A DNA stretch of 64,000 bases from Amphritea sp. Lineage in GTDB: Bacteria; Pseudomonadota; Gammaproteobacteria; Pseudomonadales; Balneatricaceae. Below, piece by piece: positions 1 through 64,000 of the stretch; positions within the stretch are counted from its first letter, which is position 1, and every line of letters starts with the position of its first letter. Location of the stretch: the NCBI RefSeq assembly GCF_050300915.1, contig NZ_JBNKYN010000017.1, forward strand, positions 312 to 64,311, written 5' to 3'. The translations under genes were made by a program, and so were the position numbers. The notes under the pieces are model-generated. The model was not told where the DNA came from and searched no databases. It worked only from the letters and a program-made list of their open reading frames with translations.

Positions 1-1216
1 GTATTGCTGCCGTCTGGTTTCCGTGGATCACGATAATAGGCGGGTTAGATCCCCCCTGATGCGCATAGCGCAATTTGATACGGTTACCATTAACCATTGG
101 CGGCTGATGATCAGCAACGATATCTTCCAGTAAACGGGTTAGTTTATTGGTCGCCCATTTGGCCATCGCAAAACCGTAAGCTTCATCGACGGACGCAAAC
201 AGATTACCCACTCCACTACCGTGCAACGCTGAGATGAAATGCATACGTGCGAAAGAGACAAATTCAAGACGACGACGCAGCTGTTCACGCACGACCTCTT
301 TTTCATCTCCTGACATACCATCCCATTTATTGACAGCGATAACCAGCGAACGGCCTGAGTCGAGCACATATCCCAAAAGATGCAGATCCTGATCAGAAAC
401 ACCCTCGCGGGCATCAATGACCAACACCACGACATTCGCATCGTTAATTGCGCGCAGAGTCTTGATAATGGAAAATTTTTCCACCGCTTCCGTAACATTT
501 TTACGCCGACGGATACCTGCCGTGTCGATCAGAGTGTAGGGGTCACCATCTCTCTCAAACGGGATATAAATGCTGTCCCGGGTGGTGCCTGCCTGGTCAA
601 ACACAACGACGCGATCTTCACCAAGAATGCGGTTCACCAGGGTCGACTTGCCTACATTAGGGCGTCCAATGATGGCTATTTTCTTTTGCCGCTGACGCTC
701 TTCATCCTCTTCAGTTTCTTCGCGAAGAGGAAGCTCTGCCAGCACATATTCGATTAACTGCGTAACACCACGACCATGAGATGCGGCGATAGGCAGCGGC
801 TCTGAGAGCCCCAAACCGAAAAAGTCAGCGGTCGCAACATCAGGATCAAGACCATCGGTCTTGTTGACAATGAGATAGCTTTCCTTTTCTGAGCGACGCA
901 GATGATCCGCAATCATCTCATCCGCAGGATTAAGGCCTGCACGGGCATCAACCAGAAACAGAACAATATCAGCCTCTTCAATCGCCAATAGCGACTGTTC
1001 CGCCATTTTGTAGTCTATCCCTGCTTCGTCACCGGAGATACCACCGGTGTCGACTACAATATAGTCCCGCTCACCCAGCCGCCCTTCCCCATACTTCCGG
1101 TCACGTGTCAGACCTGAATAGTCAGCAACGAGCGCATCGCGACTTTTTGTCAGCCTGTTAAACAGTGTCGATTTGCCCACATTTGGACGGCCGACGAGTG
1201 CAATTACCGGAAGCAT
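1..1216 (-). CDS. der: Ribosome biogenesis GTPase Der/EngA (3' end runs off window start)
   Basis: Manual translation from ATG at 1216: [23 protein letters not shown]...DTGG...NKTD; second G domain [12 protein letters not shown]. Not in the ORF track because there is no stop inside the window. Usual position after bamB. Confidence 0.96.
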
Positions 1217-1262
1217 ATTTTTATTACCAACTTTTAAAAAACGTTTTCATATAAAACAAAAT

Positions 1263-1292
1263 GGCGGCTACCTGACACAACAGATAGCCGCC
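1263..1292 (-). terminator. Intrinsic-terminator-like hairpin between bamB and der
   Basis: GGCGGCTA...TAGCCGCC stem followed on the minus strand by ATTTTGTTTT. Confidence 0.5.
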
Positions 1293-1310
1293 TGAATACC
1301 CATGCAGTGA

Positions 1311-2459
1311 TTAGTTCAGCTGTAGCGCAACCAGACGCCCACCATTACCTAACACGTACAGTACATCATCTACAACGGCCATATCGCCACGAACGCCGTC
1401 ACTATCGACCTGATAACGAGCGACAAAATGCCCGTCAACCTGGGACATGAAGTGCAGGTAACCATCAAAATCTCCGACAACAACCGTGGTGCCCAACGCC
1501 ATTGGAGCAGTTGTTTGGCGATTTTCAAGTGCTGTCTGCCGCCAGACACTAGCGCTACTACGCTGATCGAACGCCTCAATAAATCCATCCGCCTGACTGA
1601 CATACACGTTGCCAAATCCTGCGGTCAGGCTTTGATAGCTCGATGCATTCTGCGACCAGAGAATCTGAGCATCCTGCGCACTAACCGCAACCAGTTTCCC
1701 CTGATAGCTGACAATATAGATAACACCATTAATATACAGTGGACGCGCATCTATATCGATCAGACGTTCCAGCTCGGTTTTACCTTCCGGAACAGTAATC
1801 TGACGCTCCCACAACTCAGCACCACTATCATTTCGCAAAGCAACCAGTTTACCGTTGGCAAAACCAGCAATGGTCACATTTGATGCAACGATAGGCGAAC
1901 TTGTGCCGCGCAAAGTGAGCCGGGGGATCTGACTATCGTAACTCCAGAGGCGCTTACCGCTACTGATATCCATAGCCACCAGTTTGCCGTTTTGCAGCTG
2001 CGCAACCGCAATATCGCTATTCATCTGGATGGGACTTAGTGTTTCACTACTGAGCTGCTGGCGCCACATCTCAGCACCATCAGTGGCACTGAGCATAACG
2101 ACCTCACCGGATTCAGTGGTAACAGCAACATGGTTTGGCCCGACGCCCACACCTCCTAACAGTGGAGTATCGAGATCATGTTCCCAGATGGGTTTACCAT
2201 CTTTACGCTCATACGCGAAAACTTTACCCTCAACATCCAAGGCATAGATCACGTCCGCGTTGATAGCCAGACTCAGTTTATTAAACTTCGCTCCAAGGCC
2301 CGCCCCGACTGAACGGCTCCAGAGAACTTTAACCTCTTTTTCAGCTTGGAAGTCCACCAGCTCAGCTGGCTCAACTTCAACCTCACCGCCCCACCAACCG
2401 CAGGCATTGATAGTCAGTGTGGTAATAGCAAGCAGTAACACTCTGCACAGCTGTTTCAT
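1311..2459 (-). CDS. bamB: Outer membrane protein assembly factor BamB (lipoprotein, PQQ-like beta-propeller)
   Basis: Lipobox TINAC; repeated G..W beta-propeller motifs; position between yfgM and der. Confidence 0.93.
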   Translation of the reverse strand: MKQLCRVLLLAITTLTINACGWWGGEVEVEPAELVDFQAEKEVKVLWSRSVGAGLGAKFNKLSLAINADVIYALDVEGKVFAYERKDGKPIWEHDLDTPLLGGVGVGPNHVAVTTESGEVVMLSATDGAEMWRQQLSSETLSPIQMNSDIAVAQLQNGKLVAMDISSGKRLWSYDSQIPRLTLRGTSSPIVASNVTIAGFANGKLVALRNDSGAELWERQITVPEGKTELERLIDIDARPLYINGVIYIVSYQGKLVAVSAQDAQILWSQNASSYQSLTAGFGNVYVSQADGFIEAFDQRSSASVWRQTALENRQTTAPMALGTTVVVGDFDGYLHFMSQVDGHFVARYQVDSDGVRGDMAVVDDVLYVLGNGGRLVALQLN

Positions 2460-2462
2460 CTG

Positions 2463-3119
2463 TTAACTTCCTTTAACGGCCAGGCTTTCAAGCTTAAGGC
2501 TGAGGAGTGGACGCCCCCCCTGAGGTGCATCCGCGATAGCGGCCTGATAGGCAGCGCGCGCTTTATCAACCTCTCCCATCTGCAGATAGAGGTCCCCTTT
2601 CAACTCAGCTACGCTGACACTGAAACTCGGCTCTTTAAGTCCTTCCAGAAGCGCAACCGCCTTGTCCAGATCACCCATCGCGGCCATTACCCGCGCTTTG
2701 CGCATCGAAGCGACCGCCTGCATAACACTGTCATCGGACTGAGCCAATACCCAGTCCAGCTCACTCAACGCTGCCGGATAGTCACCAGCATCAACAAACA
2801 GACGCGCACTGAACAGAGCGCCAAAACGGGCATAAGCGGTGTCACCATATTCAGCTTTTAGCGTCTTCGCCAGATGTGCAGCAGTCGCCCGCTGGGCGTC
2901 AGTCGCTTGCGGCGCACTCGCCAGAGATACGGCCTGTACCAAGTTCTGGTACATGGCGGCTGCGTTTTCTGCCGTCACACGCTGATTGTTCTGCCAGGCC
3001 TTCCAGCCGAAGACAACGGCCAGCGCCAGAGCAATAGTCAAAACCAGAGACTTACCGTTCTCTTTCCACCAGTTCTTTAACGCTTCAACCTGTTCTTCTT
3101 CAGTGCGCATATCCGACAC
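2463..3119 (-). CDS. yfgM: YfgM family TPR ancillary SecYEG subunit
   Basis: TEEEQVEALKNWWKENG motif, single TM helix, TPR-like C-terminus; synteny hisS-yfgM-bamB. Confidence 0.92.
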   Translation of the reverse strand: MSDMRTEEEQVEALKNWWKENGKSLVLTIALALAVVFGWKAWQNNQRVTAENAAAMYQNLVQAVSLASAPQATDAQRATAAHLAKTLKAEYGDTAYARFGALFSARLFVDAGDYPAALSELDWVLAQSDDSVMQAVASMRKARVMAAMGDLDKAVALLEGLKEPSFSVSVAELKGDLYLQMGEVDKARAAYQAAIADAPQGGRPLLSLKLESLAVKGS

Positions 3120-3152
3120 AGCTTGCTCCTAATCGCCTTCTCAATTTATTTA

Positions 3153-4418
3153 TTATGCCTGTTGCTGTTGTTGCAGCAAGCTACTCAGGTGGTTGACCTG
3201 AACATCATAGGTTGGTTCAGAGTTATACCACAGGTTGGCAAGCAGAGACTCGTTTTCTTCACGAACCAGCACCACCCAGGGCGCGCCTGTCTGTCGCGCT
3301 TTACTACTGATATTTTTCAGACCACTGCAATGCACCCGAACGCGCAACCCGGGCAGTTGATCGCGCAACTGTTCTGCCAACAACATCAGCGATTGCTGTA
3401 AGCCTTTATGTTCAGCAGCCAGATAGAGATCAAACGGCTGTTTAACCTCAGCCGGAATTACTTCGAGTGTTTCCAGTAACAGAATCAGACGTTCAACACC
3501 CATGGCAAAACCGACAGCAGGAGTAGGCCGCCCTCCGAGCTGCTTCACCAACCCATCATAACGCCCACCGGCACACACAGTACCCTGAGCACCAAGCTTA
3601 TCGGTGACCCACTCAAACACTGTTTTGCAATAGTAATCCAGCCCACGAACCAGGCGTGGATTCAGCTCATAGGCGATACCTGCCTGATCAAGCATTGCGC
3701 ACAGTTCAGCAAAATGCTCACGGGACTCCGTATCCAGATACTCATTCAGCGATGGCGCATCATCCAGCAACGACTGGGTTTGCGGATCTTTACTGTCGAG
3801 AATCCGCAGCGGGTTACTACTCAAGCGGCGCTGACTGTCTTCATCCAACTGATCCTTACGCGCCGAAAGATAGGCGACCAATGCCTCTTTATACTCTCTG
3901 CGGGCCTCATTACTGCCAAGGGAGTTCAGTTGCAGAGTAACGTCATCAAGAATACCCAGTTGCTTCCACAACCGCGCACTGAGCATAATTACTTCAGCAT
4001 CAATATCGGCACTGGACATACCAAAAGTTTCTACACCTATCTGATGAAACTGACGATAACGTCCCTTCTGCGGCTTTTCATAGCGAAACATCGGCCCCTG
4101 ATACCACAACCGCTGGGCCTGGTTAAACAGCAACCCATGCTCTTCACCAGCACGTACACAGCTGGCAGTACCTTCAGGCCGTAATGTCAGGCTCTCACCG
4201 TTGCGATCCTCAAAGGTGTACATCTCTTTCTCAACGATGTCGGTCACTTCGCCGATAGAACGTTTAAAAAGATCTGTTTGCTCAACAATCGGCATACGGA
4301 TCTCAGAATACCCATAAGCACTGAGTACCGACTTCACACTCTTCTCAAGAAAATGCCAGACCGGTGTCTGGTCTGGCAGGATGTCATTCATTCCGCGTAT
4401 GGCGTTAATCTTGGCCAA
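3153..4418 (-). CDS. hisS: Histidine--tRNA ligase
   Basis: [49 protein letters not shown] motifs. Confidence 0.97.
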
Positions 4419-4451
4419 TGTTCGTTACCTGATCTGTTACTGCTTTATTAA

Positions 4452-5435
4452 CTATTGCGGCAGTGTCAGGCGTACTACGCCTGAACGACTGTCGCGATTA
4501 AACTCTACCGGCGAACCGTTGAAAAAAACCTCTCCCACGGCCTCAACCCTGCCCAGCAGAAGCTTTATCGGCGTTTCGCCAACGACACTGAGTTCACTTC
4601 CGGCGGGCTTAACCCGCATCGCCAGCACCTTACCGGTATGATCTTCAACACTCACCCAACATTCATCGGTAAAGGTGATCCGCAGGGAAGCATCATTCTC
4701 ACCAAGTGGCTGCTGATCAGACGCTTCGACAACCTCATCTTCAGCAACAGGCGCTTCTACCGTATCAGCTGTTTCAGCCGTGCCCTCGGCTATAACCGCT
4801 ACAGAGCTGTCGACGCCGATATCTGCTGCGCTGCCCTGTTCATCTTCAGCAACGATAGCCGGCATGGCCGGATCGGTTTCTGACGACTGTCCATAGGGTT
4901 GCTCAATGTTTTCCGTGATGCCAGACGGAACAATCAATGTGCTGCCATCAACGGATTCAACCTCTACCGATTGAGACACCGGCAACTTGGAAACTGGCTG
5001 ATCAACGCCCTGTTGAGTTTTCCACCACCAGACCGTGGCGGCAATAATTACCAGCACAAAAATCCAGGCAGACCACTTAATAACCGGATCCCCCAGTTTG
5101 GCCGTGGACTGCACCCCAGGAGCGATACGGAACTGAGGTGCAGCACCCACGCCAGTGCGTCCGTAAAGACGATCAAACAATCCCAGATAGTATACAGAAT
5201 CCAGCTTCAGCAGTTTGGTATATGACTGAACATATCCCCGGGCAAACACCATACTTGGCAGTTCATTGAAAGCGCCACGCTCCAGTGAATCGATATATTT
5301 CTCTGACAGTCTTAACTCACGGGCAACATCATTCTTGGTGAGCCCCTGTTGCTCCCTGGCAGCCGCCAACTCCCCAGCCGGAAACGCGGTTTCGAGCCCT
5401 TCATCCTCTTGATTCAGCAACTGCTCATTACTCAC
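4452..5435 (-). CDS. rodZ: Cell shape protein RodZ (HTH, TM, DUF4115)
   Basis: N-terminal HTH (LAAAREQQGLT...FARGYVQSY), one TM helix, C-terminal F...CWVSV domain; synteny. Confidence 0.9.
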   Translation of the reverse strand: MSNEQLLNQEDEGLETAFPAGELAAAREQQGLTKNDVARELRLSEKYIDSLERGAFNELPSMVFARGYVQSYTKLLKLDSVYYLGLFDRLYGRTGVGAAPQFRIAPGVQSTAKLGDPVIKWSAWIFVLVIIAATVWWWKTQQGVDQPVSKLPVSQSVEVESVDGSTLIVPSGITENIEQPYGQSSETDPAMPAIVAEDEQGSAADIGVDSSVAVIAEGTAETADTVEAPVAEDEVVEASDQQPLGENDASLRITFTDECWVSVEDHTGKVLAMRVKPAGSELSVVGETPIKLLLGRVEAVGEVFFNGSPVEFNRDSRSGVVRLTLPQ

Positions 5436-6193
5436 GGAGTAGACTCCTTATACTGCTGATACTCTTCTGAATCCGGAAACATATTTTTCAGGATCAGACC
5501 ATAGGTCGCAGCATCAACGCCGCTATTCTTCAACCGGGATATCCGCACCCCAAGCCACAGACTCTGAGCGCTATGCTGAACCTGTTTTGCATCCACCATC
5601 GCGCTGAACTGATCAAACAAACTAATCGCTTCTGCCTGATCGCCTTTCTGCATCATCACATCAGACAGCTGCAAAATGGCCAGAGGCCTTTTCGGATTCA
5701 ATGTCAGACTACGCTTAAAGGCATGCTCTGCAGCATCCAGACGATCAATCAGCAAATAACACCGGCCAAGGTTTTCAAACGCCTGGCTGCGCTGATTATA
5801 AAAGGGATCTTCAGTGGCCCGGGCCAACTCTTTACAGGCCTCAGGGTAACGCTTAATACTAAAGAGAAAAGCGCCATAGTTGTTATGCATCATGGCGCTG
5901 TCAGGCGCTACTTTAATCGCCTTTTTAAAGTAGCTTTCTGCCAACGACACATCTTCTTCCATCTGGAACACCATCGCCAGGCCGTTATACGCCTGGGCAG
6001 AATCCGCATCAATCTCAATAGAGCGCTGAAACGCCAGTTTTGCGTTGCCGGTATCACCCCGACGTAAATACTGCATACCTAACGAGTTATATGCCTGAAC
6101 CGCCTTAGGAACATCCTGCTCTGCTGTCGAGACTTGCTGCCCCGCACATCCAGTTATCAATAGACTAATCAGTAATATCAGATAACCTTTCAA
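5432..6193 (-). CDS. pilW: Type IV pilus biogenesis/stability TPR lipoprotein PilW (PilF)
   Basis: Lipobox LITGC, TPRs with NNYGAFL, C-terminal FPDSEEY; between rlmN and rodZ. Confidence 0.88.
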   Translation of the reverse strand: MKGYLILLISLLITGCAGQQVSTAEQDVPKAVQAYNSLGMQYLRRGDTGNAKLAFQRSIEIDADSAQAYNGLAMVFQMEEDVSLAESYFKKAIKVAPDSAMMHNNYGAFLFSIKRYPEACKELARATEDPFYNQRSQAFENLGRCYLLIDRLDAAEHAFKRSLTLNPKRPLAILQLSDVMMQKGDQAEAISLFDQFSAMVDAKQVQHSAQSLWLGVRISRLKNSGVDAATYGLILKNMFPDSEEYQQYKESTP

Positions 6194-6233
6194 TCGTATG
6201 CACTCCTGGCGAGATTAATGTCACATGTCTGAA

Positions 6234-7367
6234 TTAACGGGGCGGTTCCTGTTGCACCCCGCTCGCGTCCGTAAGCGGGATATACTTTTCGCTGCGACGG
6301 GTACGGTCCATTACCTGTCCAACCAACTGTCCACAAGCCGCATCTACATCATCCCCCCGGGTGCGGCGAACAGTCGTAACAACACCAGCCTTAACCATCA
6401 CCATCTTAAACGCCTGGATCGCATCTTCAGACGGGCGCCGGTAGTCTGAGTTCGGAAACGGGTTAAATGGTATTAGGTTTAGCTTGCAGGGTAAACGCTT
6501 TAACAGCTTAACTAGCTGTTTTGCTTGACTTGGGTGATCATTTACACCGGCTATCAGAGTATATTCGACGGTGATAACCCGCTTATCCTTCAGGCTTGCC
6601 ATATAACGGTTGCAGGCATCCACCAGCTCAGCGATCGGATAGCGCTTATTGATCGGCACTAACTGGTCACGCAGCTCATCGGTTGGTGCATGCAAAGAGA
6701 TCGCCAACGACACATCCGTGACCTCACTCAGCTTATCGATCTGCGGCACCACACCTGCGGTACTCAAAGTAACACGGCGCTTGGACAAACCGTAAGCATT
6801 ATCATCCATCATCAGATGAATCGCGTCGACGACATTGTCAAAATTCATCAACGGCTCACCCATTCCCATCAGCACCACATTGGTAACACGGCGATCACCG
6901 TTGGGGTCAAACGGGCCGAATGAACGGATCGCAACCCGTACCTGACCAATAATTTCTGCAGCACTCAGGTTGCGGTTAAAACCCTGTTTACCCGTTGAGC
7001 AGAAACTACAGTCCAGCGAGCAGCCAATCTGGGATGAAATACACAGCGTCGCCCGGCCATTTTCTGGAATCAGCACCGCTTCTACCGCAGAGCCACCATC
7101 CAGACGAATAACCCACTTACGGGTACCGTCTTTGGAAATATTCTGCACCAGCACTTCAGGCTCGCGAATTTCAGACACTTCACTCAGCTTTTGCCTCAGC
7201 GACTTGCTGATATTGGTCATTTCATCAAAGCTGCTGGCACCAAACTGATGAATCCATTTCAGCACCTGAGTCGAGCGAAACGGTTTTTCGCCGATGCTCA
7301 CAAAATACTCTTCCAATTTCTTTGGAGAGAATCCGAGCAGGTTAATTTTAGGAGTGGATTCAGTCAT
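6234..7367 (-). CDS. rlmN: Dual-specificity RNA methyltransferase RlmN (radical SAM)
   Basis: [33 protein letters not shown]; start placed at ATG 7367 (ORF track 7385). Confidence 0.96.
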
Positions 7368-7420
7368 AAGGGTCTCAACTTTCATGAAATGACGGGCCGC
7401 CGGTCAGCGGCCCGCTGGGA

Positions 7421-7828
7421 TTACTTACCGAAGAAGTAAGCGATCTCACGTTCTGCAGACGCTGCAGAATCAGAACCGTGTACAGCGTTCGCATCGATAG
7501 ACTGAGCGAAATCACGACGGATAGTACCTTCAGCCGCTTCCTGTGGGTTAGTCGCACCCATCAGTTCACGGTTCAGAGCGATAGCGTTTTCACCTTCCAG
7601 CACCTGAACAACAACAGGACCAGAGGTCATGAATTCAACCAGATCACCGAAGAAAGGACGCTCTTTGTGCTCAGCGTAAAAGCCTTCAGCTTCTTCACGG
7701 GTCAGTTGCTTCAGTTGCATCTCAACGATTTTCAGACCGTTGGATTCAAAACGGGAAACGATTTTACCGATAACATTCTTTGCAACTGCATCAGGCTTGA
7801 TGATAGAAAAAGTACGTTCGATAGCCAT
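7421..7828 (-). CDS. ndk: Nucleoside-diphosphate kinase
   Basis: [12 protein letters not shown] and NAVHGSDS motifs. Confidence 0.97.
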
Positions 7829-7960
7829 GTGCTATTAATCCTCTGTGTAAAGTTCAGGGCCGTTTAAAGCCTGCCGACTAAAGTCGCAGACTTGCCAGAA
7901 AAATGAAACGCGCAATTATACGCTAAGCTATCCTGACTGAACAGCGCCTCCAACCACGAA

Positions 7961-7985
7961 AAAGCCCGCATTTGCGGGCTTTTTC
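7961..7985. terminator. Bidirectional-looking intrinsic terminator after iscX
   Basis: AAAAGCCCGCATTTGCGGGCTTTTT. Confidence 0.75.
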
Positions 7986-7993
7986 AGCATTAG

Positions 7994-8188
7994 CTACTGA
8001 CGTTCTTCAATCCAGGCCATCTGAATCCCTTCCAGCACTTTCTCACCACACCGTTCAGGATCATCATCGAAGCCATCCAGCCCCATTACCCATTCGTACA
8101 ACTGGGGAAAACTAACTGTCAGTGGATCCGTATCCGGATACGCCTCATCCAGCTCTATTGCGATATCGTAAACATCTACCCACTTCAT
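7994..8188 (-). CDS. iscX: Fe-S cluster assembly protein IscX
   Basis: MKWVDVYDIAIEL...LEGIQMAWIEE; last gene of the isc cluster. Confidence 0.93.
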   Translation of the reverse strand: MKWVDVYDIAIELDEAYPDTDPLTVSFPQLYEWVMGLDGFDDDPERCGEKVLEGIQMAWIEERQ

Positions 8189-8233
8189 AACCGCCTCCGG
8201 TCTATTCTACAGCTCAGGTATTAAACTCAGGTT

Positions 8234-8572
8234 TCAATGACGTTCAGAAACCTGATTAATCGTATACCTTGGTATCTCAACCACCAGGTCATCCTCACCA
8301 ACCACCGCCTGACAACTCAAGCGGGACTCGGGCTCCAGCCCCCAGGCTTTATCCAGCATATCATCCTCAAGCTCATCAGACTCTGCCAGCGAACCAAAGC
8401 CCTCCCGAACAATCACATGACAGGTGGTACAGGCACAGGACTTTTCACAGGCGTGTTCTATCTCAATTCCTTCCCGCAAAGCAGCATCGCAGACAGTTTC
8501 CCCCACTTCAGCCTCAATCACCCTGCCCTCTGGACATAGCTCCTCATGGGGCAGAAAAATAATCTGTGGCAT
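8234..8572 (-). CDS. fdx: ISC [2Fe-2S] ferredoxin
   Basis: HACEKSCACTTCHV and SRLSCQA. Confidence 0.96.
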   Translation of the reverse strand: MPQIIFLPHEELCPEGRVIEAEVGETVCDAALREGIEIEHACEKSCACTTCHVIVREGFGSLAESDELEDDMLDKAWGLEPESRLSCQAVVGEDDLVVEIPRYTINQVSERH

Positions 8573-10446
8573 CAGGCACCTCCCTCAATCTCGTTAATAC
8601 TATGACCTTTAAGCGCCTTTCTAATGCTTTGATCCATTCGCCGGGCCGCAAAAAAATCGCTGGCCTGAGACAAGACCTTCACACCATTCTCAATTGCCGA
8701 TGTATCGGTTCCGTTGCGCAGCATCAGCAGACGATCCATCTGCTCACGCAGATGCTCAACTTCTTCCGGGGTTAGCAGAACATCCCCGTCTGCCTGTATC
8801 GCCTGTTCCAGCGACAACAACAAGCGATCCGCCTCAACCTGTTGCTCACGCAAATTGCGCAGCACCATATCATCTTCAGCAAAGCTGTAAGAGGCCTTCA
8901 GCATCTCTGCAATCTCATTGTCATCCAAACCATAAGAGGGCTTAACCTGAATTTCACTCTCAATTCCACTAGACAACTCTTTCGCCGACACCCCCAGCAG
9001 GCCATCCGCATCCACCTGAAAAGCGACTCTGATTTTAGCAGCACCAGCCGTCATCGGCGGAATACCCCGCAGCACAAACTGAGCCAGCGAGCGACAGTCA
9101 TCAACCAGCTCCCGTTCTCCCTGCACCACATGGATCATCATCGCCGTCTGACCATCCTGATAGGTGGTAAACTCCTGCGCCCTGGCAACCGGAATCGATG
9201 TATTCCGGTGGATAACTTTCTCAGCCAGCCCCCCCATGGTCTCAAGCCCCAGCGACAGGGGCAGCACATCCAGCAACAGCATCTCGCTATCAGGTTTATT
9301 ACCCGCTAACACATCCGCCTGAATAGCAGCACCAACCGCAACTACGCGGTCCGGATCGATATCAATTCGCGGTGCACGTGCAAAAAAAGCTTCAACGCGA
9401 CTGCGCACAACCGGCATCCGGGTGCTGCCACCAACCATGACAACATCCTGAACCTCTTCGATAGCAACCCCCGCATCTTTCAATGCCCGACGACAAGCAC
9501 GGATGGTTTTACTTACCAGAGACTCAACCAGACTATCAAACAACTCCCGGGACACCTCTAACGAGATTTTCTGACCTGCATGATCCAGGTCCACAGCAAC
9601 CGTCGGATTATCAGTCAAACGCTCTTTCACCCAGCGGGCTTTCTCAGTGAGATAGCGCGACTCGCCCGCAACCACCTCTTTACCGCCTAGCTGTTCAAGA
9701 AACCATTGTGCCAATGCAAGGTCGAAGTCATCGCCACCCAGAGCACTGTCGCCACCGGTCGCCAGCACCTCAAACACCCCTTTATTCAAGCGCAGAATAG
9801 AGATATCAAAAGTACCACCACCAAGGTCATAAACCGCAATGACACCCTCTGCCGCTTTATCCAGACCATAAGCAACCGCAGCAGCAGTCGGCTCATTCAG
9901 CAACCGCAGAACTTTAATTCCTGCCAGCTGCGCGGCATCTTTAGTCGCCTGACGCTGGGCATCATCAAAATAAGCGGGAACCGTTATCACCGCACCTTCA
10001 AGCTCACCTTCAAGGCTCGCCCGGGCACGCGCCTTCAGGGTTTTCAGAATTTCCGCAGAGATTTCAACAGGACTTTTATCCCCTGCAACCGTCTGCAAAT
10101 AGGGCATGCCGCCATCCCGCTCAGCAAAGCGATACACAGCCTCGCCTTCAAGCCCTTTCAGATCATCAATACCACGCCCCATCAGACGCTTTACGGATAC
10201 AATTGTGTTAAACGGGTCAACCGAGGCTTTCGACAGCGCTGCCTGGCCAACCACCACTCCCTGCTCGGTATAACGCACCACAGAGGGCAGCAGGTGGCTA
10301 CCCCCTTCATCAGGCAGGGTGGATGATTCGCCACTGCGTACGGTAGCGACCAGCGAATTGGTAGTACCTAAATCGATGCCTACCGCAAGCTTACGCTTGT
10401 GGGGTTCAGGACTTTGTCCCGGTTCTGCTATCTGCAATAACGCCAT
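8572..10446 (-). CDS. hscA: Fe-S protein assembly chaperone HscA (Hsp70)
   Basis: [28 protein letters not shown]. Confidence 0.96.
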
Positions 10447-10452
10447 ATTTAT

Positions 10453-10995
10453 TTATTCGTCGAAAAGTTGATCTTCAAGAGCCTCGATTTCACGGCCCAG
10501 CTTATCAATAAACTGCATCTTTCTGACACACACTGCGGCAGCCTCCAGTGCTGAAGGCGTCGACTGTTTGTAGTATCTATCAAACTGATCACGCAAAGAG
10601 TTCATCTCCTGATCAACCGTTTGCTGCAATACCGCAAGATCCGCCTCTGGATCTGCCGAACCAGCAACCTCTTCCAGCGACTCCCGCAACTCCATTTGTT
10701 GCATAAGGAACATGGGATCAAGCTGCACCTGAGTTTCAGAGAATGTATCAATACCGTCCAGCTTCAACAGATATTGAGCACGGGAGAGAGGATTTTTCAG
10801 TGTCGAGACCGCCTCATTCAAATAGGCAGTGTACTGGACTGAGAGCCGACGTTCGCGATCAGAAAGATGTGAAAAACGATCAGGATGCAGGGTTTTCTGC
10901 AACTCCCGGCTTCGCTCAGACAGGGCTTGCAGGTCCAGCTGATACGTCACCGGCAGAGCTAAAAACTCGAAATAGTTCTGGGTAATATCCATCAT
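10453..10995 (-). CDS. hscB: Co-chaperone HscB (J-domain)
   Basis: HPD J-domain motif, LKNPLSRAQYLL, FLMQQMELRE. Confidence 0.95.
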   Translation of the reverse strand: MMDITQNYFEFLALPVTYQLDLQALSERSRELQKTLHPDRFSHLSDRERRLSVQYTAYLNEAVSTLKNPLSRAQYLLKLDGIDTFSETQVQLDPMFLMQQMELRESLEEVAGSADPEADLAVLQQTVDQEMNSLRDQFDRYYKQSTPSALEAAAVCVRKMQFIDKLGREIEALEDQLFDE

Positions 10996-11067
10996 TCAAC
11001 CAGCAAGTGAAAAGGAGGTTAACCGTATTAAAGCGCCCAGGTCTTCAGGCACTTTAATAACTCGGCG

Positions 11068-11391
11068 CTAAATATTAAAACTTTCGCCGCAACCGCACTC
11101 GTTTTTGACGTTAGGGTTATTAAATTTAAACCCCTCATTAAGACCCTCTTTAACGAAGTCGAGCTCGGTACCATCCAGATAAAGCAGACTCTTAGGATCA
11201 ATCACAACACTCACACCGCCAGACTCAAACACCTGATCTTCATCCTGAACATCATCAACAAACTCCAACACATAAGCCATACCGGAACAACCAGAGGTGC
11301 GAACCCCCAGACGAATGCCATACCCATGTCCCCGGGTCTTAAGATATTTACTGACATGATCAGACGCTGCCGGTGTCATTGTAATTGCCAT
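11068..11391 (-). CDS. iscA: Fe-S cluster assembly protein IscA
   Basis: SGCSG and CGCGESF motifs. Confidence 0.96.
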
Positions 11392-11424
11392 GAATCCGTT
11401 TACTCCGTTGAGCCATTAGCCCTG

Positions 11425-11814
11425 TTATTGCTTTTTCGCCTGCTTTTCTTTGTAGTCGGCAACCGCCGCTTTAATCGCATCTTCTGCTAACACTGAGCAG
11501 TGAATCTTAACCGGCGGCAATGCCAGCTCTTCAGCGATCTTAGTATTCTTCAGTTCCTGCGCCTGATCCAGAGTCATCCCTTTCACCCACTCAGTCACCA
11601 GGGAGCTGGAGGCAATCGCCGAACCACAGCCATAGGTTTTAAACTTAGCATCTTCAATAATGCCGTCTTCACTCACCTTAATCTGCAGCCGCATAACGTC
11701 ACCACAGGCAGGCGCACCCACCATACCTGTACCGATGTTATCATCCTGATCATTCATTTTGCCGACATTACGAGGATTTTCGTAATGATCGATAACCTGT
11801 TCACTATAAGCCAT
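11425..11814 (-). CDS. iscU: Fe-S scaffold protein IscU
   Basis: GAPACGDVM, FKTYGCGSAIASSS, LPPVKIHCS. Confidence 0.97.
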   Translation of the reverse strand: MAYSEQVIDHYENPRNVGKMNDQDDNIGTGMVGAPACGDVMRLQIKVSEDGIIEDAKFKTYGCGSAIASSSLVTEWVKGMTLDQAQELKNTKIAEELALPPVKIHCSVLAEDAIKAAVADYKEKQAKKQ

Positions 11815-11849
11815 AACGACCTCCTAAAGCAGTTTCCACCGAATGAAGA

Positions 11850-13064
11850 TTAGTGGTGAACCCATTCAACTTTGCTTAAATCAACACCGTCTTTATACAT
11901 ATCCCACAAAGGAGAAAGTTCGCGGAGTTTCCCAACTGCTGTACGAATCTCAACAACAGCTTCATCAATATCTTTTTCCGTCGTAAACCGACCAATGGAG
12001 AAGCGAATAGAACTATGCGCCATCTCATCATTCAGCCCCAACGCCCGCAGCACATAAGAGGGCTCAAGGCTCGCAGAGGTACAGGCAGAACCTGAAGATA
12101 CTGCCAGATCTTTCAGTGACATCAGCAGAGACTCACCTTCAACATAGTTGAAACTGACGTTCATATTACCGATGTAGCGCTGATGTTCAGAACCGTTCAG
12201 ATAGATCTCTTCCATATCGGACAGACCATCCCAAAAACGCTTGCGCAGAGCGGTAATCCGCTCTTTCTCCTGATGCATCTCAGCCTTGGCAATAGCCGCA
12301 GCTTCACCCATACCGACAATCTGATGAGTCGCCAGTGTACCGGAGCGCATACCACGCTCATGACCACCGCCATGCATCTGTGCTTCCAGGCGAACCCGGG
12401 GCTTACGCCGCACATACAACGCCCCCATCCCTTTGGGGCCGTACATTTTATGTGCTGAGAGAGAGATCAGATCGACCTTCATCTGCTCAACATCGATATC
12501 CACTTTACCGGCACTCTGGGCAGCATCAACATGCAGCAGTACACCCTTTGCCCGGGTAATCTCGCCAATAGCAGCGATATCATTGATTACACCGATCTCA
12601 TTGTTCACATGCATCACAGACACCAGAATAGTATCTTCGCGTAACGCCGCTGCAATGGCTTCCGGCTGGATAATGCCCTCTTTATCCGGATCAAGATAGG
12701 TCACTTCAAACCCTTCACGCTCCAGCTGACGACAGGTATCCAGTACCGCCTTATGCTCAATCTTAGAGGTAATGATGTGCTTGCCTTTTTTCTGATAAAA
12801 ATGCGCCACACCCTTAATTGCCAGATTATCAGACTCTGTCGCGCCGGAGGTCCAGACGATCTCTCGCGGATCGGCATGCAGCAGATCAGCAACCTGACGA
12901 CGGGCCGTTTCAACAGCTTCTTCGGCCTTCCAGCCATACACATGTGAACGGGATGCCGGGTTACCGAAATTACCGTCCATAGTGAGACATTCAATCATCT
13001 TGTCAGCAACCCGCGGATCGACCGGCGTCGTTGCAGAATAATCAAAGTAGATTGGTAATTTCAT
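11850..13064 (-). CDS. iscS: Cysteine desulfurase IscS
   Basis: [27 protein letters not shown]. Confidence 0.97.
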
Positions 13065-13096
13065 TGTCTATACTTCTCCAAATCCCGAGTCGCAAC

Positions 13097-13582
13097 TCAG
13101 GCCGTTACTTTTGCGGAAATACGTGAATCCTCAAATGGGGCGATATGCACACGCCCCTGGCGCTCAGCTACACTGCGAACGTCATTTCTTTCCATCAGGT
13201 CAGCCAGCGATATCTGACTTAAAAAATCATGAATCTGACTACTCAGATCACACCACAGATGATGCGTCAGGCACACATTACCATCATGACAACTACCAGT
13301 ATGCCCACAGCCCGTGGCATCGACTGATTCATTAACAGCATCAATCACCTGAGCCACATCAATATCCTGCTGCTCCCGGTTAAGCTGGTAACCGCCGCCA
13401 GGACCACGTACACTACGAACCAGTTCATTGCGGCGCAGCTTAGCAAACAACTGCTCAAGATAGGACAGGGAGATGCCCTGACGCTCGGAAATATCTGCCA
13501 GACTGACTGGTCCCTTTCCGGCATGTATCGCCAGATCAAGCATTGCTGTTACCGCATAGCGGCCTTTAGTCGTTAATCGCAT
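13097..13582 (-). CDS. iscR: Fe-S cluster assembly transcription factor IscR
   Basis: [11 protein letters not shown] start at 13582 (ORF-track extension overlaps the promoter); three Cys ligands in C-x5-C-x5-C followed by THHLW. Confidence 0.95.
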
Positions 13583-13635
13583 CACCAACCTCTCCGTCAT
13601 TCTTTGTGCTTCAAGGAAGCTTGATGCATTATGCA

Positions 13636-13685
13636 ATACCCAACCTTTTTGGTCAACTATTAAACCAACTAAAACAGTCAACTAT
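13636..13685 (-). promoter_or_regulatory. Two tandem 25-bp IscR type-1 binding sites upstream of iscR
   Basis: Minus strand reads ATAGTTGACTGTTTTAGTTGGTTTA then ATAGTTGACCAAAAAGGTTGGGTAT, resembling the known IscR autoregulatory boxes. Confidence 0.8.
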
Positions 13686-13716
13686 TAACCCTTTCTCTAT
13701 TGCCGCCCCAGGCGCC

Positions 13717-14466
13717 TTAATCTCGGCAGCGCTTCTGAATCGCCGACAACATTCCCCGCAGCACATTCACCTCTATCTTATCGGGCACCGCGCGCAGAAA
13801 CAGACGCCTCAGCCGGGGCATCAGATTTCGCGGTTTCTCTGGGTCAAGAAACTCAACCTCTGTGAGCATCTGTTCAAGGTGATCAAACATCAACTCCAGC
13901 TCGCGACTTTCCGCCAGCTCCACATCCCAGTCAGTTCCCCAGTCAGGCCTGGCGGCAGTCACATCAAACACATTAGCCATGCGCAACTCATAGGTAATCA
14001 CCTGAACAGCAGCAGCCAGATTCAGCGAGCTGAACTGCTCATTTACCGGGATATGAACATGCTGGTGACAACGCTGTAACTCATCATTAGTTAACCCCCG
14101 GTCTTCCCGCCCAAACACAATAGCCACCCGGGTAGTTTGCGGCAGCGGTGTTACAATCGCCGCCAACTCCCGTGGATTTACCAGAGGCCAGGGTATCGTC
14201 CGGCTACGCGCACTAGTCCCTACCACCAGGTGACAATCAGCCAGTGCGTCATCCAGGGTCTCAACAACCTGCGCCCGAGCCAGAATATCGTCTGCACCTG
14301 ATGCCCGGGCCAGAGCATCCGCATGGGGAAACTTTTTCGGTTTCACCAGACTAAGATCGGACAATCCCATATTCTTCATCGCCCGGGCGACACCACCGAT
14401 GTTGCCAGGATGAGTGGTATTAACCAACACGATTCGGATATTTTCCAGCATCTTTAACCCACTCAC
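13717..14466 (-). CDS. trmJ: tRNA (cytidine/uridine-2'-O)-methyltransferase TrmJ
   Basis: THPGNIGGVARAMKNMG, FGREDRGLTNDEL, SSLNLAAAV (SPOUT fold). Confidence 0.95.
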   Translation of the reverse strand: MSGLKMLENIRIVLVNTTHPGNIGGVARAMKNMGLSDLSLVKPKKFPHADALARASGADDILARAQVVETLDDALADCHLVVGTSARSRTIPWPLVNPRELAAIVTPLPQTTRVAIVFGREDRGLTNDELQRCHQHVHIPVNEQFSSLNLAAAVQVITYELRMANVFDVTAARPDWGTDWDVELAESRELELMFDHLEQMLTEVEFLDPEKPRNLMPRLRRLFLRAVPDKIEVNVLRGMLSAIQKRCRD

Positions 14467-14580
14467 TCAAAAAAGGGGCATATTTTATCAGATATTTGCC
14501 AACTATTAATCCCGGACTGTTCTTTATATGACAACTGTTTTGTATAATGCGCGTTTTGCTTCCCTTACTGGTATTTACAG

Positions 14581-15393
14581 ATGCAACCGATGGTTAATAT
14601 CGCCCTTCGCGGGGCTCGCGTCGCAGGTGAACAGATCACCCGTTCAGTCGAACGACTCGATCTGATCAAATCCGAACAAACAAGTGTGATCGAATTTCTC
14701 GAAGACACCTGCAAACAAGCTGAACGCACTATCGTTAACGCGATCCATAAGGCGTATCCGGAGCATCAGATCAACGGCGAATATACTGGTACACACAAGC
14801 CTGAAGACCGGGCTTGCGATGTTATCTGGACAGTCAACCCGATTGACAGCATCCAAAACTTCTCCAACGCCCTGCCGGTATTTGCCCTGAGCATCGCCTG
14901 CCATCAACGCGGTAAGCTTGAGCATGCGATCATTCTTAACCCCGTTACCGGTGAAGAGTTTACCGCCAGCCGGGGACGCGGCGCTCAGCTGAACGGTAAG
15001 CGCCTGCGGGTCAGCAACCGTAAACTCCTGGATAACTCCCTGATCGGTAGCGGATTCTTTGGTCGCAGCAGCGACAAAGCCCATCTGGACAGCTTCCAGC
15101 AAATCTTTAAAAACATCACCCTTGAGAGCGGCAGCATCTACAGCGGCGGCTCACCCGCCCTGAATCTGGCATACACAGCAGCCGGACGTCTGGATGGCTT
15201 TTTCCAGATCGGTCTGAATCAATGGGAGATGGAAGCAGGCATTCTGATGATCCAGGAAGCTGGCGGACTGTTGTCAGATTTCACCGGTAACAACACCTAC
15301 ATGACGTCAGGCAATCTGGTAGCCGGTAATCCGAAAATCCTCAAAGCACTGCTACAGAATATTCGTCCAGCACTGAACGATTCGCTCAAGTAA
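14581..15393 (+). CDS. suhB: Inositol monophosphatase family protein SuhB
   Basis: MQPMVNIALR start, NPIDSIQNF (variant of DPLDGT.NF), WEMEAG; divergent from trmJ as usual. Confidence 0.9.
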   Translation: MQPMVNIALRGARVAGEQITRSVERLDLIKSEQTSVIEFLEDTCKQAERTIVNAIHKAYPEHQINGEYTGTHKPEDRACDVIWTVNPIDSIQNFSNALPVFALSIACHQRGKLEHAIILNPVTGEEFTASRGRGAQLNGKRLRVSNRKLLDNSLIGSGFFGRSSDKAHLDSFQQIFKNITLESGSIYSGGSPALNLAYTAAGRLDGFFQIGLNQWEMEAGILMIQEAGGLLSDFTGNNTYMTSGNLVAGNPKILKALLQNIRPALNDSLK

Positions 15394-15412
15394 ACGCTTG
15401 CAGCACATATGA

Positions 15413-15510
15413 AACCGGGCGATGCCCGGTTTTTTTTCGCTGCACACCCCACCGAACAGCCAGATATTTCTAGCAGACACAAAAAACCCGGCAGAAAAAG
15501 CCGGGTTTTG
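15413..15510. terminator. Pair of terminator hairpins between convergent suhB and purA
   Basis: AAACCGGGCGATGCCCGGTTTTTTT and AAAAAACCCGGCAGAAAAAGCCGGGTTTT. Confidence 0.75.
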
Positions 15511-15553
15511 TCTCAAGCACTATGACTGCCGATAGTTACGTTACATGCAACTA

Positions 15554-16858
<1,305 letters not shown>

Positions 16859-16883
16859 CTAGCGATTAATCAATCAAAAAAAG

Positions 16884-18068
16884 TTACAGGCTCTCGAGAA
16901 CCCAAGCCCCATCCTGCTGCACCAACTGGTGAGTAAACTGCTGTGCATCTTCCACCACAGCATCATCCAGCAACGGCACAACACGCTCCCCCTGAGCTCT
17001 CAGCTTAGCCACAGCATCCAGAGCCGCAGAATCTTCGGTAGCCGGAACCCGCACAACCTTTCGTGCTGGCTTTTGCTGTGCTGCAGACAACTCTACAAGA
17101 GTTTTCAGATCAGCACTGAATCCGGTTGCCGGACGGGCACGACCAAAATCGCGCCCCACTTCATCATAACGACCACCCTTGGCAACCGCCTGCCCAAATG
17201 CCGGAACATAGGCAGCGAAAACCATACCGGTGTGATAGTTATAGCCCCGCAGCTCGCTCAGATCAAAATACAGATCAAGCTGCGGATAACGCCGCGATAT
17301 CTGCTCCGCAAGGGCATCCAGATAATCCAGCGCGTCAATAATCGATGCTTCAACATCAGCGAAACAGCTGCGTGCTTTTTCCAGCACCTCCCGACCACCG
17401 TGCAGGGTTGGCAGCACAGCCAGGTGTGACTTAACTACTTCAGAAAGACCAGACGATGCCAGGAAGCGTGCAATTTCAGGCATATCCTTACGCTGCAACA
17501 GTTCAAAGTACTCTGCTTCCTGATTAGCCGTTAATGCGGCCTCGCCCATCAAACCACGGTAGATACCCACATGGCCCAGATCGAGACTCAAGTCCTGATT
17601 AACCTGCATCGCATTCAGGGTTTCCACCATCAGCGAGATAATCTCAACGTCGCTGGCAACACCGGAATGACCAAACAGTTCAGCACCCACCTGTAGCGGG
17701 TTTCGAGACGCCAGCGGATTCGCTGGCAGGGTGTGCAGCACCGTGCTGCAATAACAAAAACGCACCGGCCCCTGATTACTCAGATGATTCGCATCAATGC
17801 GGGCCACCTGCTGGGTAATATCAGCGCGAATGCCAAGCATCCGGCCGGTCAGCTGATCGGTGACTTTAAAGGTGTTCAGTTCCAGATCGCGGCCAACCCC
17901 CACCAACAGGGAATCAAGATGCTCGATCAGCGGGGTCATCACCAACTCATAGCCCCAGGTATCATAGAGATCCAGCAAACGACGACGCGCCGCCTCCACC
18001 TTTTGTGCCTGAGGCGGCAGCACCTCTTTGACGCCGTCTGGTAACAACCAGCGTTCTGCCAACGACAT
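16884..18068 (-). CDS. hisZ: ATP phosphoribosyltransferase regulatory subunit HisZ
   Basis: WLLPDGVKEVLP, RADITQQVARID, GGRYD; position upstream of purA. Confidence 0.93.
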   Translation of the reverse strand: MSLAERWLLPDGVKEVLPPQAQKVEAARRRLLDLYDTWGYELVMTPLIEHLDSLLVGVGRDLELNTFKVTDQLTGRMLGIRADITQQVARIDANHLSNQGPVRFCYCSTVLHTLPANPLASRNPLQVGAELFGHSGVASDVEIISLMVETLNAMQVNQDLSLDLGHVGIYRGLMGEAALTANQEAEYFELLQRKDMPEIARFLASSGLSEVVKSHLAVLPTLHGGREVLEKARSCFADVEASIIDALDYLDALAEQISRRYPQLDLYFDLSELRGYNYHTGMVFAAYVPAFGQAVAKGGRYDEVGRDFGRARPATGFSADLKTLVELSAAQQKPARKVVRVPATEDSAALDAVAKLRAQGERVVPLLDDAVVEDAQQFTHQLVQQDGAWVLESL

Positions 18069-18091
18069 GTAACTCTCCGAAATACAGTGGA

Positions 18092-18289
18092 TCAGTTAAA
18101 TATATAAAGCAGGATGACGCCAGCCATCATACTTACAAAACCGGTTATGCGCAGGCCGCGGTTACTCACCAGCGCCAACTGATGAACCAGGTTACGCCAG
18201 CGTTGCGGATAGAGGAAAGGCATAATACCCTCCATCACCAGCATCAGGCAGAAACCGATCAGTAACTGGTGCCAGAGTTCAGAATGCAT
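18092..18289 (-). CDS. DUF2065 family small membrane protein (YjeT-like)
   Basis: LVMEGIMPFLYPQRWR...LRITG motif; synteny hflC-DUF2065-hisZ. Confidence 0.85.
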   Translation of the reverse strand: MHSELWHQLLIGFCLMLVMEGIMPFLYPQRWRNLVHQLALVSNRGLRITGFVSMMAGVILLYIFN

Positions 18290-18417
18290 TACCCACCTCA
18301 ACACAACGGCACAGCCGCCACATAAAAAAACCGGGTCAAAACCCGGTTACGGAATTCTACCACGGAACAGACGCTTTAGTGCAGCCTATTCCGCGGATTT
18401 TTTATACGACAATTGGC

Positions 18418-19299
18418 TTATTCCGCTGTCTTGCCATTGGAATTACCCAGATAGCGGAAGAAATCACTGTCAGGCTTGAGCACCATAATATCGCCCTGCT
18501 GATTAAACGCTTCTTTATACGCATTCAGACTGCGATAAAAAGCGTAAAACTCAGGATCTTTAGTGTAGGCCTCAGCATAGATACTGGCAGCCTTGGCATC
18601 ACCTTCACCACGCACCTGCTGCGCATCACGATAGGCATTCGCCTCAATAACCGCCTTCTGACGATCAGCATCCGCCTGGATACCCTCTGCAAGCTCCTTA
18701 CCACGAGAACGCAGTTCACGGGCTTCCCGCTCACGCTCAGTCCGCATCCGCTCATACACTGAAGCAGACACCTCCTGTGGCAGATCGATCTTCTTAACAC
18801 GAATATCGATCAGCTCAATACCCAGCTCTTCCTGAGTCTGAACACTCAATGAACTGACCAGTTCCAGCATGAGCTCATCACGCTCACCGGAAACCACTTC
18901 AGTCAACGTCCGCTCACCAAACTGATTACGCAGGCCGGCATCGACGTTGGGCAGCAGCAGCTCAGCCGCTTTATACTCATCACCCGATGTTGCGGTGTAG
19001 TATTTTAGCGGATCAGTGATACGCCATTTGATAAATGAATCAACGATCAGACGCTTCTTCTCAACGGTCAGATATGACTGAGGCTGCGCATCCAGAGTTT
19101 GCACCCGCCCATCAAACTTACGCAGCGTATTGATAATCGGCCAGCGGATATGTAAGCCCGGTTTGACATCCGGATTAACAATCTCACCGAACTTCAACAG
19201 TACAGCCCGATCAGTTTCTTTAATAATATACAGGGTGTTGAAACCAACCACGATGAGCAACAACGCGATCACTACACCCGCCATAGATTTACCTGACAT
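18418..19299 (-). CDS. hflC: Protease modulator HflC
   Basis: SPFH domain, EKKRLIVDS, RMRTERERE, DPEFYAFYRSL. Confidence 0.96.
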   Translation of the reverse strand: MSGKSMAGVVIALLLIVVGFNTLYIIKETDRAVLLKFGEIVNPDVKPGLHIRWPIINTLRKFDGRVQTLDAQPQSYLTVEKKRLIVDSFIKWRITDPLKYYTATSGDEYKAAELLLPNVDAGLRNQFGERTLTEVVSGERDELMLELVSSLSVQTQEELGIELIDIRVKKIDLPQEVSASVYERMRTEREREARELRSRGKELAEGIQADADRQKAVIEANAYRDAQQVRGEGDAKAASIYAEAYTKDPEFYAFYRSLNAYKEAFNQQGDIMVLKPDSDFFRYLGNSNGKTAE

Positions 19300-20489
19300 T
19301 AGCGTGTCTCCCGTGGGGTCGTTTGCTGGCGCTGACGAAGCTGTTCAACTACCTGATTGGTTACATCCCGTAGCTCAGAACTGCTCAACCGACTGGTATT
19401 AGTACCGGTTGCTGTACGGGGCCGGTTTTCAACCAGCTTATCCAGCGGCAGGTACATCATATTGTTACCACCTTCAACATCAATCAGCACTTTAGAGTTA
19501 TTAGCCAGCACGGTTTCCATCGCATCAAGATAGAGACGTTCACGGGTGACTTCCGGCGCTTTGCTATACTCGGCCAGCAACGAAGTGAAACGTTTCGCAT
19601 CACCCTCTGCCTGAGCTACAACCCGCTCGCGATAACCGCTCGCTTCCTCTTTCATCCGCTGAGCATTACCTCGCGCCTCAGGGACAATACCATTACGGTA
19701 AGACTCAGACTGGTTGATTGAGCGCTGCTCATCCTCACGCGCCTTGATCACGTCATCAAAGGCATCCTGAACCTGAGAAGGCGCTTTCGCCTCCTTAATA
19801 TTCACCTGAGTGATGCGCAAACCGGTCTGGTAGTCATCCATATAACCCTGGAGACGCATTTTTACGTCATTACCCAGCACTTCACGGCCGGCCGTCAGAA
19901 TAGAGTTCATCTCAGATGAACCTACGGTATGACGCAGCGCCGATTCAGAGGCATGCTGCAGACTCAGATTCGGATCACGAACTTTCAGAGCATAGTTAAC
20001 CGGATCAGAGATGACGTACTGTACAGTCATACTCACATCAACGATATTCTCATCCTCTGTCAGCATCAGCGAGCGATGCTCATAGGCGCTTACCCGGGTG
20101 ACATTGGCCGTCATAACATCATCGATCATCGGCGGATTCCACTGCAGGCCCGGCATCACCGTTTCATGATATTTACCCAGTCGCAGCACCACACCACGCT
20201 CCTGCTGATCCACAGTATAGAAGCCCATCACCGCCCAGCCGATCAGCAACACAACCACAACAACAGCCAGCAACCCGGCAGAAGAGCCGCCAGAAGGTCC
20301 GGAGCCAGAGCCGCCGTTACCTTTATTACCGCCGCTTTTACCAAATATACCGTTCAGCTTTTCCTGCAGCTTTTGCAGCGCTTCATCCAGATCAGGTGGC
20401 CCCTGATCCTTTTTACCACCACGGCGATCACCGCCGCTATTCCAGGGATCCTGATTATTCCCGTTACCACCAGGCTCATTCCAAGCCAT
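19299..20489 (-). CDS. hflK: Protease modulator HflK
   Basis: MAWNEPGG start at 20489, GPPDLDE, MLTEDENIV, VTRERLY. Confidence 0.96.
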   Translation of the reverse strand: MAWNEPGGNGNNQDPWNSGGDRRGGKKDQGPPDLDEALQKLQEKLNGIFGKSGGNKGNGGSGSGPSGGSSAGLLAVVVVVLLIGWAVMGFYTVDQQERGVVLRLGKYHETVMPGLQWNPPMIDDVMTANVTRVSAYEHRSLMLTEDENIVDVSMTVQYVISDPVNYALKVRDPNLSLQHASESALRHTVGSSEMNSILTAGREVLGNDVKMRLQGYMDDYQTGLRITQVNIKEAKAPSQVQDAFDDVIKAREDEQRSINQSESYRNGIVPEARGNAQRMKEEASGYRERVVAQAEGDAKRFTSLLAEYSKAPEVTRERLYLDAMETVLANNSKVLIDVEGGNNMMYLPLDKLVENRPRTATGTNTSRLSSSELRDVTNQVVEQLRQRQQTTPRETR

Positions 20490-20544
20490 ACTGTACTCCG
20501 TTATAGAACTGTTTAGATCGTTGAAAAATTGTAAGTAGCATAGA

Positions 20545-21864
20545 TTAACTATGCAACCACTCGGGTTTGTTAACATTAACGCCGAGGTATCTTTCCGGTG
20601 CAATGTTCATACGGCTTAACAGCTGCAGCAGATCTTTTTTCTGCATGCGTACTTCCAGATCAATGACACCCTGCTCATCCACCGCTTCATTCAAAACAGC
20701 GCCCTGAGCATACAGCTGAGCACGCAAACCACCCTCATCGGGCCTCAGGCTTAACTGCTCATGAAAAATATCATCAACCAATAACTCAGTGATCGCCTGA
20801 AACAGCAGATCAACACCCGCACCCGATACAGCAGACACCCATACTCGTACAGGTTTGCCCTCATCGTTACGGTCGATGCGGGCCTCCGCCCGTTCAAGCA
20901 TATCGATTTTGTTATACACCTCGAGCGTCAGCACCTCATCCGCGCCGATCTCTTTTAGCACCGAGTGTACTTCATCCATATGCGACTGCCGGTCTTCATC
21001 ATATGCGTCGATAACATGAAGCAGCAGCTCGGCTTCCGTAGTCTCTTGCAGAGTAGCACGGAATGCCTCGACAAGCTTGTGAGGAAGGTGACGGATAAAG
21101 CCCACGGTATCAGCCAGAATCGCAGGCCCGACATCGGTCAGATCGATACGCCGCAGCGTTGGATCAAGGGTCGCAAACAGCTGATCTGCGGCATACACCT
21201 CAGCGTCAGTGATACGATTAAACAGGGTGGATTTACCCGCGTTGGTATAACCTACCAGCGAGATTGTGGGTACCGCAGAGCGACTGCGGGCCCGACGCCC
21301 CTGTTCCCGCTGCTTGCGCACCTTCTCCAGCCGCTTAAGAATACTTTTAATTCTTGCCCGCAACAGACGACGGTCGGTTTCAAGCTGGGTTTCACCCGGC
21401 CCCCGCAGACCGATACCACCCTTCTGTCGTTCCAGGTGGGTCCAGCCGCGAATCAGACGGGTCGACATATGCTCCAGCTGTGCCAGTTCGACCTGAAGCT
21501 TACCTTCATGGGTGCGGGCACGCTGGGCAAAAATATCCAGAATCAGACCGGTACGATCCAGCACCCGACACTCAATTTCACGTTCGATGTTGCGCTCCTG
21601 ACCGGGGCTTAAACTGTGATTAAAAATCACCAGTTCAGCACCATGCAGGCGCACGAGATCTTTCAGCTCTTCAACCTTACCAGAGCCGATAAACGTTTGG
21701 GGGTTAGGGAGACTGCGAGACCCGGTAAGAAAGGCTACCGGATCTGCACCAGCAGACAGGGCGAGCTCTTCGAGCTCTTTCGGACTTTCACGGTCCACCT
21801 CATCTGCCATATCGATATGAACAAGAATGGCGCATTCGCCAGACTCAGGGCGCTCAAAGAACAA
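20545..21864 (-). CDS. hflX: GTPase HflX
   Basis: GPGETQLETDRR, GYTNAGKST, DTVGF, NKID. Confidence 0.97.
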   Translation of the reverse strand: MFFERPESGECAILVHIDMADEVDRESPKELEELALSAGADPVAFLTGSRSLPNPQTFIGSGKVEELKDLVRLHGAELVIFNHSLSPGQERNIEREIECRVLDRTGLILDIFAQRARTHEGKLQVELAQLEHMSTRLIRGWTHLERQKGGIGLRGPGETQLETDRRLLRARIKSILKRLEKVRKQREQGRRARSRSAVPTISLVGYTNAGKSTLFNRITDAEVYAADQLFATLDPTLRRIDLTDVGPAILADTVGFIRHLPHKLVEAFRATLQETTEAELLLHVIDAYDEDRQSHMDEVHSVLKEIGADEVLTLEVYNKIDMLERAEARIDRNDEGKPVRVWVSAVSGAGVDLLFQAITELLVDDIFHEQLSLRPDEGGLRAQLYAQGAVLNEAVDEQGVIDLEVRMQKKDLLQLLSRMNIAPERYLGVNVNKPEWLHS

Positions 21865-21872
21865 TGAATACC

Positions 21873-22145
<273 letters not shown>

Positions 22146-22227
22146 TCAGAAGTATAATTTTATCCGACGATACATAACGCTGTCACAAAAAAGCCGGACA
22201 GCCCAAAAATTATTTTTCAGTACTGCA

Positions 22228-23169
22228 TTATATAATGATCCCATCCAACAATTTCAAGGCATTATTGGTTAAATTAGGGTCTGCAGATTCAAAATGGTGC
22301 AGATTATCCCAACTACGCAGCCAGGTGACCTGCCGTTTCGCCAGTTGGCGCGTGGCAATGACACCTTTTTCGATCATTGTCGGGTAATCCCACAGGCCAT
22401 CAAAATACTCCCACATCTGCCGATAGCCGACACAGCGGACCGAAGGCATCTGCAGGTTCAGATCGCCGCGTTGCCACAGTGCTCTGACCTCAGCTTCAAA
22501 GCCTTGTTCCAACATGCTGTGAAAACGTTTCTCAATCCGCTCATGCAGGACTTTTCGCTCAGCAGGCATCACGCAGATCTGAGTGACATTGTAGGACAGT
22601 CGCTGCGCTTCCTGCTCCTGCCATAACTCGGTCATCGAACGCCCGGTCAGTTCGTAAACTTCCAGCGCCCGCTGCATCCGCTGCGGATCATTCGGATGAA
22701 TTCGTTGCGCGGCCTGAGGATCAACTTGCTGCAAACGCTGATGCAGAGACTCCCAGCCGTGCTGTTCCGCGTCTCTCACCAGGCGGTCACGAATAGCCTG
22801 ATCCGCCGGCGGCAGGGTAGCAAGGCCTTGCAACAGCGCCTGATAATAGAGCATCGTACCGCCTACCAGCAGCGGAATTCTGCCTGCCGCACAGATCTCC
22901 GCCATCTCCCGCAGGGCGTCGGCTCTGAAATCCGCCGCTGAGTAACTCTCAGCCGGATCCAGAATATCCACCAGCCGATGCGGATAACGGGCCAAAAACT
23001 CAGCATCCGGCGTAGCCGTACCGATATTCATCTCCCGGTAGATCATTGCCGAGTCGACACTGATGATGTCGCAGGGCAACCGGTCACACAGCGCCATCGC
23101 CAGATCTGTTTTACCCGAGGCGGTTGGCCCCATCAGAAAGATGGCCGGTGGTAACAGCTGATTACTCAA
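22228..23169 (-). CDS. miaA: tRNA dimethylallyltransferase MiaA
   Basis: [23 protein letters not shown]; TTG start placed at 23169 just after the mutL stop. Confidence 0.95.
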
Positions 23170-23170
23170 C

Positions 23171-25066
23171 TTACTGCCCCCGCATAAACAGGCTATCGAG
23201 GTCATGCATCGACATCTGCGTCCAGGTCGGGCGACCATGGTTGCACTGTCCGCTGCGCTCGGTGCGTTCCATATCCCGCAATAGCGCATTCATCTCCGGA
23301 ATCGTCAGCTGTCGATTGGCTCTCACCGACCCATGACACGCCATGGTCGCCAGCAGCTCATTCGTATGCTGCTGAATTTTCTGACTGCTGCCAAACTGAG
23401 TCATATCCCCCAGCACATCGAGTATCAGTTTACTGATATCAGCACTGGCGAGCGCCACCGGAACCTGCCGCACGACCAGGGTCTCCTCCCCCATCCGGGC
23501 GATCTCAAAGCCCAGCTTAGAGAACACCTCTGCCTGCTCTTCAGCGCAGTCAGCTTCCATCGAGCTGACCGCCATACTCACCGGCACCAGCAGCGGCTGA
23601 CTGCGCACCCCTTCGGCCTCATAGGCCAGCTTCATGCGCTCATATACCACCCGTTCATGGGCCGCATGCATATCCACCACCACCAGACCGGCATCATTCT
23701 GCGCCAGCACAAACACCCCGTGCAGCTGAGCGATCGCATATCCCAGCGGCGGGCATTCCGTATCATCGGCCTCAGGCATCGGCGCTGCGGGCAGCACACT
23801 AGCGGAATCCCGTTGCGGATGCAGTGCCCCGTAAGCGGATATCTGATCACGAATCTGACCGGCAACCGGGCGCTCAGACTGATAGCTGCGCGAAGCTATA
23901 AACCCTGCACCCCCTCCACCGCCAGCCTCACCCTGCATCTGATGCAGCGGCATGCGACTCTGCTCAAAGCTCTGCGGTGTCAGCGGCTGCCCCGGTGTAG
24001 CACTCAACAAACTGCTGGCTGCGGCTCCGGAGATAGCCGGTTCACTGCCCTGCTCCGGGCGGATATCAGCAATCACCCGATGGGTGGTGCGGAAAATAAA
24101 ATCATGCACCAGACGGGTCTCGCGAAAACGCACCTCATGTTTGGTCGGATGCACATTCACATCCACCAGCTTAGGGTCCAGCTCCATATAGAGTACATAG
24201 GCGGGATGACGCCCATGATAGAGCACATCCTGATAGGCCTGACGCAACGCATGGGCGACGACCTTATCGCGGATAATCCGGCCATTAACAAAGAAATACT
24301 GCAGGTCTGCCTGGCTGCGAGAGAACGTTGGCAATGCAACCCAACCCCACAGCCGCAACCCTGACGCTTCTGCGCAGACATCTACTTTCATCGAATTTTC
24401 AATAAATGCCGGAGACAGCAACGTCGATATACGCCGCTCCTGTTCTGCCTGGTTGCCAGCCGGACGCAGTTGATGGATCACTTTCTGGTTATGGCGCAGG
24501 GTAAAGCCGACATCAAACCGGCTCAGTGCCAGCCGTTTAACCACCTCTTCAAGATGTTTAAACTCAGTTTTTTCAGTTTTCAGGAATTTACGGCGCGCGG
24601 GGGTGTTAAAAAACAGGTCACGCACTTCAACGGTCGAGCCCTGAGGATGAGCCGCAGGAGAGACCTCAGCCGTCATATCCCGCCCCTCGGTCTGCACCTG
24701 CCAGCCCGCCTCCTGATCAGCGGTACGGGAGGTCAATGTCAAACGGGAAACCGAACTGATGGACGCCAGGGCTTCGCCACGAAAGCCAAGACTTTGTACC
24801 GCTTCCAGATCGTCCAGATTATAGATTTTACTGGTAGCATGCCGACTCAGCGCCAACGGCAGATCATCTTTTTCGATCCCCTGACCATCATCCCGCAAAC
24901 GAATCAGCTTGACGCCGCCCTGTTCGATATCCAGCTCAATCCGCCCCGCCCCGGCATCCAGACTATTTTCCAGAATCTCTTTCACAACCGAAGCGGGACG
25001 TTCAACAACTTCACCAGCAGCGATCTGGTTCGCAAGCCGGGGAGTCAGCAGGTGTATTCGGGACAT
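23171..25066 (-). CDS. mutL: DNA mismatch repair endonuclease MutL
   Basis: [40 protein letters not shown]. Confidence 0.97.
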
Positions 25067-25088
25067 ATCACAGATTACAAATAATGGA

Positions 25089-26453
25089 TTAACTGGCGGG
25101 GATCTTCAGCACCTGGCCCACCATAATGGTGTCAGCGTTACCCAAACCGTTCGCCTTAAGTAAAGCCGACAACGATACACCGTTCCGGTTGGCAATAACA
25201 GAGAGACTATCCCCACTGACCACCTTATAGCTGGAGGGCGCCGCTTTAACTGCACCGCGCCCCTCTTTCTGCCAGGCCAGCCAGGTGAGCGCCGGGGGCT
25301 TGGCTGAAAAATGCGCTTTAATACCGGCAAAAATAGCCTGCGCCATTTTCTGCTGGTAGGCTTTCGATTTAAGTTTGGCCGCCTCATCATGGTTGGTGAT
25401 AAAACCGGTCTCAACCAAAATCGAGGGTATATCCGGCGATTTAAGCACCACAAAGCCCGCCTGCTCCACCTGCGTCTTATGCATTTTGGCAAACTTACTC
25501 ATGTTGCGATGAATACTTCGAGCAATATCACGGCTATCACTGCGACTGGCGGTCATCGACATATCCAGCAACACCTTTGCCAGCACATCATCTTTGTCTT
25601 CCAGACTGACCCCACCAACACCGCCAATCAGGTCGGCGCTGTTCTCTTTTTGCGCCAGCCAGCGGCCCATCTCACTACTGGCACCACGGGGGGATAATAC
25701 CCATACCGAGGCACCCCGGGCCCGGTGATCCTGAAAGCCATCCGCATGAATCGAGACAAACATATCCGCATTCATCTTGCGGGCCCGCTCAGTACGACTA
25801 CGCAGGCTGATATAGTAATCACCGTCCCGGGTCAGGCGGGGCTGAAAACCACGCTCTTTTTTCAGCAGTTCATTCAGTTCCTGGGCGATTGCCAGCACTA
25901 CGGTTTTCTCCTTCACCCGGCCGGGACCTATCGCTCCCGGGTCTTCGCCACCATGCCCGGCATCAATCGCAATCACGATATCCCGCAGGGTTGCCGGGTC
26001 ATCCGCTGTCGCAACTGCGCTTTTCTGAGGTGCTTCAGGCGCTACATCCCGATACAGATCGACCACCAGCCGATTGCCATACTGATCATTGGGTTTAAGG
26101 ACAAAACTTTTAGGCTTCACCTGCTCTTTAAGGTCCAGCACGATGCGCAGATCTTTACCTCCGTTGCGACTGCCCGAGCGCATCAGCGATACCGGACTGT
26201 TCGTCAGATCAACGGCCTGCAGGTCGGATAAGAGGGTAGCGTCGGCGACATCCAAGACGATGCGATCAGGCTTTTTCAGCGTAAACAGCTTATGCTGCAC
26301 GGCCGCAGACAGATCAAACACCAGCCGGGCATGATCCGGGGCGATCCATACCCGCACGTTGTGAACCTCAGCAGCATAACTGTTTACCGCACCAAGCCAG
26401 CAGCTCATCAACAGTATTATCAGCCCTGATCGTCGTATCATTCTGTTTCTCAT
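25089..26453 (-). CDS. amiB: N-acetylmuramoyl-L-alanine amidase (AMIN + Amidase_3 + LysM), AmiB/AmiC type
   Basis: Signal peptide, [27 protein letters not shown]-terminal LysM ([10 protein letters not shown]). Confidence 0.9.
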
Positions 26454-26529
26454 CGTGCCGTTACAACCTACGCCCTTAAAACCTCAACCCATACAACATA
26501 CACTGCCTGAAGACTTCATACCAACAGCC

Positions 26530-27015
26530 TCAACCCTTAAGTTTATCGGCCAGTTGCCGGCCTTTTGCAGTCTGTGCCTGCAAATTTATCCGCCGACCAC
26601 GCTGCTCCACACTTATCGTTAGCAGCAGATCAGCCTGCGGCAGCACCCCATCACCCCGTTCAGGCCACTCAATCAGACAGAGACTCTGGTCGGTAAAGTA
26701 ATCCCGAATCCCCAGATATTCGAGTTCTTCAGGATCTCCCAGCCGGTACAGATCAAAATGGTAAACCGTTAAATCGCCCAACTCATAGGGTTCAACCAGT
26801 GTATAAGTGGGACTCTTAACCGAACCTTGATGACCAAAGCCCTGTAATACCCCCCGACTCAGGGTCGTTTTCCCCATCCCCAGGTCACCGTTGAGAAAAA
26901 TCACCTCGCCACCAGTGGTGGCACGGGCGATCTGTTGCCCAAACATCACCATCGCAGCTTCATCGGCAACGAAAACACTGTAATCAGATTCCTCTGGCAC
27001 TCTGCCCGTCCTCAT
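26530..27015 (-). CDS. tsaE: tRNA threonylcarbamoyladenosine biosynthesis ATPase TsaE
   Basis: GDLGMGKTT, KSPTYTLVEPY, HFDLYRL, IEWP. Confidence 0.96.
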   Translation of the reverse strand: MRTGRVPEESDYSVFVADEAAMVMFGQQIARATTGGEVIFLNGDLGMGKTTLSRGVLQGFGHQGSVKSPTYTLVEPYELGDLTVYHFDLYRLGDPEELEYLGIRDYFTDQSLCLIEWPERGDGVLPQADLLLTISVEQRGRRINLQAQTAKGRQLADKLKG

Positions 27016-28514
27016 AAACCATTAACCAATAAGCGTAATTGTGCCAACAGATCAGTCGCTTGCATACCTCGGGCGCCATAGCGTTGTGCGCTGCGGTCGG
27101 CCGCCGCACCATGTAGCCAGGCACCCAGCCGGGTGGCATCAGCAGCTGACAGCCCCTGAGCAATCAGTGCACCGATCACACCGCTCAGTACATCGCCCAT
27201 ACCGCCACTGGCCATCCCCGGATTGCCGGTAGGATTAAGGTGCAGTGCGTCACCATCAAAACTCAGACTACCCGGCCCTTTCAGCAGCGCGACCCCGCCA
27301 AAGGCAGACTGCAGTTCAACCACTGCGGCAAACCGGTCAGCCTGCAACTCCGCGACACTGCAACCCAGTAGCCGGGCAGCTTCACCCGGATGCGGGGTGA
27401 TCACCCAGTTGTCGCCATTACGCTGGCCAAACTCCCGCCGCATCACCAGCAGATTCAACGCATCCGCATCCAGCACCAACGGTTTATCTGAACTCAGCGC
27501 CCGCACCAGCAGCTGTTCACCCCAGGCGTTTTTCCCCAGCCCCGGCCCCACTACCAGGACATCGGCACGCTCGATAAAAGGGTCCAGTTCATGACCGGAG
27601 CGGACGCCCACCGCCATCGCTTCCGGATAGCGGGTTAACAGTGCGGACAGATGTTCAGTCCGGGTGACCACCGTCACCAGCCCTGCGCCACAACGACCAG
27701 CTGCCTGTGCTGCCATAATCGCCGCGCCGCCCATTCCGCTGTCACCACCAATCACCAGGACATGCCCGCAACTGCCTTTATGGGCCGTTTTATCCCGGGG
27801 AGGCAGCAGATGACTAACATCATCGGCACCGGTGATAAACCCGGCAACATCGACCGATTCATAAACATCATCACTCACCCGCAGGCCATCAAATAGCAGC
27901 TCCCCGGTAAACTCCGGCCCCTGATGGGTGAGTAATCCACGTTTTACACCGATAAAAGTAACCGTCATATCCGCCCGGACCGCACTCCCCAATACTGCAC
28001 CGGTGTCACTGCACAGCCCCGAGGGGATATCCAGAGCAATCACCGGCAAACCCGACCGGTTGATCTGTCTGATCGCATGACGGTAAGGCTCGCGCACCTC
28101 TCCGGCGATGCCGGTACCCAGCAGCCCATCAACAATCAGCTCACCAATAAAGGGCTGCTCCTGATAGAGCTGCCAGGCAACAGACTCAGCCTGCAACCAC
28201 TCCCAGGCCTGCAACGCCTCTCCAGATAAGCGTGCGACAAAATCATCCCCGCCAACGCAGAGCAATTGCACCTGCATCCCCTGGCGCTGCGCCAATACTG
28301 CCACGATAAAACCGTCACCACCATTGTTGCCGCCACCGCAAAGCAGTGTCAGTTTGCGCACCTCAGGCCAGCGTTGTCGTAGCCGGTCAAATGCTGCATG
28401 ACCAGCGCGCTGCATCAGCTTAAAACCGGGCACCCCGGAATTTATCGCAGTGCGATCAAGAGCGCGGGTCTGTTCCGCTGTGTATAATGACGCCGGCAGG
28501 TCAGAATGTGACAT
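27012..28514 (-). CDS. nnr: Bifunctional NAD(P)HX epimerase/dehydratase Nnr
   Basis: GGGNNGGDG, HKGSCG, VLDADAL, ITPHPGEAARL, MASGGMGDVL. Confidence 0.95.
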   Translation of the reverse strand: MSHSDLPASLYTAEQTRALDRTAINSGVPGFKLMQRAGHAAFDRLRQRWPEVRKLTLLCGGGNNGGDGFIVAVLAQRQGMQVQLLCVGGDDFVARLSGEALQAWEWLQAESVAWQLYQEQPFIGELIVDGLLGTGIAGEVREPYRHAIRQINRSGLPVIALDIPSGLCSDTGAVLGSAVRADMTVTFIGVKRGLLTHQGPEFTGELLFDGLRVSDDVYESVDVAGFITGADDVSHLLPPRDKTAHKGSCGHVLVIGGDSGMGGAAIMAAQAAGRCGAGLVTVVTRTEHLSALLTRYPEAMAVGVRSGHELDPFIERADVLVVGPGLGKNAWGEQLLVRALSSDKPLVLDADALNLLVMRREFGQRNGDNWVITPHPGEAARLLGCSVAELQADRFAAVVELQSAFGGVALLKGPGSLSFDGDALHLNPTGNPGMASGGMGDVLSGVIGALIAQGLSAADATRLGAWLHGAAADRSAQRYGARGMQATDLLAQLRLLVNGL

Positions 28515-28554
28515 AACATGTTCTCTGAAAGGCTTTTCCTAACTTTATTATATA

Positions 28555-29685
28555 GTGCCGATGACTCAATACGACCCTGAAATACTGCAAAATCTGGCTG
28601 ATCAGATCAAACTACTCGCCTCATCGCTGGGGTTTCAGCAGTGCGGTATCACCAGTACGGACCTGAGCGCGGAAGCACAGCCACTGCAAACCTGGCTGGA
28701 TAAAGGCTATCAGGGCGAGATGACCTACCTGGAAAATCATTTTGAGAAGCGCATCAACCCCGCCCTGCTAACGCCGGGCACCCAGCGTATTATCTGCGTT
28801 CGGATGAACTGCCTGCCACCGGACACACAAGCGGTTCGGGTACTGAAGAACCCGGATCAGGCCTATATATCCCGCTATACGCTGGGCCGTGATTATCATA
28901 AAGTGATGCGAAAAAAACTCACCCAGCTGGGCAAAGAGATAGAAAGCCTGACCGGAACGTTTGGTTATCGCGCCTTTGTTGACAGCGCACCGATTCTGGA
29001 ACGACCACTGGCACGCAACAGCGGACTGGGGTGGCAGGGCAAACATACGTTGATTTTAAACCGGGAAGCGGGCTCATGGTTTTTGCTGGGCGAGCTGTTC
29101 GTTGATCTGCCACTACCCGTCGACGCCCCCTACAGCGAGGAGCATTGCGGTCAGTGCCAGGCCTGTATCGATATCTGCCCCACTCAGGCAATCGTAGCCC
29201 CCTATCAGCTGGACGCCCGCCGCTGCATCTCCTATCTGACGATAGAGCTGAAAGGCTCGATTCCCGAAGTGTTTCGGCCACTGATCGGCAACCGTATCTT
29301 TGGCTGTGACGATTGCCAGCTGATCTGCCCCTGGAACCGCTTTGCCAAATACAGCGATGAAGCTGATTTCAGCCCCCGTCACCACCTGGACACTGTCTCA
29401 CTGCTGGAACTGCAGCAGTGGGATGAGGCAACCTTTCTCAAACGTACCGAAGGCTCAGCGATCCGGCGTACTGGCTACCGTGGCTGGCAGCGAAATATCG
29501 CCGTTGCGCTGGGTAACAGCCGTGGCGGGCAAGCCGTTCTCAGCGCCCTGCAGACAATGGCCGATGGCGAGGATGCGCTGGTGAGAGAACACGCGCTCTG
29601 GGCACTGGCTCAGCTGCAAAGCGACACCACCGTCAACAGTACTCCCATTCTTAACCACCCCCGGGCAGGCAAGCTACCGGACTGA
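28555..29685 (+). CDS. queG: Epoxyqueuosine reductase QueG
   Basis: GRDYHKV, VDSAPILER, CGQCQACIDICP, GCDDCQLICPWN. Confidence 0.96.
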   Translation: MPMTQYDPEILQNLADQIKLLASSLGFQQCGITSTDLSAEAQPLQTWLDKGYQGEMTYLENHFEKRINPALLTPGTQRIICVRMNCLPPDTQAVRVLKNPDQAYISRYTLGRDYHKVMRKKLTQLGKEIESLTGTFGYRAFVDSAPILERPLARNSGLGWQGKHTLILNREAGSWFLLGELFVDLPLPVDAPYSEEHCGQCQACIDICPTQAIVAPYQLDARRCISYLTIELKGSIPEVFRPLIGNRIFGCDDCQLICPWNRFAKYSDEADFSPRHHLDTVSLLELQQWDEATFLKRTEGSAIRRTGYRGWQRNIAVALGNSRGGQAVLSALQTMADGEDALVREHALWALAQLQSDTTVNSTPILNHPRAGKLPD

Positions 29686-29741
29686 TATATATCCACTCAA
29701 CCTGTTTAAATAATGAACAGGCATAGTGCAACCCGGCAGGC

Positions 29742-30740
29742 TTAACTAAAAATTCCTTGAAGATCACAGCTCTCCCGCTTACCCAGATCGTTCTGATTCG
29801 CGTGTAACCAGTGATCACAGGCTTCTCGTCCGGCCATCATCAGCCCGGTCAGAAACTGCTTACTGTTATCATATTTACTGGATCGACTAAGCCCATCAAG
29901 CAGCGGGTCACTCGCCATTATATGACACCGCATCCCATTAACTTTGCGCTCGGCCCAGCCCTGACGCCAGCGCCAGCCTGAACTGTATTTACGAATATTG
30001 CTCACCGCCCGCATCTCGCGCATAAAAGTGCTCTGAAAGCCTAACTCCGTAACCCGCCCGGCAATATCCTCAGCGGAAACAGGCAGGCTTTCCTGCAGTA
30101 ATGGCTGCAACAGAACGATCAGCACATCATCCGCTGCACACTCATAGATCAGCGGAAAAACCGCCGGATTCCCGGCAAAACCTCCATCCCAGTAATGCGC
30201 GCCATCAATCTCAATCGCTTTATGAATATTCGGCAGACAGGCTGATGCCAGCAGACGAGGCAGATCCAGTTCCTGCTCACTAAACAGTTTCAGTTTGCCA
30301 CTGGCCACTTCGGTCGCCGCGATAAACAACTTAAAAGGCGAGTCCAGTCTTAACTGTTCAAAGCACACCTGTTTTTTCAGCAGATCTTCAAGAGGATTGA
30401 TATCCAGCAGATTGACATCATAGGGCGACAGATAGCGCATCGCATGCAACCAGAAACGGGTGACTGCCCCTTCAAGCTGCTCCGGTAGGCGAATAGAGTA
30501 ATCGCTGGATGCCACCGCCAGCCAGAACGCTTCCAGCTGTTGGCGGGCGCCAGCACGACCTCCCAGACGCCAGCCCTCAGCCAGCATCACCGCATTCATC
30601 GCCCCGGCACTGGTGCCACTGATACCATCAAAACTGATCCAGGACTCTTCCAGCAAACGATCCAGCACGCCCCAGGTAAATGCCCCATGAGCACCGCCGC
30701 CCTGCAACGCAAGATTGATTGAAACCGGCCTCATAAACAC
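29742..30740 (-). CDS. Patatin-like phospholipase/esterase
   Basis: GGGAHG oxyanion motif, GTSAG nucleophile elbow, DGG catalytic Asp. Confidence 0.88.
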   Translation of the reverse strand: MFMRPVSINLALQGGGAHGAFTWGVLDRLLEESWISFDGISGTSAGAMNAVMLAEGWRLGGRAGARQQLEAFWLAVASSDYSIRLPEQLEGAVTRFWLHAMRYLSPYDVNLLDINPLEDLLKKQVCFEQLRLDSPFKLFIAATEVASGKLKLFSEQELDLPRLLASACLPNIHKAIEIDGAHYWDGGFAGNPAVFPLIYECAADDVLIVLLQPLLQESLPVSAEDIAGRVTELGFQSTFMREMRAVSNIRKYSSGWRWRQGWAERKVNGMRCHIMASDPLLDGLSRSSKYDNSKQFLTGLMMAGREACDHWLHANQNDLGKRESCDLQGIFS

Positions 30741-30868
30741 CTCTCAGATTATTGTGCATCGCATCAAAAACTAGCACAAAAGAGATGAATTAAAGATGAA
30801 TACTTTTCTTAGGAAGGGACAATACACACGCTGGCAATGCCAGGATTCAGCTGCTGAAGCGCCTGATT

Positions 30869-32689
30869 CTAAAGAATATCAGGAGAGGGCTCGCTGAACA
30901 GATAGCCCTGAGAATAATCTATCCCCAACGACTCAACCACCTGCTGCACCGCATCATTATGGACAAATTCAGCCACTGTTTTAATGCCGGAATTACGGGC
31001 AAAGAAGACAATTGCCCGGGTAATCTCATAGCTCTTGCTATCGCTATCAATATTTTTTATATACTTCGCATCGATTTTGACAAAATCAACATGCAGCTCA
31101 AGAATGCGTTCAAAATTGGAATACTCAGTACCAAAATCATCAATGGCCAGTTTGTAGCCCAGTGCTTTAAGCCGGCTTAACTGGGCAATATGATTTTTCT
31201 TGCCCGCCGCGCTGATACCCTCAAGTATTTCCAGTACGACCTGCTGCGGCGCAACGGCATATTCAGCGGTTTTCTCTGTCAGATAGCCTTCCAGATACTC
31301 CATCAACAGGTCATCTTCTGTGATATTGACCGACAGGGTCAGCCCGGTACCGGCAATCTTCGCCAAACCTCTATCTATCATCAGACGGCTAATGGTGGGA
31401 AACAAACCAGACAGCTTAACCGCATTGAGAAAATGATAGGGGGTATAGATAGTGCCGCTGTCTTCCAGACGGACCAGCGCTTCATAGCTGACAATTTCAC
31501 CACTGGTGTTATCACGCACACCCTGAAAAAAAGGTTTTACACGTCCCTCATTCAAAGCCTGATGTAGCATCGCATTCCAACGGAGATACTCCCTGCGCAA
31601 CGCCTGATCAGGTTCGTCCCGTTCAGCGTTGTAGATATGATAACGATTTTTACCCAGCGCTTTCGCCTGACTCATGGCCTGCACCGCCTGTTCGAGCAGA
31701 TTTTTACGTGCCCTGGCACCACCCGCAGTAAAGGTGATGCTAAACAGCTGATCATCAATCTTCAGCGAGTGACTCAGCAGATAGGCTCTGAACTGTTCAA
31801 TCTGCTGTTGCAGGTCTACCGGCAGCCGGTAAGACAGGGCAAACTCATCCGCATTGATACGGTACAGCTCTGCGTCTGGAAACTGCTGCCCCAGCAGCTC
31901 GGCAACCTTGCAGAGAAAGCGATCACCAAATGATGGACCGTAAGCGGTGTTGATAAAACGGAAGTTATCCAGGTTAATCAGCAGCAACGACTGCATCGAG
32001 ATACAGCTTTTCAGCTGCAGTTTCAACTTCGACTGGTTCGGCAGAGAGGTCAGACTATCGTATTCGAGGGCAGTAATCAGCTGCTTGCGCTGCTCTTCCA
32101 GCACCTGCTCCTGATACTGCTTTGCCAGAACAATATTCGCCATCGAAGCGGCGACATCCAATAAACGAATATGAAAAGCCGAGGGCGAACGGTGTTCAAA
32201 TGAGGAGAGCGCAAAAGAGCCAATCACCTTTCCGTTATTATTGCGCACGGGCATCGACCAGCAGGCACACAGATTGAAATCGATAGCTAACTGCCGAAGG
32301 TCCTGCCAACGGGGATCATTGAAAGTGTCTCTGACGAAGACCGGCTCATTACGCATCACCGCATTACCGCAGGAGCCGCTGCCCGGACCGGGAGACAACC
32401 CCTGCAATGCCTCAATGCCGCTTTGAGGCACACTCGGTGCTACCAACACATTAAGCAAGCCACTCTGTTCATCCCGCAGCATGATCGAGGCAACAGAAGC
32501 GGGCAGCAACTGCTCTGCCATCCGGCACAAGGCATTCAACACATCGGCACAGGACACATTACTGGCGACCTGAGAAAAAATAGATTGCTGTAAACTGAGA
32601 ATCCTGTCCAGCTCATCAACCGACATCTCCCGCTCTTCAGCAGCAAGCGGCAGACCAAATGAGTTTACGCTATCAATTTCATCAATCAT
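30869..32689 (-). CDS. GAF + degenerate GGDEF + EAL c-di-GMP phosphodiesterase
   Basis: N-terminal GAF (GSGSCG, CWSMPV); NADEF in place of GGDEF; intact EAL motifs YEALVR, SVNIT, DDFGTEYS, VKID, AEFV, SQGY. Confidence 0.87.
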   Translation of the reverse strand: MIDEIDSVNSFGLPLAAEEREMSVDELDRILSLQQSIFSQVASNVSCADVLNALCRMAEQLLPASVASIMLRDEQSGLLNVLVAPSVPQSGIEALQGLSPGPGSGSCGNAVMRNEPVFVRDTFNDPRWQDLRQLAIDFNLCACWSMPVRNNNGKVIGSFALSSFEHRSPSAFHIRLLDVAASMANIVLAKQYQEQVLEEQRKQLITALEYDSLTSLPNQSKLKLQLKSCISMQSLLLINLDNFRFINTAYGPSFGDRFLCKVAELLGQQFPDAELYRINADEFALSYRLPVDLQQQIEQFRAYLLSHSLKIDDQLFSITFTAGGARARKNLLEQAVQAMSQAKALGKNRYHIYNAERDEPDQALRREYLRWNAMLHQALNEGRVKPFFQGVRDNTSGEIVSYEALVRLEDSGTIYTPYHFLNAVKLSGLFPTISRLMIDRGLAKIAGTGLTLSVNITEDDLLMEYLEGYLTEKTAEYAVAPQQVVLEILEGISAAGKKNHIAQLSRLKALGYKLAIDDFGTEYSNFERILELHVDFVKIDAKYIKNIDSDSKSYEITRAIVFFARNSGIKTVAEFVHNDAVQQVVESLGIDYSQGYLFSEPSPDIL

Positions 32690-32787
32690 GAGTCTTTATC
32701 CGATTCCGCTCCGCCAACATAGAAATGGCAGAAAATGTATAGGCCTTCAACCACCTCAAGACTTTACACTCACAGTATTATTCTAAT

Positions 32788-33330
32788 TTATACGTTAAAA
32801 AATGTTTCACGGTAATGCTGTAACTCATTAATCGAATCTTTAATATCATCCAGCGCCAGATGGCTGCCCTTTTTCACCACGCCATCCAACACCCCGGGGG
32901 ACCAGCGCCGGGCCAGCTCTTTGATCGTACTGACATCCAGATTGCGGTAGTGAAAAAACGCTTCCAGCTCGGGCATATACTTCACCAGAAAACGCCGATC
33001 CTGACCAATGGAATTGCCACAGATAGGTGACGCCCCTTTATCCACATATTCGCTGACAAACTCTATCGTATCAAGCTCTGCCTGCCGTTCACTGATCAGG
33101 GAATCCCGTACCTTCTGTGTCAGACCAGACTGACCATGCTGTTTGGTACACCACTCATCCATCCCCGCCAACAGCTCGTCAGATTGATGAACCACCAGAT
33201 TTGGCCCTTCAGCCAGTATATTCAGCTGAGAATCTGTTACGATGGTTGCGATCTCGATGATTCTGTCATGCTCCGGATCCAGACCGGTCATCTCAAGATC
33301 GATCCAGATAAGGTTGTTCTGCCGTGACAT
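32788..33330 (-). CDS. orn: Oligoribonuclease
   Basis: [29 protein letters not shown]. Confidence 0.97.
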
Positions 33331-33427
33331 ATGTGTATTCCTTAGTACCAGTACTGTAAATTTATTGCTTAATAGAATACCTTAGCAGGCTGTAAAAATT
33401 CACCCCTACACCTGATTTAGCTGATAA

Positions 33428-34450
33428 ATGTCGAAACGAAAGCTTACCCGGCGCCAAACCTGGCGCGTACAAAAGATTCAGGACGAGCGCACCCAGCGTG
33501 CGGCACGCAAAGACTCAGATATCGACCAGCAACTGGAGGGCGGCGAACTGGGGCCGGAACAGCACGGCCAGATCATCTCCCACTTTGGCCGTCAGGTTGA
33601 CGTCGAAGCCCAGGATGGCGAAGCTGCCGGACAGATCTTTCGCTGTCATATGCGTACCAATCTGGACACGCTGGTCACCGGCGACCGGGTTATCTGGCGC
33701 GCCGGAGCCGAATACGGTGTCGTGGTAGCAACCCAACCACGTACATCAATTCTGCAACGCCCCAACAACCATGGCGAGCTGAAGCCCGTAGCGGCCAATA
33801 TTGATCAGATCGTTATCACCATCGCCGTTGAGCCTCTGGCCCACTACAATCTGATCGACCGCTATCTGGTCGCCGCCGAACTCAGCGATATCGAACCGAT
33901 TATTCTGCTAAACAAAACCGACCTGATTGATGCTGAAAACCGGCCACGGGTTGAGGCGATGATCAATCTCTATCGCAGCATCGGCTATCAGGTAATGCTG
34001 GTCTCATCGACAGATAAAGAGGGGCTTGCACCCCTGCGACAACAGCTGAATGATCGTATCAGTGTATTTGTTGGCCAGTCCGGGGTGGGTAAATCCTCAC
34101 TGATCAACGCTCTACTACCAGGAATAGATCTCAAAGTGGGGGCTTTGTCTGAATCGACCCGCAAGGGTACCCACACCACCACCACCGCCCGGCTGTTTCA
34201 TTTTCCAGAGGGTGGCGATTTGATCGACTCCCCCGGAATCCGTGAGTTTGCACTGTGGCATATCAACGAAGACAACCTTCTGGATGGTTTTCGGGAGTTT
34301 TCCCCTTTTATCGGCTACTGTAAATTCAGAGACTGTAATCATGAACAGGAGCCCGGCTGCGCTATTAAAACAGCGATAGAAGAGGGTAAGATCAGCGCAC
34401 AGCGGGTAAACAGCTACAAACATATTCTGAATACCCTTAACCAGGATTGA
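33428..34450 (+). CDS. rsgA: Small ribosomal subunit biogenesis GTPase RsgA
   Basis: [35 protein letters not shown] zinc site. Confidence 0.96.
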
Positions 34451-34478
34451 TGCCGATAGTAAGGGACAGTAAGGACGG

Positions 34479-36248
34479 ATGACCGAACCAAATAATCCAC
34501 AGAATGCTGAACAGTGGTATAGCTTTCTGAGCGACAAGCTGCCGCCGGTCAGGCTCAGCATGATCAAACGGTTGCAGGGCAAGCTGAGCGAACCCGGCTG
34601 CTCGGTCATCCAGCTGAGCAAACTGATCAAAAGTGACCCTTTGCTCTGCTTTCATGTCGCACTCGCCGCCGGTACGCTGCACCACGAAAAGCAATCGGAA
34701 ATCACCGGTATTGATCACGCCATCGGCTCTCTCGGGTTACACAAACTGGATGAGCTGATCAATAGCCTGCCCACGACCCGTCTGAACCCGACCAGCACGG
34801 CGCAGAAAATGTACTTCCGCTCAGTGGCAAACAGTCACCATGCAGCAACACAGGTACAGCAGTGGTTAAAGCAGTGCCGCGGTGGCATGTTTGCAGAAGA
34901 GAGCTACCTGGCAGCCCTGTTTTACTCTATCGGTCACTGGATGCTGTGGTATTTCGCACCGCTGCACATGAGCAAAATTCAGATCATGATCCGCGAAAAG
35001 AAGGCCAGCCCGGAACTGGCTGAAACCCGCATTCTCGGCTGTACCATTGACGGCATTTCCAAACGCTTACTAACCCACTGGCCCGCTAGCAACCTGGCCA
35101 GAGTCACACTGGAAAACAGCACGCCCCTGAACCGGCAGATGATTCTCCAGCTTCACCAGCGCGCCTTAAGCGACCCCCGCCTGGATGGCGACCAGCTTCG
35201 TCAACTGAACCATCTGACCCAACAAAAGTTTTTCCCCGTTAAGTTGGGCAACTGGCTGGCACTGGCAGCGAACTATGGCTGGGGTAACGAAGCAACGCTC
35301 CACCTGATCGATATCATTAATGATTACCTGCGGGCAGAGCTGGACCACACCACGGCGTTCCTGCATCAGAACTGCGTGTTAGCGGCGCGCAACTACCATG
35401 TAGCGGGGATACTGTCTCCCGCTACAGAGATGCTGATGCTGGATTCCGAGTTGGCGCCAAACTACCGGCTGACAGCCGTTGATCGAAAACTATTCAACCT
35501 GCCAGCAACCGCGCAGCAACAAACCGCCCCGGCAAAAGCAGTAAATATCCCGGCCGCGCCCACTCGCCCGACTGATGCACCTAACAGTCTGGCGGCTAAC
35601 CTTTCGGCAGATGATATAAACAAAGACAACGCCGACGATTTCGTGATTGAGATAAGCGACTCGGCTTCAGAGACAAGCCCCCCGGCAGCAGACACCCCCA
35701 ACCCGGCTGATGATTTTATCGATAAGGATACTTACCGCCAGTATCTGCAGCGCTTTAACGAACTGGGGGATTACTATTCTCAAGGCACCCAGGTGCTGAG
35801 TGATCTGTTAAAAGGTTTAGTCAGTGGCCTGGGCATCAAACGGGCTGCACTGATTATTTTGCCGCCCAAAAGTAAAACCATTAAAGTGGTAAAAACCGCA
35901 GGTTTCGGGGGTAGTCACAGCCTGCTGAATTCCACTCACGCCCTGGGACCTAAAAGCCTGTTCAGCCGACTCAATGAAAAGCCCGCCTGTTTACTGGTCA
36001 ACCAGAGTAACCGTGAGCAGATCAAAGCGATGCTACCCAGCACCTTTATCCCCTATGTCAGTGACCAGAACTATCTGATGATATCTCTGTTTGCTTCGAA
36101 CAGATCGGTGGTAATTATCTACGCTGACCGGGATGGCACTGCGGAAGGGGTGCAGGATTTCCACCATCAAAAATTTAAAGATCTGTGTCGTAGCGCCGGG
36201 CGCTGTCTGGATCATGTTTATAAATTACGCGCCGGAGCCAATAAATGA
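34479..36248 (+). CDS. HDOD domain signal-transduction protein
   Basis: N-terminal HDOD-like region (LSKLIKSDP, HAIGSLG, LAALFYSIG), low-complexity linker, GAF-like C-terminus; same slot as the HDOD gene before rhdA-psd in Pseudomonas. Confidence 0.7.
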   Translation: MTEPNNPQNAEQWYSFLSDKLPPVRLSMIKRLQGKLSEPGCSVIQLSKLIKSDPLLCFHVALAAGTLHHEKQSEITGIDHAIGSLGLHKLDELINSLPTTRLNPTSTAQKMYFRSVANSHHAATQVQQWLKQCRGGMFAEESYLAALFYSIGHWMLWYFAPLHMSKIQIMIREKKASPELAETRILGCTIDGISKRLLTHWPASNLARVTLENSTPLNRQMILQLHQRALSDPRLDGDQLRQLNHLTQQKFFPVKLGNWLALAANYGWGNEATLHLIDIINDYLRAELDHTTAFLHQNCVLAARNYHVAGILSPATEMLMLDSELAPNYRLTAVDRKLFNLPATAQQQTAPAKAVNIPAAPTRPTDAPNSLAANLSADDINKDNADDFVIEISDSASETSPPAADTPNPADDFIDKDTYRQYLQRFNELGDYYSQGTQVLSDLLKGLVSGLGIKRAALIILPPKSKTIKVVKTAGFGGSHSLLNSTHALGPKSLFSRLNEKPACLLVNQSNREQIKAMLPSTFIPYVSDQNYLMISLFASNRSVVIIYADRDGTAEGVQDFHHQKFKDLCRSAGRCLDHVYKLRAGANK

Positions 36249-37072
36249 GCCTGCCCCTAGTTATCTCTGCTCAGCAGCTATTTAACCAGCTAACGCACGA
36301 TGATGCGCCCAACACAGAGCTGCTGATCGTTGACCTCTCCTCTGCAGAGCACTATCACGCAGCGCATATCCCTGGGGCCATCCATCTGGATCCGGCCAGA
36401 TTATTGCGCGGCCATGGCAATGTGCCCAACAAGATGCCTGAAGCAGATCAGCTCAGCGCCCTGCTAAGTGAGATCGGCCTGACCGCAGATAAACATGTTG
36501 TCGTCTACGATGATCAGATGGGGCCCTGGGCCGGACGGATGATCTGGACCCTGCACAGTATCGGCCACCAACGCTGCTCGTTTCTTAACGGCCATCTGCC
36601 AGCCTGGGTTAACGCAGGCTTCGCCACCGAAACAGCGATAAATACGGCCCAACCCAGCCACTATCCGGTAGTACTGAAGCCCGATTATCTCGCAGATATA
36701 CCCTACATCACCGACCACCTTGAAGATCCCGGCCATATCGTGCTGGATGTCCGCTCGTTGCAAGAATACACCGGTGAAAAAGTCATTAACGCGAAACGGG
36801 GTGGGCATATCCCCGGCGCGGTCAACTATGAGTGGACCCGCGCGCTGGTGTCTGCTGAAACCCCGCAACTGCGCCCCGCCGGGGAGATAATGGCCGAGCT
36901 GGCAGCCCTTGGCGTTACCCCGGATAAAACCGTGATAACCCACTGCCAGACCCACCGCCGTTCAGGACTAAGCTATCTGTTCACAAAACACCTTGGGTTC
37001 GACAAGGTACGCTGCTACGATGGCTCCTGGTTTGAGTGGGGCAATCAGGAAGACACCCCAATAGAATCCTGA
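36245..37072 (+). CDS. rhdA: Rhodanese/thiosulfate sulfurtransferase (tandem domains)
   Basis: HIPGA repeats, active-site loop HCQTHRRS, YDGSWFEWG. Confidence 0.88.
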   Translation: MSLPLVISAQQLFNQLTHDDAPNTELLIVDLSSAEHYHAAHIPGAIHLDPARLLRGHGNVPNKMPEADQLSALLSEIGLTADKHVVVYDDQMGPWAGRMIWTLHSIGHQRCSFLNGHLPAWVNAGFATETAINTAQPSHYPVVLKPDYLADIPYITDHLEDPGHIVLDVRSLQEYTGEKVINAKRGGHIPGAVNYEWTRALVSAETPQLRPAGEIMAELAALGVTPDKTVITHCQTHRRSGLSYLFTKHLGFDKVRCYDGSWFEWGNQEDTPIES

Positions 37073-37163
37073 GCCTTAGGCCAGCACAACCGTGACAAAC
37101 CCGTTTCAGAACACTTATTAATAAAACTCTATTTTTATCGGACGATATTTCGGAAACCAGACT

Positions 37164-38009
37164 GTGAAAGATTCCCTGTTTATTCTGCTGCAACACCTTT
37201 TGCCTCAACATCTGCTGTCACGGGCGGTAGGTTATCTGGCTGAAAGCCGCTGCAACTGGATCAAGCGCCCTTTTATTAAGCTATTTGCCAAACAATACCG
37301 GGTAAATATGTCCGAAGCACTGATCGAAGACCTGGATCAGTTTGACAACTTTAACGCCTTCTTCACCCGCGCACTGAAACCCGGCATGCGCCCGCTGGAT
37401 GACGCCGCAGTGGTATCCCCCGCCGACGGCGCGATCAGTCAGATCGGTGCAATCGAATATGGCCGTATTCTGCAGGCAAAAGGCCGCGGTTACGGACTCA
37501 GCACCCTGCTAGGCGGGCACGCTGACCTGGCGGAGCAGTTTATCCACGGCCACTTTGCCACCATCTACCTCTCACCCAGCGATTACCACCGGGTACATAT
37601 GCCGGTCACCGGCACCCTGCGGGAAAGTATCTATGTGCCCGGAGACCTGTATTCAGTCAACCAAACCACCGCTAAAGGGGTCGACAACCTGTTCGCCCGC
37701 AATGAACGACTGGTGGCAATATTTGATACCGAGCTGGGACCGATGGCGATGATACTGGTCGGGGCGATGATCGTCGCCGGAATTGAAACGGTATGGGGCG
37801 GTCAGGTCGCCCCGGTAAAGAAAAACAGCTGGCGTATCGACCATCAAAAACCGGTTGAGCCCGTTATACTGCAACAGGGTGAGGAGATGGGGCGTTTTAA
37901 GCTGGGCTCTACCGTTATTCTGCTGTTTGGCAAAGACGCAATAGAGTGGTCAGAAACACTGAAAGCGGACGATCCGGTTCGCCTGGGACAGGCGATAAGC
38001 GGCTCGTGA
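37164..38009 (+). CDS. psd: Phosphatidylserine decarboxylase proenzyme
   Basis: FNAFFTR, SPADG, YLSPSDYHRVHMP, LGST self-cleavage motif. Confidence 0.96.
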   Translation: MKDSLFILLQHLLPQHLLSRAVGYLAESRCNWIKRPFIKLFAKQYRVNMSEALIEDLDQFDNFNAFFTRALKPGMRPLDDAAVVSPADGAISQIGAIEYGRILQAKGRGYGLSTLLGGHADLAEQFIHGHFATIYLSPSDYHRVHMPVTGTLRESIYVPGDLYSVNQTTAKGVDNLFARNERLVAIFDTELGPMAMILVGAMIVAGIETVWGGQVAPVKKNSWRIDHQKPVEPVILQQGEEMGRFKLGSTVILLFGKDAIEWSETLKADDPVRLGQAISGS

Positions 38010-38021
38010 ACAAGCCGTTCA

Positions 38022-38112
38022 AGAACGTCACTGCGTGACTCGCTAGACGCGGCTTCGCCGCTTGCTGGTGGCTAGAAAAAGATTAAACAAGCCACTATAG
38101 GTTAGCAAGCGC
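38022..38112 (+). repeat. CTAG-linked mini-hairpin repeat, forward arm plus truncated reverse arm
   Basis: GTCAC-TGC-GTGAC and GCGGC-TTC-GCCGC hairpins, TGGCTAG-AAAAAG; about 53 bp nearly identical to 61261-61313. Confidence 0.85.
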
Positions 38113-38148
38113 TTACATACACAAACTTACACTTTTTCAGGTTATATT

Positions 38149-39189
38149 ATGAGCTGGTTAGAAACGCTTAATGCGCTGGGTGTTCAGGTTGATGAGCGGG
38201 GAAACTACCAGGTTTCAGCCGCAAAGAACAGCGATGCGACAGTCACGATCACCCCGCTGACCCATCTGGGTCTGTTTGATGTGATCGGGCCGGATGCGGA
38301 GAAATTTCTTCAGGGTCAACTCTCCTGTGATGTAAAAAAAGTCAGCGCGGGTAAAAGCCTGCTGGGTTCGCACTGCAATATCAAAGGCAGTATGGTTAGC
38401 CTGAGCCGGTTGATGCCGGTTGCAGGTGGCTTCTGGCTACGCACCGAGCGGTCGATTCTGGACACCGCGATGGCCAATCTGAAAAAGTATATGATCTTCT
38501 CCAAAGCACAGAGCCAGGACCGCTCAGATGAGATCGTTGGCCTGGGAATCAGTGGTGCACAGGCCAGCGCGCTGCTCTCTGCTCAGGGGTTGAGCATCCC
38601 CGCCGCAAACGACGATACGACCCCTGCTAAAGGTGGCGTGCTAATCAGGGTGCCGGGAGATCGGTTTGAGTTGTGGCTGCCAGCAACCGAGGCAGGCCCC
38701 CTGTTAACCTCGCTATTAACAGCGGCATCACTGACAGATACCGACAGCTGGAAGCTGGCAGAGATTCGCAGCGGTATCCCCTCGTTGCAGACAGAAACCC
38801 TGGAAACCTTTATCCCCCAGATGACCAATCTGCAGGTCTTTGAAGGTGTCAGCTTCTCCAAGGGCTGCTATACCGGCCAGGAAGTTGTCACCCGCCTGCA
38901 ACACCGGGGCAAGCTCAACCGGCCGATGTACCGACTGGCGTTTACCGCGGATCAGGCTCCCGCCGCCGGGACGGCAATCAATACACCAGACCGTGCTGGC
39001 GTCGGCACCGTGGTCAGCGCAGCAATGAGCACAGACAATGGAGGCGAACTGCTGGCGGTGATTCTGAAAAGCAGCGTTGATGATGACAGTGTCATACTGA
39101 CGCTGGAGAACAACGAACAGCCACTGGAACGACTGGACCTGCCCTATGAGCTCGACCCTGAGCTTTTTGAGCGGCCCCAGCGACTTTGA
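38149..39189 (+). CDS. ygfZ: Folate-binding tRNA-modifying/Fe-S repair protein YgfZ
   Basis: FLQGQLSCD and KGCYTGQE signature. Confidence 0.93.
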   Translation: MSWLETLNALGVQVDERGNYQVSAAKNSDATVTITPLTHLGLFDVIGPDAEKFLQGQLSCDVKKVSAGKSLLGSHCNIKGSMVSLSRLMPVAGGFWLRTERSILDTAMANLKKYMIFSKAQSQDRSDEIVGLGISGAQASALLSAQGLSIPAANDDTTPAKGGVLIRVPGDRFELWLPATEAGPLLTSLLTAASLTDTDSWKLAEIRSGIPSLQTETLETFIPQMTNLQVFEGVSFSKGCYTGQEVVTRLQHRGKLNRPMYRLAFTADQAPAAGTAINTPDRAGVGTVVSAAMSTDNGGELLAVILKSSVDDDSVILTLENNEQPLERLDLPYELDPELFERPQRL

Positions 39190-39327
39190 GCGGCAACACC
39201 AGTGGACAAACCCCGACAACCTGCCGGGCAGAGATCATCTTTATGCAGAAAATGTTTGCCGCCCCATTTTTTCCAACTGAAGACCTGATTATACTACGCT
39301 TACATTTTTATCCTGGAACAACAGATC

Positions 39328-39894
39328 ATGCCAAAAGCTAGCGAAATAAAAAGAAATGCCGCCATCGAAATTAACGGCGAAGCCTATATTGTTAGGGATA
39401 TCGAGCGCTCGGTTCCTCAGGGGCGTGCCGGAGGCAGTCTCTATCGTATGCGGATGTACAATGTTGCCACCAATGCCAAGATAGATGAGACCTTTAAAGA
39501 TTCAGATATGCTGACGCTGGCTGATCTGAGCCGTCGCGCGGCCACCTTCTCTTACGCTGACGGCGATGAGTATGTCTTTATGGACAGTGAAGATTACACC
39601 TCCTACAGCATGAACAGATCAGCGATTGAAGATGAGTTGCTGTTCATTACCGAAGATCTGCAGGGGATGCATGTGATGGTACTGAACGATGTACCCGTGG
39701 CCCTGGACCTACCTGGCATTGTCGAGCTTGAAATCATCGAAACCGACCCATCAATTAAAGGTGGTTCTGCTACGGCCCGCACCAAGCCAGCGAAACTGTC
39801 TACCGGACTGGTAGTGCAGGTACCGGAACATATCTCCACCGGCGACCGCATCAAGGTTAATGTCGAAGAGCGTAAATTTACCGGCCGCGCCTGA
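39328..39894 (+). CDS. yeiP: Elongation factor P-like protein (EfpL/YeiP)
   Basis: EF-P fold ([12 protein letters not shown]); loop PQGRAGG has Arg rather than the PGKG Lys. Confidence 0.85.
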
Positions 39895-39911
39895 TCACAT
39901 AATGCATTAAT

Positions 39912-39941
39912 AAAAAACCGCCGAATCAGGCGGTTTTTTTC
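39912..39941 (+). terminator. Intrinsic terminator after yeiP
   Basis: AAAAAACCGCCGAATCAGGCGGTTTTTTT. Confidence 0.8.
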
Positions 39942-40045
39942 TATTGAGTAGCCCCCTGGATTTTACCTTTTCTGCAAATACAGCGTTGCACTTTCCTATA
40001 GGCCTTTCGATTGCAGAGGTGAGCAAAACAGCCTTAACAGGCTGG

Positions 40046-40072
40046 TTCTAGCAAGACTAGCAAGTTTCTAAC
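40046..40072 (-). repeat. Degenerate reverse arm of the CTAG repeat family
   Basis: TTCTAGCAAGACTAGCAAGTTTCTAAC; overlaps the stop codon of the 184-aa ORF. Confidence 0.5.
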
Positions 40073-40622
40073 TCCTTCCCAGTTTACGCCTGAGGCGCAT
40101 ACTGGGCCCAACCTGAGCTTCCGGGTGAGGTGTTTGCAAAATAACCAGCTCGCCATCGACAAAGTCCTGCTCCATCCCCAGCATAATCGCCGAAGCGTTA
40201 TCCAGATGCAGCACCAGCAACGCATCATAGTTCAGGGATTCTGAGGGAATATTCAGTTCTGCTGCGACAATGTCGATCAGTTCCCGCTGCTCATAGAGAT
40301 CAATAGAGGAGACCCTGGCAGCCGCAGGCAGACTGATCCAGCTGCACTGTTCAGGGCGTGGGACAACCGCGTCAACCTCCTTAACCACCAGACTGCCGAC
40401 AGTAAAACCATCGGCAAACGGGTGCCGCTCAACGCTCACCTCAATCCACTGTTCATCGCTCAACCGGAATCGCAACCAGCAGGCGCGGTTCATATCCTGC
40501 CCCAGACAGGTATGCAAGCCACCCGCCCAGATCTCATCCAGACGCAGATCCAGTAACTGGGAAAGAGTCTCCAGGGCATCTGTATCCAGATGGAATACTT
40601 TCAAACGAACCGTCTCAGGCAT
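40068..40622 (-). CDS. Hypothetical protein (184 aa), no family recognised
   Basis: Open ORF; minus strand has GGAG 7 nt before the ATG (GAAAGGAGACTCCCTATG); not overlapped by other credible genes. Confidence 0.7.
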   Translation of the reverse strand: MPETVRLKVFHLDTDALETLSQLLDLRLDEIWAGGLHTCLGQDMNRACWLRFRLSDEQWIEVSVERHPFADGFTVGSLVVKEVDAVVPRPEQCSWISLPAAARVSSIDLYEQRELIDIVAAELNIPSESLNYDALLVLHLDNASAIMLGMEQDFVDGELVILQTPHPEAQVGPSMRLRRKLGRS

Positions 40623-40650
40623 AGGGAGTCTCCTTTCAGTCGACAGACAA

Positions 40651-40695
40651 ACTTCGCCGCTGGCTAGTGGCTAGTGGCTAGTGGCTAGAAAAAGC
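40651..40695 (+). repeat. CTAG repeat family: (TGGCTAG)x4 heptamer run ending in GCTAGAAAAAGC
   Basis: ACTTCGCCGC-TGGCTAG TGGCTAG TGGCTAG TGGCTAG-AAAAAGC. Confidence 0.85.
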
Positions 40696-40785
40696 GTAAC
40701 ACAATCAGCAGTTTACTGTATCCGTTTTTTAAAGTTCCTGATCTTCCCAGCCACCAACAGGCAAAAAGCGCCGTCCGGTCTGGCT

Positions 40786-41565
40786 TCACCAAGATGCCCC
40801 CCTTTCAGCAATCATCTTTCGCACCATTGCATCGTAAAATTTGACTGCAAAGCCACTTTCCGAGATCAACTGCTGAGTCAAGCTCGCACACCGGGACTTA
40901 ACCTCATCCAAAAGCAGATTATCTTCGCCACCAAGAGCACCAGCAGCCAACTGAATTTCTGCCGCACGCTGTACCGTCCAGAGCAAGAAAAAGGTTCGCT
41001 CAATATCCGCTTCGCCTACCGCAACACCATGGTTTCGAAGCACTAAAATGTGCTTATCACCTAAGCTTTTGAGCATACGCTCCCGCTCTTCCCTGAATAA
41101 AGTAATACCCTCAAACTCATGGTAACCAACCCGGTTATATAGCTGCGCACCATAAAAATCATCATGCCCAAACCCCCTCACTTTCTGTGCTATGGCAGAA
41201 ACCTCATTGGTATGAGTATGCACTACACAGTGGATATCGCTACGCGCTCCGTGGATGGCGCTGTGCAGGGCAAAACCTGCCGGATTCGCGTCATATTCAG
41301 AAGGTTCAACCTTATTTCCTTCCAGGTCAACTTTAAGCAAATTTTGCGGCGAGACTTCTGTGTAGTTAAGACCAAAGGGATTAACTAAATAGCAGCCCTC
41401 CTCACCCGGAACACGAGCGGATATATGATTAAAGATGGTCTCTGTCCACCCAAAAAAATCTACCAAATGATAACAATATGCCAGCTTTACCCTTAGCTCC
41501 CATTCGCCAGCCGACATACCTTCCGGGCAAGCGAATCTGACATCCACATCATCAGTTTTATACAT
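40786..41565 (-). CDS. Class II aldolase/adducin family metalloprotein
   Basis: NHISARV, NPFG, LHSAIH, VVHTHT, LRNHG. Confidence 0.9.
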   Translation of the reverse strand: MYKTDDVDVRFACPEGMSAGEWELRVKLAYCYHLVDFFGWTETIFNHISARVPGEEGCYLVNPFGLNYTEVSPQNLLKVDLEGNKVEPSEYDANPAGFALHSAIHGARSDIHCVVHTHTNEVSAIAQKVRGFGHDDFYGAQLYNRVGYHEFEGITLFREERERMLKSLGDKHILVLRNHGVAVGEADIERTFFLLWTVQRAAEIQLAAGALGGEDNLLLDEVKSRCASLTQQLISESGFAVKFYDAMVRKMIAERGASW

Positions 41566-41588
41566 GGCATTACTTCCTAGATACAGAG

Positions 41589-42557
41589 TTAATCAGAAAA
41601 GCCGTTCCGGCCTGGAAAAGAAGGGGCAAGCTCTCGCGCATTGGGCATTTTCAGCCAGAGACGGACAAGCTTGCGGTATCGATCAGGCTCTTCATAATCC
41701 TCGAACCCGGTTCGAGAGTGAAGCACCATGTAATTGTTAGCAAACTGGATATCGCCCGGCTCCAGCATCATGTCGAGCTTAACCTCGTTGCGGTGCATGA
41801 TATCGTCAAACAGATCCATCGCTTCAATCTGCTTCTGACTCAAGGGCACGCCCTCAATATCGTGTCCAAGCTCAATATACTGGCGTAAGTAACGACAACT
41901 GAGCTTGCCTTTGTGATAACTGAAGATAGGCGACAACGTTGGTTTTTCATCACCCAGGTGAGCAAAATAAAACGGTTGATACAGCACATCCAGGAGGTCA
42001 GGCGCCTCATCCAGGATCGTATTATAGATAGTTGCCGCACTGACCAGGCTGCTCATCCCTCCCTCCCTGGCTTTTTTAATCGACAACAACCCTACCACAT
42101 CGGACAGGTCTGTGTGGTAAGGCAGATAGGCGTTGGTCTCATAAACCCGGGTATTCTTGTCGTTAAGATCACCGACATTGATCACCATACCGAGCAGGTC
42201 GCCTTTAGGATTCTGCTTCACAGCCTGGCCAAGATGTAAGCCCAGACCGTAATAGATAGACTGTAGCTCACTCTCATCATAGCGATCCGCATTTAGCCCT
42301 CTTATCAGGATAAACCCCCGCCCCTCTTCTAACTCATCCAGAATGCGCTCAATGCCTTCCTGCATTTCAGCAATGGGGAAGTCACTTTTTTCAAACATCG
42401 GCGCCTTAATGCCCTGATCATTCAGGTGCTTCAGCGCCAGATCAAGCACCTCCTGCTCCTTTTCTGAAAGCAAATAGACCCACGACAGGTTCGATTTAAG
42501 GCTATCCCCATCCCAGGCAGCTTGCCCATTAATTTTCTGCCCATAACGATTAATCAT
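41589..42557 (-). CDS. TauD/TfdA family Fe(II)/2-oxoglutarate dioxygenase (clavaminate-synthase-like)
   Basis: HTD facial-triad motif (YHTDLSD), distal His in NNYMVLHSRTGF, RKLVRLW. Confidence 0.88.
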   Translation of the reverse strand: MINRYGQKINGQAAWDGDSLKSNLSWVYLLSEKEQEVLDLALKHLNDQGIKAPMFEKSDFPIAEMQEGIERILDELEEGRGFILIRGLNADRYDESELQSIYYGLGLHLGQAVKQNPKGDLLGMVINVGDLNDKNTRVYETNAYLPYHTDLSDVVGLLSIKKAREGGMSSLVSAATIYNTILDEAPDLLDVLYQPFYFAHLGDEKPTLSPIFSYHKGKLSCRYLRQYIELGHDIEGVPLSQKQIEAMDLFDDIMHRNEVKLDMMLEPGDIQFANNYMVLHSRTGFEDYEEPDRYRKLVRLWLKMPNARELAPSFPGRNGFSD

Positions 42558-42712
42558 AAAATACTCCTTCAGTATTCAAAATGCGGCGCATGACGCTCCT
42601 ACATACCGGCTTGAGTCCATGTAACAAAAGCCCACACCGACCAAACAACATGGGCTGGCATTAACCTGCTCCCATTGGAAAGTGAGAACTGACAAGCGAA
42701 CCATAATTAAAT

Positions 42713-42870
42713 ATAGTTTCACATGCAACTATTTTAGAAATACCTGAGAGTAGAATATCGACCTAAAAAGCAAAAAAATAAGGCAGCATGTCGATAAAAC
42801 CCACAAAAACAAGAAGGATTGCAAATTTATGCAAAACACCTATGAAATTTTATGTTTCATATAAAACATA
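42713..42870. promoter_or_regulatory. Two related 20-bp palindromes, candidate MarR operators
   Basis: ATAGTTTCACATGCAACTAT (42713-42732, 8/10 pairs) and TATGTTTCATATAAAACATA (42851-42870, 9/10 pairs) share GTTTCA-N-AT-NN-AAC; both lie in the divergent promoter region. Confidence 0.6.
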
Positions 42871-43069
42871 AAAGCTCTACACATAGTCAAATAGACGATC
42901 AATTGAATAGTCAAAAGACGCATCAAGAATATCGGCACCTACAGCTGCCCGCATAAACCCGCTAAAAGGAAGCTGTTCACGCTTTACTTAAAACGAATAA
43001 TCTTTATCCTAACGACTTGTACTCAATTACTATTGAGTTAATTAAAAACCGACTCAAGTATCATCGTAG

Positions 43070-43594
43070 ATGAAAGATAAATACCAAAGCCCACTTGATC
43101 TGGAACAGATGTTAGCGGCAAAGCTGACTCGCATCAGCAGCACTCTGGATCATTTCAGCAATTATTATTATTCCGAAGTTTTCCCAGAAACAAACCTGAA
43201 CGATGCACGTTATCTGCTTATCTTAGGAGCAAGAAAAGAAGCCTCTGCTGTAGATATCGTCAAAGCAATGAATTTTGACAAAGCAACCGCCAGCAGAAAT
43301 ATAAAAAAACTTATAAATCAGGGACTTATAATAAGAAAGACCGACCCATCTGACGCTCGTCGCAACCCCCTGACCCTGAGTAAAAAAGGCCAGGCGATCT
43401 ATGATGAAATCAGTCAGTCGCTCAGATTAAGAAATGAAGCCGCTTTAGCCTCTCTATCACCCGGCGAAGTAACAATATTCTTTGAAATACTCGATAAGCT
43501 ACAAGCAAGTGCAAATAATCGATTACAAAAAATGAATAGCGACAAGCAAGATCCCGCCATCGATTACACCACCTCCACGATAATGCAGCCTTAA
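43070..43594 (+). CDS. MarR family transcriptional regulator
   Basis: wHTH with DKATASRNIKKL...DPSDARR...LSKKG. Confidence 0.9.
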   Translation: MKDKYQSPLDLEQMLAAKLTRISSTLDHFSNYYYSEVFPETNLNDARYLLILGARKEASAVDIVKAMNFDKATASRNIKKLINQGLIIRKTDPSDARRNPLTLSKKGQAIYDEISQSLRLRNEAALASLSPGEVTIFFEILDKLQASANNRLQKMNSDKQDPAIDYTTSTIMQP

Positions 43595-43646
43595 CAAGCC
43601 GTAGTTCGAAGTGCAATAATTCAACTTAACGTAACGCCCTATTACC

Positions 43647-43720
43647 GCTCTTTCTAGCCGTGAAAAGCCACCAGCAGGCGCGCAGCGCTGTTCTGACAAG
43701 CGACGAAATCGCGTCTAGCT
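43647..43720 (-). repeat. CTAG repeat family, reverse arm
   Basis: Minus strand reads GCTAG-ACGCGATTTCGTCGCTTG...GCGC-TGC-GCGC...GGCTAGAAAGAGC; starts in the ung stop codon. Confidence 0.75.
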
Positions 43721-44422
43721 GCTAATGTCCCCCGGGAGCTGCCAGTCAACCGGGCGACGACCATGAGCCGCAAGATACCCATTCGCCTGACTAAAATGTT
43801 TGCAGCCAAAGAAGCCGCGGTAAGCGGCCAGCGGCGAAGGGTGAGCAGATTTCAACACCAGATGACGCTGCGGATCGATGACGGCGCCTTTTTTCTGCGC
43901 ATAGCTACCCCACAGCAGAAAGACCACATGTTCACACTGTTCATTCACGGTAGCGATCACCCGGTCGGTAAACTGCTCCCAGCCCCGTCCCTGATGGGAG
44001 GCCGCCTGTGAATCCTCAACCGTGAGCACAGCATTCAGCAGCAACACCCCCTGCTTTGCCCAGCTTTCCAGATAACCATGATTTACCGGTGTAACGCCCA
44101 GATCACTTTGCAACTCTTTATAGATATTCACCAGCGAGGGGGGTGTTTTGATACCCGGACGTACCGAAAAACAGAGTCCATGGGCCTGATCCGGCTGATG
44201 GTAGGGGTCCTGCCCGATAATCACTACTTTCACCTCATCCAGAGGCGTTGCCTCCAGGGCATGAAACCAGTGACTTGAATGGGGATAGATAATTTTTTTA
44301 GCCGCTTTCTCCTGCTGTAAAAACTGTTTCAGCTGTTGCATATAGGGGGCATCAAACTCAGCATTTAACCAGGGTTGCCAGCTGGGGGCATTTTCCAGTG
44401 CCATCACACAATCCTCACTCAT
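43715..44422 (-). CDS. ung: Uracil-DNA glycosylase
   Basis: GQDPYH, HGLCFSV, GVLLLN, HPSPL. Confidence 0.97.
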
Positions 44423-44872
44423 TCAGTTATCACCACAGTCACGAATTTTTATATTAACCTGACCCTGCCATATTTCGCGAGTCAGGGTTTTACCATAGAT
44501 AACCGAGTAATAACGTACTTTACCCGGCGCATGGGAGATGACTCCAGAGATCAGGATGACCAGAATGTAGATCCAGGCCTGGGGCTGGGAAAACCAGTAA
44601 ATACCGGTCACCAACAATATCAATTTGAACAACACCAGCTGGCCACGCAACTGATACAGCCAGATAGCATCAACGTACAGCTCCTTTAGCACCATCAGTA
44701 TGCCGCTACCAACACCAACAATCAGGTAGGGCAACCAGACCGTCTGCGGCTGATGAAACAGATAGGCACCACCCAGCCCGGCAATTCCCACCAGATGTAA
44801 TGAGCGCAGTATAATGCTGATCCAGCGTTTACCGGGCAGATGGCGTTTCTGTTGCGGTATTAACCAGCTCAT
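44423..44872 (-). CDS. Conserved hypothetical inner membrane protein (about 4 TM)
   Basis: Hydrophobic helices, RSLHL and SHAPGKVRYYS motifs; start placed at ATG 44872. Confidence 0.72.
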   Translation of the reverse strand: MSWLIPQQKRHLPGKRWISIILRSLHLVGIAGLGGAYLFHQPQTVWLPYLIVGVGSGILMVLKELYVDAIWLYQLRGQLVLFKLILLVTGIYWFSQPQAWIYILVILISGVISHAPGKVRYYSVIYGKTLTREIWQGQVNIKIRDCGDN

Positions 44873-44974
44873 ACAGATATTCCTGAAGGCATATTCCTGA
44901 CGACAAATTCCTGAAGAAAAAAGGGCCACCCGTGGGCAGCCCTTATAGATTAACCGGTTCGGTTCAAAGACGCA

Positions 44975-46477
44975 TCAGCCGCGGGGACGCATCGCCGGGA
45001 ACAGGATAACATCACGAATCGATGCAGAGTCGGTGAACAACATCACCAGGCGGTCGATACCGATACCTTCACCTGCGGTTGGCGGCAAACCATATTCCAG
45101 GGCGTTGATGTAGTCGGCATCGTAGTGCATCGCTTCATCATCACCGGCATCTTTTTCAGCCACCTGTGCCTGGAAACGTTCCGCCTGATCTTCAGAGTCA
45201 TTCAACTCGGAGAAACCATTGGCCAGCTCGCGGCCAGCAACAAAGAACTCAAAGCGATCGGTCACAAACGGATTGGCATCGCTACGACGAGCCAGCGGTG
45301 ATACCTCAGTCGGATACTCAGTGATAAAGGTTGGTTGCTGCAGACGGTGCTCAACGGTCATTTCGAAAATCTCGATCTGCACCTTACCCAAGCCCCAGCT
45401 GTCCTTCACATCGATATCCATACGCTCAGCAATCTGCCGGGCAGCATGGTCATCCGCCAGGGCTTCTGCGGTGATATCCGGGTTATAGTGGAGGATAGAA
45501 TCAAATACGCTGAGACGGGTAAACGGCTTCTCAAGATCGTATTCAAAGGTTTCCAGAATCTCGCCATCTTCGTTGCGCACAGTGTTGACGATGGTCGTGG
45601 TGCCCAGTACGTTCTGCGCCACGGTGCGCAGCATCTCTTCGGTCAGGTCCATCAGATCATGGTAGTCCGCATACGCCTGATAGAACTCAATCATAGTGAA
45701 TTCAGGGTTGTGACGGGTCGACAGACCTTCGTTACGGAAGTTACGGTTGATCTCAAACACCCGCTCAAAACCACCGACAACCAAACGCTTCAGATACAGC
45801 TCCGGCGCGATCCGCAAAAACATATCCCGGTCCAGCGCATTGTGATGGGTAATAAACGGACGTGCACTCGCACCGCCAGGAATCACTTGCAGCATCGGCG
45901 TTTCCGCTTCGATAAAACGTTTTTCCGTGAGGAAGTTACGAATACCGGCTACGATTTTCGAGCGGGTTTCAAATACTTTGCGTGAGTGTTCGTTGGTAAT
46001 CAGATCAACATAGCGCTGACGATAGCGCATCTCAGTATCCTGCAGACCTTTGTGCTTATCCGGCAGTGGCCGCAGGTTTTTAGTCAGCAACTGATACTCA
46101 CCCAGGTCAACGTACAGGTCGCCTTTACCCGACTTATGCAGCACACCGGTCACACCGATGATATCACCCAGATCGAGCGACTTGGCAAACGCGCGTGCTT
46201 CTTTATTGACATAAAACTGAATCCGCCCGGTCATATCCTGCAGTACACCAAAGGCACCACGGTTGAGCATCACCCGGCCCGCAATACTGACGGTAATGCC
46301 CTCTTCCGCAATCTCCTCCTTCGATTTATTGCCATGCTGATCCTGCAGATCCTGAGCATAACTGTCACGACGGAAAGTGTTTGGGAAAGCGTTACCCGCT
46401 TCGCGCAGCGTGTTGAGTTTTTCACGACGCTCCGCAATCAGGCGGTTTTCATCTTGCGGCTGAATAGTTTCAGACAT
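44975..46477 (-). CDS. lysS: Lysine--tRNA ligase (class II)
   Basis: [39 protein letters not shown]. Confidence 0.98.
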
Positions 46478-46609
46478 TTTATGTGCAACCTTTAATGGTT
46501 AAATCTTTAATTCCAGAGATCGCTAAATCACAATCTCTTCATATTTGCTAAATCGCTTAAGCGTTACGCCAGCGAGCGCAGCCACTTAAACGCGGTGAAA
46601 GCGTTATAA

Positions 46610-46705
46610 GCGCAGGGCTGACAAGGCAAAAACATGCGAAACAGCGGAGCCTACGACTGCAGGTGAGCATGTTGAGCGCGTTTTTAACGCCGTCAGCACA
46701 AGCGC
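46610..46705. repeat. About 96-bp nested imperfect inverted repeat (MITE/REP-like intergenic element) between prfB and lysS
   Basis: Paired arms GCGC/GCTGAC/GGC/AAAAAC versus GTTTTT/GCC/GTCAGC/GCGC; single copy in this window. Confidence 0.5.
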
Positions 46706-46729
46706 AATAGCTTTCTCAGTGTTTAAAAC

Positions 46730-47824
46730 TTAAAGTCCGGCCTTCAGACTAGCCTCAATGAACAGATCCAGATCGCCATCCAGCACCTTATCGCAGTTAC
46801 TGCTCTGTACACCGGTACGCAGATCTTTAATCCGCTGGTCATCCAGCACATAAGAACGGATCTGGCTGCCCCAACCGATATCGGCCTTGTTATCTTCCTG
46901 TTCCTGCGCGGCTTCGGAGCGTTTCAGCATCTCCATCTCGTACAGTTTTGCCCGCAGTTGCTTCATACAGGTGTCTTTGTTCTGGTGCTGCGAGCGCTGA
47001 CTCTGGCTCTGCACGACGATGCCTGACGGCCCGTGGGTAATACGCACTGCGGATTCAGTCCGGTTGACGTGCTGACCACCTGCACCAGAAGCGCGGTACA
47101 CATCCACCCGCAGATCGGCGGGGTTGATATCGATCTCTACATTGTCGTCGATCTCCGGGGAGACAAACACCGAAGAGAACGAGGTGTGACGACGACCGCC
47201 GGAGTCAAATGGTGATTTACGCACCAGACGGTGAACCCCGGTCTCGGTACGCAGCCAGCCAAAGGCATAAGCGCCCTGAAAACTGATAGTCGCGGACTTA
47301 ATACCGGCCACATCACCGGCCGAACATTCCAGCAACTCGGTTTTGAAACCCTTGTCTTCGCCCCAGCGCAGATACATCCGCAGCATCATCTCCGCCCAGT
47401 CCTGCGCTTCAGTACCACCGGAGCCCGCCTGAATATCCAGATAGGCGTTGTTAGCATCCGCTTCGCCAGAGAACATCCGACGGAACTCCAGCTGGTTGAG
47501 CAACTCCTCCAGCTTGGCAACTTCGCTGCGTACTTCCTCGACGGTATCTTCATCATCTTCGTCAACCGCCATCTCCAGCAGTTCACGAGCATCGGTTACC
47601 CCAGCGGTCAGATCATCAATGGTTTGCACCACACCTTCCAGCATCGCGCGCTCCTTACCCAGCGCCTGCGCCCGCTCGGGCTCACTCCAGACAGCAGAAT
47701 CTTCCAGCTCCCGATTGACCTCTTCCAGGCGTTCCTGCTTCTCCGGGTATTCCAGATAGCCACGCAGCACCTCGGTACGTTCGGTTATATCTTTCAGGCT
47801 GTTGATGATCGGATTGATTTCCAT
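46730..47824 (-). CDS. prfB: Peptide chain release factor 2, uninterrupted reading frame
   Basis: MEINPI start at 47824, SPF anticodon mimic, GGQ motif; 364 aa with no internal stop. Confidence 0.97.
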
Positions 47825-48037
47825 CGTAATCGCTTTACTCTCTCTATCTGCGCTGACTGCGCTATATCTGCACCGGGGCGGCTTCTGCACCAAAGCGGGA
47901 CCGTTTAAAAAGGCAGCATATTTTACCCGATTCCCCGGCAGCTGTGTATCCAAAGGACTGAAAAAACTCGACTTCCGCCCCGTTTATCAGCAAGAATTAG
48001 GGCCTCCAAAGGGAACCTTGAGATAATCGATAACAAT

Positions 48038-49483
48038 ATGTATCCCCTGACGATCCTGTTCTGCCTGCTTTTCTCTTTACTTCCGACCTCCCTGATGGCC
48101 GCCGATGGGGGGGGTCACGCTTATACCGATAGTTTTATCGGCATCATCTGTGTATGCATTTTTCTGATCAGTTACCTGTTTGTACTCGGCGAGGAGTATT
48201 TTCACCTGCGCAAATCGAAACCGGTGATTGTTGCCGCAGGCCTGATCTGGCTGCTCATTGGTCTGGCCTTTACCCTGCAAGGAGATAAAGAAACCGCCGC
48301 CGCAGCGTTCCGACACAACCTGCTTGAGTATGCTGAACTGTTTTTCTTTCTGCTGGCGGCGATGTCCTTTATCACTACCCTGGAAGAGCGACAGCTGTTT
48401 GCCGCCCTGCGCTCCTGGCTGATCTCCTGCAAACTCACGCTGGTGCAGATCTACTGGGCGACGGGGGCACTGGCGTTTTTCCTTTCGCCTATCGCCGACA
48501 ACCTGTCCACGGCACTATTGATGGGCGCCGTGGTCATGGCCGTGGGGCAGCAGAATATCAAGTTTGTTACCGTAGGCTGTATCAATGTCGTGGTAGCCGC
48601 CAATGCGGGCGGGGCCTTCAGCCCCTTTGGCGATATCACCACGCTGATGGTATGGCAGAAAGGAGTGATCGGGTTCGGTGGTTTTTTCCTCCTGTTTATC
48701 CCCGCCATTATCAGCTGGCTGGTGCCCGCTGGCCTGATGTCATTTGCCATCGAAAAAGCCAGCCCACCGCCAGAACAGCGTAATGAAAAGCGCAGTATGA
48801 AACCCGGCGCGCTCCAGGTTCTGCTACTCTTTCTGCTCACCATTCTACTGACGATCAGCAGCCACAGTGTCCTTAACCTGCCCTCGGTGCTGGGGATGAT
48901 GACCGGACTGGGCATTCTGAAACTGTATGGTTATTACCTCAGCCGCTTTGACACCAACATCCGTGATACCGGCCATATCCATAATCACCACATTGATAAT
49001 CTGACCGACCTGCGGCAGATGAAAGGCGATCACACCGATGTTATCCGCCGCTTTGATATCTTTAAGGTGGTGGAACGCTCATCCTGGGATACGCTGATGT
49101 TTTTCTATGGCGTGGTACTGTCGGTGGGGGGATTAGCAACGCTGGGATATCTGGGCTTACTCTCAGATCTGATTTACAGCAGTTTAGGCCCGACCCTGGC
49201 CAACAGCCTGATCGGGATACTCTCCTCACTGATCGATAACATTCCGGTGATGTTTGCCGTCCTGACCATGCAGCCCGAGATGTCGACCAATCAGTGGCTG
49301 CTGGTCACCCTGACGACCGGCATCGGCGGTTCACTGTTATCCATCGGTTCTGCTGCCGGTATCGCCCTGATGGGACAGGCGCAGGGGGTATATACCTTTT
49401 ACACCCATCTTAAATGGAGCTGGGCTATCGGGCTGGGATATCTGCTGAGTATCGCCGCCCACCTGTGGCTGAATGGCGCCTGA
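48038..49483 (+). CDS. nhaD: Na+/H+ antiporter NhaD
   Basis: EEYFHLRKSKP, SPIADNLST, AANAGGAFSPFGDITT, DNIPVM, GGSLLSIGSAAG. Confidence 0.9.
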   Translation: MYPLTILFCLLFSLLPTSLMAADGGGHAYTDSFIGIICVCIFLISYLFVLGEEYFHLRKSKPVIVAAGLIWLLIGLAFTLQGDKETAAAAFRHNLLEYAELFFFLLAAMSFITTLEERQLFAALRSWLISCKLTLVQIYWATGALAFFLSPIADNLSTALLMGAVVMAVGQQNIKFVTVGCINVVVAANAGGAFSPFGDITTLMVWQKGVIGFGGFFLLFIPAIISWLVPAGLMSFAIEKASPPPEQRNEKRSMKPGALQVLLLFLLTILLTISSHSVLNLPSVLGMMTGLGILKLYGYYLSRFDTNIRDTGHIHNHHIDNLTDLRQMKGDHTDVIRRFDIFKVVERSSWDTLMFFYGVVLSVGGLATLGYLGLLSDLIYSSLGPTLANSLIGILSSLIDNIPVMFAVLTMQPEMSTNQWLLVTLTTGIGGSLLSIGSAAGIALMGQAQGVYTFYTHLKWSWAIGLGYLLSIAAHLWLNGA

Positions 49484-49540
49484 CGGCTACCCGGCAGTTA
49501 ATTAAATCAAGACGCCCGGATTATCTATATTGTTCAGCGT

Positions 49541-50059
49541 TCAGAGCGCAAACGCTTCCATCACCTGGGGTACCCACTGGGCGATTCGGTCAGCGGTCAG
49601 CTCACTCTGACAATCTTCATCCAGTGCCAGGCCGACAAAGTAATCCTGACTGGCATTCAGCGCTTTAGACTCCTCGAAGTTGTAACCATAGATCGGCCAG
49701 TAGCCACACATAGTGGCACCCCGACTAACCAGTTTGTCATGCAGTGCCCCCATCGCATCGAGAAACCACTCACCATAGCCAACCTGATCACCCAGACCAA
49801 ACAGTGCACATTTAACCCCTTTCAGGTCAACGTCATCCAGTTCAGCCCACACATCAGACCAATCCTCCTGAAGCTCACCGTAATCCCAGGTGGGAATCCC
49901 CAGAATCAGATAACGATACGCAGTCAGTTGCTCCACCCCTTCGGCGGCCAACTCATGAATATTCACCCGTTCAAGGCCAACGTAAGCCGCTATCAGCTCC
50001 GCACAGCTTTCCGTGTTTCCTGTTGTTGAGCCGTAAAAAAGCCCTACCTCTTTACTCAT
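49541..50059 (-). CDS. fldB: Long-chain flavodoxin (FldB-like)
   Basis: FYGSTTGNT, GIPTWDYGELQEDW, FGLGDQVGY, FVGLALDED. Confidence 0.85.
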   Translation of the reverse strand: MSKEVGLFYGSTTGNTESCAELIAAYVGLERVNIHELAAEGVEQLTAYRYLILGIPTWDYGELQEDWSDVWAELDDVDLKGVKCALFGLGDQVGYGEWFLDAMGALHDKLVSRGATMCGYWPIYGYNFEESKALNASQDYFVGLALDEDCQSELTADRIAQWVPQVMEAFAL

Positions 50060-50096
50060 TGCGTCTCACTTAATTCATCAGATCAGAGCAGAACAA

Positions 50097-50447
50097 TTAT
50101 CGCTTTGGAGCAAACGCATCGAAGGCATCACCCGCCAGCCGCTCAACCGATTCCCGGGCGTTATGCAGTGCCTTGAGATTTCTGTCATTCGCCTGTTTCA
50201 GTGTTTCTTCAAGCTGGGCAGCATATTCCTGCTGCGACCGGATCAGCTCCTCGGCAGAGTTGCAGTTCTGCATCTGCCGGGTTTGTGCCACAGTGGCGTC
50301 AATACAAGCCTTAGTACACTCCATCTGCTGCCGGGTAAGCTCTTCCAGCATTTTTGTCTGGATATTCACCAGCTCTTTGAATGGACCGATAGACTGACTC
50401 AATACTTTAGACATATCTTGAAACATAACAATATCCTCACTCGCCAC
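50097..50447 (-). CDS. Phasin family (PHA granule-associated) protein
   Basis: 116-aa helical, Gln/Glu/Ala-rich coiled-coil pattern typical of Phasin_2. Confidence 0.65.
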   Translation of the reverse strand: MASEDIVMFQDMSKVLSQSIGPFKELVNIQTKMLEELTRQQMECTKACIDATVAQTRQMQNCNSAEELIRSQQEYAAQLEETLKQANDRNLKALHNARESVERLAGDAFDAFAPKR

Positions 50448-50552
50448 TCGGCAGTGCTTTAGAAAGCCAAATATTACACGCTGTATGATTTAATCTGCCA
50501 GATGAATAGTTTACGATGAACCACTGTCCGGCCACAAACAGGAGATCTCAAA

Positions 50553-50933
50553 ATGCGACTATTGCATACCATGCTCAGAGTTACCGATCTGCAGAAATCA
50601 ATCTCATTCTATACTGAGATACTGAATATGAAACTGTTACGTCGCAAGGACTTTCCTGACGGCAAGTTCACCCTCGCCTTTCTCGGCTATGGCCCTGAGT
50701 CTGACAACACCGTACTGGAGCTAACCCATAACTGGGAAACCGATAGCTATGAAATGGGCAACGCCTACGGCCATATTGCCATCGAAGTAGAAGATGTATA
50801 CGCCTCCTGTGAAAAAATAAAATCTCTCGGAGGACAGGTTGTCCGGGAACCCGGCCCGATGATGCATGGCTCGACCATCCTGGCATTTGTCCGCGACCCT
50901 GACGGCTATATGATCGAACTGCTGGGCAATTAG
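50553..50933 (+). CDS. gloA: Lactoylglutathione lyase (glyoxalase I)
   Basis: [31 protein letters not shown]. Confidence 0.96.
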
Positions 50934-51180
50934 GCCTGCCGCCGGAACAGTCTGCGAGCTTATCCGGCCCCGCACCTGCCAGCAATTTTCACCAAAGTCA
51001 TGATTTTTTAACCCCGATCATGTAGAATGCGCCCAACATTAGACCTTGCTAATTAAGCTATTTGCTGATCTGCGCCAACAGTGCCTGCCAAAAAGATCCG
51101 TTTTGTCCCTATCAACTTCGGAAAGCAGGCCGCTATAATGGGCGCCAAATTTTTACCTTTAACCATACGGGCGTAACTCG

Positions 51181-51987
51181 ATGAGTAAGAAACTACTACT
51201 GGCCATGACCGGGCTGCTACTGACTCTCAACACAGCCTCCGCATATGCCGCCAGTCTGGCAAAAGGTCTGAAAGCCTTTGAAGCCAAGGACTACAGCACT
51301 GCTATGACTGAGCTGAAGCCACTGATCAATGACAACAATCTGGACGCGATGAATATCGTTGGTCAGATGTACGAATTCGGTCTGGGCGTTGAAGTCGACG
51401 AACAGCAAGCTTTGAAACTTTATAATCGTTGTAGCATGCAGGGCCATCTGGACTGTGTTAACAGTCTGCGCGCTTACAAAAACAAAGGTTACAAAGTTGA
51501 GCTGAAAACCGTTGAGCCCGCCGCTGAATCCGGCGATCCGACCGCTCAGAACCGTCTCGGCGAGATGTATGAGTTTGGCTATGGGGTCAACCGCGATGCA
51601 GCCCAGGCGATCAAATGGTACACCCTGGCTGCCGATCAGGGCCTGGTGCTCGCGCAACACAACCTGGGCCGGGCATATAACTTCGGCACTGGTGTTCAGC
51701 AGGATTTTGCCCAGGCTGAAAACTGGTACCGCAAAGCAGCTGAGCAGGGGCACATGGATGCGATGTTCTTCCTCGGCGCACTCTACTCCAATGACCACGG
51801 CGAAGAGAATGATAAGCAGACCAACATCATCGCTTATGCCTGGTTACAAAACGCTCTGGAGCTGGGCAATCAAACCGCCGCTGCAATCCAGTCACGGATC
51901 GTGATGAAACTCTCTGATGCCGAGCTGGAACAAGCGAAGGCACTGGCGAAAGAGTACAAAGATAAGTTTGTTACACCGTTCAAGTAA
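51181..51987 (+). CDS. Secreted Sel1-like repeat protein
   Basis: Signal peptide (AYA-A) and several AQ..LG.MY..G.GV SLR repeats. Confidence 0.88.
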   Translation: MSKKLLLAMTGLLLTLNTASAYAASLAKGLKAFEAKDYSTAMTELKPLINDNNLDAMNIVGQMYEFGLGVEVDEQQALKLYNRCSMQGHLDCVNSLRAYKNKGYKVELKTVEPAAESGDPTAQNRLGEMYEFGYGVNRDAAQAIKWYTLAADQGLVLAQHNLGRAYNFGTGVQQDFAQAENWYRKAAEQGHMDAMFFLGALYSNDHGEENDKQTNIIAYAWLQNALELGNQTAAAIQSRIVMKLSDAELEQAKALAKEYKDKFVTPFK

Positions 51988-52003
51988 GCACGAAACGCTT
52001 CAG

Positions 52004-52033
52004 AAAACCGGACCCTGGCGTCCGGTTTTTTTA
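52004..52033 (+). terminator. Intrinsic terminator after the Sel1 gene
   Basis: AAAACCGGACCCTGGCGTCCGGTTTTTTT. Confidence 0.8.
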
Positions 52034-52132
52034 TGCCTTTGCCGGTAACAACACAGCATATTTTGGTGGTATAGTCTGCGCAGTTCACTGGGTTATGCCA
52101 CAACAGCATCCGCGATGCAGGCATAGCCAGTC

Positions 52133-52606
52133 ATGACCAAGCAGCAAGAGACAGTAAGAATTAAGATGAGCATACCTTTCCCTGAACTTGAAGGCGAACT
52201 GCGCCAACCAAGCCTTCTGCGCCGTTTTGCCGCGATGATCTATGACGGTTTTCTGGTGGTGGCTATCTGGATGTGTACCGGCTTTGCAGCAGTCGGCCTG
52301 AATCATGGAGAATCCGTCAGCGGGCCGTTGTTCCAGACCGTGCTCTTTTTGCTGACCTTCGCCTTTTTTGCCTACTTCTGGGTTCGTCTGGGCCAGACCC
52401 TCGGAATGCAAGCCTGGAAACTACGGGTGCAGACGCTGGATGGCAAACACATCAGCCTGCGCCAGGCCCTGATCCGCTTTATGACCGCCATCGTCTCATT
52501 CGCCTGCTTAGGCCTGGGCTTCTTCTGGATGCTGTTTTCATCCAACAAAGCCACCTGGCATGACAGCTTCTCAGAAACGCAGATTGTTCTCCTTCCTAAA
52601 AACTGA
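52133..52606 (+). CDS. RDD family membrane protein
   Basis: RRFAAMIYD, GQTLGMQAWKL, WHD motifs; usual neighbour of lptG. Confidence 0.9.
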   Translation: MTKQQETVRIKMSIPFPELEGELRQPSLLRRFAAMIYDGFLVVAIWMCTGFAAVGLNHGESVSGPLFQTVLFLLTFAFFAYFWVRLGQTLGMQAWKLRVQTLDGKHISLRQALIRFMTAIVSFACLGLGFFWMLFSSNKATWHDSFSETQIVLLPKN

Positions 52607-52651
52607 AGTAAGAACGCTTTTCGGGGTTAACTGGATGTTAAATATAAAGTT

Positions 52652-52952
52652 GCTAGAACGGAAGCTTCGCTTCCTGCTAGTAGTTAGACGCAACTGCGTT
52701 GCTTGCTAGAAAAAGCAAAGATTAAGAGCAATAGCACGGAGTGGCTTTAATCTTTTTCCAGCAAGCGCAGCGTTCTAACCACTAGCAAGTCACGCAGTGA
52801 CGTCTAGAACGGAAGCTTCGCTTCCTGCTAGTAGTTGCGTTGCTCGCTAGAAAAAGCAAAGATTAAGAGCAATAGCACGGAGTGGCTTTGATCTTTTTCT
52901 AGCAAGCGCAGCGTTCTAACCACTAGCAAGTCACGCAGTGACGTCTAGCTAG
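52652..52952. repeat. Two tandem copies (151 and 141 bp) of the complete CTAG-hairpin element
   Basis: Units begin CTAGAACGGAAGCTTCGCTTCCTGCTAG at 52653 and 52804; both carry the same core AAAAAGCAAAGATTAAGAGCAATAGCACGGAGTGGCTTT. Confidence 0.92.
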
Positions 52953-52975
52953 CCGAACTTGTTCGGCGGTCTGAC

Positions 52976-53010
52976 GAGCAGGATAAATTGCTGCGCAATT
53001 TATCCTGCTC
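52976..53010. repeat. Perfect 16-bp inverted repeat with TGC loop overlapping the lptG stop codon
   Basis: GAGCAGGATAAATTGC-TGC-GCAATTTATCCTGCTC. Confidence 0.85.
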
Positions 53011-54061
53011 GTTTAATCAACCAACTACCCAGCATCATGCAGATCATGATCGGCACCAATGCCGCCCACACCGGGTCAACATTGTAGAGGCTGCTCATCG
53101 GCGCGAGGATATCCTGGCTGATTTTGAAGATCATCCCCACCACCACGCCGGTGATAATGCGTTGTCCGGAAGAGACGCTGCGCAGTGAGCCAAAGATAAA
53201 CGACACCGCCACCAGCACCAGACCGATAATGGCCAACGGCTGCAAAGCCTTGCGCCAGAAACTCTGCATATAACGGTCGTTATCCAACTCCTGCTCGGCA
53301 AGATAGCGGCTGTACTGATACAACTCGCTGGTCGACATCTCTTTCGGCTTCACCAGCAACACTTTAAGGCGTTGCGGATTCAACTCTATGCGCCACTCCT
53401 GAGAGTCATAATGGGTGGTCTCTGTTCGGTTGTCGATAAAACGGGTTTCCACCACATCTTTCAGCACCCAGACGCCATTCGCATAGTGACCGGTTTTGCC
53501 ATAGCTGCTGTAAGACAGACTGCTATCAGCGGCGAGACCAAAACGGGTCACCCCCTGTATATCGCCAGCCGGTGTCACCACGTTGATATGAACGTATTCG
53601 CCGTTCTCCCGATGCCAGACCCCGGTGCGGGCAGAGATTGTCCCCCGGTTAAGGTGCTGTGCACGAATACTCTCTGACAGTGCACCGGCATATGGCGCAA
53701 CATACTCACCCAGAAACAGTGCCAGAACCGCCAACACGATGATCGGCTTCAACACCATCCCCACCATCCGCCAGACCGACACCCCTGCCGCCCGCATCAC
53801 CGTGAGCTCACTGCCGCTGGCCAACCCTCCCAGGCCCAGCAGACAGCCGACCAGACACCCCAGTGGCAGATATTCATAAAAGGCGGCGGGCATATTCAGC
53901 GCGGAATACCCCAGCATAATCAACAGGGTATAGCCTTCATTCAGCTCCGACATTTCGTCGATCACCTGAAACAGAAAGTCCAGACCAACAACAATCAGCA
54001 TCACCACCATAATGCTGATTAAAACCTGTTTACCGACATAGCGATCCAGCTTAAGCAGCAT
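53000..54061 (-). CDS. lptG: LPS export ABC transporter permease LptG
   Basis: KLDRYVG, SELTVMRAAGVS, FGSLRS; downstream of lptF. Confidence 0.94.
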   Translation of the reverse strand: MLLKLDRYVGKQVLISIMVVMLIVVGLDFLFQVIDEMSELNEGYTLLIMLGYSALNMPAAFYEYLPLGCLVGCLLGLGGLASGSELTVMRAAGVSVWRMVGMVLKPIIVLAVLALFLGEYVAPYAGALSESIRAQHLNRGTISARTGVWHRENGEYVHINVVTPAGDIQGVTRFGLAADSSLSYSSYGKTGHYANGVWVLKDVVETRFIDNRTETTHYDSQEWRIELNPQRLKVLLVKPKEMSTSELYQYSRYLAEQELDNDRYMQSFWRKALQPLAIIGLVLVAVSFIFGSLRSVSSGQRIITGVVVGMIFKISQDILAPMSSLYNVDPVWAALVPIMICMMLGSWLIKRAG

Positions 54062-55154
54062 GATCAACCCTCCGCCGGCTCAGCAGTCTCTTCAACTTAC
54101 CATCCGTACTTAATAACCCCATTGCCAGTGCGAAGAACAGCAGGTGTACCAGCCACAGCAGAATCACCTCACCACCATCGCGTTCTATATATTTACGCAC
54201 ATTGGTCAACAGCATCAGATAGGCCATATACAGCAGGATCGAGGGGATCAGCTTGGCATAGCGCCCCTGACGTGGATTAGTCCGGCTTAGCGGTACCGCC
54301 AGCAGCGCTACAATCAGCGTCAGCATCGGCAGCGATAAACGCCAGTGCAGCTGGGCTTTTTCCGCCGCATTACCATCGATAAGCTTCCAGCTGGGCAGCG
54401 AGTAGAGTTCATTCACCTGCTGAATCGGTTGCTGGTCCGGCAGGCGGATGCCGTACTCTTCAAAGGCGATCTGGCGATAATCCGCTTCGCCGGGATTGCC
54501 CTCATAGCGATAACCATTATCCAGCACCAGATAGCGGATACCGGTGTCCGGATTGGTATAGCTGCGGCCTTTTTCAGCCACCACCATCACCGCCTTCTCC
54601 CGGTCATCCAGCGTCACTTTTTCGGAGATAAACACCCCTTGCATCGTGCCACTGGTTTTATCCAGATTCTCAATATAGGTAACCCGGTTACCCCGGGGCA
54701 TCGTCTGAAAACGCCCTTCGGTGATCACATCAAACTCACCAATATTACGCTGCTTCTGCAGCATAATTTCGGTCTGGTTAGCCCCGACAGGCGACAGATA
54801 CAGGCTCATCAGCGCAACCAGCAGCGCAGTCAACAGCGCTGGCCCGAGGGTATACATTGTCAGGCGACGCTGACTCATGCCAGTGGCCTGCAACACCACC
54901 ATCTCGCTTTCAAGATACAGACGACCATAAGCCAGCAAAATACCGAGAAACAGCCCCAGCGGCAAAATCAGCTCAAGAAAACCGGGCATCCGGAACAGAA
55001 GGTAGTAGAATACCGCCTCCATCGGTATTTCACCGGCGGCGGCAATACTCAGATAACTGATAAAACGGCCACTCATAATGATCAACAGCAGTACCAGAGT
55101 GACTGCGGCCATGCTGATCAACACCTCTTTGGCCAGGTAGCGAAAGATAATCAA
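54051..55154 (-). CDS. lptF: LPS export ABC transporter permease LptF
   Basis: LIIFRYL (TTG start at 55154), GRLYLESEM, PLSRTNPRQGRY. Confidence 0.94.
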   Translation of the reverse strand: MIIFRYLAKEVLISMAAVTLVLLLIIMSGRFISYLSIAAAGEIPMEAVFYYLLFRMPGFLELILPLGLFLGILLAYGRLYLESEMVVLQATGMSQRRLTMYTLGPALLTALLVALMSLYLSPVGANQTEIMLQKQRNIGEFDVITEGRFQTMPRGNRVTYIENLDKTSGTMQGVFISEKVTLDDREKAVMVVAEKGRSYTNPDTGIRYLVLDNGYRYEGNPGEADYRQIAFEEYGIRLPDQQPIQQVNELYSLPSWKLIDGNAAEKAQLHWRLSLPMLTLIVALLAVPLSRTNPRQGRYAKLIPSILLYMAYLMLLTNVRKYIERDGGEVILLWLVHLLFFALAMGLLSTDGKLKRLLSRRRVDHAA

Positions 55155-55333
55155 ACTGCCATATCCTGTGTAATTGCAGATAAAGAATTCTCTCTGATAC
55201 CGAAAACAGGGTTTTGTTTCTGCGGCATTAGGATAAAATCCGGGTATCAATTTAAAATCGGCCCAACAGATACAGGTTGAGCAGGTGCGTCATTATCTTA
55301 TAAACCAAGCACGATGTCTTGTGTGGAGAAAGC

Positions 55334-56833
55334 ATGGAATTTGAAATCGTTACCGGTTCAGTAGAATCCCTTGAAACTGACTGTTTAATCGTCGGCGTCG
55401 CCCCGGGTGGCGAGCTTGCCCCCTCTGCGGATCTGATAAACCAGGCATCAGCGGGTTATCTGAAAGAGGTGCTGGGAGATCACCAGGGCAAAGTCGGCGA
55501 AACCCTGCTGCTGCACAAGGTTCCGGGCATCAGCGCCAGCCGTGTTCTGTTAATCGGTCTGGGCAAAAAAGAGGAACGCAGCGACCGCAATCAGGTCAAA
55601 ATAATCCAGAGCATCATGAGCAATCTGAAAGCGATCCGCTGCAAAACCGCCGTCATCGCGCTGGATGGCCAGGAAAGCGCGGATCAGGACCTTTACCGTC
55701 AGCTGCGTCACAACACCGAATGGGCCAGCGCCGAGCTGTATCAGTATGACGCAACCAAGAGCAAAAAAGCTGACCCACTCAGCCTTGAAAGCATCGCGTT
55801 TCTGCTAAGCCATGATGACGCCGAGCTGGGCGAGTTTTCCATTAGTGATGGTTCTGCCATCGCCAACGGTATCGACACCGCCCGCGAACTGGGCAACCTG
55901 CCGGGCAATATCTGCACCCCATCCTACCTGGCCGAGAAAGCGCTGGCACTGGCAACCGAATGCGAAGAGCTGACCACCACTATCCTCGACGAAGAGGAGA
56001 TGGCACAACTGGGCATGCACTCGCTGCTGTCGGTCGGCAAAGGCAGCTCCGAAGCGTCCAAGCTGATTGTCATGGAATACCAGGGTGGCGAACCAGACCA
56101 GCAGCCTCATGTACTGGTGGGCAAAGGGATCACCTTCGACACTGGCGGCATCAGCCTGAAGCCGGGTCTGAAGATGGACGAGATGAAGTTTGATATGTGC
56201 GGTGCCGCCAGTGTCATGGGTGCCATGGAAGCACTGACACAACTGGGCCTGGACCTTAACGTTGTGGGTATTATTGCCGCTGCAGAAAACATGCCTTCCG
56301 GTAACGCGTCCAAGCCCGGTGATATCGTCACCACCCTGTCCGGCCAGACCGTTGAGATTCTCAACACGGACGCTGAAGGCCGTCTGGTGCTGTGTGATGC
56401 GCTGACCTATGCTGAGCGGTTTGACCCGGCCACCGTCGTCGATGTTGCCACCCTGACTGGTGCCTGTATCGTCGCCCTGGGCAACCATGCGACCGGCCTG
56501 CTCTCCAACGACGACCTGCTGGCTGATGACCTGATGGCCGCCGGTGAGTTTGCCGCTGACAAAGTCTGGCGCCTGCCATTGTGGGACGAATATCAGGAAC
56601 AGCTGGACAGCAACTTTGCTGACATCGCCAACATCGGCGGACCGGCCGCAGGCACCATCACTGCCGCCTGCTTCCTGTCCCGCTTCACCAAGAAATACCG
56701 CTGGGCACACCTGGATATCGCGGGCGTTGCCTGGAACAGCAACGGCAAAGCGAAGGGTGCAACCGGACGCTGCGTACCCCTGCTATGTCAGCATCTGATT
56801 GCGCAGGTGGATGATCTGACCGACGACGAGTAA
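55334..56833 (+). CDS. pepA: Cytosol leucyl aminopeptidase PepA (M17)
   Basis: VGKGITFDTGG, MKFDMCGAA, NTDAEGRL, WAHLDIAG; ATG at 55334. Confidence 0.96.
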   Translation: MEFEIVTGSVESLETDCLIVGVAPGGELAPSADLINQASAGYLKEVLGDHQGKVGETLLLHKVPGISASRVLLIGLGKKEERSDRNQVKIIQSIMSNLKAIRCKTAVIALDGQESADQDLYRQLRHNTEWASAELYQYDATKSKKADPLSLESIAFLLSHDDAELGEFSISDGSAIANGIDTARELGNLPGNICTPSYLAEKALALATECEELTTTILDEEEMAQLGMHSLLSVGKGSSEASKLIVMEYQGGEPDQQPHVLVGKGITFDTGGISLKPGLKMDEMKFDMCGAASVMGAMEALTQLGLDLNVVGIIAAAENMPSGNASKPGDIVTTLSGQTVEILNTDAEGRLVLCDALTYAERFDPATVVDVATLTGACIVALGNHATGLLSNDDLLADDLMAAGEFAADKVWRLPLWDEYQEQLDSNFADIANIGGPAAGTITAACFLSRFTKKYRWAHLDIAGVAWNSNGKAKGATGRCVPLLCQHLIAQVDDLTDDE

Positions 56834-56931
56834 ATCCGGATCTTAACGGGCCAGGGCTACGGTTTTATGCCTGTCCTGAGCCGTTAAGCCTGCGGATTCA
56901 CTCTGCCAGCTGATGCCAACAGGATCGCTAA

Positions 56932-57366
56932 ATGAGCCAAGCTGATTTCTATGTTCTCCCCGACGCCGACCCGGAAAGCCGTACCGCCTTCCTCTGTCGC
57001 CTGGCGGATAAGGTGTTGGGCCACGGCCTCAACGCCTATATCCACGTCACCGGAGCCAGCGAGGCCGAACGGCTGGATCAGTTATTGTGGGATTATCGCG
57101 CCGACGCCTTTATCCCCCACGGCCTGCTCAACAGCAAACCCGACGCCCCGGTGCAGATCGGCTGGGGCGATCAGCTGCCACAACACCGCGATGTCTTCAT
57201 CAACCTGGCCCTGGACGCCACAGAGGAAACCCTGAAATTTGATCGTATTCTGGAGATCGTTATCCAGCAACCCGACATCCTCACCGCCACCCGTAAAAAC
57301 TACGCCCTCTACAAAAGCAACGGCATCACCCCGAAGATGCATGATATGCGTAAGAGCAGTAGCTAG
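56932..57366 (+). CDS. holC: DNA polymerase III chi subunit
   Basis: ADFYVL, LDQLLW...FIPH; synteny pepA-holC-valS. Confidence 0.92.
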   Translation: MSQADFYVLPDADPESRTAFLCRLADKVLGHGLNAYIHVTGASEAERLDQLLWDYRADAFIPHGLLNSKPDAPVQIGWGDQLPQHRDVFINLALDATEETLKFDRILEIVIQQPDILTATRKNYALYKSNGITPKMHDMRKSSS

Positions 57367-57628
57367 ACGTCACTACGTGACTTGTTAGACGCTCCTTCGT
57401 CGCTTGCTAGTCGCTAGAACAAGCATTTTAGTCCACTAGAATCAATATTCTTCTCTTGATCTTCGCTTTTCCTAGCAAGCGACGCAGTCGCGTCTAACTC
57501 CTAGCAGGAAACGAAGTTTCCGTTCTAGCCACTCTCGCGTTTTTTTGCGAGTACCTAACTACTAGCAAGTGCGAAGCACGTCTAGCTTCTGCGCGTCATA
57601 ACGTAGTTTGCCAGCAGCTAGAAAATGC
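57361..57628. repeat. CTAG-hairpin array downstream of the four-helix-bundle gene
   Basis: Forward modules 57361-57420, reverse modules 57469-57587 (direct repeat of 58172-58289), extra GCTAGAAAATGC at 57617. Confidence 0.9.
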
Positions 57629-57636
57629 AACAACGC

Positions 57637-57978
57637 TCAGGGCTCCGTTGATTTAATCAGTGTGGCCAGCATTTTCTGAATCTCATCCAGCTCCTTTCTC
57701 CAGTCACAGCCTCGCTCCGTATGGATGTAACCAATTCGCTGACCGATATAAACCTGGGTTTTCAGCTCAGCGAGCGAACCCTTGGCATAGTAGAGAAATT
57801 GCCGTTTCTCCTTGAGTGATCCCCGCTCAAACCCCTCAGCGATATTACTGGGTATCGACAAACTACTGCGGGTTATCTGATCCCTGAAACCAAAATCCCG
57901 GCAGCGGGAAAGAACGGTATACACCTCACAACTCAATCGACAAGCACGCTTCCATACATCCAGGTCTTCATAACTCAT
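57637..57978 (-). CDS. Four-helix-bundle protein (23S rRNA IVP family, Avd-like fold)
   Basis: EDLDVW, RDQITRSSLSIPSNIAEG, AKGSLAELKTQ family motifs; 113 aa. Confidence 0.92.
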   Translation of the reverse strand: MSYEDLDVWKRACRLSCEVYTVLSRCRDFGFRDQITRSSLSIPSNIAEGFERGSLKEKRQFLYYAKGSLAELKTQVYIGQRIGYIHTERGCDWRKELDEIQKMLATLIKSTEP

Positions 57979-58064
57979 AACAAATTCCTTTTCGTCATTT
58001 CTGAAAATTAGTCTAGTTCAAAAAAAACGCAGTTCACAATGGCAGCCCCATTCGGGAATAAGTT

Positions 58065-58290
58065 GCTAGAACGGAAACTTCGTTTCCTGCTAGACGCTAG
58101 AACGCTGCGCTTGCTAGAAAAAGATAAAACCCACACCCGGCCAATTCACCAGAAGCTTTTAGTCTTAGCTCTTCCTAGCAAGCGACGCAGTCGCGTCTAA
58201 CCACTAGCAGGAAACGAAGTTTCCGTTCTAGCCACTCTCGCATTTTTTGCGAGTACCTAACCACTAGCAAGTGCGAAGCACGTCTAGCTA
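58065..58290. repeat. CTAG-hairpin array upstream of the four-helix-bundle gene
   Basis: Forward modules 58065-58123, reverse modules 58172-58289. Confidence 0.9.
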
Positions 58291-58363
58291 CTTAAGCCCC
58301 CCGGCGCTATAATATGCGACTATTTTTCTGCCCTAATTCAAGCGTTGAGAGCACGGTTATTTA

Positions 58364-61225
58364 ATGGATACCACTTACCAGCCACACGAGATCGAGAAAT
58401 CCTGGTACAAAATCTGGGAAGAGAAAGGTTACTTTGCCCCCTCCGGTGAAGGCGAGGCCTACAGCATTATGATCCCGCCGCCGAATGTCACCGGCAGCCT
58501 GCATATGGGTCATGCTTTCCAGCACACCATCATGGATGCGCTGATCCGTTATCAGCGAATGAAGGGTAAAAACACCCTGTGGCAGGTCGGTACCGACCAC
58601 GCCGGTATCGCCACCCAGATGGTGGTTGAACGTAAGCTGGCCGCCGAAGAGCAGAAAACCCGTCATGACCTCGGCCGTGATGCCTTTATCGAGAAGATCT
58701 GGGAGTGGAAAGGTGAATCCGGGGGCATGATCACCAACCAGATGCGCCGTCTGGGCGATTCGGTTGACTGGCCGACCGAGCGTTTCACCATGGATTCCGG
58801 CTTCTACAACGCCGTGCAGGAAGTGTTTATCCGTCTGTATGACGAAGGCCTGATCTACCGTGGCAAGCGTCTGGTTAACTGGGACCCGAAACTACACACC
58901 GCGATCTCCGATCTGGAAGTGGAAAACCGCGAAGTGAAAGGCAAAATGTGGTATCTGCGCTACCCGCTGGCGGATGGTGTCAAAACCGCCGCCGGAGATG
59001 ACTTTCTGGTGGTCGGTACCACCCGTCCGGAAACCCTGCTGGGGGATACCGGCGTCGCCGTGAACGCCGAAGATGATCGTTATAAAGATCTTATCGGCAA
59101 AGCGGTTATCCTGCCGCTGGTTGGCCGGCGCATTCCGATTGTGGCCGATGAGCACGCCGACATGGAAAAAGGCTCCGGTTGTGTGAAAATCACTCCGGCC
59201 CACGACTTCAACGATAATGAAGTGGGTAAGCGTTGCAAGCTGCCGATGATCAACATTCTCACCCTCAACGGCGATATCCGCGATGAGGCCGAGACCTTCA
59301 ACACCGATGGCAGCGAAAACCACGAGATCGACAAAACCCTGCCGGAGAAATACCGTGGCATGGAGCGTTTCGCCGCCCGTCGCGAGATCGTTGCCGATAT
59401 GGACGCCGCCGGGCTGCTGGTGAAGATCGAAGAAAACGATATGACCATCCCCTACGGTGACCGTGGCGGTGTAGTGATCGAACCGATGCTCACCGATCAG
59501 TGGTTTGCCGATGCCAAAACCCTCTCCGGCCCTGCCGTTGAAGCAGTTGAGAACGGTGATATCAAGTTCGTACCGAAGCAGTACGAGAACATGTTCTTCG
59601 CCTGGATGCGCGACATTCAGGACTGGTGTATCTCCCGTCAGCTGTGGTGGGGCCACCGGATTCCGGCATTCTACGATAACGAAGGCAATGTCTACGTTGC
59701 CAAAGATGCCGACGCTGCGCGGGAAAAATATGGTCTGGATCTGCAAACCGAACTGCGTCAGGACGATGACGTCCTCGATACCTGGTTCAGCTCTGGTCTG
59801 TGGACCTTCGGCACCCTGGGCTGGCCGGAAAACACCCAGCGTCTGCAAACGTTCCACCCGACCGATGTGCTGGTCACCGGCTTCGATATCATCTTCTTCT
59901 GGGTTGCGCGGATGATGATGATGACCATGCACCTGATCAAAGATGAAAACGACAAGCCGCAGGTACCGTTCAAAACCGTTTACGTCACCGGTCTGATCCG
60001 TGATGAAAACGGCGACAAGATGTCCAAATCCAAGGGCAACGTGCTTGATCCGCTGGATATGATTGATGGCATCAGCCTGCCAGAGCTGCTGGAAAAACGT
60101 ACCGGCAACATGATGCAGCCACAACTGGCGGAGAAGATCGCCGCGCGGACCGAAAAGCAGTTCCCGGAAGGTATCGCGGCCCACGGCACCGACGCCCTGC
60201 GCTTCACCCTGGCGGCGCTGGCCTCCACCGGCCGCGACATCAACTGGGATGTGAAGCGTCTGGAGGGTTACCGTAACTTCTGTAACAAACTCTGGAACGC
60301 TGCCCGTTATGTGCAGATGAACACCGAGGGTGAAGACTGCGGCCAGCTCTCCGCAGAGAGCGAAGTTGAGCTTTCACTGGCCGATCGCTGGATCGCCAGT
60401 GAACTACAGAAAGTTGAAGCACAGGTCACCAGGCATCTGGACGAATATCGCTTCGATCTGGCATCTCAGACCCTGTATGACTTCATCTGGAACGAATACT
60501 GTGGCTGGTATCTGGAGCTGTCCAAACCGGTATTGTGGGACGAAAACGCCTCCGCTGCCGCCAAGCGTGGCACCCGCCGCACCCTGGTACGGGCACTGGA
60601 AGTGATCCTGCGACTGACCCACCCGATCATGCCTTATATCACCGAAGAGATCTGGCAGTCGATTAAAGGTCTGGCCGGTGTCAAAGGCGACACCATCATG
60701 CTGCAACCCTACCCGGTTGCCAATGAAGCGAAACATGATGCCGCCGCTGAAGCCGATATCAACTGGCTGAAAGGTGTTATCACCGGCGTCCGTAACATCC
60801 GTGGCGAGATGGGCATCTCACCCGCCAAAGGTCTGGATATCCTGATCAAAAACGGCAGCGCCGACGATAAAACCCGTCTGGACGCCAACAAAGCCTTCCT
60901 CGCTAAACTCGCTTCACTGGCTTCCGTCACCTGGCTGAACCCGGGCGATGAAGAACCGATGTCAGCGGTACAGCTGGTCGGCGATATGCAGGTTCTGGTA
61001 CCGATGGCCGGCCTGATCGACAAAGACGCCGAACTGGCCCGTCTGAAGAAAGAGATGGATAAGCTGGAGAAAGAAGCCGGACGTCTGGCAGGCAAACTGA
61101 GCAATGACAAATTTGTCGCTAATGCGCCGGAGGCGGTTGTTGCTAAAGAGCGGGAGAAGCTGGCGGAGTATAAGGCGTCGTTGGGGCAGCTGAAAGAACA
61201 GGCGGCTAAGATAGAGGCGCTTTAG
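58364..61225 (+). CDS. valS: Valine--tRNA ligase
   Basis: [34 protein letters not shown]-terminal coiled coil. Confidence 0.98.
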
Positions 61226-61237
61226 CAACAGCAACAG

Positions 61238-61313
61238 TGGCTAGAACGTCGCTTCGCTCCTCGCTAGACGCGGCTTCGCCGCTTGCTAGTAGCTAGAAAA
61301 AACGTTAACAAGC
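61238..61313 (+). repeat. CTAG-hairpin forward arm immediately after the valS stop
   Basis: TGGCTAG-AACGTCGCTTCGC...GCTAG-ACGCGGCTTCGCCGCTTGCTAG-TAGCTAG-AAAAAACG. Confidence 0.87.
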
Positions 61314-61337
61314 CCAGACAATTGTCTGGGCTTTTTT
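61310..61337 (+). terminator. valS terminator
   Basis: AAGCCCAGACAATTGTCTGGGCTTTTTT. Confidence 0.8.
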
Positions 61338-61358
61338 GGTAAACGATAGGGATTTCGT

Positions 61359-62170
61359 ATGAAGCAAGAAAATATTGAAGAAACAAGTAACCAGGCCATC
61401 AGACCTTTTAGCATTAAGCGCTATATTGAGGATCACAATTCTCTAATCACTATACTCGTCACTATTGTTGGGGTCTTAAGCCCTACAGGGTATATCGCTG
61501 GTGTCATCTACCACCAAGTCTATCTGAACACCTTTGGCATCGATTCCGGAGCATTCCCAATCGCTCTGCAAGAGGCCTATTTTTACGCATATATAGTTTC
61601 TGTAGAGTATATAAGCAAAGGAATTTCACATTTAATCAGCTTCAAGGCTCTCTACATCACCCTGAGCCTGCTAAGTATTTATATTGCACTAGCATATTTT
61701 AGTGCCAAAGCTGCCAGGTGGAAATTAGCGACAGATGAAGAGGAAACAAAACTTCGTCAGTGCGTTGATAAGTTATTTTATTATTTAAAACCTTCCAATA
61801 ATGATTTTATACTCGCATGTACTGCCATTTATGAATATTTCGCGTGGATATTTATAACACGGCCTATTTAGCACTAATCCTTGCTGTTTGCTGGGTAATG
61901 ATATTTGTTGGCTCGTTTTACAGCGGACAGAATGCTGCAACAACGAAGCTTGAAGAGTACTTAGCTAATGGCTGCACTCCCCTTGAGGACTCAGTTTTTA
62001 ATAGATGCTCAAAAATCATCCGTTCCGAAGGCGATATCGCTGAAGGATATTTGATAACGTCTCAGGGTAATAGGCTAGCCCTTTTGACCCATGAAGGCTC
62101 GGTAGTACTAACCGTACAACCTGATGAAAAAATTGTTAGGCTTCAGAACTCAGGTAGGCATGTTAAATAA
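61359..62170 (+). pseudogene. Probable single membrane-protein gene split by a 1-nt frameshift (ORFs 61359-61871 and 61844-62170)
   Basis: The two ORFs overlap by 28 nt in different frames; a hydrophobic segment continues across the junction (WIFIT / TAYLALILAVCW); AT-rich. Confidence 0.55.
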
Positions 62171-62541
62171 GCACGCCCGACAGTGATGCAGGGATTTTTT
62201 AGTTATAGGTAATGGTGAAAGATATCAATACAGTGGGTGGCGCGCTGGCATGCCCTTTAGGTACCCGGCGTCGATTGAATGCCCTTTGGGGCTTCACAGC
62301 GATTGGCTTCAACATTTCAACACAAGCTTTCCTCTGTGTCTCGGTGGTGAGCATTTTTAAGTTTTACCAAAGTACCCAAGGGGCATGCTAAGGACACAGA
62401 GAGCACCGAGAAAGTGACAAGAACAGACTGGTATCATACGAAAAATAAACCAATCTTATTTAGCCTTTGGAAAATAATTCTGTCCCCATTTTCACTTTTT
62501 CAGGCGCCCTTTTTCAGACTAAATATATAGAAAGAACGGTT

Positions 62542-63432
62542 TTAAGCTATTTTACGCGCTAACTTTTTCTTCTCTCTGTTAAGCTCAAGAAAAGTTATAT
62601 CCGGCGGAAAACCACAAAGTTTGAGTGACGGCCTATGAATTATTACTTCTCTCCCTTTTCGTTTAAGCTGAGCAGTATAAGTTAAGCCAAACGGTTCCGG
62701 AGAAAATTTACTATATATATCATTTATTTCAGGTGTATCATCATATGTTACCACCCAAGGCTGCTTTAGCCTTTTAACACTTTCATACAATCTATAGTGA
62801 TCTTTATGAGAAAAGAAGTTCTGGTATAGCCCTTTACCTTTAACATAATATGGTGGATCAATATTTACCAATACCCTTTCGTTTAACCCTGCCACTATCT
62901 CGTCTAAGAATACTGCTCCATCCATATTCGTTAGAAATATATCTTCTCTTCTATCAGAAATTAATTTAATCTGTTGAATAAGCCTTTCCTTATTAAATCT
63001 ACAGTCAAGCTTATAATCACCATCTTGCTTCAGACCTCCGATGACTCCTGCATTAATAATTCCTGATCTATTTGTTCTATTCAAAAAAAATGTTGAGAAT
63101 CCTCTTTCCAACAAAGTTGACTTTTCATTAGCCTGTATAGACTTTTGATTATGCCACTCATCAATGCTGACCGTAGTCCTCTCTATCAACTGACACAATT
63201 CAGAAGTTCGATATATAGCACTATACCAAAATGAATATATCGACGGATTTAAGTCATTAATATATATTTTACTAACATGATTATTCAACAGCAAATACCA
63301 TGCAATCGCAGCACCTCCCGCAAAAGGCTCAACATAACTACCTCCTTCCAGATTGTTTATCTTCATTGTTTCTAGAATATATGCGGTTAATTTCGCTTTT
63401 CCTCCAGGATATCGTAGCGGAGAATAAATCAT
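62542..63432 (-). CDS. DNA adenine methyltransferase (Dam/D12 class N6-mA)
   Basis: SPLRYPGGK, EPFAGG, INDLN, DPPYY motifs; AT-rich. Confidence 0.92.
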   Translation of the reverse strand: MIYSPLRYPGGKAKLTAYILETMKINNLEGGSYVEPFAGGAAIAWYLLLNNHVSKIYINDLNPSIYSFWYSAIYRTSELCQLIERTTVSIDEWHNQKSIQANEKSTLLERGFSTFFLNRTNRSGIINAGVIGGLKQDGDYKLDCRFNKERLIQQIKLISDRREDIFLTNMDGAVFLDEIVAGLNERVLVNIDPPYYVKGKGLYQNFFSHKDHYRLYESVKRLKQPWVVTYDDTPEINDIYSKFSPEPFGLTYTAQLKRKGREVIIHRPSLKLCGFPPDITFLELNREKKKLARKIA

Positions 63433-63998
63433 TTCTCTTCTCTCAAATTGACTAACACTTCAAGCAAGGGGCTTAAAAAATCCCAAAACCCATTTAAAAA
63501 TCTTTTATTCGTATGTTGCTGATCAGTACCATGAATATAATTATTTAATGTATCAAGACTATGTTCGTTACTAGGATTAAGTAATTTATCGACAACCTTT
63601 GCAACAGGCGTTTTAGCTGAAATCTTATTCTTCTTTAAATACTCAAGCCTTTGTTTTAAAGGAACATTTATGAAAGCAGCATTATACATCCTTGAAACAT
63701 CATCTTTTACACCCTCAGCAGTCAAATACTCGGCTACGGAAAGATCCAAAAACACTCTAAGAGAAACAGACGATATATTATTATACCTGGTAACAGGAAG
63801 TCTTTTAAGTTCTTTGAACAAAGCATTCAGCTTATTACTAGACACATCAATCTTTAATGTTTCAATTATCAGTTGATTTCTATCTGGATTTTTATTTAAA
63901 ACTTTCTTTACACCATTATCTATTTTAAGTTCAACTTCATCATTCTCTAAAGAATCTAGAGCATCTTCATTATTTTCAATAACGTCATCGGCATGATC
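63429..63998 (-). CDS. C-terminal part of an uncharacterised protein translationally coupled to the methylase (5' end beyond window)
   Basis: Frame stays open to the window edge (DHADDVIENNED...SSNKLNALFKELK...LNNYIH...FWDFLSPLL); ATGA overlap with the methylase start. Confidence 0.8.
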   Translation of the reverse strand, partial: DHADDVIENNEDALDSLENDEVELKIDNGVKKVLNKNPDRNQLIIETLKIDVSSNKLNALFKELKRLPVTRYNNISSVSLRVFLDLSVAEYLTAEGVKDDVSRMYNAAFINVPLKQRLEYLKKNKISAKTPVAKVVDKLLNPSNEHSLDTLNNYIHGTDQQHTNKRFLNGFWDFLSPLLEVLVNLREEK

Positions 63999-64000
63999 GA

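Follow-up and report, generated by a model that had tools for sequence, protein, structure and literature searches.

The window, a 64,000-nucleotide stretch of an Amphritea genome, carries polar arms in which hairpin modules and TGG(C/T)TAG heptamers follow one another head to tail between an outer motif, AAGAGCAGTGG, and an inner motif, CTAGAAAAAGC. The genome is a 275-contig draft whose contigs end at repeats, and its genes were called crudely as the longest ORFs. Just past the psd stop codon (38007-38009), an F arm on the plus strand (38024..38082) holds the modules GTCAC-TGC and GCGGC-TTC, one tag decayed to CTGG, a TGG-CTAG unit, and an inner AAAAAG. This arm is identical in a conspecific assembly, and its orthologues contain no modules in G003 and G012, two in G022, and an array of six heptamers in A. 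atlantica. On the minus strand, a decayed R-type remnant, CTAGCAAGACTAGCAAGTTTCTAA (40048..40071), retains tags without hairpins, and gene 40068-40622, also on the minus strand, takes its TAG stop from the CTAA; the only relative with an arm at this site is G003, where it is a decayed R arm. The plus-strand F arm at 40652..40695, composed of half a hairpin, (TGGCTAG)x4, and an inner AAAAAGC, is the left-hand part of a complete element that was split by a 3-kb insertion. The inserted block of aldolase II, TauD, and MarR genes (40696..43647) lies within the core/R-arm boundary, and the right half follows on the minus strand as a decayed R arm (43648..43725), in which CTAG has turned into CCAG-type letters and the outer CTAG (43715-43718) provides gene 43715-44422 (minus strand) with its TAG stop. 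The block is absent from G007, G012, and G001, where the unsplit site reads F arm, core of ~50 bp, and R arm, with 4, 5, and 11 heptamer copies, respectively; in G003, the same core harbors an IS481-family insertion sequence.

Two full elements stand in tandem at 52653-52952. Copy 1 (52653..52807) consists of an F arm (GGAAGC-TTC and GCAAC-TGC), a 37-nt core, and an R arm (decayed GCGC and GTCAC-GCA), and its last CTAG also belongs to copy 2 (52804..52952), a tandem duplicate in which one hairpin is 10 nt shorter. F arm A (57351..57424, plus strand) lies behind holC, where its outer motif, TAAGAGCAGTAG, takes the place of the final holC codons and its first CTAG provides the holC TAG stop (57364-57366); in genomes with an empty site, HolC ends in ..RPKG* and the spacer of 240-308 bp is free of the repeat. 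R arm A (57465..57587, minus strand; GCGAC-GCA, GGAAAC-GAA, CTCGC(G)T7GCGAG, and GTGC-GAA) is the arm on the 3' side of the IVP gene and runs in the same sense as that gene. An inner-motif remnant, CAGCAGCTAGAAAATGC (57612..57628, minus strand), lies against the IVP stop codon, at the position where G010, G007, and G003 have a complete R-arm start. The IVP ("intervening-sequence protein") gene itself (57637..57978, minus strand, 113 aa) occurs once in the genome and specifies a four-helix-bundle protein of PF05635/TIGR02436, for which the closest solved structure is 2GSC (XCC0516). Upstream of valS, F arm B (58061..58123, plus strand) contains GGAAAC-TTC, an ACG unit, a stemless AACGCTGCGCTTG module, and an inner CTAGAAAAAG, and the outer end of R arm B (58168..58290, minus strand), CTAGCTACTTAAG, adjoins the valS promoter; the empty site of G008 has a lone CTAGCTACTTAA at the R arm B spot. 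The whole element (58060-58295) folds with -98.6 kcal/mol (z = -8.5). Behind valS (stop 61223-61225), a plus-strand F arm (61238..61303) carries two modules, one perfect and the other mismatched, as well as a TAG-CTAG unit and an inner AAAAAAC, and the valS intrinsic terminator (61311..61338, plus strand) lies 13 nt past the arm's inner end. Of the roughly eight sites listed in the first-pass annotation, six are clear copies and two (40048 and 43648) are decayed, while the supposed relic at 46569, CCAGCGAGCGCAGC, has neither tags nor a hairpin and was not counted.

The CTAG-bounded modules, 22-30 nt in length, obey the formula CTAG-(A)AC-[G NNN C-TNC-G NNN C]-T(T)G-CTAG, and their core is a perfect GC-rich hairpin of 5-7 bp, closed by a C-G pair and capped by a TNC triloop, which reads GNA on the opposite strand. 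The C-G-closed GNA triloop is already known as an ultra-stable DNA mini-hairpin (PMC13037366, PMC3201870). Each module has a CTAG at both ends, adjacent modules have one in common, and all modules within an arm point the same way although CTAG is a palindrome. The common grammar proposed earlier holds genome-wide: when modules were sought by their flanks only, 54 of 64 in the Amphritea genome proved to be perfect hairpins, with a TNC loop in 52 of the 54 and at least 16 different stems. Likewise, 61 of 66 flank-defined modules in other species are perfect, as are 286 of 312 distinct modules, and the search pattern read backwards gave only 0-1 matches per genome. The stems covary: among 24 unique 26-nt modules, 93% of the cells are paired and 26 cells carry changes on both sides, which none of 500 shuffles matched; slid controls were all far lower. 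Modules with one mismatch are chimeras of two common stems joined at the loop. The A-rich core of the first-pass annotation, in contrast, is no single conserved sequence: the cores between arms differ by site, and some are ordinary bidirectional terminators.

CTAG is rare outside the arrays and dense inside them. No 4-mer of the genome is rarer (observed/expected 0.11 from base composition, 0.39 under a Markov model), its density is 66-fold higher inside modules (+/-40 nt) than outside, and 0.23% of the DNA holds 13.5% of the genome's CTAGs. The window contains 66 CTAGs compared with 179 +/- 14 in dinucleotide shuffles, and 45 of the 66 fall in the previously named clusters (38043-75, 40048-60, 40664-88, 43654-718, 52653-952, 57363-621, 58066-287, and 61241-96).

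Further copies were found, both across the draft genome (~93 arms) and in relatives. Of 24 genomes of the genus, the 16 that have the family form a single Amphritea subclade (with a maximum of 213 modules in G018), and beyond it the family is limited to three to five genomes of a second genus. Rfam returned no match at gathering scores, and relaxing the cut-off to E <= 1 added nothing relevant; literature searches retrieved no description of the repeat, and a plasmid/phage search gave no match, in line with the earlier failure to place it in a named family. It is thus a modular family for which we found no existing name, with a grammar of its own and a behavior akin to that of REP/BIME and of the intergenic heptamer repeats of other bacteria. 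The shuffling of modules is real, but its contrast with fixed-consensus REPs was overstated because E. coli BIMEs are mosaics themselves. A suggested RAYT/TnpA(Y1) partner could not be linked to the repeat: the two Y1 genes of the genome have other flanks, the RAYT-type genes of relatives are flanked by GTAGGAG repeats (REPs) and no CTAG module, and G004 has modules and no Y1 gene. The only insertion sequence seen in arms is of the IS481 family, and it only uses their CTAGs as targets.

The copies are clustered (variance/mean 5.1 per 20-kb bin) and almost exclusively intergenic (98 of 99 perfect hairpins in the Amphritea genome and 151 of 153 in other species). Convergent-gene sites account for 44% of the copies against a background expectation of 16%, and two facing arms there make a long palindrome. 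An arm mostly starts 2-50 nt past a stop codon and in the sense of that gene; in co-directional contexts, 20 arms are sense and 2 antisense to the upstream gene in the Amphritea genome, compared with 19 and 8 in other species. Of 80 arms, 16 have a terminator beyond the inner end and 5 have one ahead of the outer end. Within a 24-kb stretch, F arms accompany plus-strand genes and R arms minus-strand genes, which argues against a replication-strand effect. Three observations go beyond the first-pass annotation: this polarity with respect to the gene upstream, the heptamer frame, and the link to the IVP gene in mid-stretch.

Comparison of 27 syntenic sites shows that orthologous arms stay put while CTAG-bounded modules swap, come, and go. 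Among the 23 sites shared with G000, the modules are the same at 4 and differ at 19, and arm position is kept across species that are ~80-87% identical. One clean indel has the form ..GTAG-CTAG[module + heptamers + CTAG]AAAAAAC; seven indels of 17-38 nt have tag repeats at both bounds, and arms can shrink to the bare pad ..GTAG-CTAG-AAAAAGC. At 52653-52952, the conspecific assembly GCA_050299895.1 has one copy in place of our two, with flanks 99.8% identical, which provides the strain-to-strain difference that had been sought, and relatives have one to six tandem units. Given these tag-bounded indels, loop-joined chimeras, tandem amplification, the conspecific copy-number difference, and the differing content at 19 of 23 sites, the family is clearly recombinogenic; the companion proposal of mobility by transposition did not fare as well, as the arms hold their position.

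We lean toward the view that these are lineage-restricted, non-coding REP/BIME-like repeats with local module turnover, rare seeding of new sites, and a possible role at mRNA 3' ends. From their position and orientation, the arms would be transcribed as 3' untranslated RNA, in which a single arm may form one to four small stem-loops and paired arms a long double-stranded stem of the type cut by RNase III in 23S rRNA intervening sequences. As with REPs, any effect would then concern how stable the 3' ends of mRNAs are or how they are processed. Modules could turn over via slippage or recombination at the common CTAG tags and the conserved loop, and new sites would be colonized rarely and without a RAYT. 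Several observations fit this view poorly. In co-directional contexts, about 20% of the arms run antisense, and divergent genes flank some elements (e.g., 58061-58290). As RNA, single arms fold no better than shuffled sequences (z -2.4 to +1.2). Mismatched modules show no G.U-compatible excess on the sense strand (7 versus 13), a result that does not favor selection on RNA, and the GNA loop on the template strand points to a DNA-level structure. Moreover, slippage alone cannot account for the seeding of ~90 separate loci or for ~16 stem types recurring across unrelated loci and species.

The best lead for a colonizing agent is the PF05635 gene between such arms. In the fullest form of this idea, which we consider doubtful, the IVP gene and its inverted arms are the autonomous form, the ~90 gene-less arms are non-autonomous derivatives, and the four-helix-bundle protein binds heptamers and mini-hairpins to promote spread or exchange. 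The sole IVP gene does sit in the densest repeat site of the genome, between inverted arms (inverted-complementary flanks, z = 26), and the same arms bracket it in both genera. Inverted-complementary flanks (z > 3.5) surround 24 of 30 IVP loci of the bacterial family, 13 of the 30 having near-perfect heptamer arrays with a lineage-specific unit; in G002, however, the GGTCCGA heptamers of IVP occur nowhere else in the genome. In genus g10, G102-G106 have the order F arm-CTAGAGAAAAGGC-IVP-CTTTTTCTCTAG-R arm, with IVP exactly at the core position of gene-less elements, and 2 of only 12-14 modules in G109 and G112 lie <200 nt from IVP, whereas in Amphritea one of the arms has its outer end and the other its inner end toward IVP, which is not a cleanly symmetric cassette. 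Of the 24 genomes of the genus, 22 show co-occurrence of IVP and modules, but this tracks one clade and is confounded by descent, and G016 and G100 (both fragmented, 87% and 96% complete, respectively) have modules without IVP. The IVP ORF shares 99.4-99.7% identity with its counterpart in lineages with 92.4% valS identity but only 76-88% with the counterpart in others with 90-93% valS identity; it has therefore been exchanged independently of its flanks. The IVP tree is nevertheless too poorly resolved to tie IVP type to arm type, and the protein has no known catalytic motif, its nucleic-acid binding being only postulated.

It is unlikely that each hairpin module is a minimal element of single-stranded-DNA transposition, cut at CTAG by a putative strand-specific enzyme (HUH-like or other) and pasted beside another CTAG, so that arrays would grow one module per step with CTAG restored at every junction. 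The shared bounding CTAGs, the modules apparently inserted into the bare pad, and the same stem types at unrelated loci and in different species agree with such a process. Uniform orientation despite a palindromic tag suggests strand specificity, the GNA mini-hairpin loop is stable in single-stranded DNA, and the combination of variable stems with a fixed structure, loop, and flanks would follow from recognition of structure instead of sequence. However, every indel seen could just as well result from the loss or duplication of sequence between direct CTAG repeats, the chimeric modules speak for recombination at the loop, and orientation tracks transcription with no obvious replication strand. 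No candidate enzyme was found, the Y1 transposases being unlinked, and no isolated CTAG away from the existing arms was seen to have received an insertion.

In Neisseria, dRS3/NIME arrays form the borders of exchangeable gene islands. Arms that act in a like manner, or as integron attC sites do, with accessory genes entering and leaving between them, would explain the near-identical 118-bp R arms in direct repeat around IVP (R arm A and 58168-58290; core plus arm, ~170 bp, in G019), the varying holC-valS content (empty in three genomes, IVP in at least nine, other arm-flanked genes in G018 and G016), the three-gene block that one element contains in G000 and G022 alone, and contig C68, where an arm stands behind every one of five consecutive accessory genes, among them a HigBA pair and one for an NYN-domain protein. 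This is highly improbable, as most arms lie behind housekeeping genes (psd, holC, valS, and lptG), the inspected islands have no integrase or recombinase gene beside them, intergenic repeats passively draw insertions and homologous exchange, and the IS481-family insertion in the core that elsewhere holds the block indicates that such sites are simply permissive.

The repeat family is built from one short unit, CTAG-(A)AC-G NNN C-TNC-G NNN C-T(T)G-CTAG as read across sites, in which the flanks CTAG(A)AC and T(T)GCTAG are present on every unit and enclose a hairpin with a stem of 4–7 bp, beginning with G-C, and a loop of 3 nt. Adjacent units have one CTAG in common or are separated by a 3-nt linker followed by CTAG or TTAG, and this linker arrangement generates the 7-nt period (TGGCTAG, TGGTTAG). 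When modules were found by their flanks alone, 54 of 64 in the window's own genome (G000) and 61 of 66 in the loci of other species were perfect hairpins, and the loop was TNC in 52 of the former and 57 of the latter, on 16 or more different stems. Pooled over all fetched sequence, 286 of 312 distinct modules were perfect. In a set of 24 distinct 26-nt modules, 26 cells of the three inner pairs are changed on both sides, and 93% of cells pair; this covariation was reached by none of 500 shuffles, and every slid register gave far lower values. The closing pair is always C-G, and read from the other strand the loop is GNA (GAA, GCA, or GTA). This motif characterises d(GCGNAGC), a DNA mini-hairpin whose extraordinary stability depends on a C-G closing pair (PMC13037366, PMC3201870).

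G000 carries about 93 arms, which are polar strings of modules and heptamers, and about 100 perfect tagged hairpins. Within one arm, all units have the same orientation, and inversion concerns only whole arms. The outer end, on the side of the gene stop, is often (T)AAGAGCAGTGG, and the inner end is CTAGAAAAAGC. By our reading of the arms, the preferred order of module subtypes from outer to inner is ATC..TGG, AAC..TG, and AC..TTG, and an outer CTCGC-A(n)-GCGAG module is present in some of them. Besides the fixed linkers TGGTTAG and TGG, a CTCG variant of the tag occurs, both in TTGCTCGAACG.. and in TGGCTCG arrays. Arrays of TGGCT(A/C)G with 3–11 or more units are present at many loci and in 14 of the 24 genomes of the genus (0 for a control pattern); one of them is (TGGCTAG)x4 at 40664-40691. 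Full elements consist of inverted arms with AAGAGCAGTRG-CTAG termini, and no clean pair of filled and empty sites yielded a target-site duplication. The first-pass annotation described them as a forward arm, an A-rich core, and a reverse arm; the arms do face each other, but they are usually two 3' arms, and the cores are unrelated from copy to copy.

On direct reading, the copies first named in the window do share the common grammar ascribed to them. Six of the eight are clear (38024, 40652, 52653, 57351, 58061, and 61238), whereas two have decayed: the copy at 40048 retains tags without a hairpin, and that at 43648 has lost most tag and stem letters. Tags and hairpin are both absent from the supposed relic at 46569, which was dropped. 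In decayed arms, CTAG has most often become CCAG, CTGG, CTCG, TTAG, or CTAA. The window contains 66 CTAGs versus 179 ± 14 in dinucleotide-preserving shuffles, and 45 of the 66 are inside the eight named places. The presumed rarity of CTAG was confirmed for the whole 4.57-Mb draft (275 contigs, 50.9% G+C), where it is the rarest tetramer, with 1,952 copies compared with 5,341 for the next rarest and an observed/expected ratio of 0.11 when base composition sets the expectation and 0.39 under a Markov model. Counting inside and outside the repeats, we found 13.5% of the CTAGs of G000 within the 0.23% of its DNA that lies ≤40 nt from a module. Very-short-patch repair as a cause of this rarity is without support, as no Vsr gene was found in the 93%-complete G000. 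The 133 contigs of this assembly shorter than 3 kb differ in G+C (46% vs 50.9% elsewhere) and seemingly in CTAG usage, and probably represent foreign DNA that was binned with the genome.

A two-module pattern searched in one genome per species (185,579 species) matched only Amphritea (A. atlantica, A. balenae, A. pacifica, sp. HPY, and several MAGs) and one MAG labelled "Oceanospirillales". Modules are present in 16 of the 24 genomes of the GTDB genus, with 0–1 matches for a backwards-read control, and the eight module-free genomes are the most distant ones by HolC identity. With a looser pattern, module counts range from a handful to 213, the latter in G018, where many modules have a GCAAGC centre in place of the triloop. 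The remaining 15 genera of the family contribute 166 genomes, and real modules there were confined to a few members of genus g10 (G100, G109, G112, and probably G110 and G111), with 10–14 each. Rfam returned no matches at gathering scores and, at E ≤ 1, only a meaningless miRNA-precursor match caused by the long hairpin. A plasmid or phage origin was dismissed for want of any match, and the literature search found no description of CTAG-tagged repeats or of Amphritea repeats. The family is real, undescribed, and lineage-restricted, and its unit conserves structure.

Genes were called crudely, as the longest ORFs that do not overlap. On this basis, nearly all perfect tagged hairpins of G000 (98 of 99) are intergenic, as are nearly all modules (151 of 153) in the 8-kb loci taken from other species, and 44% of the G000 hairpins lie between convergent genes versus a background expectation of 16%. 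In the co-directional spacers of G000, 20 of 22 arms have the sense of the upstream gene, with the outer end mostly 2–50 nt from the upstream stop and far from the next start codon; in the 8-kb loci, 19 arms are sense versus 8 antisense. Within the window, the plus-strand (F) arms lie behind the plus-strand psd, RDD gene, holC, and valS, while the minus-strand (R) arms belong to the minus-strand genes at 40068 and 43715, lptG, and IVP, a PF05635/TIGR02436 four-helix-bundle gene (57637-57978, minus strand) between holC and valS. Polarity thus tracks transcription and not the replication arm. A replication-strand bias was rejected, as no strand switch along the chromosome appears among the listed positions of the one-contig genome G007 and both orientations are adjacent in the window, each behind its own gene. 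The repeat itself supplies three stop codons of the window, those of holC and of the genes at 43715 and 40068. With a simple finder, 16 of 80 arms had an intrinsic terminator beyond their inner end, at a distance of 4–78 nt (most 11–45), and only 5 of 80 had one ahead of the outer end; some inter-arm spacers are bidirectional terminators.

Judging from their position and orientation, the arms would be transcribed 3' structures with REP-like effects. We consider such an RNA role a moderate bet only, because it is the template strand that carries the GNA loop, mismatched modules are not enriched in wobble pairs on the sense strand (7 vs 13), and the folding energy of single arms is no better than that of shuffles. 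The element at 58060-58295, with its facing arms, folds as one long hairpin (−98.6 kcal/mol, z = −8.5).

Comparing the syntenic regions of five relatives at 75–87% DNA identity, it is evident that the loci are stable and that the modules turn over fast, bounded by tags. The psd-ygfZ arm is kept in all four relatives in which both flanking anchors were located, with 0, 0, 2, or 2 modules and 1–6 heptamers. The element at 40.65/43.65 kb is an unsplit F-core-R in three relatives, with 5, 11, or 0 TGGCTAG heptamers. Only in G000 and G022 does its core contain a 3-kb block (40696-43647) with a class II aldolase, a TauD-family dioxygenase, and a MarR regulator; in three other species, the site of this block is a plain 150-bp repeat element, and in G003 an IS481-family element occupies the same core. 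Likewise, the 52.65-kb site has 1 to 6 tandem units depending on the species. Whole-unit tandem amplification was also noted at G003:C1:368743-369813 (L103/L104), where an R arm and adjoining sequence form six copies with a period of ~210 bp, and at G018:C1:2925187-2925825, with four copies and a period of ~203 bp. Orthologous spacers, which had been singled out as the place to look for presence or absence, do vary: at 27 repeat-bearing spacers of other species, G000 has modules in 23 and an identical module series in only 4. At the RDD-lptG site, a single element in the conspecific assembly GCA_050299895.1 (flanks 99.8–99.9% identical) stands against two in tandem in G000, a difference possibly due to assembly collapse; the psd arm is identical in both assemblies.

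At the level of single units, at least seven indels of 17–38 nt correspond, in our reading, to one module between repeats of the tag sequence. In the cleanest case, A. atlantica has ..GTAG-CTAG followed by ACGTTGCTTCGCAACTTG-CTAG-TGGTTAG-TGG-CTAG and AAAAAAC, versus ..GTAG-CTAG-AAAAAAC in G000. Moreover, most one-mismatch modules are chimeras of two common stems, one of which supplies the left half and the other the right. Copies are clustered in G000 (variance/mean of 5.1 per 20-kb bin), with 18 modules versus 1.6 expected on C17, the contig whose positions 312-64311 make up the window, and sharing of stem types is somewhat more frequent between neighbouring sites than between distant ones (16.5% vs 9.4%). 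Module turnover would proceed by slippage or recombination at tags and loops, and new loci would be seeded rarely, with the help of some agent. The family separates two processes, the long residence of an arm at its locus and the quick turnover of its modules.

The same arms surround the IVP gene in two genera. In the window, this gene has a PF05635 match of 116 bits, and its flanks are complementary at z = 26. PF05635 is present in 44 of the 190 genomes of the bacterial family; at 24 of 30 IVP loci inspected there, the flanks are inverted-complementary (z > 3.5), and at 13 of the 30 they contain near-perfect 7-nt arrays, with an own unit in each lineage (GTGACGT, GGCGGCA, CACGAAT, CGTAACT, TGGCTCG, and others). 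CTAG hairpin arms form the flanks in the Amphritea subclade and in g10, and 3–12 CTAGs occur within 300 nt of the gene on either side. The gene lies exactly in the core position in G102-G106, between CTAGAGAAAAGGC and CTTTTTCTCTAG, and in G109 and G112 two of the genome's 12–14 modules are <200 nt away from it. The presence of IVP and of modules coincides in 22 of the 24 genomes of the genus, which is weak by itself because the pattern is that of one clade. The IVP ORF is 99.4–99.7% identical in DNA to those of A. atlantica and two metagenome contigs, in which the adjoining valS is 92.4% identical (L147, L148, and L149), and 76–88% identical to those of genomes with a valS identity of 90–93%. 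The high identity despite the more divergent valS indicates exchange independent of the flanks and suggests that the gene was recently passed between lineages.

These loci allow an alternative in which the repeats depend on the IVP protein, whose PF05635/TIGR02436 family is related to the DGR accessory protein Avd. The PF05635 protein would be the missing partner of heptamer-type intergenic repeats and in Amphritea would recognise the CTAG arms; gene and arms would form a transposase-free mobile cassette, the ~90 gene-less arms would be its non-autonomous offspring, and arms would mark the 3' ends of host mRNAs and be processed like 23S rRNA intervening sequences. We regard this as unlikely, though the least unlikely of the rivals. 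G016 and G100 have modules without an IVP gene, and the GGTCCGA heptamer array that flanks IVP in G002 occurs nowhere else in that genome. Nor does an IVP tree, drawn for protein and arm type travelling together, lend support; its branches were not resolved because the protein is short. The association itself connects PF05635, a family of unknown function, with such repeats in a genus that can be grown in culture (A. atlantica DSM 18887 and others), which makes the link testable. The G002 locus (L129, G002:C14:7558-7924), from a module-free genome, has ~45-nt repeats containing CTAG in addition to the heptamers.

A RAYT/TnpA(Y1) transposase, named at the outset among the genes to look for, did not withstand inspection as the partner. 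Neither of the two Y1_Tnp genes of G000 has a CTAG module beside it; in the 28 Y1 loci of relatives, a loose module pattern matched three times (once each in L076, L077, and L082), and the relatives' RAYT-type genes (152–155 aa) are surrounded by 2–11 GTAGGAG REPs and 0 CTAG modules. Y1 and module presence are also mismatched in the genus, G004 having modules without Y1 and four genomes Y1 without modules. With neither common flanks nor matching presence, this partner was rejected, and the polar arms behind stop codons have no RAYT link. The G000 genes (C6:73691-74014 and C15:7355-7678, with open frames of 289 and 219 aa) have repeats unrelated to the CTAG family, one ~25-bp inverted repeats and the other ~85-bp direct repeats. 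In other Amphritea, RAYT-type Y1 genes amid GTAGGAG(G/C)C REPs form REPtrons (L080, L081, L083-L086, L095, L098, and L099), and these REPs also occur as inverted pairs in some CTAG-element cores, e.g., at the 52.65-kb site of G003; G000 has neither the GTAGGAG REP family nor the 152–155-aa RAYT type.

Single-strand transposition of individual modules at CTAG appears improbable to us; the half-stem chimeras point to recombination at the loop. That the arms are gene-capture sites, as the 3-kb block within a core might hint, is very improbable: unlike integron attC sites, the copies are, as judged by eye, scattered behind housekeeping genes, and the accessory islands inspected by eye showed no integrase. 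One such island (G000 C68:7000-16000) includes five successive genes, with a terminator and a three-module arm behind each, the arms being near-identical; it contains a HigB/HigA-like pair, a truncated oxidoreductase, a LysR regulator, an NYN-domain protein, and a 714-aa protein read by eye from its sequence as an ATPase/nuclease.

The reading of the arms as 3' structures with tag-bounded turnover can be set against known systems. Few parts of bacterial genomes are as poorly understood as small intergenic repeats such as REPs, BIMEs, and heptamer arrays, and this family offers an unusually regular grammar that combines an avoided palindromic tetramer, a freely covarying stem under an invariant triloop, a 7-nt frame, and stop-anchored polar arms. 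It resembles the REP/BIME elements of enterobacteria and the REP/REPIN-RAYT elements of Pseudomonas and Stenotrophomonas (GTAG super-family, PMC3733652), which are short, GC-rich palindromes of extragenic DNA, carry a conserved tetranucleotide tag that stays unpaired, form clustered mosaics enriched behind genes and between convergent genes, can build larger hairpins from inverted pairs, vary in content between relatives at one locus, and are thought to act as 3' RNA hairpins. However, the Amphritea tag is a palindromic CTAG on both sides of the unit instead of a GTAG at one end, the units are direct tandems within an arm and not of alternating orientation as in BIMEs, the 5–7 bp stems are combined with a fixed triloop, a heptamer frame, and defined outer and inner ends, and no RAYT is linked. 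The CGTC REPs, including Neisseria dRS3/NIME, likewise have no known dedicated transposase and some large clusters (PMC3733652); in addition, NIME arrays border exchangeable genes, and the R-strand Amphritea module ends in ..C-GTC-TAG and thus contains CGTC. Membership was rejected on stem and loop geometry, as CGTC REPs have a CGTC tag, 8–9 bp stems starting with A-T, 4–5 nt loops, and a CCA tail (PMC3733652), whereas the Amphritea stems are 4–7 bp from G-C with 3-nt loops, and no CCA tail was found in the flanks read.

As for heptamer repeats, comparable 7-nt tandems are found in Xanthomonas (GGGAATC, often as convergent inverted pairs) and Nostoc (GGGGA(T/C)T) (PMC4692102) as well as in Beggiatoaceae (TAACTGA) (PMC4679880). 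Such repeats are likewise intergenic, form inverted pairs, vary in copy number at a kept site, can overlap stop codons, and have no known mechanism or partner, but the Amphritea heptamers are interleaved with covarying mini-hairpins and the unit holds the rarest tetramer of the genome. The cyanobacterial STRRs are also intergenic heptamer tandem repeats. ORF-bearing 23S rRNA intervening sequences with S23p/IVP (PF05635), which lie in a helix of the rRNA and are cut out of it by RNase III, occur in Leptospira, Coxiella, and Xanthomonas, and in them, too, a PF05635 gene lies between inverted arms able to pair into a long stem. In contrast, the Amphritea copy is between holC and valS and not in rRNA, and its arms come from a family with ~90 gene-less copies behind ordinary genes. 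The BOX element of S. pneumoniae, boxA-boxB(n)-boxC, is a modular non-coding repeat as well, in which the end modules are defined and the internal units vary in number, but its sequence is unrelated, its modules are far larger, and it has neither a tetranucleotide tag nor a heptamer frame. By these features, the family falls outside the GTAG/RAYT and CGTC REPs, whose defining traits it lacks, and would not be a plain MITE; it fits the definition of the intergenic heptamer repeats and, at one locus, that of an IVP cassette outside rRNA. It behaves like REP/BIME elements and heptamer repeats.

The repeats also affect the genome that carries them, as they break short-read assemblies, supply stop codons, and draw IS481-family insertions. 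In G003 and G022, an IS481-family element (LZ_Tnp_IS481 + rve) is located exactly at an arm CTAG, with CTAG on both sides; it is the only insertion sequence seen in arms, and its ends differ from the repeat termini. Because the target of IS481 is NCTAGN, the CTAG on both sides fits arms that are targets of the element and not its products. The insertions are at L104:4130-5059 in G003 and at the G022 counterpart of 52.95 kb in the window. In a CTAG-avoiding genome, the arms supply much of the target of this element, and a similar end, CTAGCTGTAGATACGTTGT, is present at C105:1396 of G000.

Follow-up and report, generated by a model that had tools for sequence, protein, structure and literature searches.

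The 64-kb window, by which we mean the whole stretch of DNA analysed here (64,000 nucleotides, from the marine bacterium Amphritea sp.), contains a series of short arms composed of mini-hairpins whose three-nucleotide loop reads TNC on one strand and GNA on the other. The first arm (38020-38081, + strand) lies just 3' of the stop codon of a plus-strand gene ending at 38009 and comprises GTCAC-TGC-GTGAC (38027-38039) and GCGGC-TTC-GCCGC (38049-38061), followed by CTAGAAAAAG (38072-38081); its outer CTAGs are partly degenerate, and a decayed opposite arm ("ttagcaagcgc") comes next. Four CTAGTGG heptamers with CTAGAAAAAG at their end (40664-40695, +) represent a remnant or variant of an inner arm end. 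A degenerate arm in GNA orientation (43647-43718, +) finishes in a CTAG that forms the stop of the minus-strand gene at 43715-44422, and the nearest relative, G075, lacks it at the orthologous position. A full palindromic element, to which no strand is assigned, is present as two units. In unit 1 (52653-52803), the left arm in TNC orientation holds GGAAGC-TTC (52660-52674) and GCAAC-TGC (52690-52702), the middle consists of CTAGAAAAAG, a core and CTTTTTC, and the right arm in GNA orientation holds a minimal GCGCAGC at 52765 and GTCAC-GCA (52789-52801). Unit 2 (52804-52952) is a head-to-tail copy that has one CTAG in common with unit 1, with modules at 52811-52825, 52906 (GCGCAGC) and 52930-52942 and CTAGCTAG at its end.

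Directly 3' of holC, an arm (57363-57417, +) begins with a CTAG that includes the holC stop codon and carries GTCAC-TAC-GTGAC (57369-57381) and an imperfect GCTCC-TTC-GTCGC (57391-57403). A GNA-orientation arm (57472-57585, +), located downstream of a minus-strand gene (57637-57978), contains GCGAC-GCA (57479-57491), GGAAAC-GAA (57507-57521), GTGC-GAA-GCAC (57569-57579) and a CTCGC-GTTTTTTT-GCGAG hairpin. The next arm is in TNC orientation (58066-58123, +) and consists of GGAAAC-TTC (58073-58087), a minimal GCTGCGC (58104-58110) and CTAGAAAAAG (58114-58123). Upstream of valS, a near-identical direct copy of 57472-57585 in GNA orientation (58175-58287, +) has modules at 58182, 58210 and 58271. 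The last arm (61241-61302, +) lies past the valS stop (61225) but ahead of the valS terminator, and comprises an imperfect GTCGC-TTC-GCTCC (61248-61260), GCGGC-TTC-GCCGC (61270-61282) and CTAGAAAAAA. A canonical intrinsic terminator (AAGCCCAGAC-AATT-GTCTGGGCTT with a T-run; 61310-61339, +) is directly 3' of this arm.

These arms share a modular architecture that is dispersed through the genome. Each unit reads CTAG-CAA-[G N2-5 C]-GNA-[G N'2-5 C]-GT(T)-CTAG, and adjoining units have one CTAG in common. One to three units plus CTAGAAAAAG make an arm, and between convergent genes inverted arm pairs enclose a short core. The stem letters are free and the pairing is kept, while the G and A of the loop and the C-G closing pair are invariant. 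Stems across the family are 2-7 bp long around a loop of 3 nt; the smallest members consist of just the heptamer GCGAAGC or GCGCAGC, and exact GCGNAGC heptamers account for 18 of the 27 short inserts between family flanks. The source genome holds 132 flank-defined modules, 107 of them with perfect stems.

All nine hairpins listed in the initial annotation are present at the coordinates given there, and further copies were identified in the window at 52811, 58182, 58271, 52789, 52930, 57507 and 58210. For stems of at least 4 bp flanked on either side by TAG/CTA no more than 9 nt away, the window contained 14 perfect c-GNA-g/c-TNC-g hairpins against a mean of 0.21 and a maximum of 2 in 100 first-order Markov simulations. 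When the 5' flank CTAGCAA served as sole anchor genome-wide, with pairing not required, a perfect hairpin directly followed 97 of 212 sites, and 86 of these 97 had a GNA triloop. Anchoring on both flanks in the source genome and 99 Amphritea loci, again without demanding pairing, returned 418 modules, of which 341 (82%) had perfect stems and 26 had one mismatch. The loops of 367 modules were GAA (197), GCA (133), GTA (21), GGA (8) and other (8), i.e., GNA in 359 (98%).

The annotation had claimed that compensatory changes keep the stems paired and that the loop is fixed as GNA, closed by C-G, on one strand. Both claims hold in this larger alignment, where loops are not random, the constant flanks define the strand and compensatory pairs are in excess. 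Twenty-seven distinct perfect stems were found, each with several loops. Covariation was assessed on 45 distinct 26-mers against 500 shuffles: 95% of cells were paired (74% in shuffles), at three inner pairs both partners varied (55 cells against 17), the closing pair was C-G in 44 of the 45, and the covariation score of 0.595 (0.200 in shuffles) was matched by none of the 500, although the module copies are kin by descent, so that these counts overstate the number of independent events. At orthologous sites in other species, modules are for the most part either conserved or replaced whole, not changed stepwise; the covariation is thus one between paralogous modules, which come from an old repertoire. 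Taken together, the data support selection on structure rather than on stem sequence, and we infer that the folded hairpin is what is maintained.

The modules have a consistent relationship to genes. They are intergenic in 109 of 111 cases (98%), though ORFs make up 88% of the genome, and their gene contexts are convergent (39), co-directional (41) or divergent (8). Single arms and proximal modules are found 1-125 nt 3' of stop codons, often ahead of an intrinsic terminator, and a canonical terminator follows about 12 of 45 inner arm ends. Many arrays are therefore probably transcribed, given their position between stop codon and terminator. Relative to transcription of the upstream gene, TNC is on the sense strand in a ratio of 75:22, and no replication-strand bias was detected (38 co-directional and 37 head-on). 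Arrays also interrupt the assembly at approximately 13 contig ends.

The family is present in 14 of 24 Amphritea genomes. Its pattern was found in none of 56 genomes from 15 sister genera (a reversed control pattern also gave none), and in a scan of genome contigs nearly all matches were from Amphritea. In viral contigs the three matches were all unpaired chance occurrences, with no true modules. The array downstream of valS has an ortholog in most Amphritea species, making it as old as most of the genus; together with the terminator it can be aligned across about 18 species, but the sequence past the terminator cannot. Weighing against our reading, the imperfect variant GGAGC/GCGAC has been kept at orthologous sites in several species. 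Close relatives differ in their arrays through replacement of whole modules, duplication in tandem and the interleaving of other repeats, which include separate GTAG REPINs, and in complete relatives the copies are regionally clumped. Spread and shuffling probably proceed by recombination at the common CTAG, linker and loop homologies, or via a putative enzyme. A sister lineage (G071/G077) has the same linkers with stems of 6-7 bp and c-AAA/AGA/ATA-g or TAAA loops, and these altered loops sit on the strand that is TNC in the source family. The GNA loop is thus not indispensable to the family.

Several known systems resemble these modules in part. As in REP/BIME families (Di Nocera et al., 2013; PMC3733652), they are short extragenic palindromes in tens to hundreds of copies with complementary stem changes within the family, they are placed 3' of ORFs where genes are co-directional or convergent, and they form clusters, inverted dimers and mosaics with other motifs, with a species- or genus-specific spread. 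The arms are also BIME-like in joining module types with fixed linkers and CTAGAAAAAG; BIMEs are further characterised by binding of gyrase, IHF or Pol I. Unlike REPs, the units have the common flanks CTAGCAA and GT(T)CTAG on their two sides, with no GTAG or 5' CGTC tag; the stems are 2-7 bp around a strict C-G-closed GNA triloop and exist in unusually many variants; and the modules have no cognate RAYT and occur mostly as direct arrays forming an arm of fixed polarity towards the gene. CGTC REPs carry a 5' CGTC tag, an 8-9 bp stem starting with A-T, a loop of 4-5 nt and a CCA tail (PMC3733652), whereas in Amphritea, reading the GNA strand, CGTC is confined to the 3' side of the hairpin, and only some linkers contain CCA. 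On balance and with modest confidence, we regard the modules as a REP/BIME-like interspersed repeat, not described before and confined to part of the genus Amphritea.

The hairpin itself has close structural counterparts elsewhere. The initial annotation had proposed that the loop is a stable single-stranded DNA mini-hairpin motif, and its G-N-A loop and C-G closure are indeed identical to those of d(GCGNAGC) (Hirao and colleagues; PMC13037366), a physico-chemical motif of exceptional thermal and nuclease stability that is known from the origins and promoters of phages and plasmids rather than as a repeat family of chromosomes. The early promoters of coliphage N4 (PMC4496689) also combine a 5-7 bp stem with a 3-nt loop, C-G closure, 5'G and 3'A; their non-conserved stem bases are free if paired, and it is the template strand that forms the stable hairpin. 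However, there are only three such promoters per N4 genome, read by a dedicated virion RNA polymerase that contacts a -11 purine, -10G, -8G and +1C (PMC4496689), whereas the Amphritea modules number more than 100 in a host chromosome and sit at the 3' ends of genes outside any phage context, and 154 of their 359 GNA loops have a pyrimidine at the centre. The target hairpin of diversity-generating retroelements (DGRs; Guo et al., 2011; PMC3240598) has a free-sequence GC-rich stem and a constrained purine-rich loop just past a stop codon and is a proposed DNA structure. The analogy with DGRs drawn in the annotation fails on dimensions, since that hairpin has a 7-10 bp stem with a 4-nt GRNA loop and adjoins a variable repeat, and on context, as it is single copy and needs a reverse transcriptase, Avd and a template repeat; no DGR was found. 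The source genome has only one reverse transcriptase with an intact frame, a 618-aa fusion, other matches being short or broken. The C-terminal part of this fusion appears trypsin-type-protease-like by eye.

Whether the fold that matters forms in DNA or in RNA was considered from the modules' own sequences, which suggest DNA. Stability of the DNA mini-hairpin requires a C-G closing pair and a triloop with 5'G and 3'A (PMC13037366), and the same features are needed for hairpins of 5-7 bp to extrude when supercoiling is at a physiological level (PMC4496689). Stem pairs are nearly all Watson-Crick, and the 24 single mismatches in 418 modules include 12 G.T/T.G and 7 A.C/C.A. The GNA strand gives the better pairing at flank positions adjacent to the stem, with A.G rather than C.T juxtapositions, and a tally of flank counts gave 34 G.T/T.G pairs on the GNA strand versus 6 would-be wobble pairs on the other. 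Generic nearest-neighbour folding, in a model without a mini-hairpin term, gave no difference between the DNA strands, and folding as RNA gave a strand difference of only about 1 kcal/mol. Against DNA, the order of loop abundance in Amphritea (A>C>T>G) departs from the order of mini-hairpin stability (A>G>C>T); GGA is second in Tm (PMC13037366) yet is the rarest GNA loop here (8 of 367). The earlier proposal that selection acts on DNA structure, not on primary sequence or RNA, stands in part: pairing is kept while stem sequence is free, but the orientation follows transcription and the sister loops differ.

The strongest competing explanation, possible though less probable, is that the elements act only as RNA: transcribed as C-UNC-G hairpins within the 3' UTR, past the stop codon and ahead of the terminator, they would slow 3'-to-5' decay, shape 3' ends or provide a site for an RNA-binding protein. 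Orientation by transcription and arrays placed upstream of terminators are what an RNA element would show, and the closeness of proximal modules to stop codons, the terminators after inner arm ends, the conservation of the valS 3'-UTR array across the genus, the lack of replication-strand bias and the differing loops of the sister lineage all fit this reading. REPs in general are located downstream of ORFs and many are thought to work as RNA (PMC3733652). However, the complement of TNC is the DNA mini-hairpin motif, the 2-bp stems of minimal modules would not fold as RNA, some arrays are located past the terminator (e.g., at C77), and the modules have no match in Rfam. Moreover, we know of no special RNA stability for a C-G-closed U-N-C loop, and G.U pairs, which are usual in RNA helices, are nearly absent from the stems and show no sense-strand preference.

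A rather unlikely alternative is that the arrays are selfish or neutral DNA with no host function, whose palindromes are kept by a mutational process such as quasi-palindrome template switching or inter-copy gene conversion, with GNA loops enriched because they nucleate fold-back. Such a process would agree with the almost solely Watson-Crick stems, the whole-module replacement at orthologous sites and the regional clumping of copies in complete relatives, and also with the recurrent GGAGC variant, in which one arm repeats two bases of the other instead of complementing them. It fits poorly with the strict orientation relative to genes and with the valS array, which was long retained while the adjoining non-coding DNA diverged past alignment.

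It is very unlikely that the repeats are MITEs of a DDE transposon (e.g., IS630/Tc1-like, targeting the TA in CTAG), with the arms as terminal inverted repeats and the hairpins incidental. IS630 prefers CTAG, and the elements do have inverted arms around a variable core, CTAG at both ends, tandem units with one common CTAG and presence/absence differences between relatives. Palindromic MITEs of the Correia/NEMIS kind are similar in size (~150 bp), inverted arms, intergenic location and co-transcription with genes; these and similar MITEs have sequence-defined terminal repeats, a TA duplication and DDE ancestry, whereas the Amphritea arms are strings of covarying mini-hairpins with no evident transposase. 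DDE_3 (IS630-type) is absent from the source genome and from 21 of 24 genus genomes, the majority of copies consist of a single arm, the loci compared between relatives gave no clean empty site bearing a target duplication, and a transposase binding double-stranded DNA would not explain covarying stems within its binding sites.

It is highly improbable that the modules are classical REP/REPINs whose mobility depends on a RAYT, that is, on a Y1 HUH transposase recognising the hairpin in single-stranded DNA. The variable-stem hairpins with a constant flanking tetranucleotide resemble GTAG REPs, which are units of 20-40 bp bearing an unpaired GTAG at one end of the hairpin, and the source genome has two PF01797 genes, but neither is flanked by modules and each has its own short inverted repeats. 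Nor does PF01797 track the modules across genomes: G063 has modules without a match and G067 only a sub-threshold match, while G077 has 20 matches and no GNA/CTAG-type modules. The unflanked genes and this discordant phyletic pattern largely refute spread by RAYT; furthermore, the tag is CTAG rather than GTAG, there is no lagging-strand bias, and distinct GTAG REPINs exist in relatives. IS91 (Y2 HUH) was also rejected, with PF04986 absent from the source genome and present in only 3 of 24 genus genomes. The ends of IS91 and rolling-circle elements adjoin CTTG or GTTC, and both motifs adjoin the hairpins. Barely conceivable is a role as DGR target, N4-type promoter, integron attC or priming signal: the shape is like that of the N4 promoter hairpin, GTTAGAC and GTCTAAC in the linkers fit the integron core-site consensus and a PF05635 (Avd-fold) gene lies between two arrays, but the core-like sites are in reverse order compared with attC, housekeeping genes border the arrays, the modules belong to a host chromosome while viral contigs contain no true ones, and priming would need the lagging-strand bias that is absent.

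Returning to a structure maintained in DNA, we give about an even chance to the relevant fold being DNA, in the form of a mini-hairpin or a small cruciform that supercoiling extrudes or transcription exposes. The stable GNA strand would then be the template strand, and a putative host factor may read the constant linkers and the loop and bind or process the hairpin. A broader reading, quite improbable as a whole, is that the Amphritea arrays are one case of a widespread, undescribed class of bacterial repeats, in which a constant short linker, often with CTAG, would be combined with a variable-stem c-GNA-g DNA mini-hairpin, and which would be written or kept up cassette by cassette at the common CTAG through a dedicated single-strand-DNA- or structure-specific enzyme or a transcription-coupled process. 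If this broader reading is true, mini-hairpins extruded from the template strand would serve as markers or insulators where transcription units end at their 3' side.

Each of the nine hairpins reported in the initial annotation is present at its coordinate, and several recur in the window. Reading of the loci in the window placed the hairpins within constant CTAG-rich linkers rather than in isolation. On the GNA strand, the unit (here termed a module) is CTAG-CAA-[G N2-5 C]-GNA-[G N'2-5 C]-GT(T)-CTAG, with one CTAG common to adjacent units; the linkers and the loop G and A are constant in the family, and the stems differ. Perfect c-GNA-g/c-TNC-g hairpins with TAG/CTA on both sides number 14 in the window, against 0.21 expected from Markov simulations. 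CTAG is scarce in the 4.57-Mb genome that carries the window (2,144 copies vs 28,542 of GATC), and 104 tight clusters hold approximately 400 of these copies. One to three modules together with CTAGAAAAAG form an arm, in which the inner module usually has the flanks CAA/GTC and the outer CA or CGA/GTTC; inverted arms around a core form palindromic elements. Short inserts between family flanks include GCGCAGC (11 times) and GCGAAGC (seven times), exactly the minimal DNA mini-hairpin heptamer, and in context the minimal module reads CAAGCGCAGCGTT. A second recurrent hairpin type in arms, CCACTCTCGC-GTTTTTT(T)-GCGAG, has a T-rich loop of 7-8 nt and the CTAG boundaries of the modules and does not obey the GNA rule (window 57535-57553 and 58238-58256; contig C17 at 66968 and 68409).

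As a control for ascertainment, modules were located by their flanks alone, with pairing not demanded. The CTAGCAA anchor alone was immediately followed by a perfect hairpin at 97 of 212 sites, 86 of them with a GNA triloop, and anchoring on both flanks gave perfect stems in 341 of 418 modules (the window's genome plus 99 loci from relatives). Loops were GNA in 359 of the 367 modules with at most one mismatch (GAA 197, GCA 133, GTA 21, GGA 8), and 27 distinct perfect stems were found, combining freely with loop N. Among 45 distinct 26-mers, 95% of cells were paired compared with 74% in shuffles, and three inner pairs covaried. The stem pairing originally proposed is thus borne out, being far above chance with flank-only anchors and having a covariation score equalled in 0 of 500 shuffles. 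Stem mismatches, taken as a strand test, included 12 G.T/T.G vs 7 A.C/C.A. At orthologous positions across the genus, no site showed compensation arising step by step; modules there are kept or exchanged whole, and loop N drifts (TAC/TGC/TTC/TCC). A chimeric-arm test for recombination inside the loop yielded few clear chimeras, the recurrent imperfect stem class being one GGAGC variant.

When one genome per prokaryotic species was scanned, matches to the pattern fell almost exclusively in Amphritea records. It was absent from all 56 genomes scanned in 15 sister genera, a reversed control pattern gave zero matches, and the family is present in 14 of 24 Amphritea genomes; of the other ten, two have an ANA-loop variant and eight have no modules. 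A phage origin was rejected, given that the three viral-contig matches fall in coding sequence and are chance hits that do not pair. Exact modules are clumped regionally in complete relatives (contig C1 of genomes G062 and G014), which suggests local spread; in G062, the 0.10-0.59 Mb stretch of C1, around the holC-valS neighbourhood, accounts for approximately 27 of the 40 matches on that contig.

On the 3' side of valS, an array of modules plus a terminator is alignable in approximately 18 species, and the DNA past the terminator is not alignable. The deepest clade has the terminator alone, and four species retain one relic module with CTCG/TCGA in place of CTAG. This replacement affects every linker of the orthologous valS array together (loci L146, L147, L149, L151, L143 and L145, in genomes G028, G056, G073, G042, G067 and G068), which suggests concerted change or linker replacement. 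In a sister lineage (genomes G071 and G077), the linkers at this site are unchanged and the loops are TAAA; genome-wide, this lineage combines unchanged linkers with stems of 6-7 bp, and its loops, on what is the TNC strand in the window, are c-AAA/AGA/ATA/GAA-g. The linkers of this parallel family (also at loci L150 and L152) read T[AC]GA[AC]C ... CTTGCT[AC]G. The holC-valS spacer measures 240-310 nt in module-less species and approximately 1 kb in module-bearing ones, where it contains arrays and a PF05635 gene. In the window this 23S_rRNA_IVP gene (57637-57978, minus strand; 113 aa; E 1e-33) separates holC from valS and has arrays on both sides; it is the only copy in its genome, and none occurs in the short spacer of module-less Amphritea.

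The 43.6-kb arm is missing in the nearest relative, and the 52.6-kb site holds different composites, GTAG-type REPINs among them, in the window's genome, G075 and G062, the last with six tandem copies of a REPIN, half core and right arm. An empty-site search for target duplications found no clean junctions at 43.6, 52.6, 57-58 and 61.2 kb. GTAG-type REPs and REPINs (GTAGGAGCGGCTTCCAGCCGCGAAT...) are interleaved with CTAG arrays in relatives (locus L128, G062:C1:352001-372000, at approximately 16.7-18.2 kb; locus L126 at approximately 8.35-8.87 kb), and the genome of the window has almost none of the GTAGGAGCGGCTTCCAGCCGCGAAT type.

Several known systems were considered and rejected or judged unlikely. 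IS91 was considered because CTTG/GTTC adjoin the hairpins and IS630 because of its CTAG target; the window's genome has neither a Y2 transposase nor DDE_3. The two genes for RAYT-type Y1 transposases (PF01797) have no flanking modules, and the phyletic pattern of PF01797 is discordant. Integron attC sites were dismissed on the wrong order of core-like 7-mers and the housekeeping genes that adjoin the arrays, and known RNA families on the lack of any Rfam match to the modules. The suggested analogy with diversity-generating retroelements (DGRs) was abandoned, as DGR target hairpins sit by a variable repeat and have stems of 7-10 bp and GRNA loops of 4 nt, and no DGR reverse transcriptase was found in the genome. 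Of the reverse transcriptase matches there, all are fragments except a 618-aa ORF that contains an RVT_1 domain (minus strand of contig C102:1655-2278, locus L130). This ORF exceeds the length of a DGR-type enzyme, is built differently and may be a defence-associated reverse transcriptase; its C-terminal part, judged by eye, presumably resembles a trypsin-type protease. The modules share with REP/BIME elements their genomic habit, complementary stem changes and mosaic clusters (PMC3733652), but differ from REPs, which have GTAG or CGTC tags, other stem and loop formats and an association with RAYTs (PMC3733652). We class them as REP/BIME-like, and no paper connecting Amphritea with REP-type repeats was found in the literature.

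Modules are intergenic in 109 of 111 cases, in a genome where ORFs cover 88%. When each module is referred to the closest gene with its 3' end towards it, the sense strand carries TNC in 75 modules, lying 1-125 nt past the stop codon, and GNA in 22, which are farther from the gene and mostly distal arms of palindromic elements. GC skew gave no leading or lagging preference (38 co-directional vs 37 head-on), and a priming or lagging-strand signal was rejected on this basis. A canonical intrinsic terminator follows within 110 nt of the inner arm end in approximately 12 of 45 cases, in the order stop codon, modules, A-tract and terminator; some arrays are placed after the terminator instead. A non-coding repeat of approximately 230 nt, without an Rfam match, directly follows CTAGAAAAAG arm ends in five copies in this genome (C77:603-932; C81:19777-20011; C2:6750-6960, locus L160; C40:26651-26954, locus L161; C22:12698-12906). 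The genes past these copies are heterogeneous; by eye, we take one to be like a toxin of a toxin-antitoxin pair and another to have an HNH-like motif.

The initial annotation held that selection acts on single-stranded DNA or cruciform structure and not on an RNA tetraloop, which stands in part. DNA mini-hairpin stability needs a C-G closing pair and a triloop with 5'G and 3'A (PMC13037366). The same features are needed for N4 promoter hairpins of 5-7 bp to be extruded under physiological supercoiling, and in those hairpins the sole demand on free stem bases is pairing (PMC4496689). The loop and closure of the modules are of this kind. Bare GCGNAGC heptamers among the members, of which GCGAAGC should be stable only as DNA, the near absence of wobble pairs from stems in the both-flank set, and the better pairing of stem-flanking positions on the GNA strand (by our tally of flank counts) were also counted for DNA. 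Nearest-neighbour folding of both strands did not discriminate, since the models lack a mini-hairpin term. Against the exclusion of RNA, module polarity follows transcription and the loops of the sister lineage are not GNA; these points, the many arrays before terminators and the conserved valS array make it possible, if doubtful, that the modules work as RNA only. Given these mixed points and the indecisive generic folding, DNA-level folding has about an even chance of being correct, and it is unlikely that the modules lack function and owe their pairing to a mutational process.

REP-type repeats abound, and what they do and how they arose is a matter of continuing debate. The Amphritea family offers an unusually clean case, with constant linkers and loop G and A, 27 varying paired stems, transcription polarity and no RAYT. 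The CTAG-linked modules make a DNA-structure role and an RNA role of a chromosomal repeat directly testable, with the sister lineage, in which linkers are kept and loops changed, as a natural control. If DNA-level folding is the true reading, the family would represent a cellular use of a hairpin type whose known examples so far are the promoters of phage N4 and the origins of phages and plasmids.

Follow-up and report, generated by a model that had tools for sequence, protein, structure and literature searches.

The three-gene block that separates a conserved open reading frame from ung in the Amphritea genome studied here is a lineage-specific islet beside a resident REP/BIME-like repeat, and parts of this islet were later exchanged by homologous recombination. 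The repeat belongs to a family that is genus-wide in Amphritea and resident in these genomes, i.e., it is not a transposon carrying the genes. Both conclusions come from comparing one locus in the window (the whole stretch of 64,000 nucleotides of DNA that was analysed) with the same locus in related species and with the other copies of the repeat in the source genome, a draft assembly of 275 contigs (G000 in the following).

On the left, the locus is bounded by ORF184, a conserved but unnamed open reading frame of 184 aa from the ORF list (40068-40622, minus strand) that has no match in Pfam or NCBIfam, and EfpL/YeiP is encoded further left. ORF184 stands next to the element in all 7 relatives whose fetched loci extend that far. 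The conserved flank on the right is ung, the gene for uracil-DNA glycosylase (43715-44422, minus strand; NF003589, 2e-108). Between them lie a class II aldolase/adducin-family gene (40786-41565, minus strand; Pfam PF00596, 1.6e-40; NF005451), a gene for a TauD-family Fe(II)/2-oxoglutarate dioxygenase whose closest solved structure is FrbJ (41589-42557, minus strand; PF02668, 4.9e-34; structure 5EQN, 1.3e-53), and a gene for a MarR-family regulator (43070-43594, plus strand; PF12802 and PF01047). The spacer from which the TauD operon and marR diverge (42558-43069) is AT-rich, with a GC content of 36-37% (0.36-0.44) compared to 50.8% for the genome, and it presumably holds promoters and an operator. 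A scan of the block for promoters and terminators gave no excess over chance, with a single promoter-like site on the plus strand (42689-42717). The preliminary description had been right about these three genes and the AT-rich promoter region. There is no transposase among the block genes.

A complete element lies to the left of the block. It begins with outer modules (40651-40683, plus strand) that consist of a truncated hairpin remnant, CTTCGCCGC, and three GGCTAGT heptamers (40662-40682), the number of which depends on the species (3 in G000, 11 in G022, 9 in G005, and 5 in G021). These are followed by the left arm GCTAGAAAAAGC (40684-40695, plus strand), which stands at the same position in relatives with an empty site, and by a locus-specific core beginning with GTAACACAATCAGCAGTTTACTGTATCCG (40696-40737, plus strand), which emerged from the alignment of filled and empty sites and of which the first 22 nt are kept across species. 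About 45 nt from the left arm, the element has a right arm of its own, now decayed to CTGATCTTCCCAGCC (40738-40752, plus strand; family consensus TTGATCTTTTTCTAGC); in alignments, it coincides with the right arm that the orthologous elements have in G021, G016, G014, and the metagenome contig L037. The R1 hairpin module that comes next (40753-40784, plus strand) is decayed as well, with its CTAGs mutated to CCAA and CTGG, and ends almost directly before the aldolase stop codon (40786-40788); inner modules are also found in other carriers of the block (decayed R1 and R2 in G017, R1 in L037). Because the right arm of this copy has decayed, the region from 40645 to 40795 is not a palindrome now (z +0.22). 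On the ung side, there is a direct second copy of the right half (43647-43719), composed of the right arm GCTCTTTCTAGC (43647-43658, plus strand) and intact R1 and R2 hairpin modules (43675-43719, plus strand; CAGGCGCGCAGCGCTGTTCTGAC at 43675-43697 and AAGCGACGAAATCGCGTCTAGC at 43698-43719), with the ung stop codon (43715-43717) coming from the last CTAG of R2. A faint and very short similarity, CGTAAC...CGCTCTTTC (ACGTAAC...CGCTCTTTC), was seen to the left of this right arm. We refer to the decayed R1 module beside the aldolase and to the half-element beside ung as the inner and the outer direct repeat, respectively.

The inverted match of 11/12 positions between GCTAGAAAAAGC and GCTCTTTCTAGC on which the preliminary description had built its reading is present in the sequence, as are the hairpin or heptamer modules on the outer side of each arm, and the arm 12-mer is a real repeat motif given that it occurs 12 times in the window with at most one mismatch versus 0.37 occurrences expected. 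However, the nearer partner of the left arm, CTGATCTTCCCAGCC, had been overlooked. Judged only by sequence, the left arm pairs best with the distal arm (11/12), while the near partner matches the perfect complement at only 8/12 positions because it has decayed. In the 11/12 match, the eye had joined the resident element's left arm to the right arm that belongs to the duplicated half, and inverted repeats around genes can mislead in this way when they are read without tools.

ORF184 and ung are neighbours with a single element between them in most congeners, and the block is therefore a genuine indel at this element. Empty sites were found in G022, G005, G008, G016, and G021, where the gap between the two genes is made up of one complete palindromic element, and all five retain both arms and all modules. 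The arms are therefore resident and did not travel with the block. Aligning the yeiP-ung region across relatives thus confirmed that the 3-kb block is missing from most Amphritea and that it begins and ends within or next to copies of the element, and the more cautious suggestion that such copies mark the ends of an insertion was broadly right; however, the arms do not disappear together with the block. The block is present at the same locus in four carriers (G000, the metagenome-assembled genome G017, G013, and L037), i.e., in G000 and its three closest relatives only, while neither TauD nor MarR has an orthologue at the locus in the other congeners searched, about 20 in number and including the deep-branching G001, G002, G004, and G018. 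Three of the four carrier loci, those of G000, G017, and L037, have a left copy that is complete and includes a right arm and an R module of its own; it follows that direct rather than inverted repeats of the right half flank the block in G000 and G017, the carriers with both ends readable. In G013, the left copy stops inside the core, and TauD and MarR are present while the right-hand element and the inner right arm are absent. The aldolase has been deleted in both G017 and G013, with about 60-130 nt of its 5' end remaining.

Compared to the right half of the element in empty sites, the ung-side copy is 83-91% identical, and the inner copy, which has lost its CTAGs, is 65-87% identical (87% for G017 versus G021). 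Both copies are of a minority R1 type with a GGCGC stem that accounts for 6 of the 28 such modules in the genome, and in G017 they have in common an insert, GTG(T/A)AAGCCACCA, that is absent from the empty sites. The outer borders (the ORF184 leader and the ung stop) are identical in filled and empty sites, with no target-site duplication, and no second copy of the block was found in the G000 genome. An insert of 1.3 kb in the same spacer of G014, which we considered as a second "cargo", turned out to be an IS481-family element that had entered the orthologous repeat element at a CTAG.

Presence or absence of the block between conserved flanks goes together with a tract of sequence identity that is unlike the genome background. 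Between positions 41881 and 43680, sliding identity to G017 is mostly 95-100%, with 88-91% at 42631-42930, against a background of 81-86%, and marR shares 99% nucleotide identity; to judge by these values, the tract is evidence of recent homologous exchange between species. Homologues of the block in other genera share 55-85% protein identity. The TauD/aldolase/MarR trio occurs in other organisms and genera in unrelated contexts and without these repeats, and the adjacency of TauD and aldolase was also seen in Marinobacterium marinum and Bisbaumannia pacifica. The locus thus documents a small metabolic islet, predicted to encode a MarR-controlled dioxygenase and an aldolase, that is common to several genera and has been exchanged among Amphritea species.

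In each unit of the repeat family, mini-hairpins with a stem of 5-6 bp and a loop of 3 nt, bounded by CTAG, form an array that is followed by the A-rich arm GCTAGAAAAAG, and two facing units form a palindrome of about 150 bp. The G000 genome, in which CTAG is otherwise about 8-fold depleted, has about 78 loci of this kind with 122 perfect mini-hairpins of 25 stem types, all with complementarity kept. Half-elements form the majority of copies in which an arm can be recognised (43 loci with one arm, 8 with both), and nine element loci are found on the 68-kb contig of the window alone. Full elements with units inverted around a short linker lie at 52.7, 57.4, and 58.1 kb; for the first of these, the earlier observation of two motifs around a short core was confirmed, and the unit (52647-52803) folds as one long palindrome (z -4.95). 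Among the genomes searched, the family was found only in Amphritea, and our literature search returned no description of Amphritea repeats. This REP-like family is apparently undescribed so far.

The elements also follow an orientation rule. With genes called crudely as longest ORFs, the hairpin side lies within 200 nt of the 3' end of a gene in 37/43 half-elements, while a first orientation test had shown no bias for the gene faced by the arm (14 versus 12). A terminator-like hairpin is found beyond the arm in 22/48 half-elements compared to 41/500 random segments (8%), and the typical order is a stop codon, the hairpins, the arm, and often an intrinsic terminator. Because the units sit at gene 3' ends and are often trailed by a terminator, it is most likely that they are transcribed 3'-end or intercistronic structures and not transposon ends. 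The same rule means that inward-facing arms will arise wherever DNA separates gene ends, without any mobility, and it accounts for the excess of inward-facing over outward-facing pairs among neighbouring half-elements (7 to 1).

As the best explanation of the whole, it is probable that the islet was inserted at or beside a resident palindromic element, that the repeat is a host family located at gene ends, and that exchange between species came later. The ung-ORF184 spacer of the genus would have held one complete palindromic element, and in a small subclade (G000, G017, G013, and the metagenome contig) the aldolase/TauD/MarR module would have been inserted into this spacer. It would thereby have come to lie where it is today, between the complete but decaying element on the ORF184 side and the intact right-half copy on the ung side, with direct repeats of about 45-75 bp at its two ends. 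Recombination within the repeat may have created or accompanied the insertion, either through a single crossover with incoming DNA that carried a copy of the repeat or through insertion into a tandem duplicate of the kind seen at 52.7 kb. Later, species would have swapped parts of the block by homologous recombination, and the aldolase would have been deleted in two of them. Secondary losses of the block within the carrier clade through recombination between the direct repeats are possible.

It is also possible that a family member independently colonised the 3' end of the aldolase gene, in which case the shared R1 stem type would be expected by chance with a frequency of about 0.2. The faint similarity to the left of the right arm, too short to carry weight, could mean that the right copy keeps part of a core as well, which would fit the split of one element better. 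A related reading takes the whole arrangement as a coincidence in a region where nearly all gene ends have a half-element, so that aldolase and ung would each have an independent one and the insertion would be unrelated to the repeat. The density of element loci on the contig and the 37/43 rule speak for it, because ung and aldolase are both encoded on the minus strand and each is followed by a right-type half just as the rule predicts, and a neutral spacer between the ends of genes generally tolerates insertions. Yet the inner copy directly continues the locus-specific core and aligns with the orthologous right half, and this contiguity and alignment, the minority R1 type common to both copies, and the insert that they share in G017 argue for local duplication over an unrelated copy, which leaves coincidence unlikely.

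A more active role of the elements is suggested by other loci. At all four inward-facing pairs examined, on contigs C17 (this locus), C22, C16, and C40, gene content differs between species from an arm onward, and at C17, C22, and C16 this variation takes in everything that lies between the arms. At C22, the same two arms persist around a stretch of DNA whose length varies from 165 nt to 3 kb, and the flanking genes are about 13 kb apart in G017. A scan of two other arm-bounded regions against Rfam gave no matches. The variable content at C22, C16, and C40 means that the elements are possibly more active than bystanders, and we take the coincidence of repeats with slots of variable gene content as a hint. 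Still, it is rather improbable that CTAG mini-hairpin elements are preferred recombination sites where accessory DNA is repeatedly gained, duplicated, or lost, i.e., a gene-capture slot without a dedicated integrase.

Even less probable is an ancestral block that was lost in most species through recombination between the direct right-half copies. Such a deletion would leave exactly one complete element as observed in the empty sites, and repeats of 45-75 bp are long enough for RecA-dependent deletion. However, carriers are limited to G000 and its three closest relatives, marR and the promoter part are low in GC, and the nearest homologues outside Amphritea stand in unrelated contexts. It is highly improbable that, as first proposed, the arms are the terminal inverted repeats of a mobile unit, MITE-like or composite, that took up the three genes and can move them. 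This notion has on its side the 11/12 match, which has mirror-image hairpin modules on its outer sides, the position of the indel between copies of the element, three further inward-facing pairs (C22, C16, and C40) at which gene content differs between species from an arm onward, and the 7-to-1 excess of such pairs. However, this excess is expected from the 3'-end rule, both arms stay in place in empty sites, a partner of its own belongs to the left arm, G013 has the genes without the right arm, the trio elsewhere is free of the repeats, and the block is a single genomic copy without a transposase or target duplication.

With insertion beside a resident repeat as our preferred reading, the family can be compared to known systems. 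Like the REP/BIME elements of enterobacteria and pseudomonads, it consists of short GC-rich extragenic hairpins in about 100 copies that form inverted mosaic arrays after genes or between cistrons, and it shows the dispersed GC-rich palindromes, inverted mosaic clusters, and gene 3'-end or intercistronic position by which such elements are recognised. REP/BIME elements are described as favoured targets of insertion sequences (PMC1525189, PMC3333891), a role paralleled by the IS481-family element in G014. Unlike REP/BIME, the Amphritea repeats have stems of only 5-6 bp, loops of 3 nt, CTAG-bounded hairpins, and an A-rich arm that ends the array, and no cognate RAYT was found next to them. A RAYT mobiliser was considered, and the two PF01797 (Y1/RAYT-like) genes detected in the 275-contig draft (C15:7283-7942 and C6:73202-74071) are not flanked by these hairpins, a negative result that is provisional in a draft of this kind. 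REPINs are REP doublets that form hairpins in Pseudomonas fluorescens and are thought to move as doublets via RAYT (PMC3116915). Two inverted Amphritea units with a short spacer likewise fold into one long hairpin, but single halves at gene 3' ends predominate among the loci in which an arm can be recognised, and no associated RAYT was found. While a clear anatomy and orientation rule of an apparently undescribed Amphritea-wide family are useful results, the case is fairly ordinary, and a specialist in bacterial repeats would find nothing surprising in it.

Composites bracketed by MITEs or insertion sequences carry cargo, e.g., the resistance integrons of Acinetobacter between two MITE copies; in these, an empty site is free of the bracketing copies, and the unit as a whole has a target duplication around it. 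Our locus resembles them in having two small non-coding repeat copies around a few accessory genes, but here the repeat is present in the empty site, one bracket is a complete element while the other is a direct partial copy, and no duplication lies outside them. Terminal inverted repeats that move with the cargo, a target-site duplication, and multiple copies at non-homologous loci, as expected of a transposon or MITE, were not found at this locus. An integron was considered because of contig C68, where co-oriented copies lie between successive small accessory genes and, like attC sites of integron cassettes, form imperfect palindromes at boundaries. However, the best match to the integrase model TIGR02249 reached 101 bits against a cut-off of 265, with none near element clusters, and the block is without a recombinase. 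Unlike integron cassettes, the Amphritea arrays follow gene orientation and include terminators, and the C68 array arises because co-directional genes each carry a terminator and a half-element.

The arrangement of arms, outer hairpin modules and enclosed genes was confirmed by reading the stretch and is as the preliminary description had it. On the left, a truncated hairpin remnant lies just right of the start of the conserved flank ORF184 (40068-40622, minus strand; 184 aa), and three GGCTAGT heptamers (40662-40682) lie between this remnant and the left arm (GCTAGAAAAAGC, 40684-40695). The block itself comprises genes for a class II aldolase (40786-41565, minus strand), a TauD-family dioxygenase (41589-42557, minus strand) and a MarR regulator (43070-43594, plus strand), the latter two separated by a 512-bp spacer of 36-44% GC. 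The right arm (GCTCTTTCTAGC, 43647-43658), three kb from the left one, precedes two hairpin modules (43675-43697 and 43698-43719) on the side of ung (43715-44422, minus strand), whose TAG stop codon (43715-43717) is supplied by the final CTAG of these modules, as is conserved in the relatives read. With at most one mismatch allowed, the window has 12 occurrences of the arm 12-mer where 0.37 would be expected, and the motif is thus a real repeat. The number of heptamers in the run at 40662-40682 is not the same in all species (3 in G000, the genome under study, and 11, 9 and 5 at the orthologous site of its relatives G022, G005 and G021), and long GGCTAGT runs are also found elsewhere in the genomes of G010 and G007.

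The draft G000 assembly (genus Amphritea; 4.57 Mb in 275 contigs, 50.8% GC) is around 8-fold depleted of CTAG (2148 observed versus 17,841 expected), and yet this motif is concentrated in ca. 80 intergenic clusters. Each unit consists of arrayed mini-hairpins that have a stem of 5-6 bp, a 3-nt loop (TGC, GCA, TTC or GAA) and, at their borders, CTAG or a sequence close to it. The genome holds 122 perfect mini-hairpins with 25 different stems, i.e., complementarity is kept while the sequence varies. An A-rich arm terminates each array, and two facing arrays with a short core form a palindrome of ca. 150 bp such as the one at 52647-52803 (folding z -4.95). Only 8 loci have both arms and 43 have one. 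In 37 of 43 cases, the hairpin side of these half-elements is no more than 200 nt away from a neighboring gene's 3' end, and in 22 of 48 cases the arm is followed within 110 nt by a terminator-like hairpin with T-run (versus 41 of 500 random segments), so that the usual order is stop codon, hairpin array, arm and terminator. Since the arm points away from the gene that it follows, inward-pointing arms face the DNA between two gene ends; an orientation test on half-elements revealed no bias in what the arm faces. The family also makes tandem duplicates, as seen for two units at 52.65-52.95 kb.

We searched 40 related genomes with positions 39300-44950 of the window. The absence of the block between conserved flanks, which the preliminary description had proposed to look for, was found in seven of them (G022, G005, G008, G016, G021, G019 and G023), where ORF184 adjoins ung without the three genes. 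Among the spacers of these empty sites, read in all but G019, the short one of G023 (48 nt) has no element, and the other five each contain one complete element composed of heptamers or hairpins, GCTAGAAAAAGC, a conserved core that begins with GTAACACAATCAGCAGTTTACT, a right arm (e.g., CTTGATCTTTCTAGCC) and two modules, which are the same two that precede ung in G000. Both arms are therefore resident at these five sites. Besides G000, the block is carried by the complete Amphritea metagenome-assembled genome G017, by G013 and by a 1.9-kb metagenome contig (L037; aldolase 93% identical). Over 35 kb of flanking DNA, the block carriers are the genomes closest to G000 (83-89% identity for G013 and 81-86% for G017, compared to 78-86% for G022, G005 and G008), and the deep-branching congeners among the genomes searched show no trace of block genes at this locus; this is most simply read as one acquisition event within a small subclade. 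In G017 and G013, an aldolase 5'-end remnant of roughly 60-130 nt is left, with deletion endpoints that look the same, which implies that the original block had all three genes. In three congeners the strand of ORF184 relative to ung is reversed (G011:C19:312190-314065, G010:C2:160799-164586 and G003:C1:3511667-3513663), so this spacer is also an inversion breakpoint in the genus. Another small indel lies nearby, with an efpL-ORF184 interval of ca. 875 bp in G017 (L002, G017:C2) versus ca. 140 bp in G000.

At the filled sites of G000, G017 and L037, the interval from ORF184 to the aldolase gene aligns with the empty-site element over its full length and has a right arm of its own as well as, at minimum, the first of the right-hand modules. 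In G000 this inner right arm (CTGATCTTCCCAGCC, 40738-40752) is followed by a decayed module with mutated CTAGs (40753-40784), and because of this decay the region 40645-40795 does not fold as a palindrome (z +0.22) and the left arm had initially been paired with the distal arm instead of the nearer one. The left copy of G013 ends inside the core, and that locus has neither an inner right arm nor a right-hand element. Identity to the right half of the empty-site element is 83-91% for the ung-side copy (43647-43719) and 65-87% for the inner copy. Both contain a module with GGCGC stem, a minority type (6 of 28), and the inner copy of G017 shares with the outer copy a short insert, GTG(T/A)AAGCCACCA, which is absent from the empty sites. 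The block is thus bracketed by direct repeats of ca. 45-75 bp, each comprising the right arm and one or two modules, and not by opposite ends of a single inverted pair.

Such a direct duplication would arise if incoming DNA that contained a copy of the element had recombined with the resident one by a single crossover, and insertion into a tandem duplicate of the element would produce the same outcome. Alternatively, the aldolase 3' end may have been seeded independently by a family member. The idea that the arms act as terminal inverted repeats moving the block as cargo fails: a unit mobilized in this way should leave empty sites without repeats, have an outer target duplication and occupy more than one kind of locus. 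Instead, five empty sites keep the repeats, comparison of filled and empty sites revealed no target duplication outside them, and in the 40 genomes the block was found together with the repeats at a single kind of locus. A domain search detected no recombinase encoded in the block. The two Y1-transposase (RAYT-like) genes elsewhere in the genome are not flanked by these hairpins, and no integron integrase scored above its cut-off. Outside the genus, the TauD and aldolase genes are adjacent in Marinobacterium marinum (77% and 82% protein identity) and Bisbaumannia pacifica. The full trio including the MarR gene occurs twice more in metagenomic DNA, where its neighbors are either TRAP-transporter and Rieske-oxygenase genes or a LysE gene, and neither of these contexts shows CTAG clustering. 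The repeats are therefore the host's and the genes are an import.

Identity between G000 and G017 reveals that parts of the block were exchanged after its arrival. Against a background of 81-86%, positions 41881-43680 are mostly 95-100% identical (with a dip to 88-91% in the spacer), compared to 87-91% over the 300 bp at the 3' end of the TauD gene and 84-89% in ung. This tract ends at the ung-side repeat on the right and begins inside the TauD gene, and it therefore reflects allelic replacement between genomes already carrying the block and not its first arrival. A second tract at 44281-45030 (97-99% in surroundings of otherwise 84-92%) indicates that short homologous exchanges are frequent between these Amphritea species.

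In the ORF184-ung spacer of G014 (L006, G014:C1:376252-380533), an IS481-family element sits in a CTAG of the orthologous right arm. It encodes a 309-aa transposase with LZ_Tnp_IS481 and rve domains, has inverted ends (TGTAGATTTCA...) and is flanked on both sides by TCTAGC. IS481 targets NCTAGN. The CTAG-rich repeats may be preferred targets of this element. In its working, the Amphritea family resembles REP/BIME elements and REPIN doublets, which attract insertion sequences according to published work (PMC1525189, PMC3333891, PMC3116915), as the Amphritea family does in G014. Unlike these systems, it has very short triloop hairpins, CTAG boundaries and an A-rich arm, and no neighboring RAYT; our literature search found no published description of it. 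Overall, the preliminary view is partly supported in that the block is an insertion at a resident REP-like repeat, but the arms are not transposon ends.

Three further inward-facing arm pairs were examined, on contigs C22, C16 and C40. The C22 arms follow a convergent pair of genes (hexapeptide transferase, plus strand; Lon-like protease, minus strand) and are kept from species to species, whereas the DNA that they enclose varies: it measures 165 nt in G003, ca. 480 nt in G014, ca. 900 nt (including an ORF) in G010 and, in G000, 3 kb with a Gp49/HigB-like toxin and unknown genes; in G017 the flanking genes are ca. 13 kb apart (measured gene to gene, not arm to arm). At C16 synteny is broken at both arms, and at C40 a 4-kb variable segment begins exactly at the left arm and does not end at the right one. 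Among the closest relatives, gene content does not vary in this way at the elements of 52.7 and 57-58 kb. The coincidence of inward-facing arms with variable gene content is a lead; spacers between gene ends tolerate insertions anyway. At the C22-orthologous spot of G012 (L041), a fragment with the end sequence of the G014 insertion sequence abuts CTAG. A separate dispersed repeat of ca. 220-370 bp (72-86% identity; no Rfam match) has several copies in most Amphritea genomes searched, including L030 4699-4919 (C22), C40:26631-26861, C77:716-942, C2:6739-6981 and C81:19834-20027 in G000, and sits just inside the right arm of both the C22 and C40 pairs. At another G000 locus (L035, G000:C68:5500-24332), a series of small accessory genes (defense-type AAA ATPase, Gp49/HigB-like toxin pair, FAD oxidoreductase, LysR, NYN-domain protein, DoxX/epimerase and MarR) is divided into groups by a near-identical terminator hairpin plus right-type half-element; the FAD oxidoreductase is split into two overlapping ORFs and thus probably frameshifted.

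Among solved structures, the dioxygenase of the block is closest to FrbJ (5EQN, 1.3e-53), a hydroxylase of a small phosphonate, and it is weakly similar to gamma-butyrobetaine and trimethyllysine dioxygenases. A predicted hydroxylase followed by an aldolase, with a divergent MarR repressor, suggests that a small polar compound would be hydroxylated and then cleaved.

Follow-up and report, generated by a model that had tools for sequence, protein, structure and literature searches.

An IVP-family four-helix-bundle gene in the holC-valS spacer of Amphritea, flanked by inverted arrays of dispersed mini-hairpins

Background

Intervening sequences (IVS) bearing an ORF of the S23p/IVP family interrupt the 23S rRNA of Coxiella burnetii and Leptospira (Warrier et al. 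2016, PMC4990558), and in Coxiella this ORF is decaying and lies beside short tandem 7-nt repeats (PMC4990558). Dispersed intergenic arrays of 7-nt repeats, often arranged as convergent inverted pairs, have been described in Xanthomonas and Nostoc by Rehm et al. (2015, PMC4692102), who did not link four-helix-bundle genes to these heptameric repeats. In the literature searched we found no link between PF05635 genes outside rRNA and flanking repeats. To our knowledge few bacterial proteins without a function are as common as those of PF05635, a family unexplained since the 1990s, and the intervening sequences of 23S rRNA have puzzled workers for 30 years. Avd of diversity-generating retroelements (DGRs), which has a four-helix-bundle fold, binds nucleic acid together with reverse transcriptase.

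Here we describe an IVP-family gene between holC and valS of an Amphritea sp. (assembly GCF_050300915.1). All positions refer to the window, the 64,000 nucleotides of contig NZ_JBNKYN010000017.1 that were analysed.

Results

Organisation of the holC-valS spacer

The IVP gene (57637..57978, minus strand, 113 amino acids, pI 8.7) is antisense to both of its neighbours, holC encoding DNA polymerase III chi (56932..57366, plus strand; PF04364, E 9e-34) and the divergent valS (58364..61225, plus strand; synteny in relatives by tblastn). The gap between holC and valS measures 997 nt here as against 240-310 nt in seven Amphritea species devoid of the gene, so that the gene does split an otherwise compact junction, and no CTAG cluster elsewhere in the 4.57-Mb assembly is as large as the one held here, in keeping with the original observation that this is the densest array site. 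No Rfam family and no rRNA was detected at the gathering threshold across the whole window, and PADLOC defence-system models gave no match.

The last codons of holC together with its TAG stop (57352-57366, AAGAGCAGTAGCTAG) serve as the terminal motif of the hairpin array next to it; this AAGAGCAGTxG-CTAG motif is found again at many array starts, and holC ends differently in relatives free of the IVP gene. The array at the holC 3' end (A-type; 57363..57417, plus strand) holds two mini-hairpins with C-TNC-G triloops on the plus strand and CTAG/TTAG linkers, and is separated from a convergent array by spacer X1 (57418..57471), which ends in GCTTTTC and whose place is taken by another spacer in the relative G013 (58 % identity over 57420-57479). 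The convergent array, lying 3' of the IVP gene, is a B-type array of four modules with C-GNA-G triloops on the plus strand (57472..57585, plus strand). Between it and the IVP stop lies the 3' tail of the gene (57586..57636, minus strand), which includes a degenerate module ending in CTAGAAAATGC and is present once in the genome. The leader (57979..58065, minus strand) is likewise single-copy by blastn and is conserved in G013, G022, G008, G005 and G016. It contains a Shine-Dalgarno sequence, AAGGA, and a weak candidate promoter, TTGTGA-N18-TAGACT, which was read from the sequence by eye, a promoter scan of the leader having returned no consensus promoter. Beyond the leader are a second A-type array (58066..58117, plus strand) comprising a GGAAAC hairpin and a short hairpin, inverted relative to 57472-57585 and forming the arm 5' of the IVP gene, then spacer X2 (58118..58174, AAAAAGATAAAACCC...GCTCTTC), whose minus strand has a weak terminator-like hairpin, and finally a second four-module B-type array (58175..58287, plus strand) abutting the valS promoter, whose TATAAT lies at 58308-58313.

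The IVP protein

Profile searches placed the 113-aa protein in PF05635 (E 1e-33, 116 bits, cut-off 33.8), above the curated cut-off of TIGR02436 (113 bits, cut-off 24) and in NF008912 (E 2e-50, 170 bits, cut-off 124). An AlphaFold2 model, built as a monomer, has a pLDDT of 97 and four helices (7-25, 29-51, 55-82 and 87-109) in the up-down four-helix-bundle fold of 2GSC and 2RLD, with Foldseek TM scores of 0.92 to 2GSC (deposited as five chains), 0.84 to 2RLD and 0.79 to Avd (4DWL). Profiles, model and structural matches thus agree with the family and fold that had been proposed. Identity as a DGR Avd was rejected, the scores for NF033474 (24.2 bits, cut-off 80) and PF22296 (16 bits, cut-off 40) falling short, as was a DGR context: the locus has no reverse transcriptase and no template or variable repeats, and RVT_1 matches occur only on other contigs. 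Among nine species dN/dS of the gene is 0.01-0.07 with dS up to about 1, which indicates that the gene is under strong purifying selection and, because of this, that its protein is functional.

Direct repeats around the gene

The opposite-strand ORF is boxed, as first noted, by near-identical direct repeats of ~131-138 nt (57453-57590 and 58156-58292), about 94 % identical with a single indel in a T-run. Repeat searching recovered them as two segments, 57453-57545 against 58156-58248 (93 nt, 91 %) and 57541-57590 against 58243-58292 (50 nt, 96 %), which meet across the T7/T6 run, while blastn returned a single alignment of 131 nt (93.9 %). Only three alleles are boxed in this way, those of this genome, G013 and G022, with 97-100 % identity between their cassette tracts; in G016 and G021 one side has just 81 nt, holding two hairpins, and the G017 flank is of another repeat type. 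The repeated unit, ~100-130 nt long, also occurs without any IVP gene on contigs C52, C47 and C17 (blastn). Judged from these comparisons, each direct repeat is one copy of a multi-module unit of ~100-175 nt that is dispersed in the genome, and neither marks an insertion or excision boundary. Copy 1 is the array behind the IVP 3' end (57472..57585), which also supplies one arm of the predicted stem, and copy 2 (58175..58287) separates the 5' arm from the valS promoter; the two probably arose within a single lineage through local duplication or conversion.

Inverted arms and a predicted stem enclosing the ORF

The upstream flank had also been noted to carry an inverted copy of CTAGCAGGAAACGAAGTTTCCGTTCTAG, and this is present as an exact copy at 58066-58093. 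The region around it can form a 41-nt, 90 % complementary pairing with either direct repeat, at 57493-57533 or at 58196-58236. The arms lie 104 nt from the IVP stop and 83 nt from its start, both within about 150 nt of the ORF. When the minus-strand RNA 58125-57455 was folded, the minimum free energy and centroid structures both paired 58062-58123 with 57460-57533 (z = -5.9), the latter overlapping the 57472-57585 array, and according to this model the arms can close a stem of roughly 60 bp around the ORF. Pairs enclosing the ORF outnumbered those of shuffled flanks in this genome, G008 and Neptuniibacter, by a statistic that is noisy, as many as 75 pairs occurring with shuffled flanks; for neither G016 nor the G020 paralogue did folding predict an enclosing stem.

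Inverted arms were detected at 37 of 58 distant IVP loci compared with 1 of 223 same-locus controls (P = 7e-26), a comparison of sequences showing that this design surrounds homologous genes in many phyla. At homologous loci of other bacteria the arms are usually 7-nt repeats, and plain heptamers also occur in the IVP alleles of G010, G006 and G017. The arms here are hairpin modules of 22-31 nt with no tandem 7-nt units, only their linkers (CTAGCAA, CTAACCA, CTAGTGG) being heptamer-like. The Neptuniibacter homologue has inverted arrays on both sides with the same hairpin/CTAG design. Loci L134 and L120 were considered as a case of cross-phylum transfer of the whole cassette and did not show it, since at 83 % identity over 1.7 kb they represent one lineage.

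Dispersed mini-hairpin arrays

About 120 gene-less CTAG-linked mini-hairpin arrays are dispersed in the genome. Their C-GNA-G / C-TNC-G triloops and CTAG linkers are fixed and their stems vary freely. Of the 64 that adjoin a stop codon, 61 (95 %) run in the sense direction, and 106 of 118 are unidirectional, so that most do not form inverted pairs. Only about 2 % of spacers hold an array. A simple origin by deletion from the cassette was ruled out for the gene-less arrays because they never keep the IVP leader or tail. Arrays of (CGAGCAA)n, (CGCCACT)n and (CTAGTGG)n are also present in Amphritea; the backwards-read control for (CGAGCMA)n was invalid, the reversed heptamer being a rotation of itself.

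With the cassette excluded, nine modules lie within ±15 kb of the gene where 0.5 would be expected, and in G014 there are 19 around the IVP gene where 0.7 would be expected. A second, cysNC-linked paralogue is surrounded by a cluster of TCGGAC-flavoured modules, with CTAG modules absent there. Strict dependence of these modules on the second paralogue was rejected, as G022, G013, G011 and G009 have them without the paralogue. At the syntenic site of that paralogue G022 has a RAYT instead, beside an assembly gap. The proposed association of the gene family with the arrays therefore holds in so far as it is non-random, given the loci embedded in arrays, the excess of inverted arms at distant loci and the local clustering, while the co-occurrence across the genus fits a single clade and is confounded by phylogeny; a correlation of array copy number with gene presence likewise exists and coincides with phylogeny.

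Discussion

Gain and loss at a fixed site

It had been proposed that the two direct repeats delimit a cassette which is gained or lost when they recombine with each other, possibly via a circular intermediate. The repeats are long and, at 94 % identity, RecA-dependent deletion is physically possible; recent exchange is also suggested by the unusual similarity of the tract among this genome, G013 and G022. However, the seven gene-free species carry empty holC-valS alleles with no single-repeat scar. In at least 13 Amphritea species the gene stands directly upstream of valS, and the direct repeats around it differ widely or are missing; it keeps this position in G010/G007 and G003, where holC is 2-6 kb away. 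Arrays flanking the gene vary greatly among species, boxing is limited to three alleles and the repeat unit is dispersed gene-less elsewhere in the genome. The high-identity tract runs from 57480 to about 58500, inside valS, and is thus not bounded by the direct repeats. The model is already largely refuted by these observations and we consider it very unlikely. Comparative sequence instead indicates that the cassette is stable at one site for the whole clade and shows that, with the site unchanged, species have exchanged its tract or had it replaced: against G013, dS is 0.013 for the IVP gene and 0.38, 0.33 and 0.17 for holC, pepA and valS, and against G017 the IVP gene is merely 75 % identical in nucleotides though holC, pepA and valS are close.

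Two further explanations would reduce the gene to a bystander. Mobilisation of the arrays as REPs by a RAYT (Y1 transposase) draws on the 152-155-aa RAYT encoded by Amphritea relatives, yet the flanks of that RAYT carry a REP doublet of another kind, the classical GTAG one, no clear RAYT was found in the CTAG-rich genomes (this one, G016 and G003), and the two Y1-like ORFs of this genome have no arrays within 400 nt; membership of a REP/REPIN-RAYT system was rejected on these grounds and this explanation is highly improbable. The mini-hairpins could otherwise be ordinary REP/BIME-like 3'-UTR repeats of permissive spacers, beside which the IVP gene lies by coincidence. They do follow stop codons in one orientation, as 3'-end elements do, and are mostly unidirectional and far from the gene; TCGGAC-type modules occur in genomes without a matching paralogue (11 in G022, 8 in G013, 5 in G009), G010 and G007 carry the gene yet almost no CTAG modules, and a single clade can account for the genus-wide co-occurrence. 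Set against this, all three separate Amphritea IVP loci and the Neptuniibacter homologue are embedded in arrays despite the rarity of these among spacers, clustering around each paralogue is flavour-specific within one genome, G010 and G007 instead have about 170 matches of the CGCCACT heptamer that flanks their own allele, and the inverted-arm signal persists across phyla. Coincidence is in our view doubtful, while keeping some plausibility.

An IVS-like cassette and its possible repeat partners

The locus is probably a resident IVS-like PF05635/TIGR02436 cassette with its own leader and inverted mini-hairpin arms, the direct repeats being copies of the dispersed unit. In a transcript or single-stranded DNA spanning both arms, the arms would pair and the gene would be looped out. 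Intervening sequences of 23S rRNA are likewise looped out and are cut by RNase III. Against this reading, the candidate promoter lies inside the loop, so that IVP's own mRNA would lack the 5' arm, no enclosing stem is predicted for G016 or the G020 paralogue, and most dispersed arrays are unidirectional. Each module self-folds, which competes with long-range pairing and counts against looping-out; also at odds with an IVS-like cassette, the arms are not 7-nt periodic, unlike those of most homologous loci.

The dispersed arrays may act as 3'-end hairpins in RNA or DNA, and the basic, Avd-like IVP protein probably binds hairpin repeats. A partnership of protein and repeats is plausible, though phylogeny confounds the co-occurrence and thereby leaves it unproven. 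A bolder proposal, which we think unlikely, is that an Avd-like IVP oligomer acts as a trans partner that recognises its own arm modules as hairpins of single-stranded DNA or RNA and gives rise to gene-less copies, or maintains them, above all in its vicinity. Each allele or paralogue would then have a cognate repeat flavour: the valS-linked gene would match the CTAG hairpins, the cysNC-linked paralogue the TCGGAC modules and the G010/G007 allele the CGCCACT heptamers. If true, it would provide a transposase-free origin of REP-like and heptamer repeat families and a function for the PF05635 family. A protein-repeat link that holds would explain lineage-specific families of heptamer and mini-hairpin repeats; should it fail, the locus amounts to an orphan gene, conserved and situated in a spacer rich in repeats. 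The culturable strain Amphritea atlantica DSM 18887 encodes an identical IVP protein and has the same arms, so that the protein-repeat hypothesis is directly testable.

Comparison with known systems

Of the known repeat families, REP/BIME and REPIN-RAYT elements resemble the arrays in being short extragenic palindromes in mosaic arrays of alternating orientation at gene 3' ends, with a copy number of about 100. They differ in that the arrays here have neither the GTAG motif nor an associated RAYT, and combine freely varying stems with fixed triloops and CTAG linkers and a 95 % orientation bias. The units are hairpin modules rather than the G-rich heptamers of Xanthomonas and Nostoc, although heptamer arrays are present in Amphritea as well. 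Avd (PDB 4DWL, 8UB7) is likewise a small basic protein with a four-helix-bundle fold (TM 0.77-0.79). The 23S rRNA IVS shares the protein family, an element of about 0.45-0.65 kb and an ORF in the loop of a terminal-inverted-repeat stem, here predicted. The element described here lies outside rRNA, not in a 23S rRNA helix but antisense between two protein genes; its arms are arrays of self-folding mini-hairpins, its ORF is under strong purifying selection where that of Coxiella is decaying, and it is accompanied by a large gene-less family dispersed in the genome. It would thus extend the ORF-inside-stem design beyond rRNA to a gene under selection, whose arm modules recur at about 120 sites in strict orientation.

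A four-helix-bundle gene in the holC-valS spacer

The spacer between holC and valS (57367-58363) contains a 113 amino acid ORF on the minus strand (57637-57978), hereafter the IVP gene. As originally predicted the ORF, which lies opposite its neighbours, encodes a four-helix-bundle protein: profile searches far exceeded the cut-offs of PF05635, TIGR02436 and NF008912, AlphaFold2 predicted a four-helix bundle (pLDDT 97), and the model superposed on PDB 2GSC (also a sequence-level match), 2RLD and the Avd structure 4DWL with TM scores of 0.92, 0.84 and 0.79 respectively. A protein of A. atlantica DSM 18887 is 100 % identical. Assignment to a diversity-generating retroelement was rejected, as Avd models scored below cut-off and the contig contains no reverse transcriptase. 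An Rfam scan of the window matched no known RNA family, and PADLOC matched no defence-system model. The conserved leader contains a candidate promoter (TTGTGA-N18-TAGACT), which was read by eye and fails a consensus scan.

A dispersed family of CTAG-linked mini-hairpins

Within the 4.57 Mb assembly (275 contigs, GC 50.8 %) the tetramer CTAG is ~8-fold rarer than expected (2,144 observed vs ~17,850 expected), and this scarce tetramer forms the invariant linker of a repeat family. Despite its scarcity ~82 tight CTAG clusters are present, the largest being the holC-valS spacer, in agreement with its description as the densest array site. The module reads CTAG-C(A/G)AG-(4-7-nt stem ending in C)-GNA-(stem′)-CGT(T)-CTAG, with fixed triloop and linkers and freely varying stems (GTCAC, GCGAC, GGAAAC, GCGGC and others). 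A strict pattern recovered 93 modules from the assembly and a hairpin-based search 201 modules in 118 arrays, 106 of them unidirectional. A perfect (CTAGTGG)x3-4 tandem at 40664-40685, terminating in CTAGAAAAAGC, connects the CTAG linkers with repeats of 7-nt period.

Among 64 arrays directly adjoining a long ORF's stop codon, 61 carry their C-TNC-G loops on the sense strand, so that the template strand bears the very stable d(C-GNA-G) hairpins. Examples in the window lie at 38027, 40664, 52653-52949 and 61241-61293. Both holC (plus strand) and the IVP gene (minus strand) have such a sense-oriented array on their stop side, and the left-hand composite (57363-57585) is thus the meeting point of two 3′ arrays belonging to convergent genes. 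The array terminus supplies the last four codons and the stop of holC (57352-57366, AAG AGC AGT AGC TAG). The C-terminal residues of HolC differ in IVP-free relatives.

Direct repeats and exchange of the cassette

The near-identical direct repeats reported to flank the gene are real, comprising two collinear segments (57453-57545/58156-58248, 91 %; 57541-57590/58243-58292, 96 %) separated by a one-base T-run difference and joined by blastn over 131 nt at 93.9 %. The locus has exactly three copies of the 28-nt hairpin CTAGCAGGAAACGAAGTTTCCGTTCTAG, one of them inverted, giving 41-nt, 90 % inverted pairs that span the leader, as had been noted, and also the whole IVP gene. The initial observation thus holds in all its details. 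The repeats do not however define the element. Their multi-module unit recurs independently of any IVP gene on contigs C52 (three copies of up to 95 % at ~2.4-kb spacing: 27722-27823, 30274-30361 and 32343-32438), C47 and C17, while the IVP leader and tail are single copy by genome-wide blastn. The C52 copies adjoin repeated GCGAGAG(T/A)(C/G)G-CTAG hairpins.

Among 23 congeneric species genomes the IVP gene lies directly upstream of, and divergent from, valS in at least 13, with holC 2-6 kb distant in three of the species carrying this valS-linked gene. Seven gene-free species have holC-valS spacers of 240-310 nt, confirming that the gene splits a normally compact junction; inspection of these seven spacers found no array and none of the one-repeat scars anticipated for empty alleles. 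Flank comparison detected boxing by direct repeats in this genome and in the relatives G013, where the repeat is lengthened to ~175 nt, and G022, which has three copies. Elsewhere, G016 and G021 carry 81 nt with two hairpins 3′ of the gene, G014 carries 841 nt of arrays and G017 a different, CGAGCAA heptamer-based repeat. Four tandem ~130-nt units (CGAGCAA heptamers plus a GTCAC hairpin) precede the valS-linked allele of G017 (L045, contig C2), and a (CGAGCCA)n-flanked tandem pair of IVP genes, one truncated at residue 85, lies upstream of valS in G006 (L040/L051, contig C164). As flanks vary among species and the unit is dispersed without the gene, the direct repeats are secondary copies of that unit rather than cassette ends.

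Across nine species the IVP gene has a dN/dS of 0.01-0.07 with dS up to ~1. Against G013 and G022, dS is 0.013 and 0.027 for the IVP gene vs ~0.4 for holC and ~0.2 for valS, while the G017 allele is only 75 % identical at the nucleotide level although its neighbouring genes are close. By these comparisons, species have exchanged the cassette, or had it replaced, at a site that stays fixed. The high-identity tract shared with G013 runs from ~57480 in the left arm to ~58500 in valS, and its limits do not coincide with the direct repeats. Together with the dispersed unit and variable flanks, this overrun argues against the proposed gain and loss of the cassette through the direct repeats.

A possible association of the protein with the repeats

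The original prediction linked the gene family to the arrays, and both co-occurrence and local clustering were found. All three distinct Amphritea IVP loci (valS-linked, cysNC-linked and a divergent gene in G011) sit in arrays. CTAG modules are abundant only alongside the valS-linked gene (9-106 copies in 13 genomes; 0-3 in eight IVP-free genomes), (CGAGCMA)n arrays occur in 14/14 genomes with that gene and 0/9 without it, and (CGCCACT)n reaches ~170 hits in precisely those two species, G007 and G010, whose allele it flanks. Outside the cassette, nine modules lie within ±15 kb in our genome vs 0.5 expected, with 19 vs 0.7 near the gene in G014 and 5-6 vs 0.4-0.8 in G008, G003 and G017. TCGGAC-flavour modules cluster at the second, cysNC-linked paralogue of G014 and G008, a site free of CTAG modules, and the reverse also holds. 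A single gain on one branch would however fit the genus-wide co-occurrence (species tree based on 293 residues), and because the compared neighbourhoods share synteny the species cannot count as independent. Genomes lacking the second paralogue still carry TCGGAC modules, G010 and G007 have hardly any CTAG modules despite their IVP gene, and gene-less arrays carry no part of the IVP gene ends in a genomic blastn search. On balance we regard a partnership between protein and repeats as plausible but less likely than not. The (CGCCACT)n hits, ~170 in each of the two species, overlap and fall at many sites, with essentially none in other Amphritea; G010 also carries 20 IS200-type Y1 transposase copies.

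An origin of the modules as REP elements mobilised by a RAYT transposase was rejected, since the 152-155 amino acid RAYT of relatives has GTAG REP flanks of different sequence and CTAG-rich genomes lack RAYT. Classical GTAG REP doublets (TGTAGGAGCGGCGTCCCGCCGCGAT...), a family distinct from the CTAG hairpins, flank RAYT at L139 (G014:C1:3026827-3027138), L141, L142 and L140; both RAYT and GTAG REPs are missing from our assembly. The site of the second IVP paralogue in G014 and G008, flanked by cysNC and a gene resembling mannose-1-phosphate guanylyltransferase, is occupied in G022 by RAYT and an assembly gap (L140, G022:C17:24082-25152), and TCGGAC-type modules remain 1-4 kb away.

Inverted arms and likeness to rRNA intervening sequences

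In MFE and centroid folds of the minus-strand RNA (58125-57455), 58062-58123 pairs with 57460-57533, a predicted stem of ~60 bp enclosing the IVP ORF (-254 kcal/mol vs -204 for shuffles). By a noisy statistic, enclosing stems were also predicted for most relatives, the second paralogue of G008, Neptuniibacter and G026, from another family of the order, and were absent from the folds of G016 and the G020 paralogue. Were the candidate promoter the sole one, the IVP mRNA would lack the 5′ arm, and the stem would be relevant only on read-through transcripts or single-stranded DNA.

Inverted arms extend well beyond the genus. In a set of 80 distant loci from many phyla (proteins 43-71 % identical), 32 of 69 loci had a left flank whose match to the reverse-complemented right flank exceeded the 99th percentile of a mismatched null, and scores ≥ 15 were obtained in 37/58 loci vs 1/223 same-locus offset controls (P = 7e-26). 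These arms, 0-150 nt from the ORF ends, are mostly tandem 7-nt repeats (CAAGGTT, CAGTTGT, AGACGTT, CGAGCTA and others), while those of the Neptuniibacter homolog share the Amphritea design of TNC/GNA hairpins spaced by CTAGAG. In G026 (L032, contig C7) the inverted repeat CGGGAGACGG..ACGCAAAAGCG / CGCTTTTGCGT..CCGTCTCCCG encloses a 42 %-identical IVP gene situated between ahcY and metK.

The terminal inverted repeats of S23p-bearing intervening sequences in 23S rRNA form a stem cut by RNase III, and heptameric repeats adjoin the ORF in that of Coxiella (PMC4990558). The inverted arms, forming a predicted stem around the ORF, reproduce this architecture. The element is an intervening sequence-like four-helix-bundle cassette whose arms are members of a genus-specific, oriented and dispersed mini-hairpin family. 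It is a variation on known kinds, rRNA intervening sequences and REP-like repeats, and carries a testable, putative link between protein and repeats.
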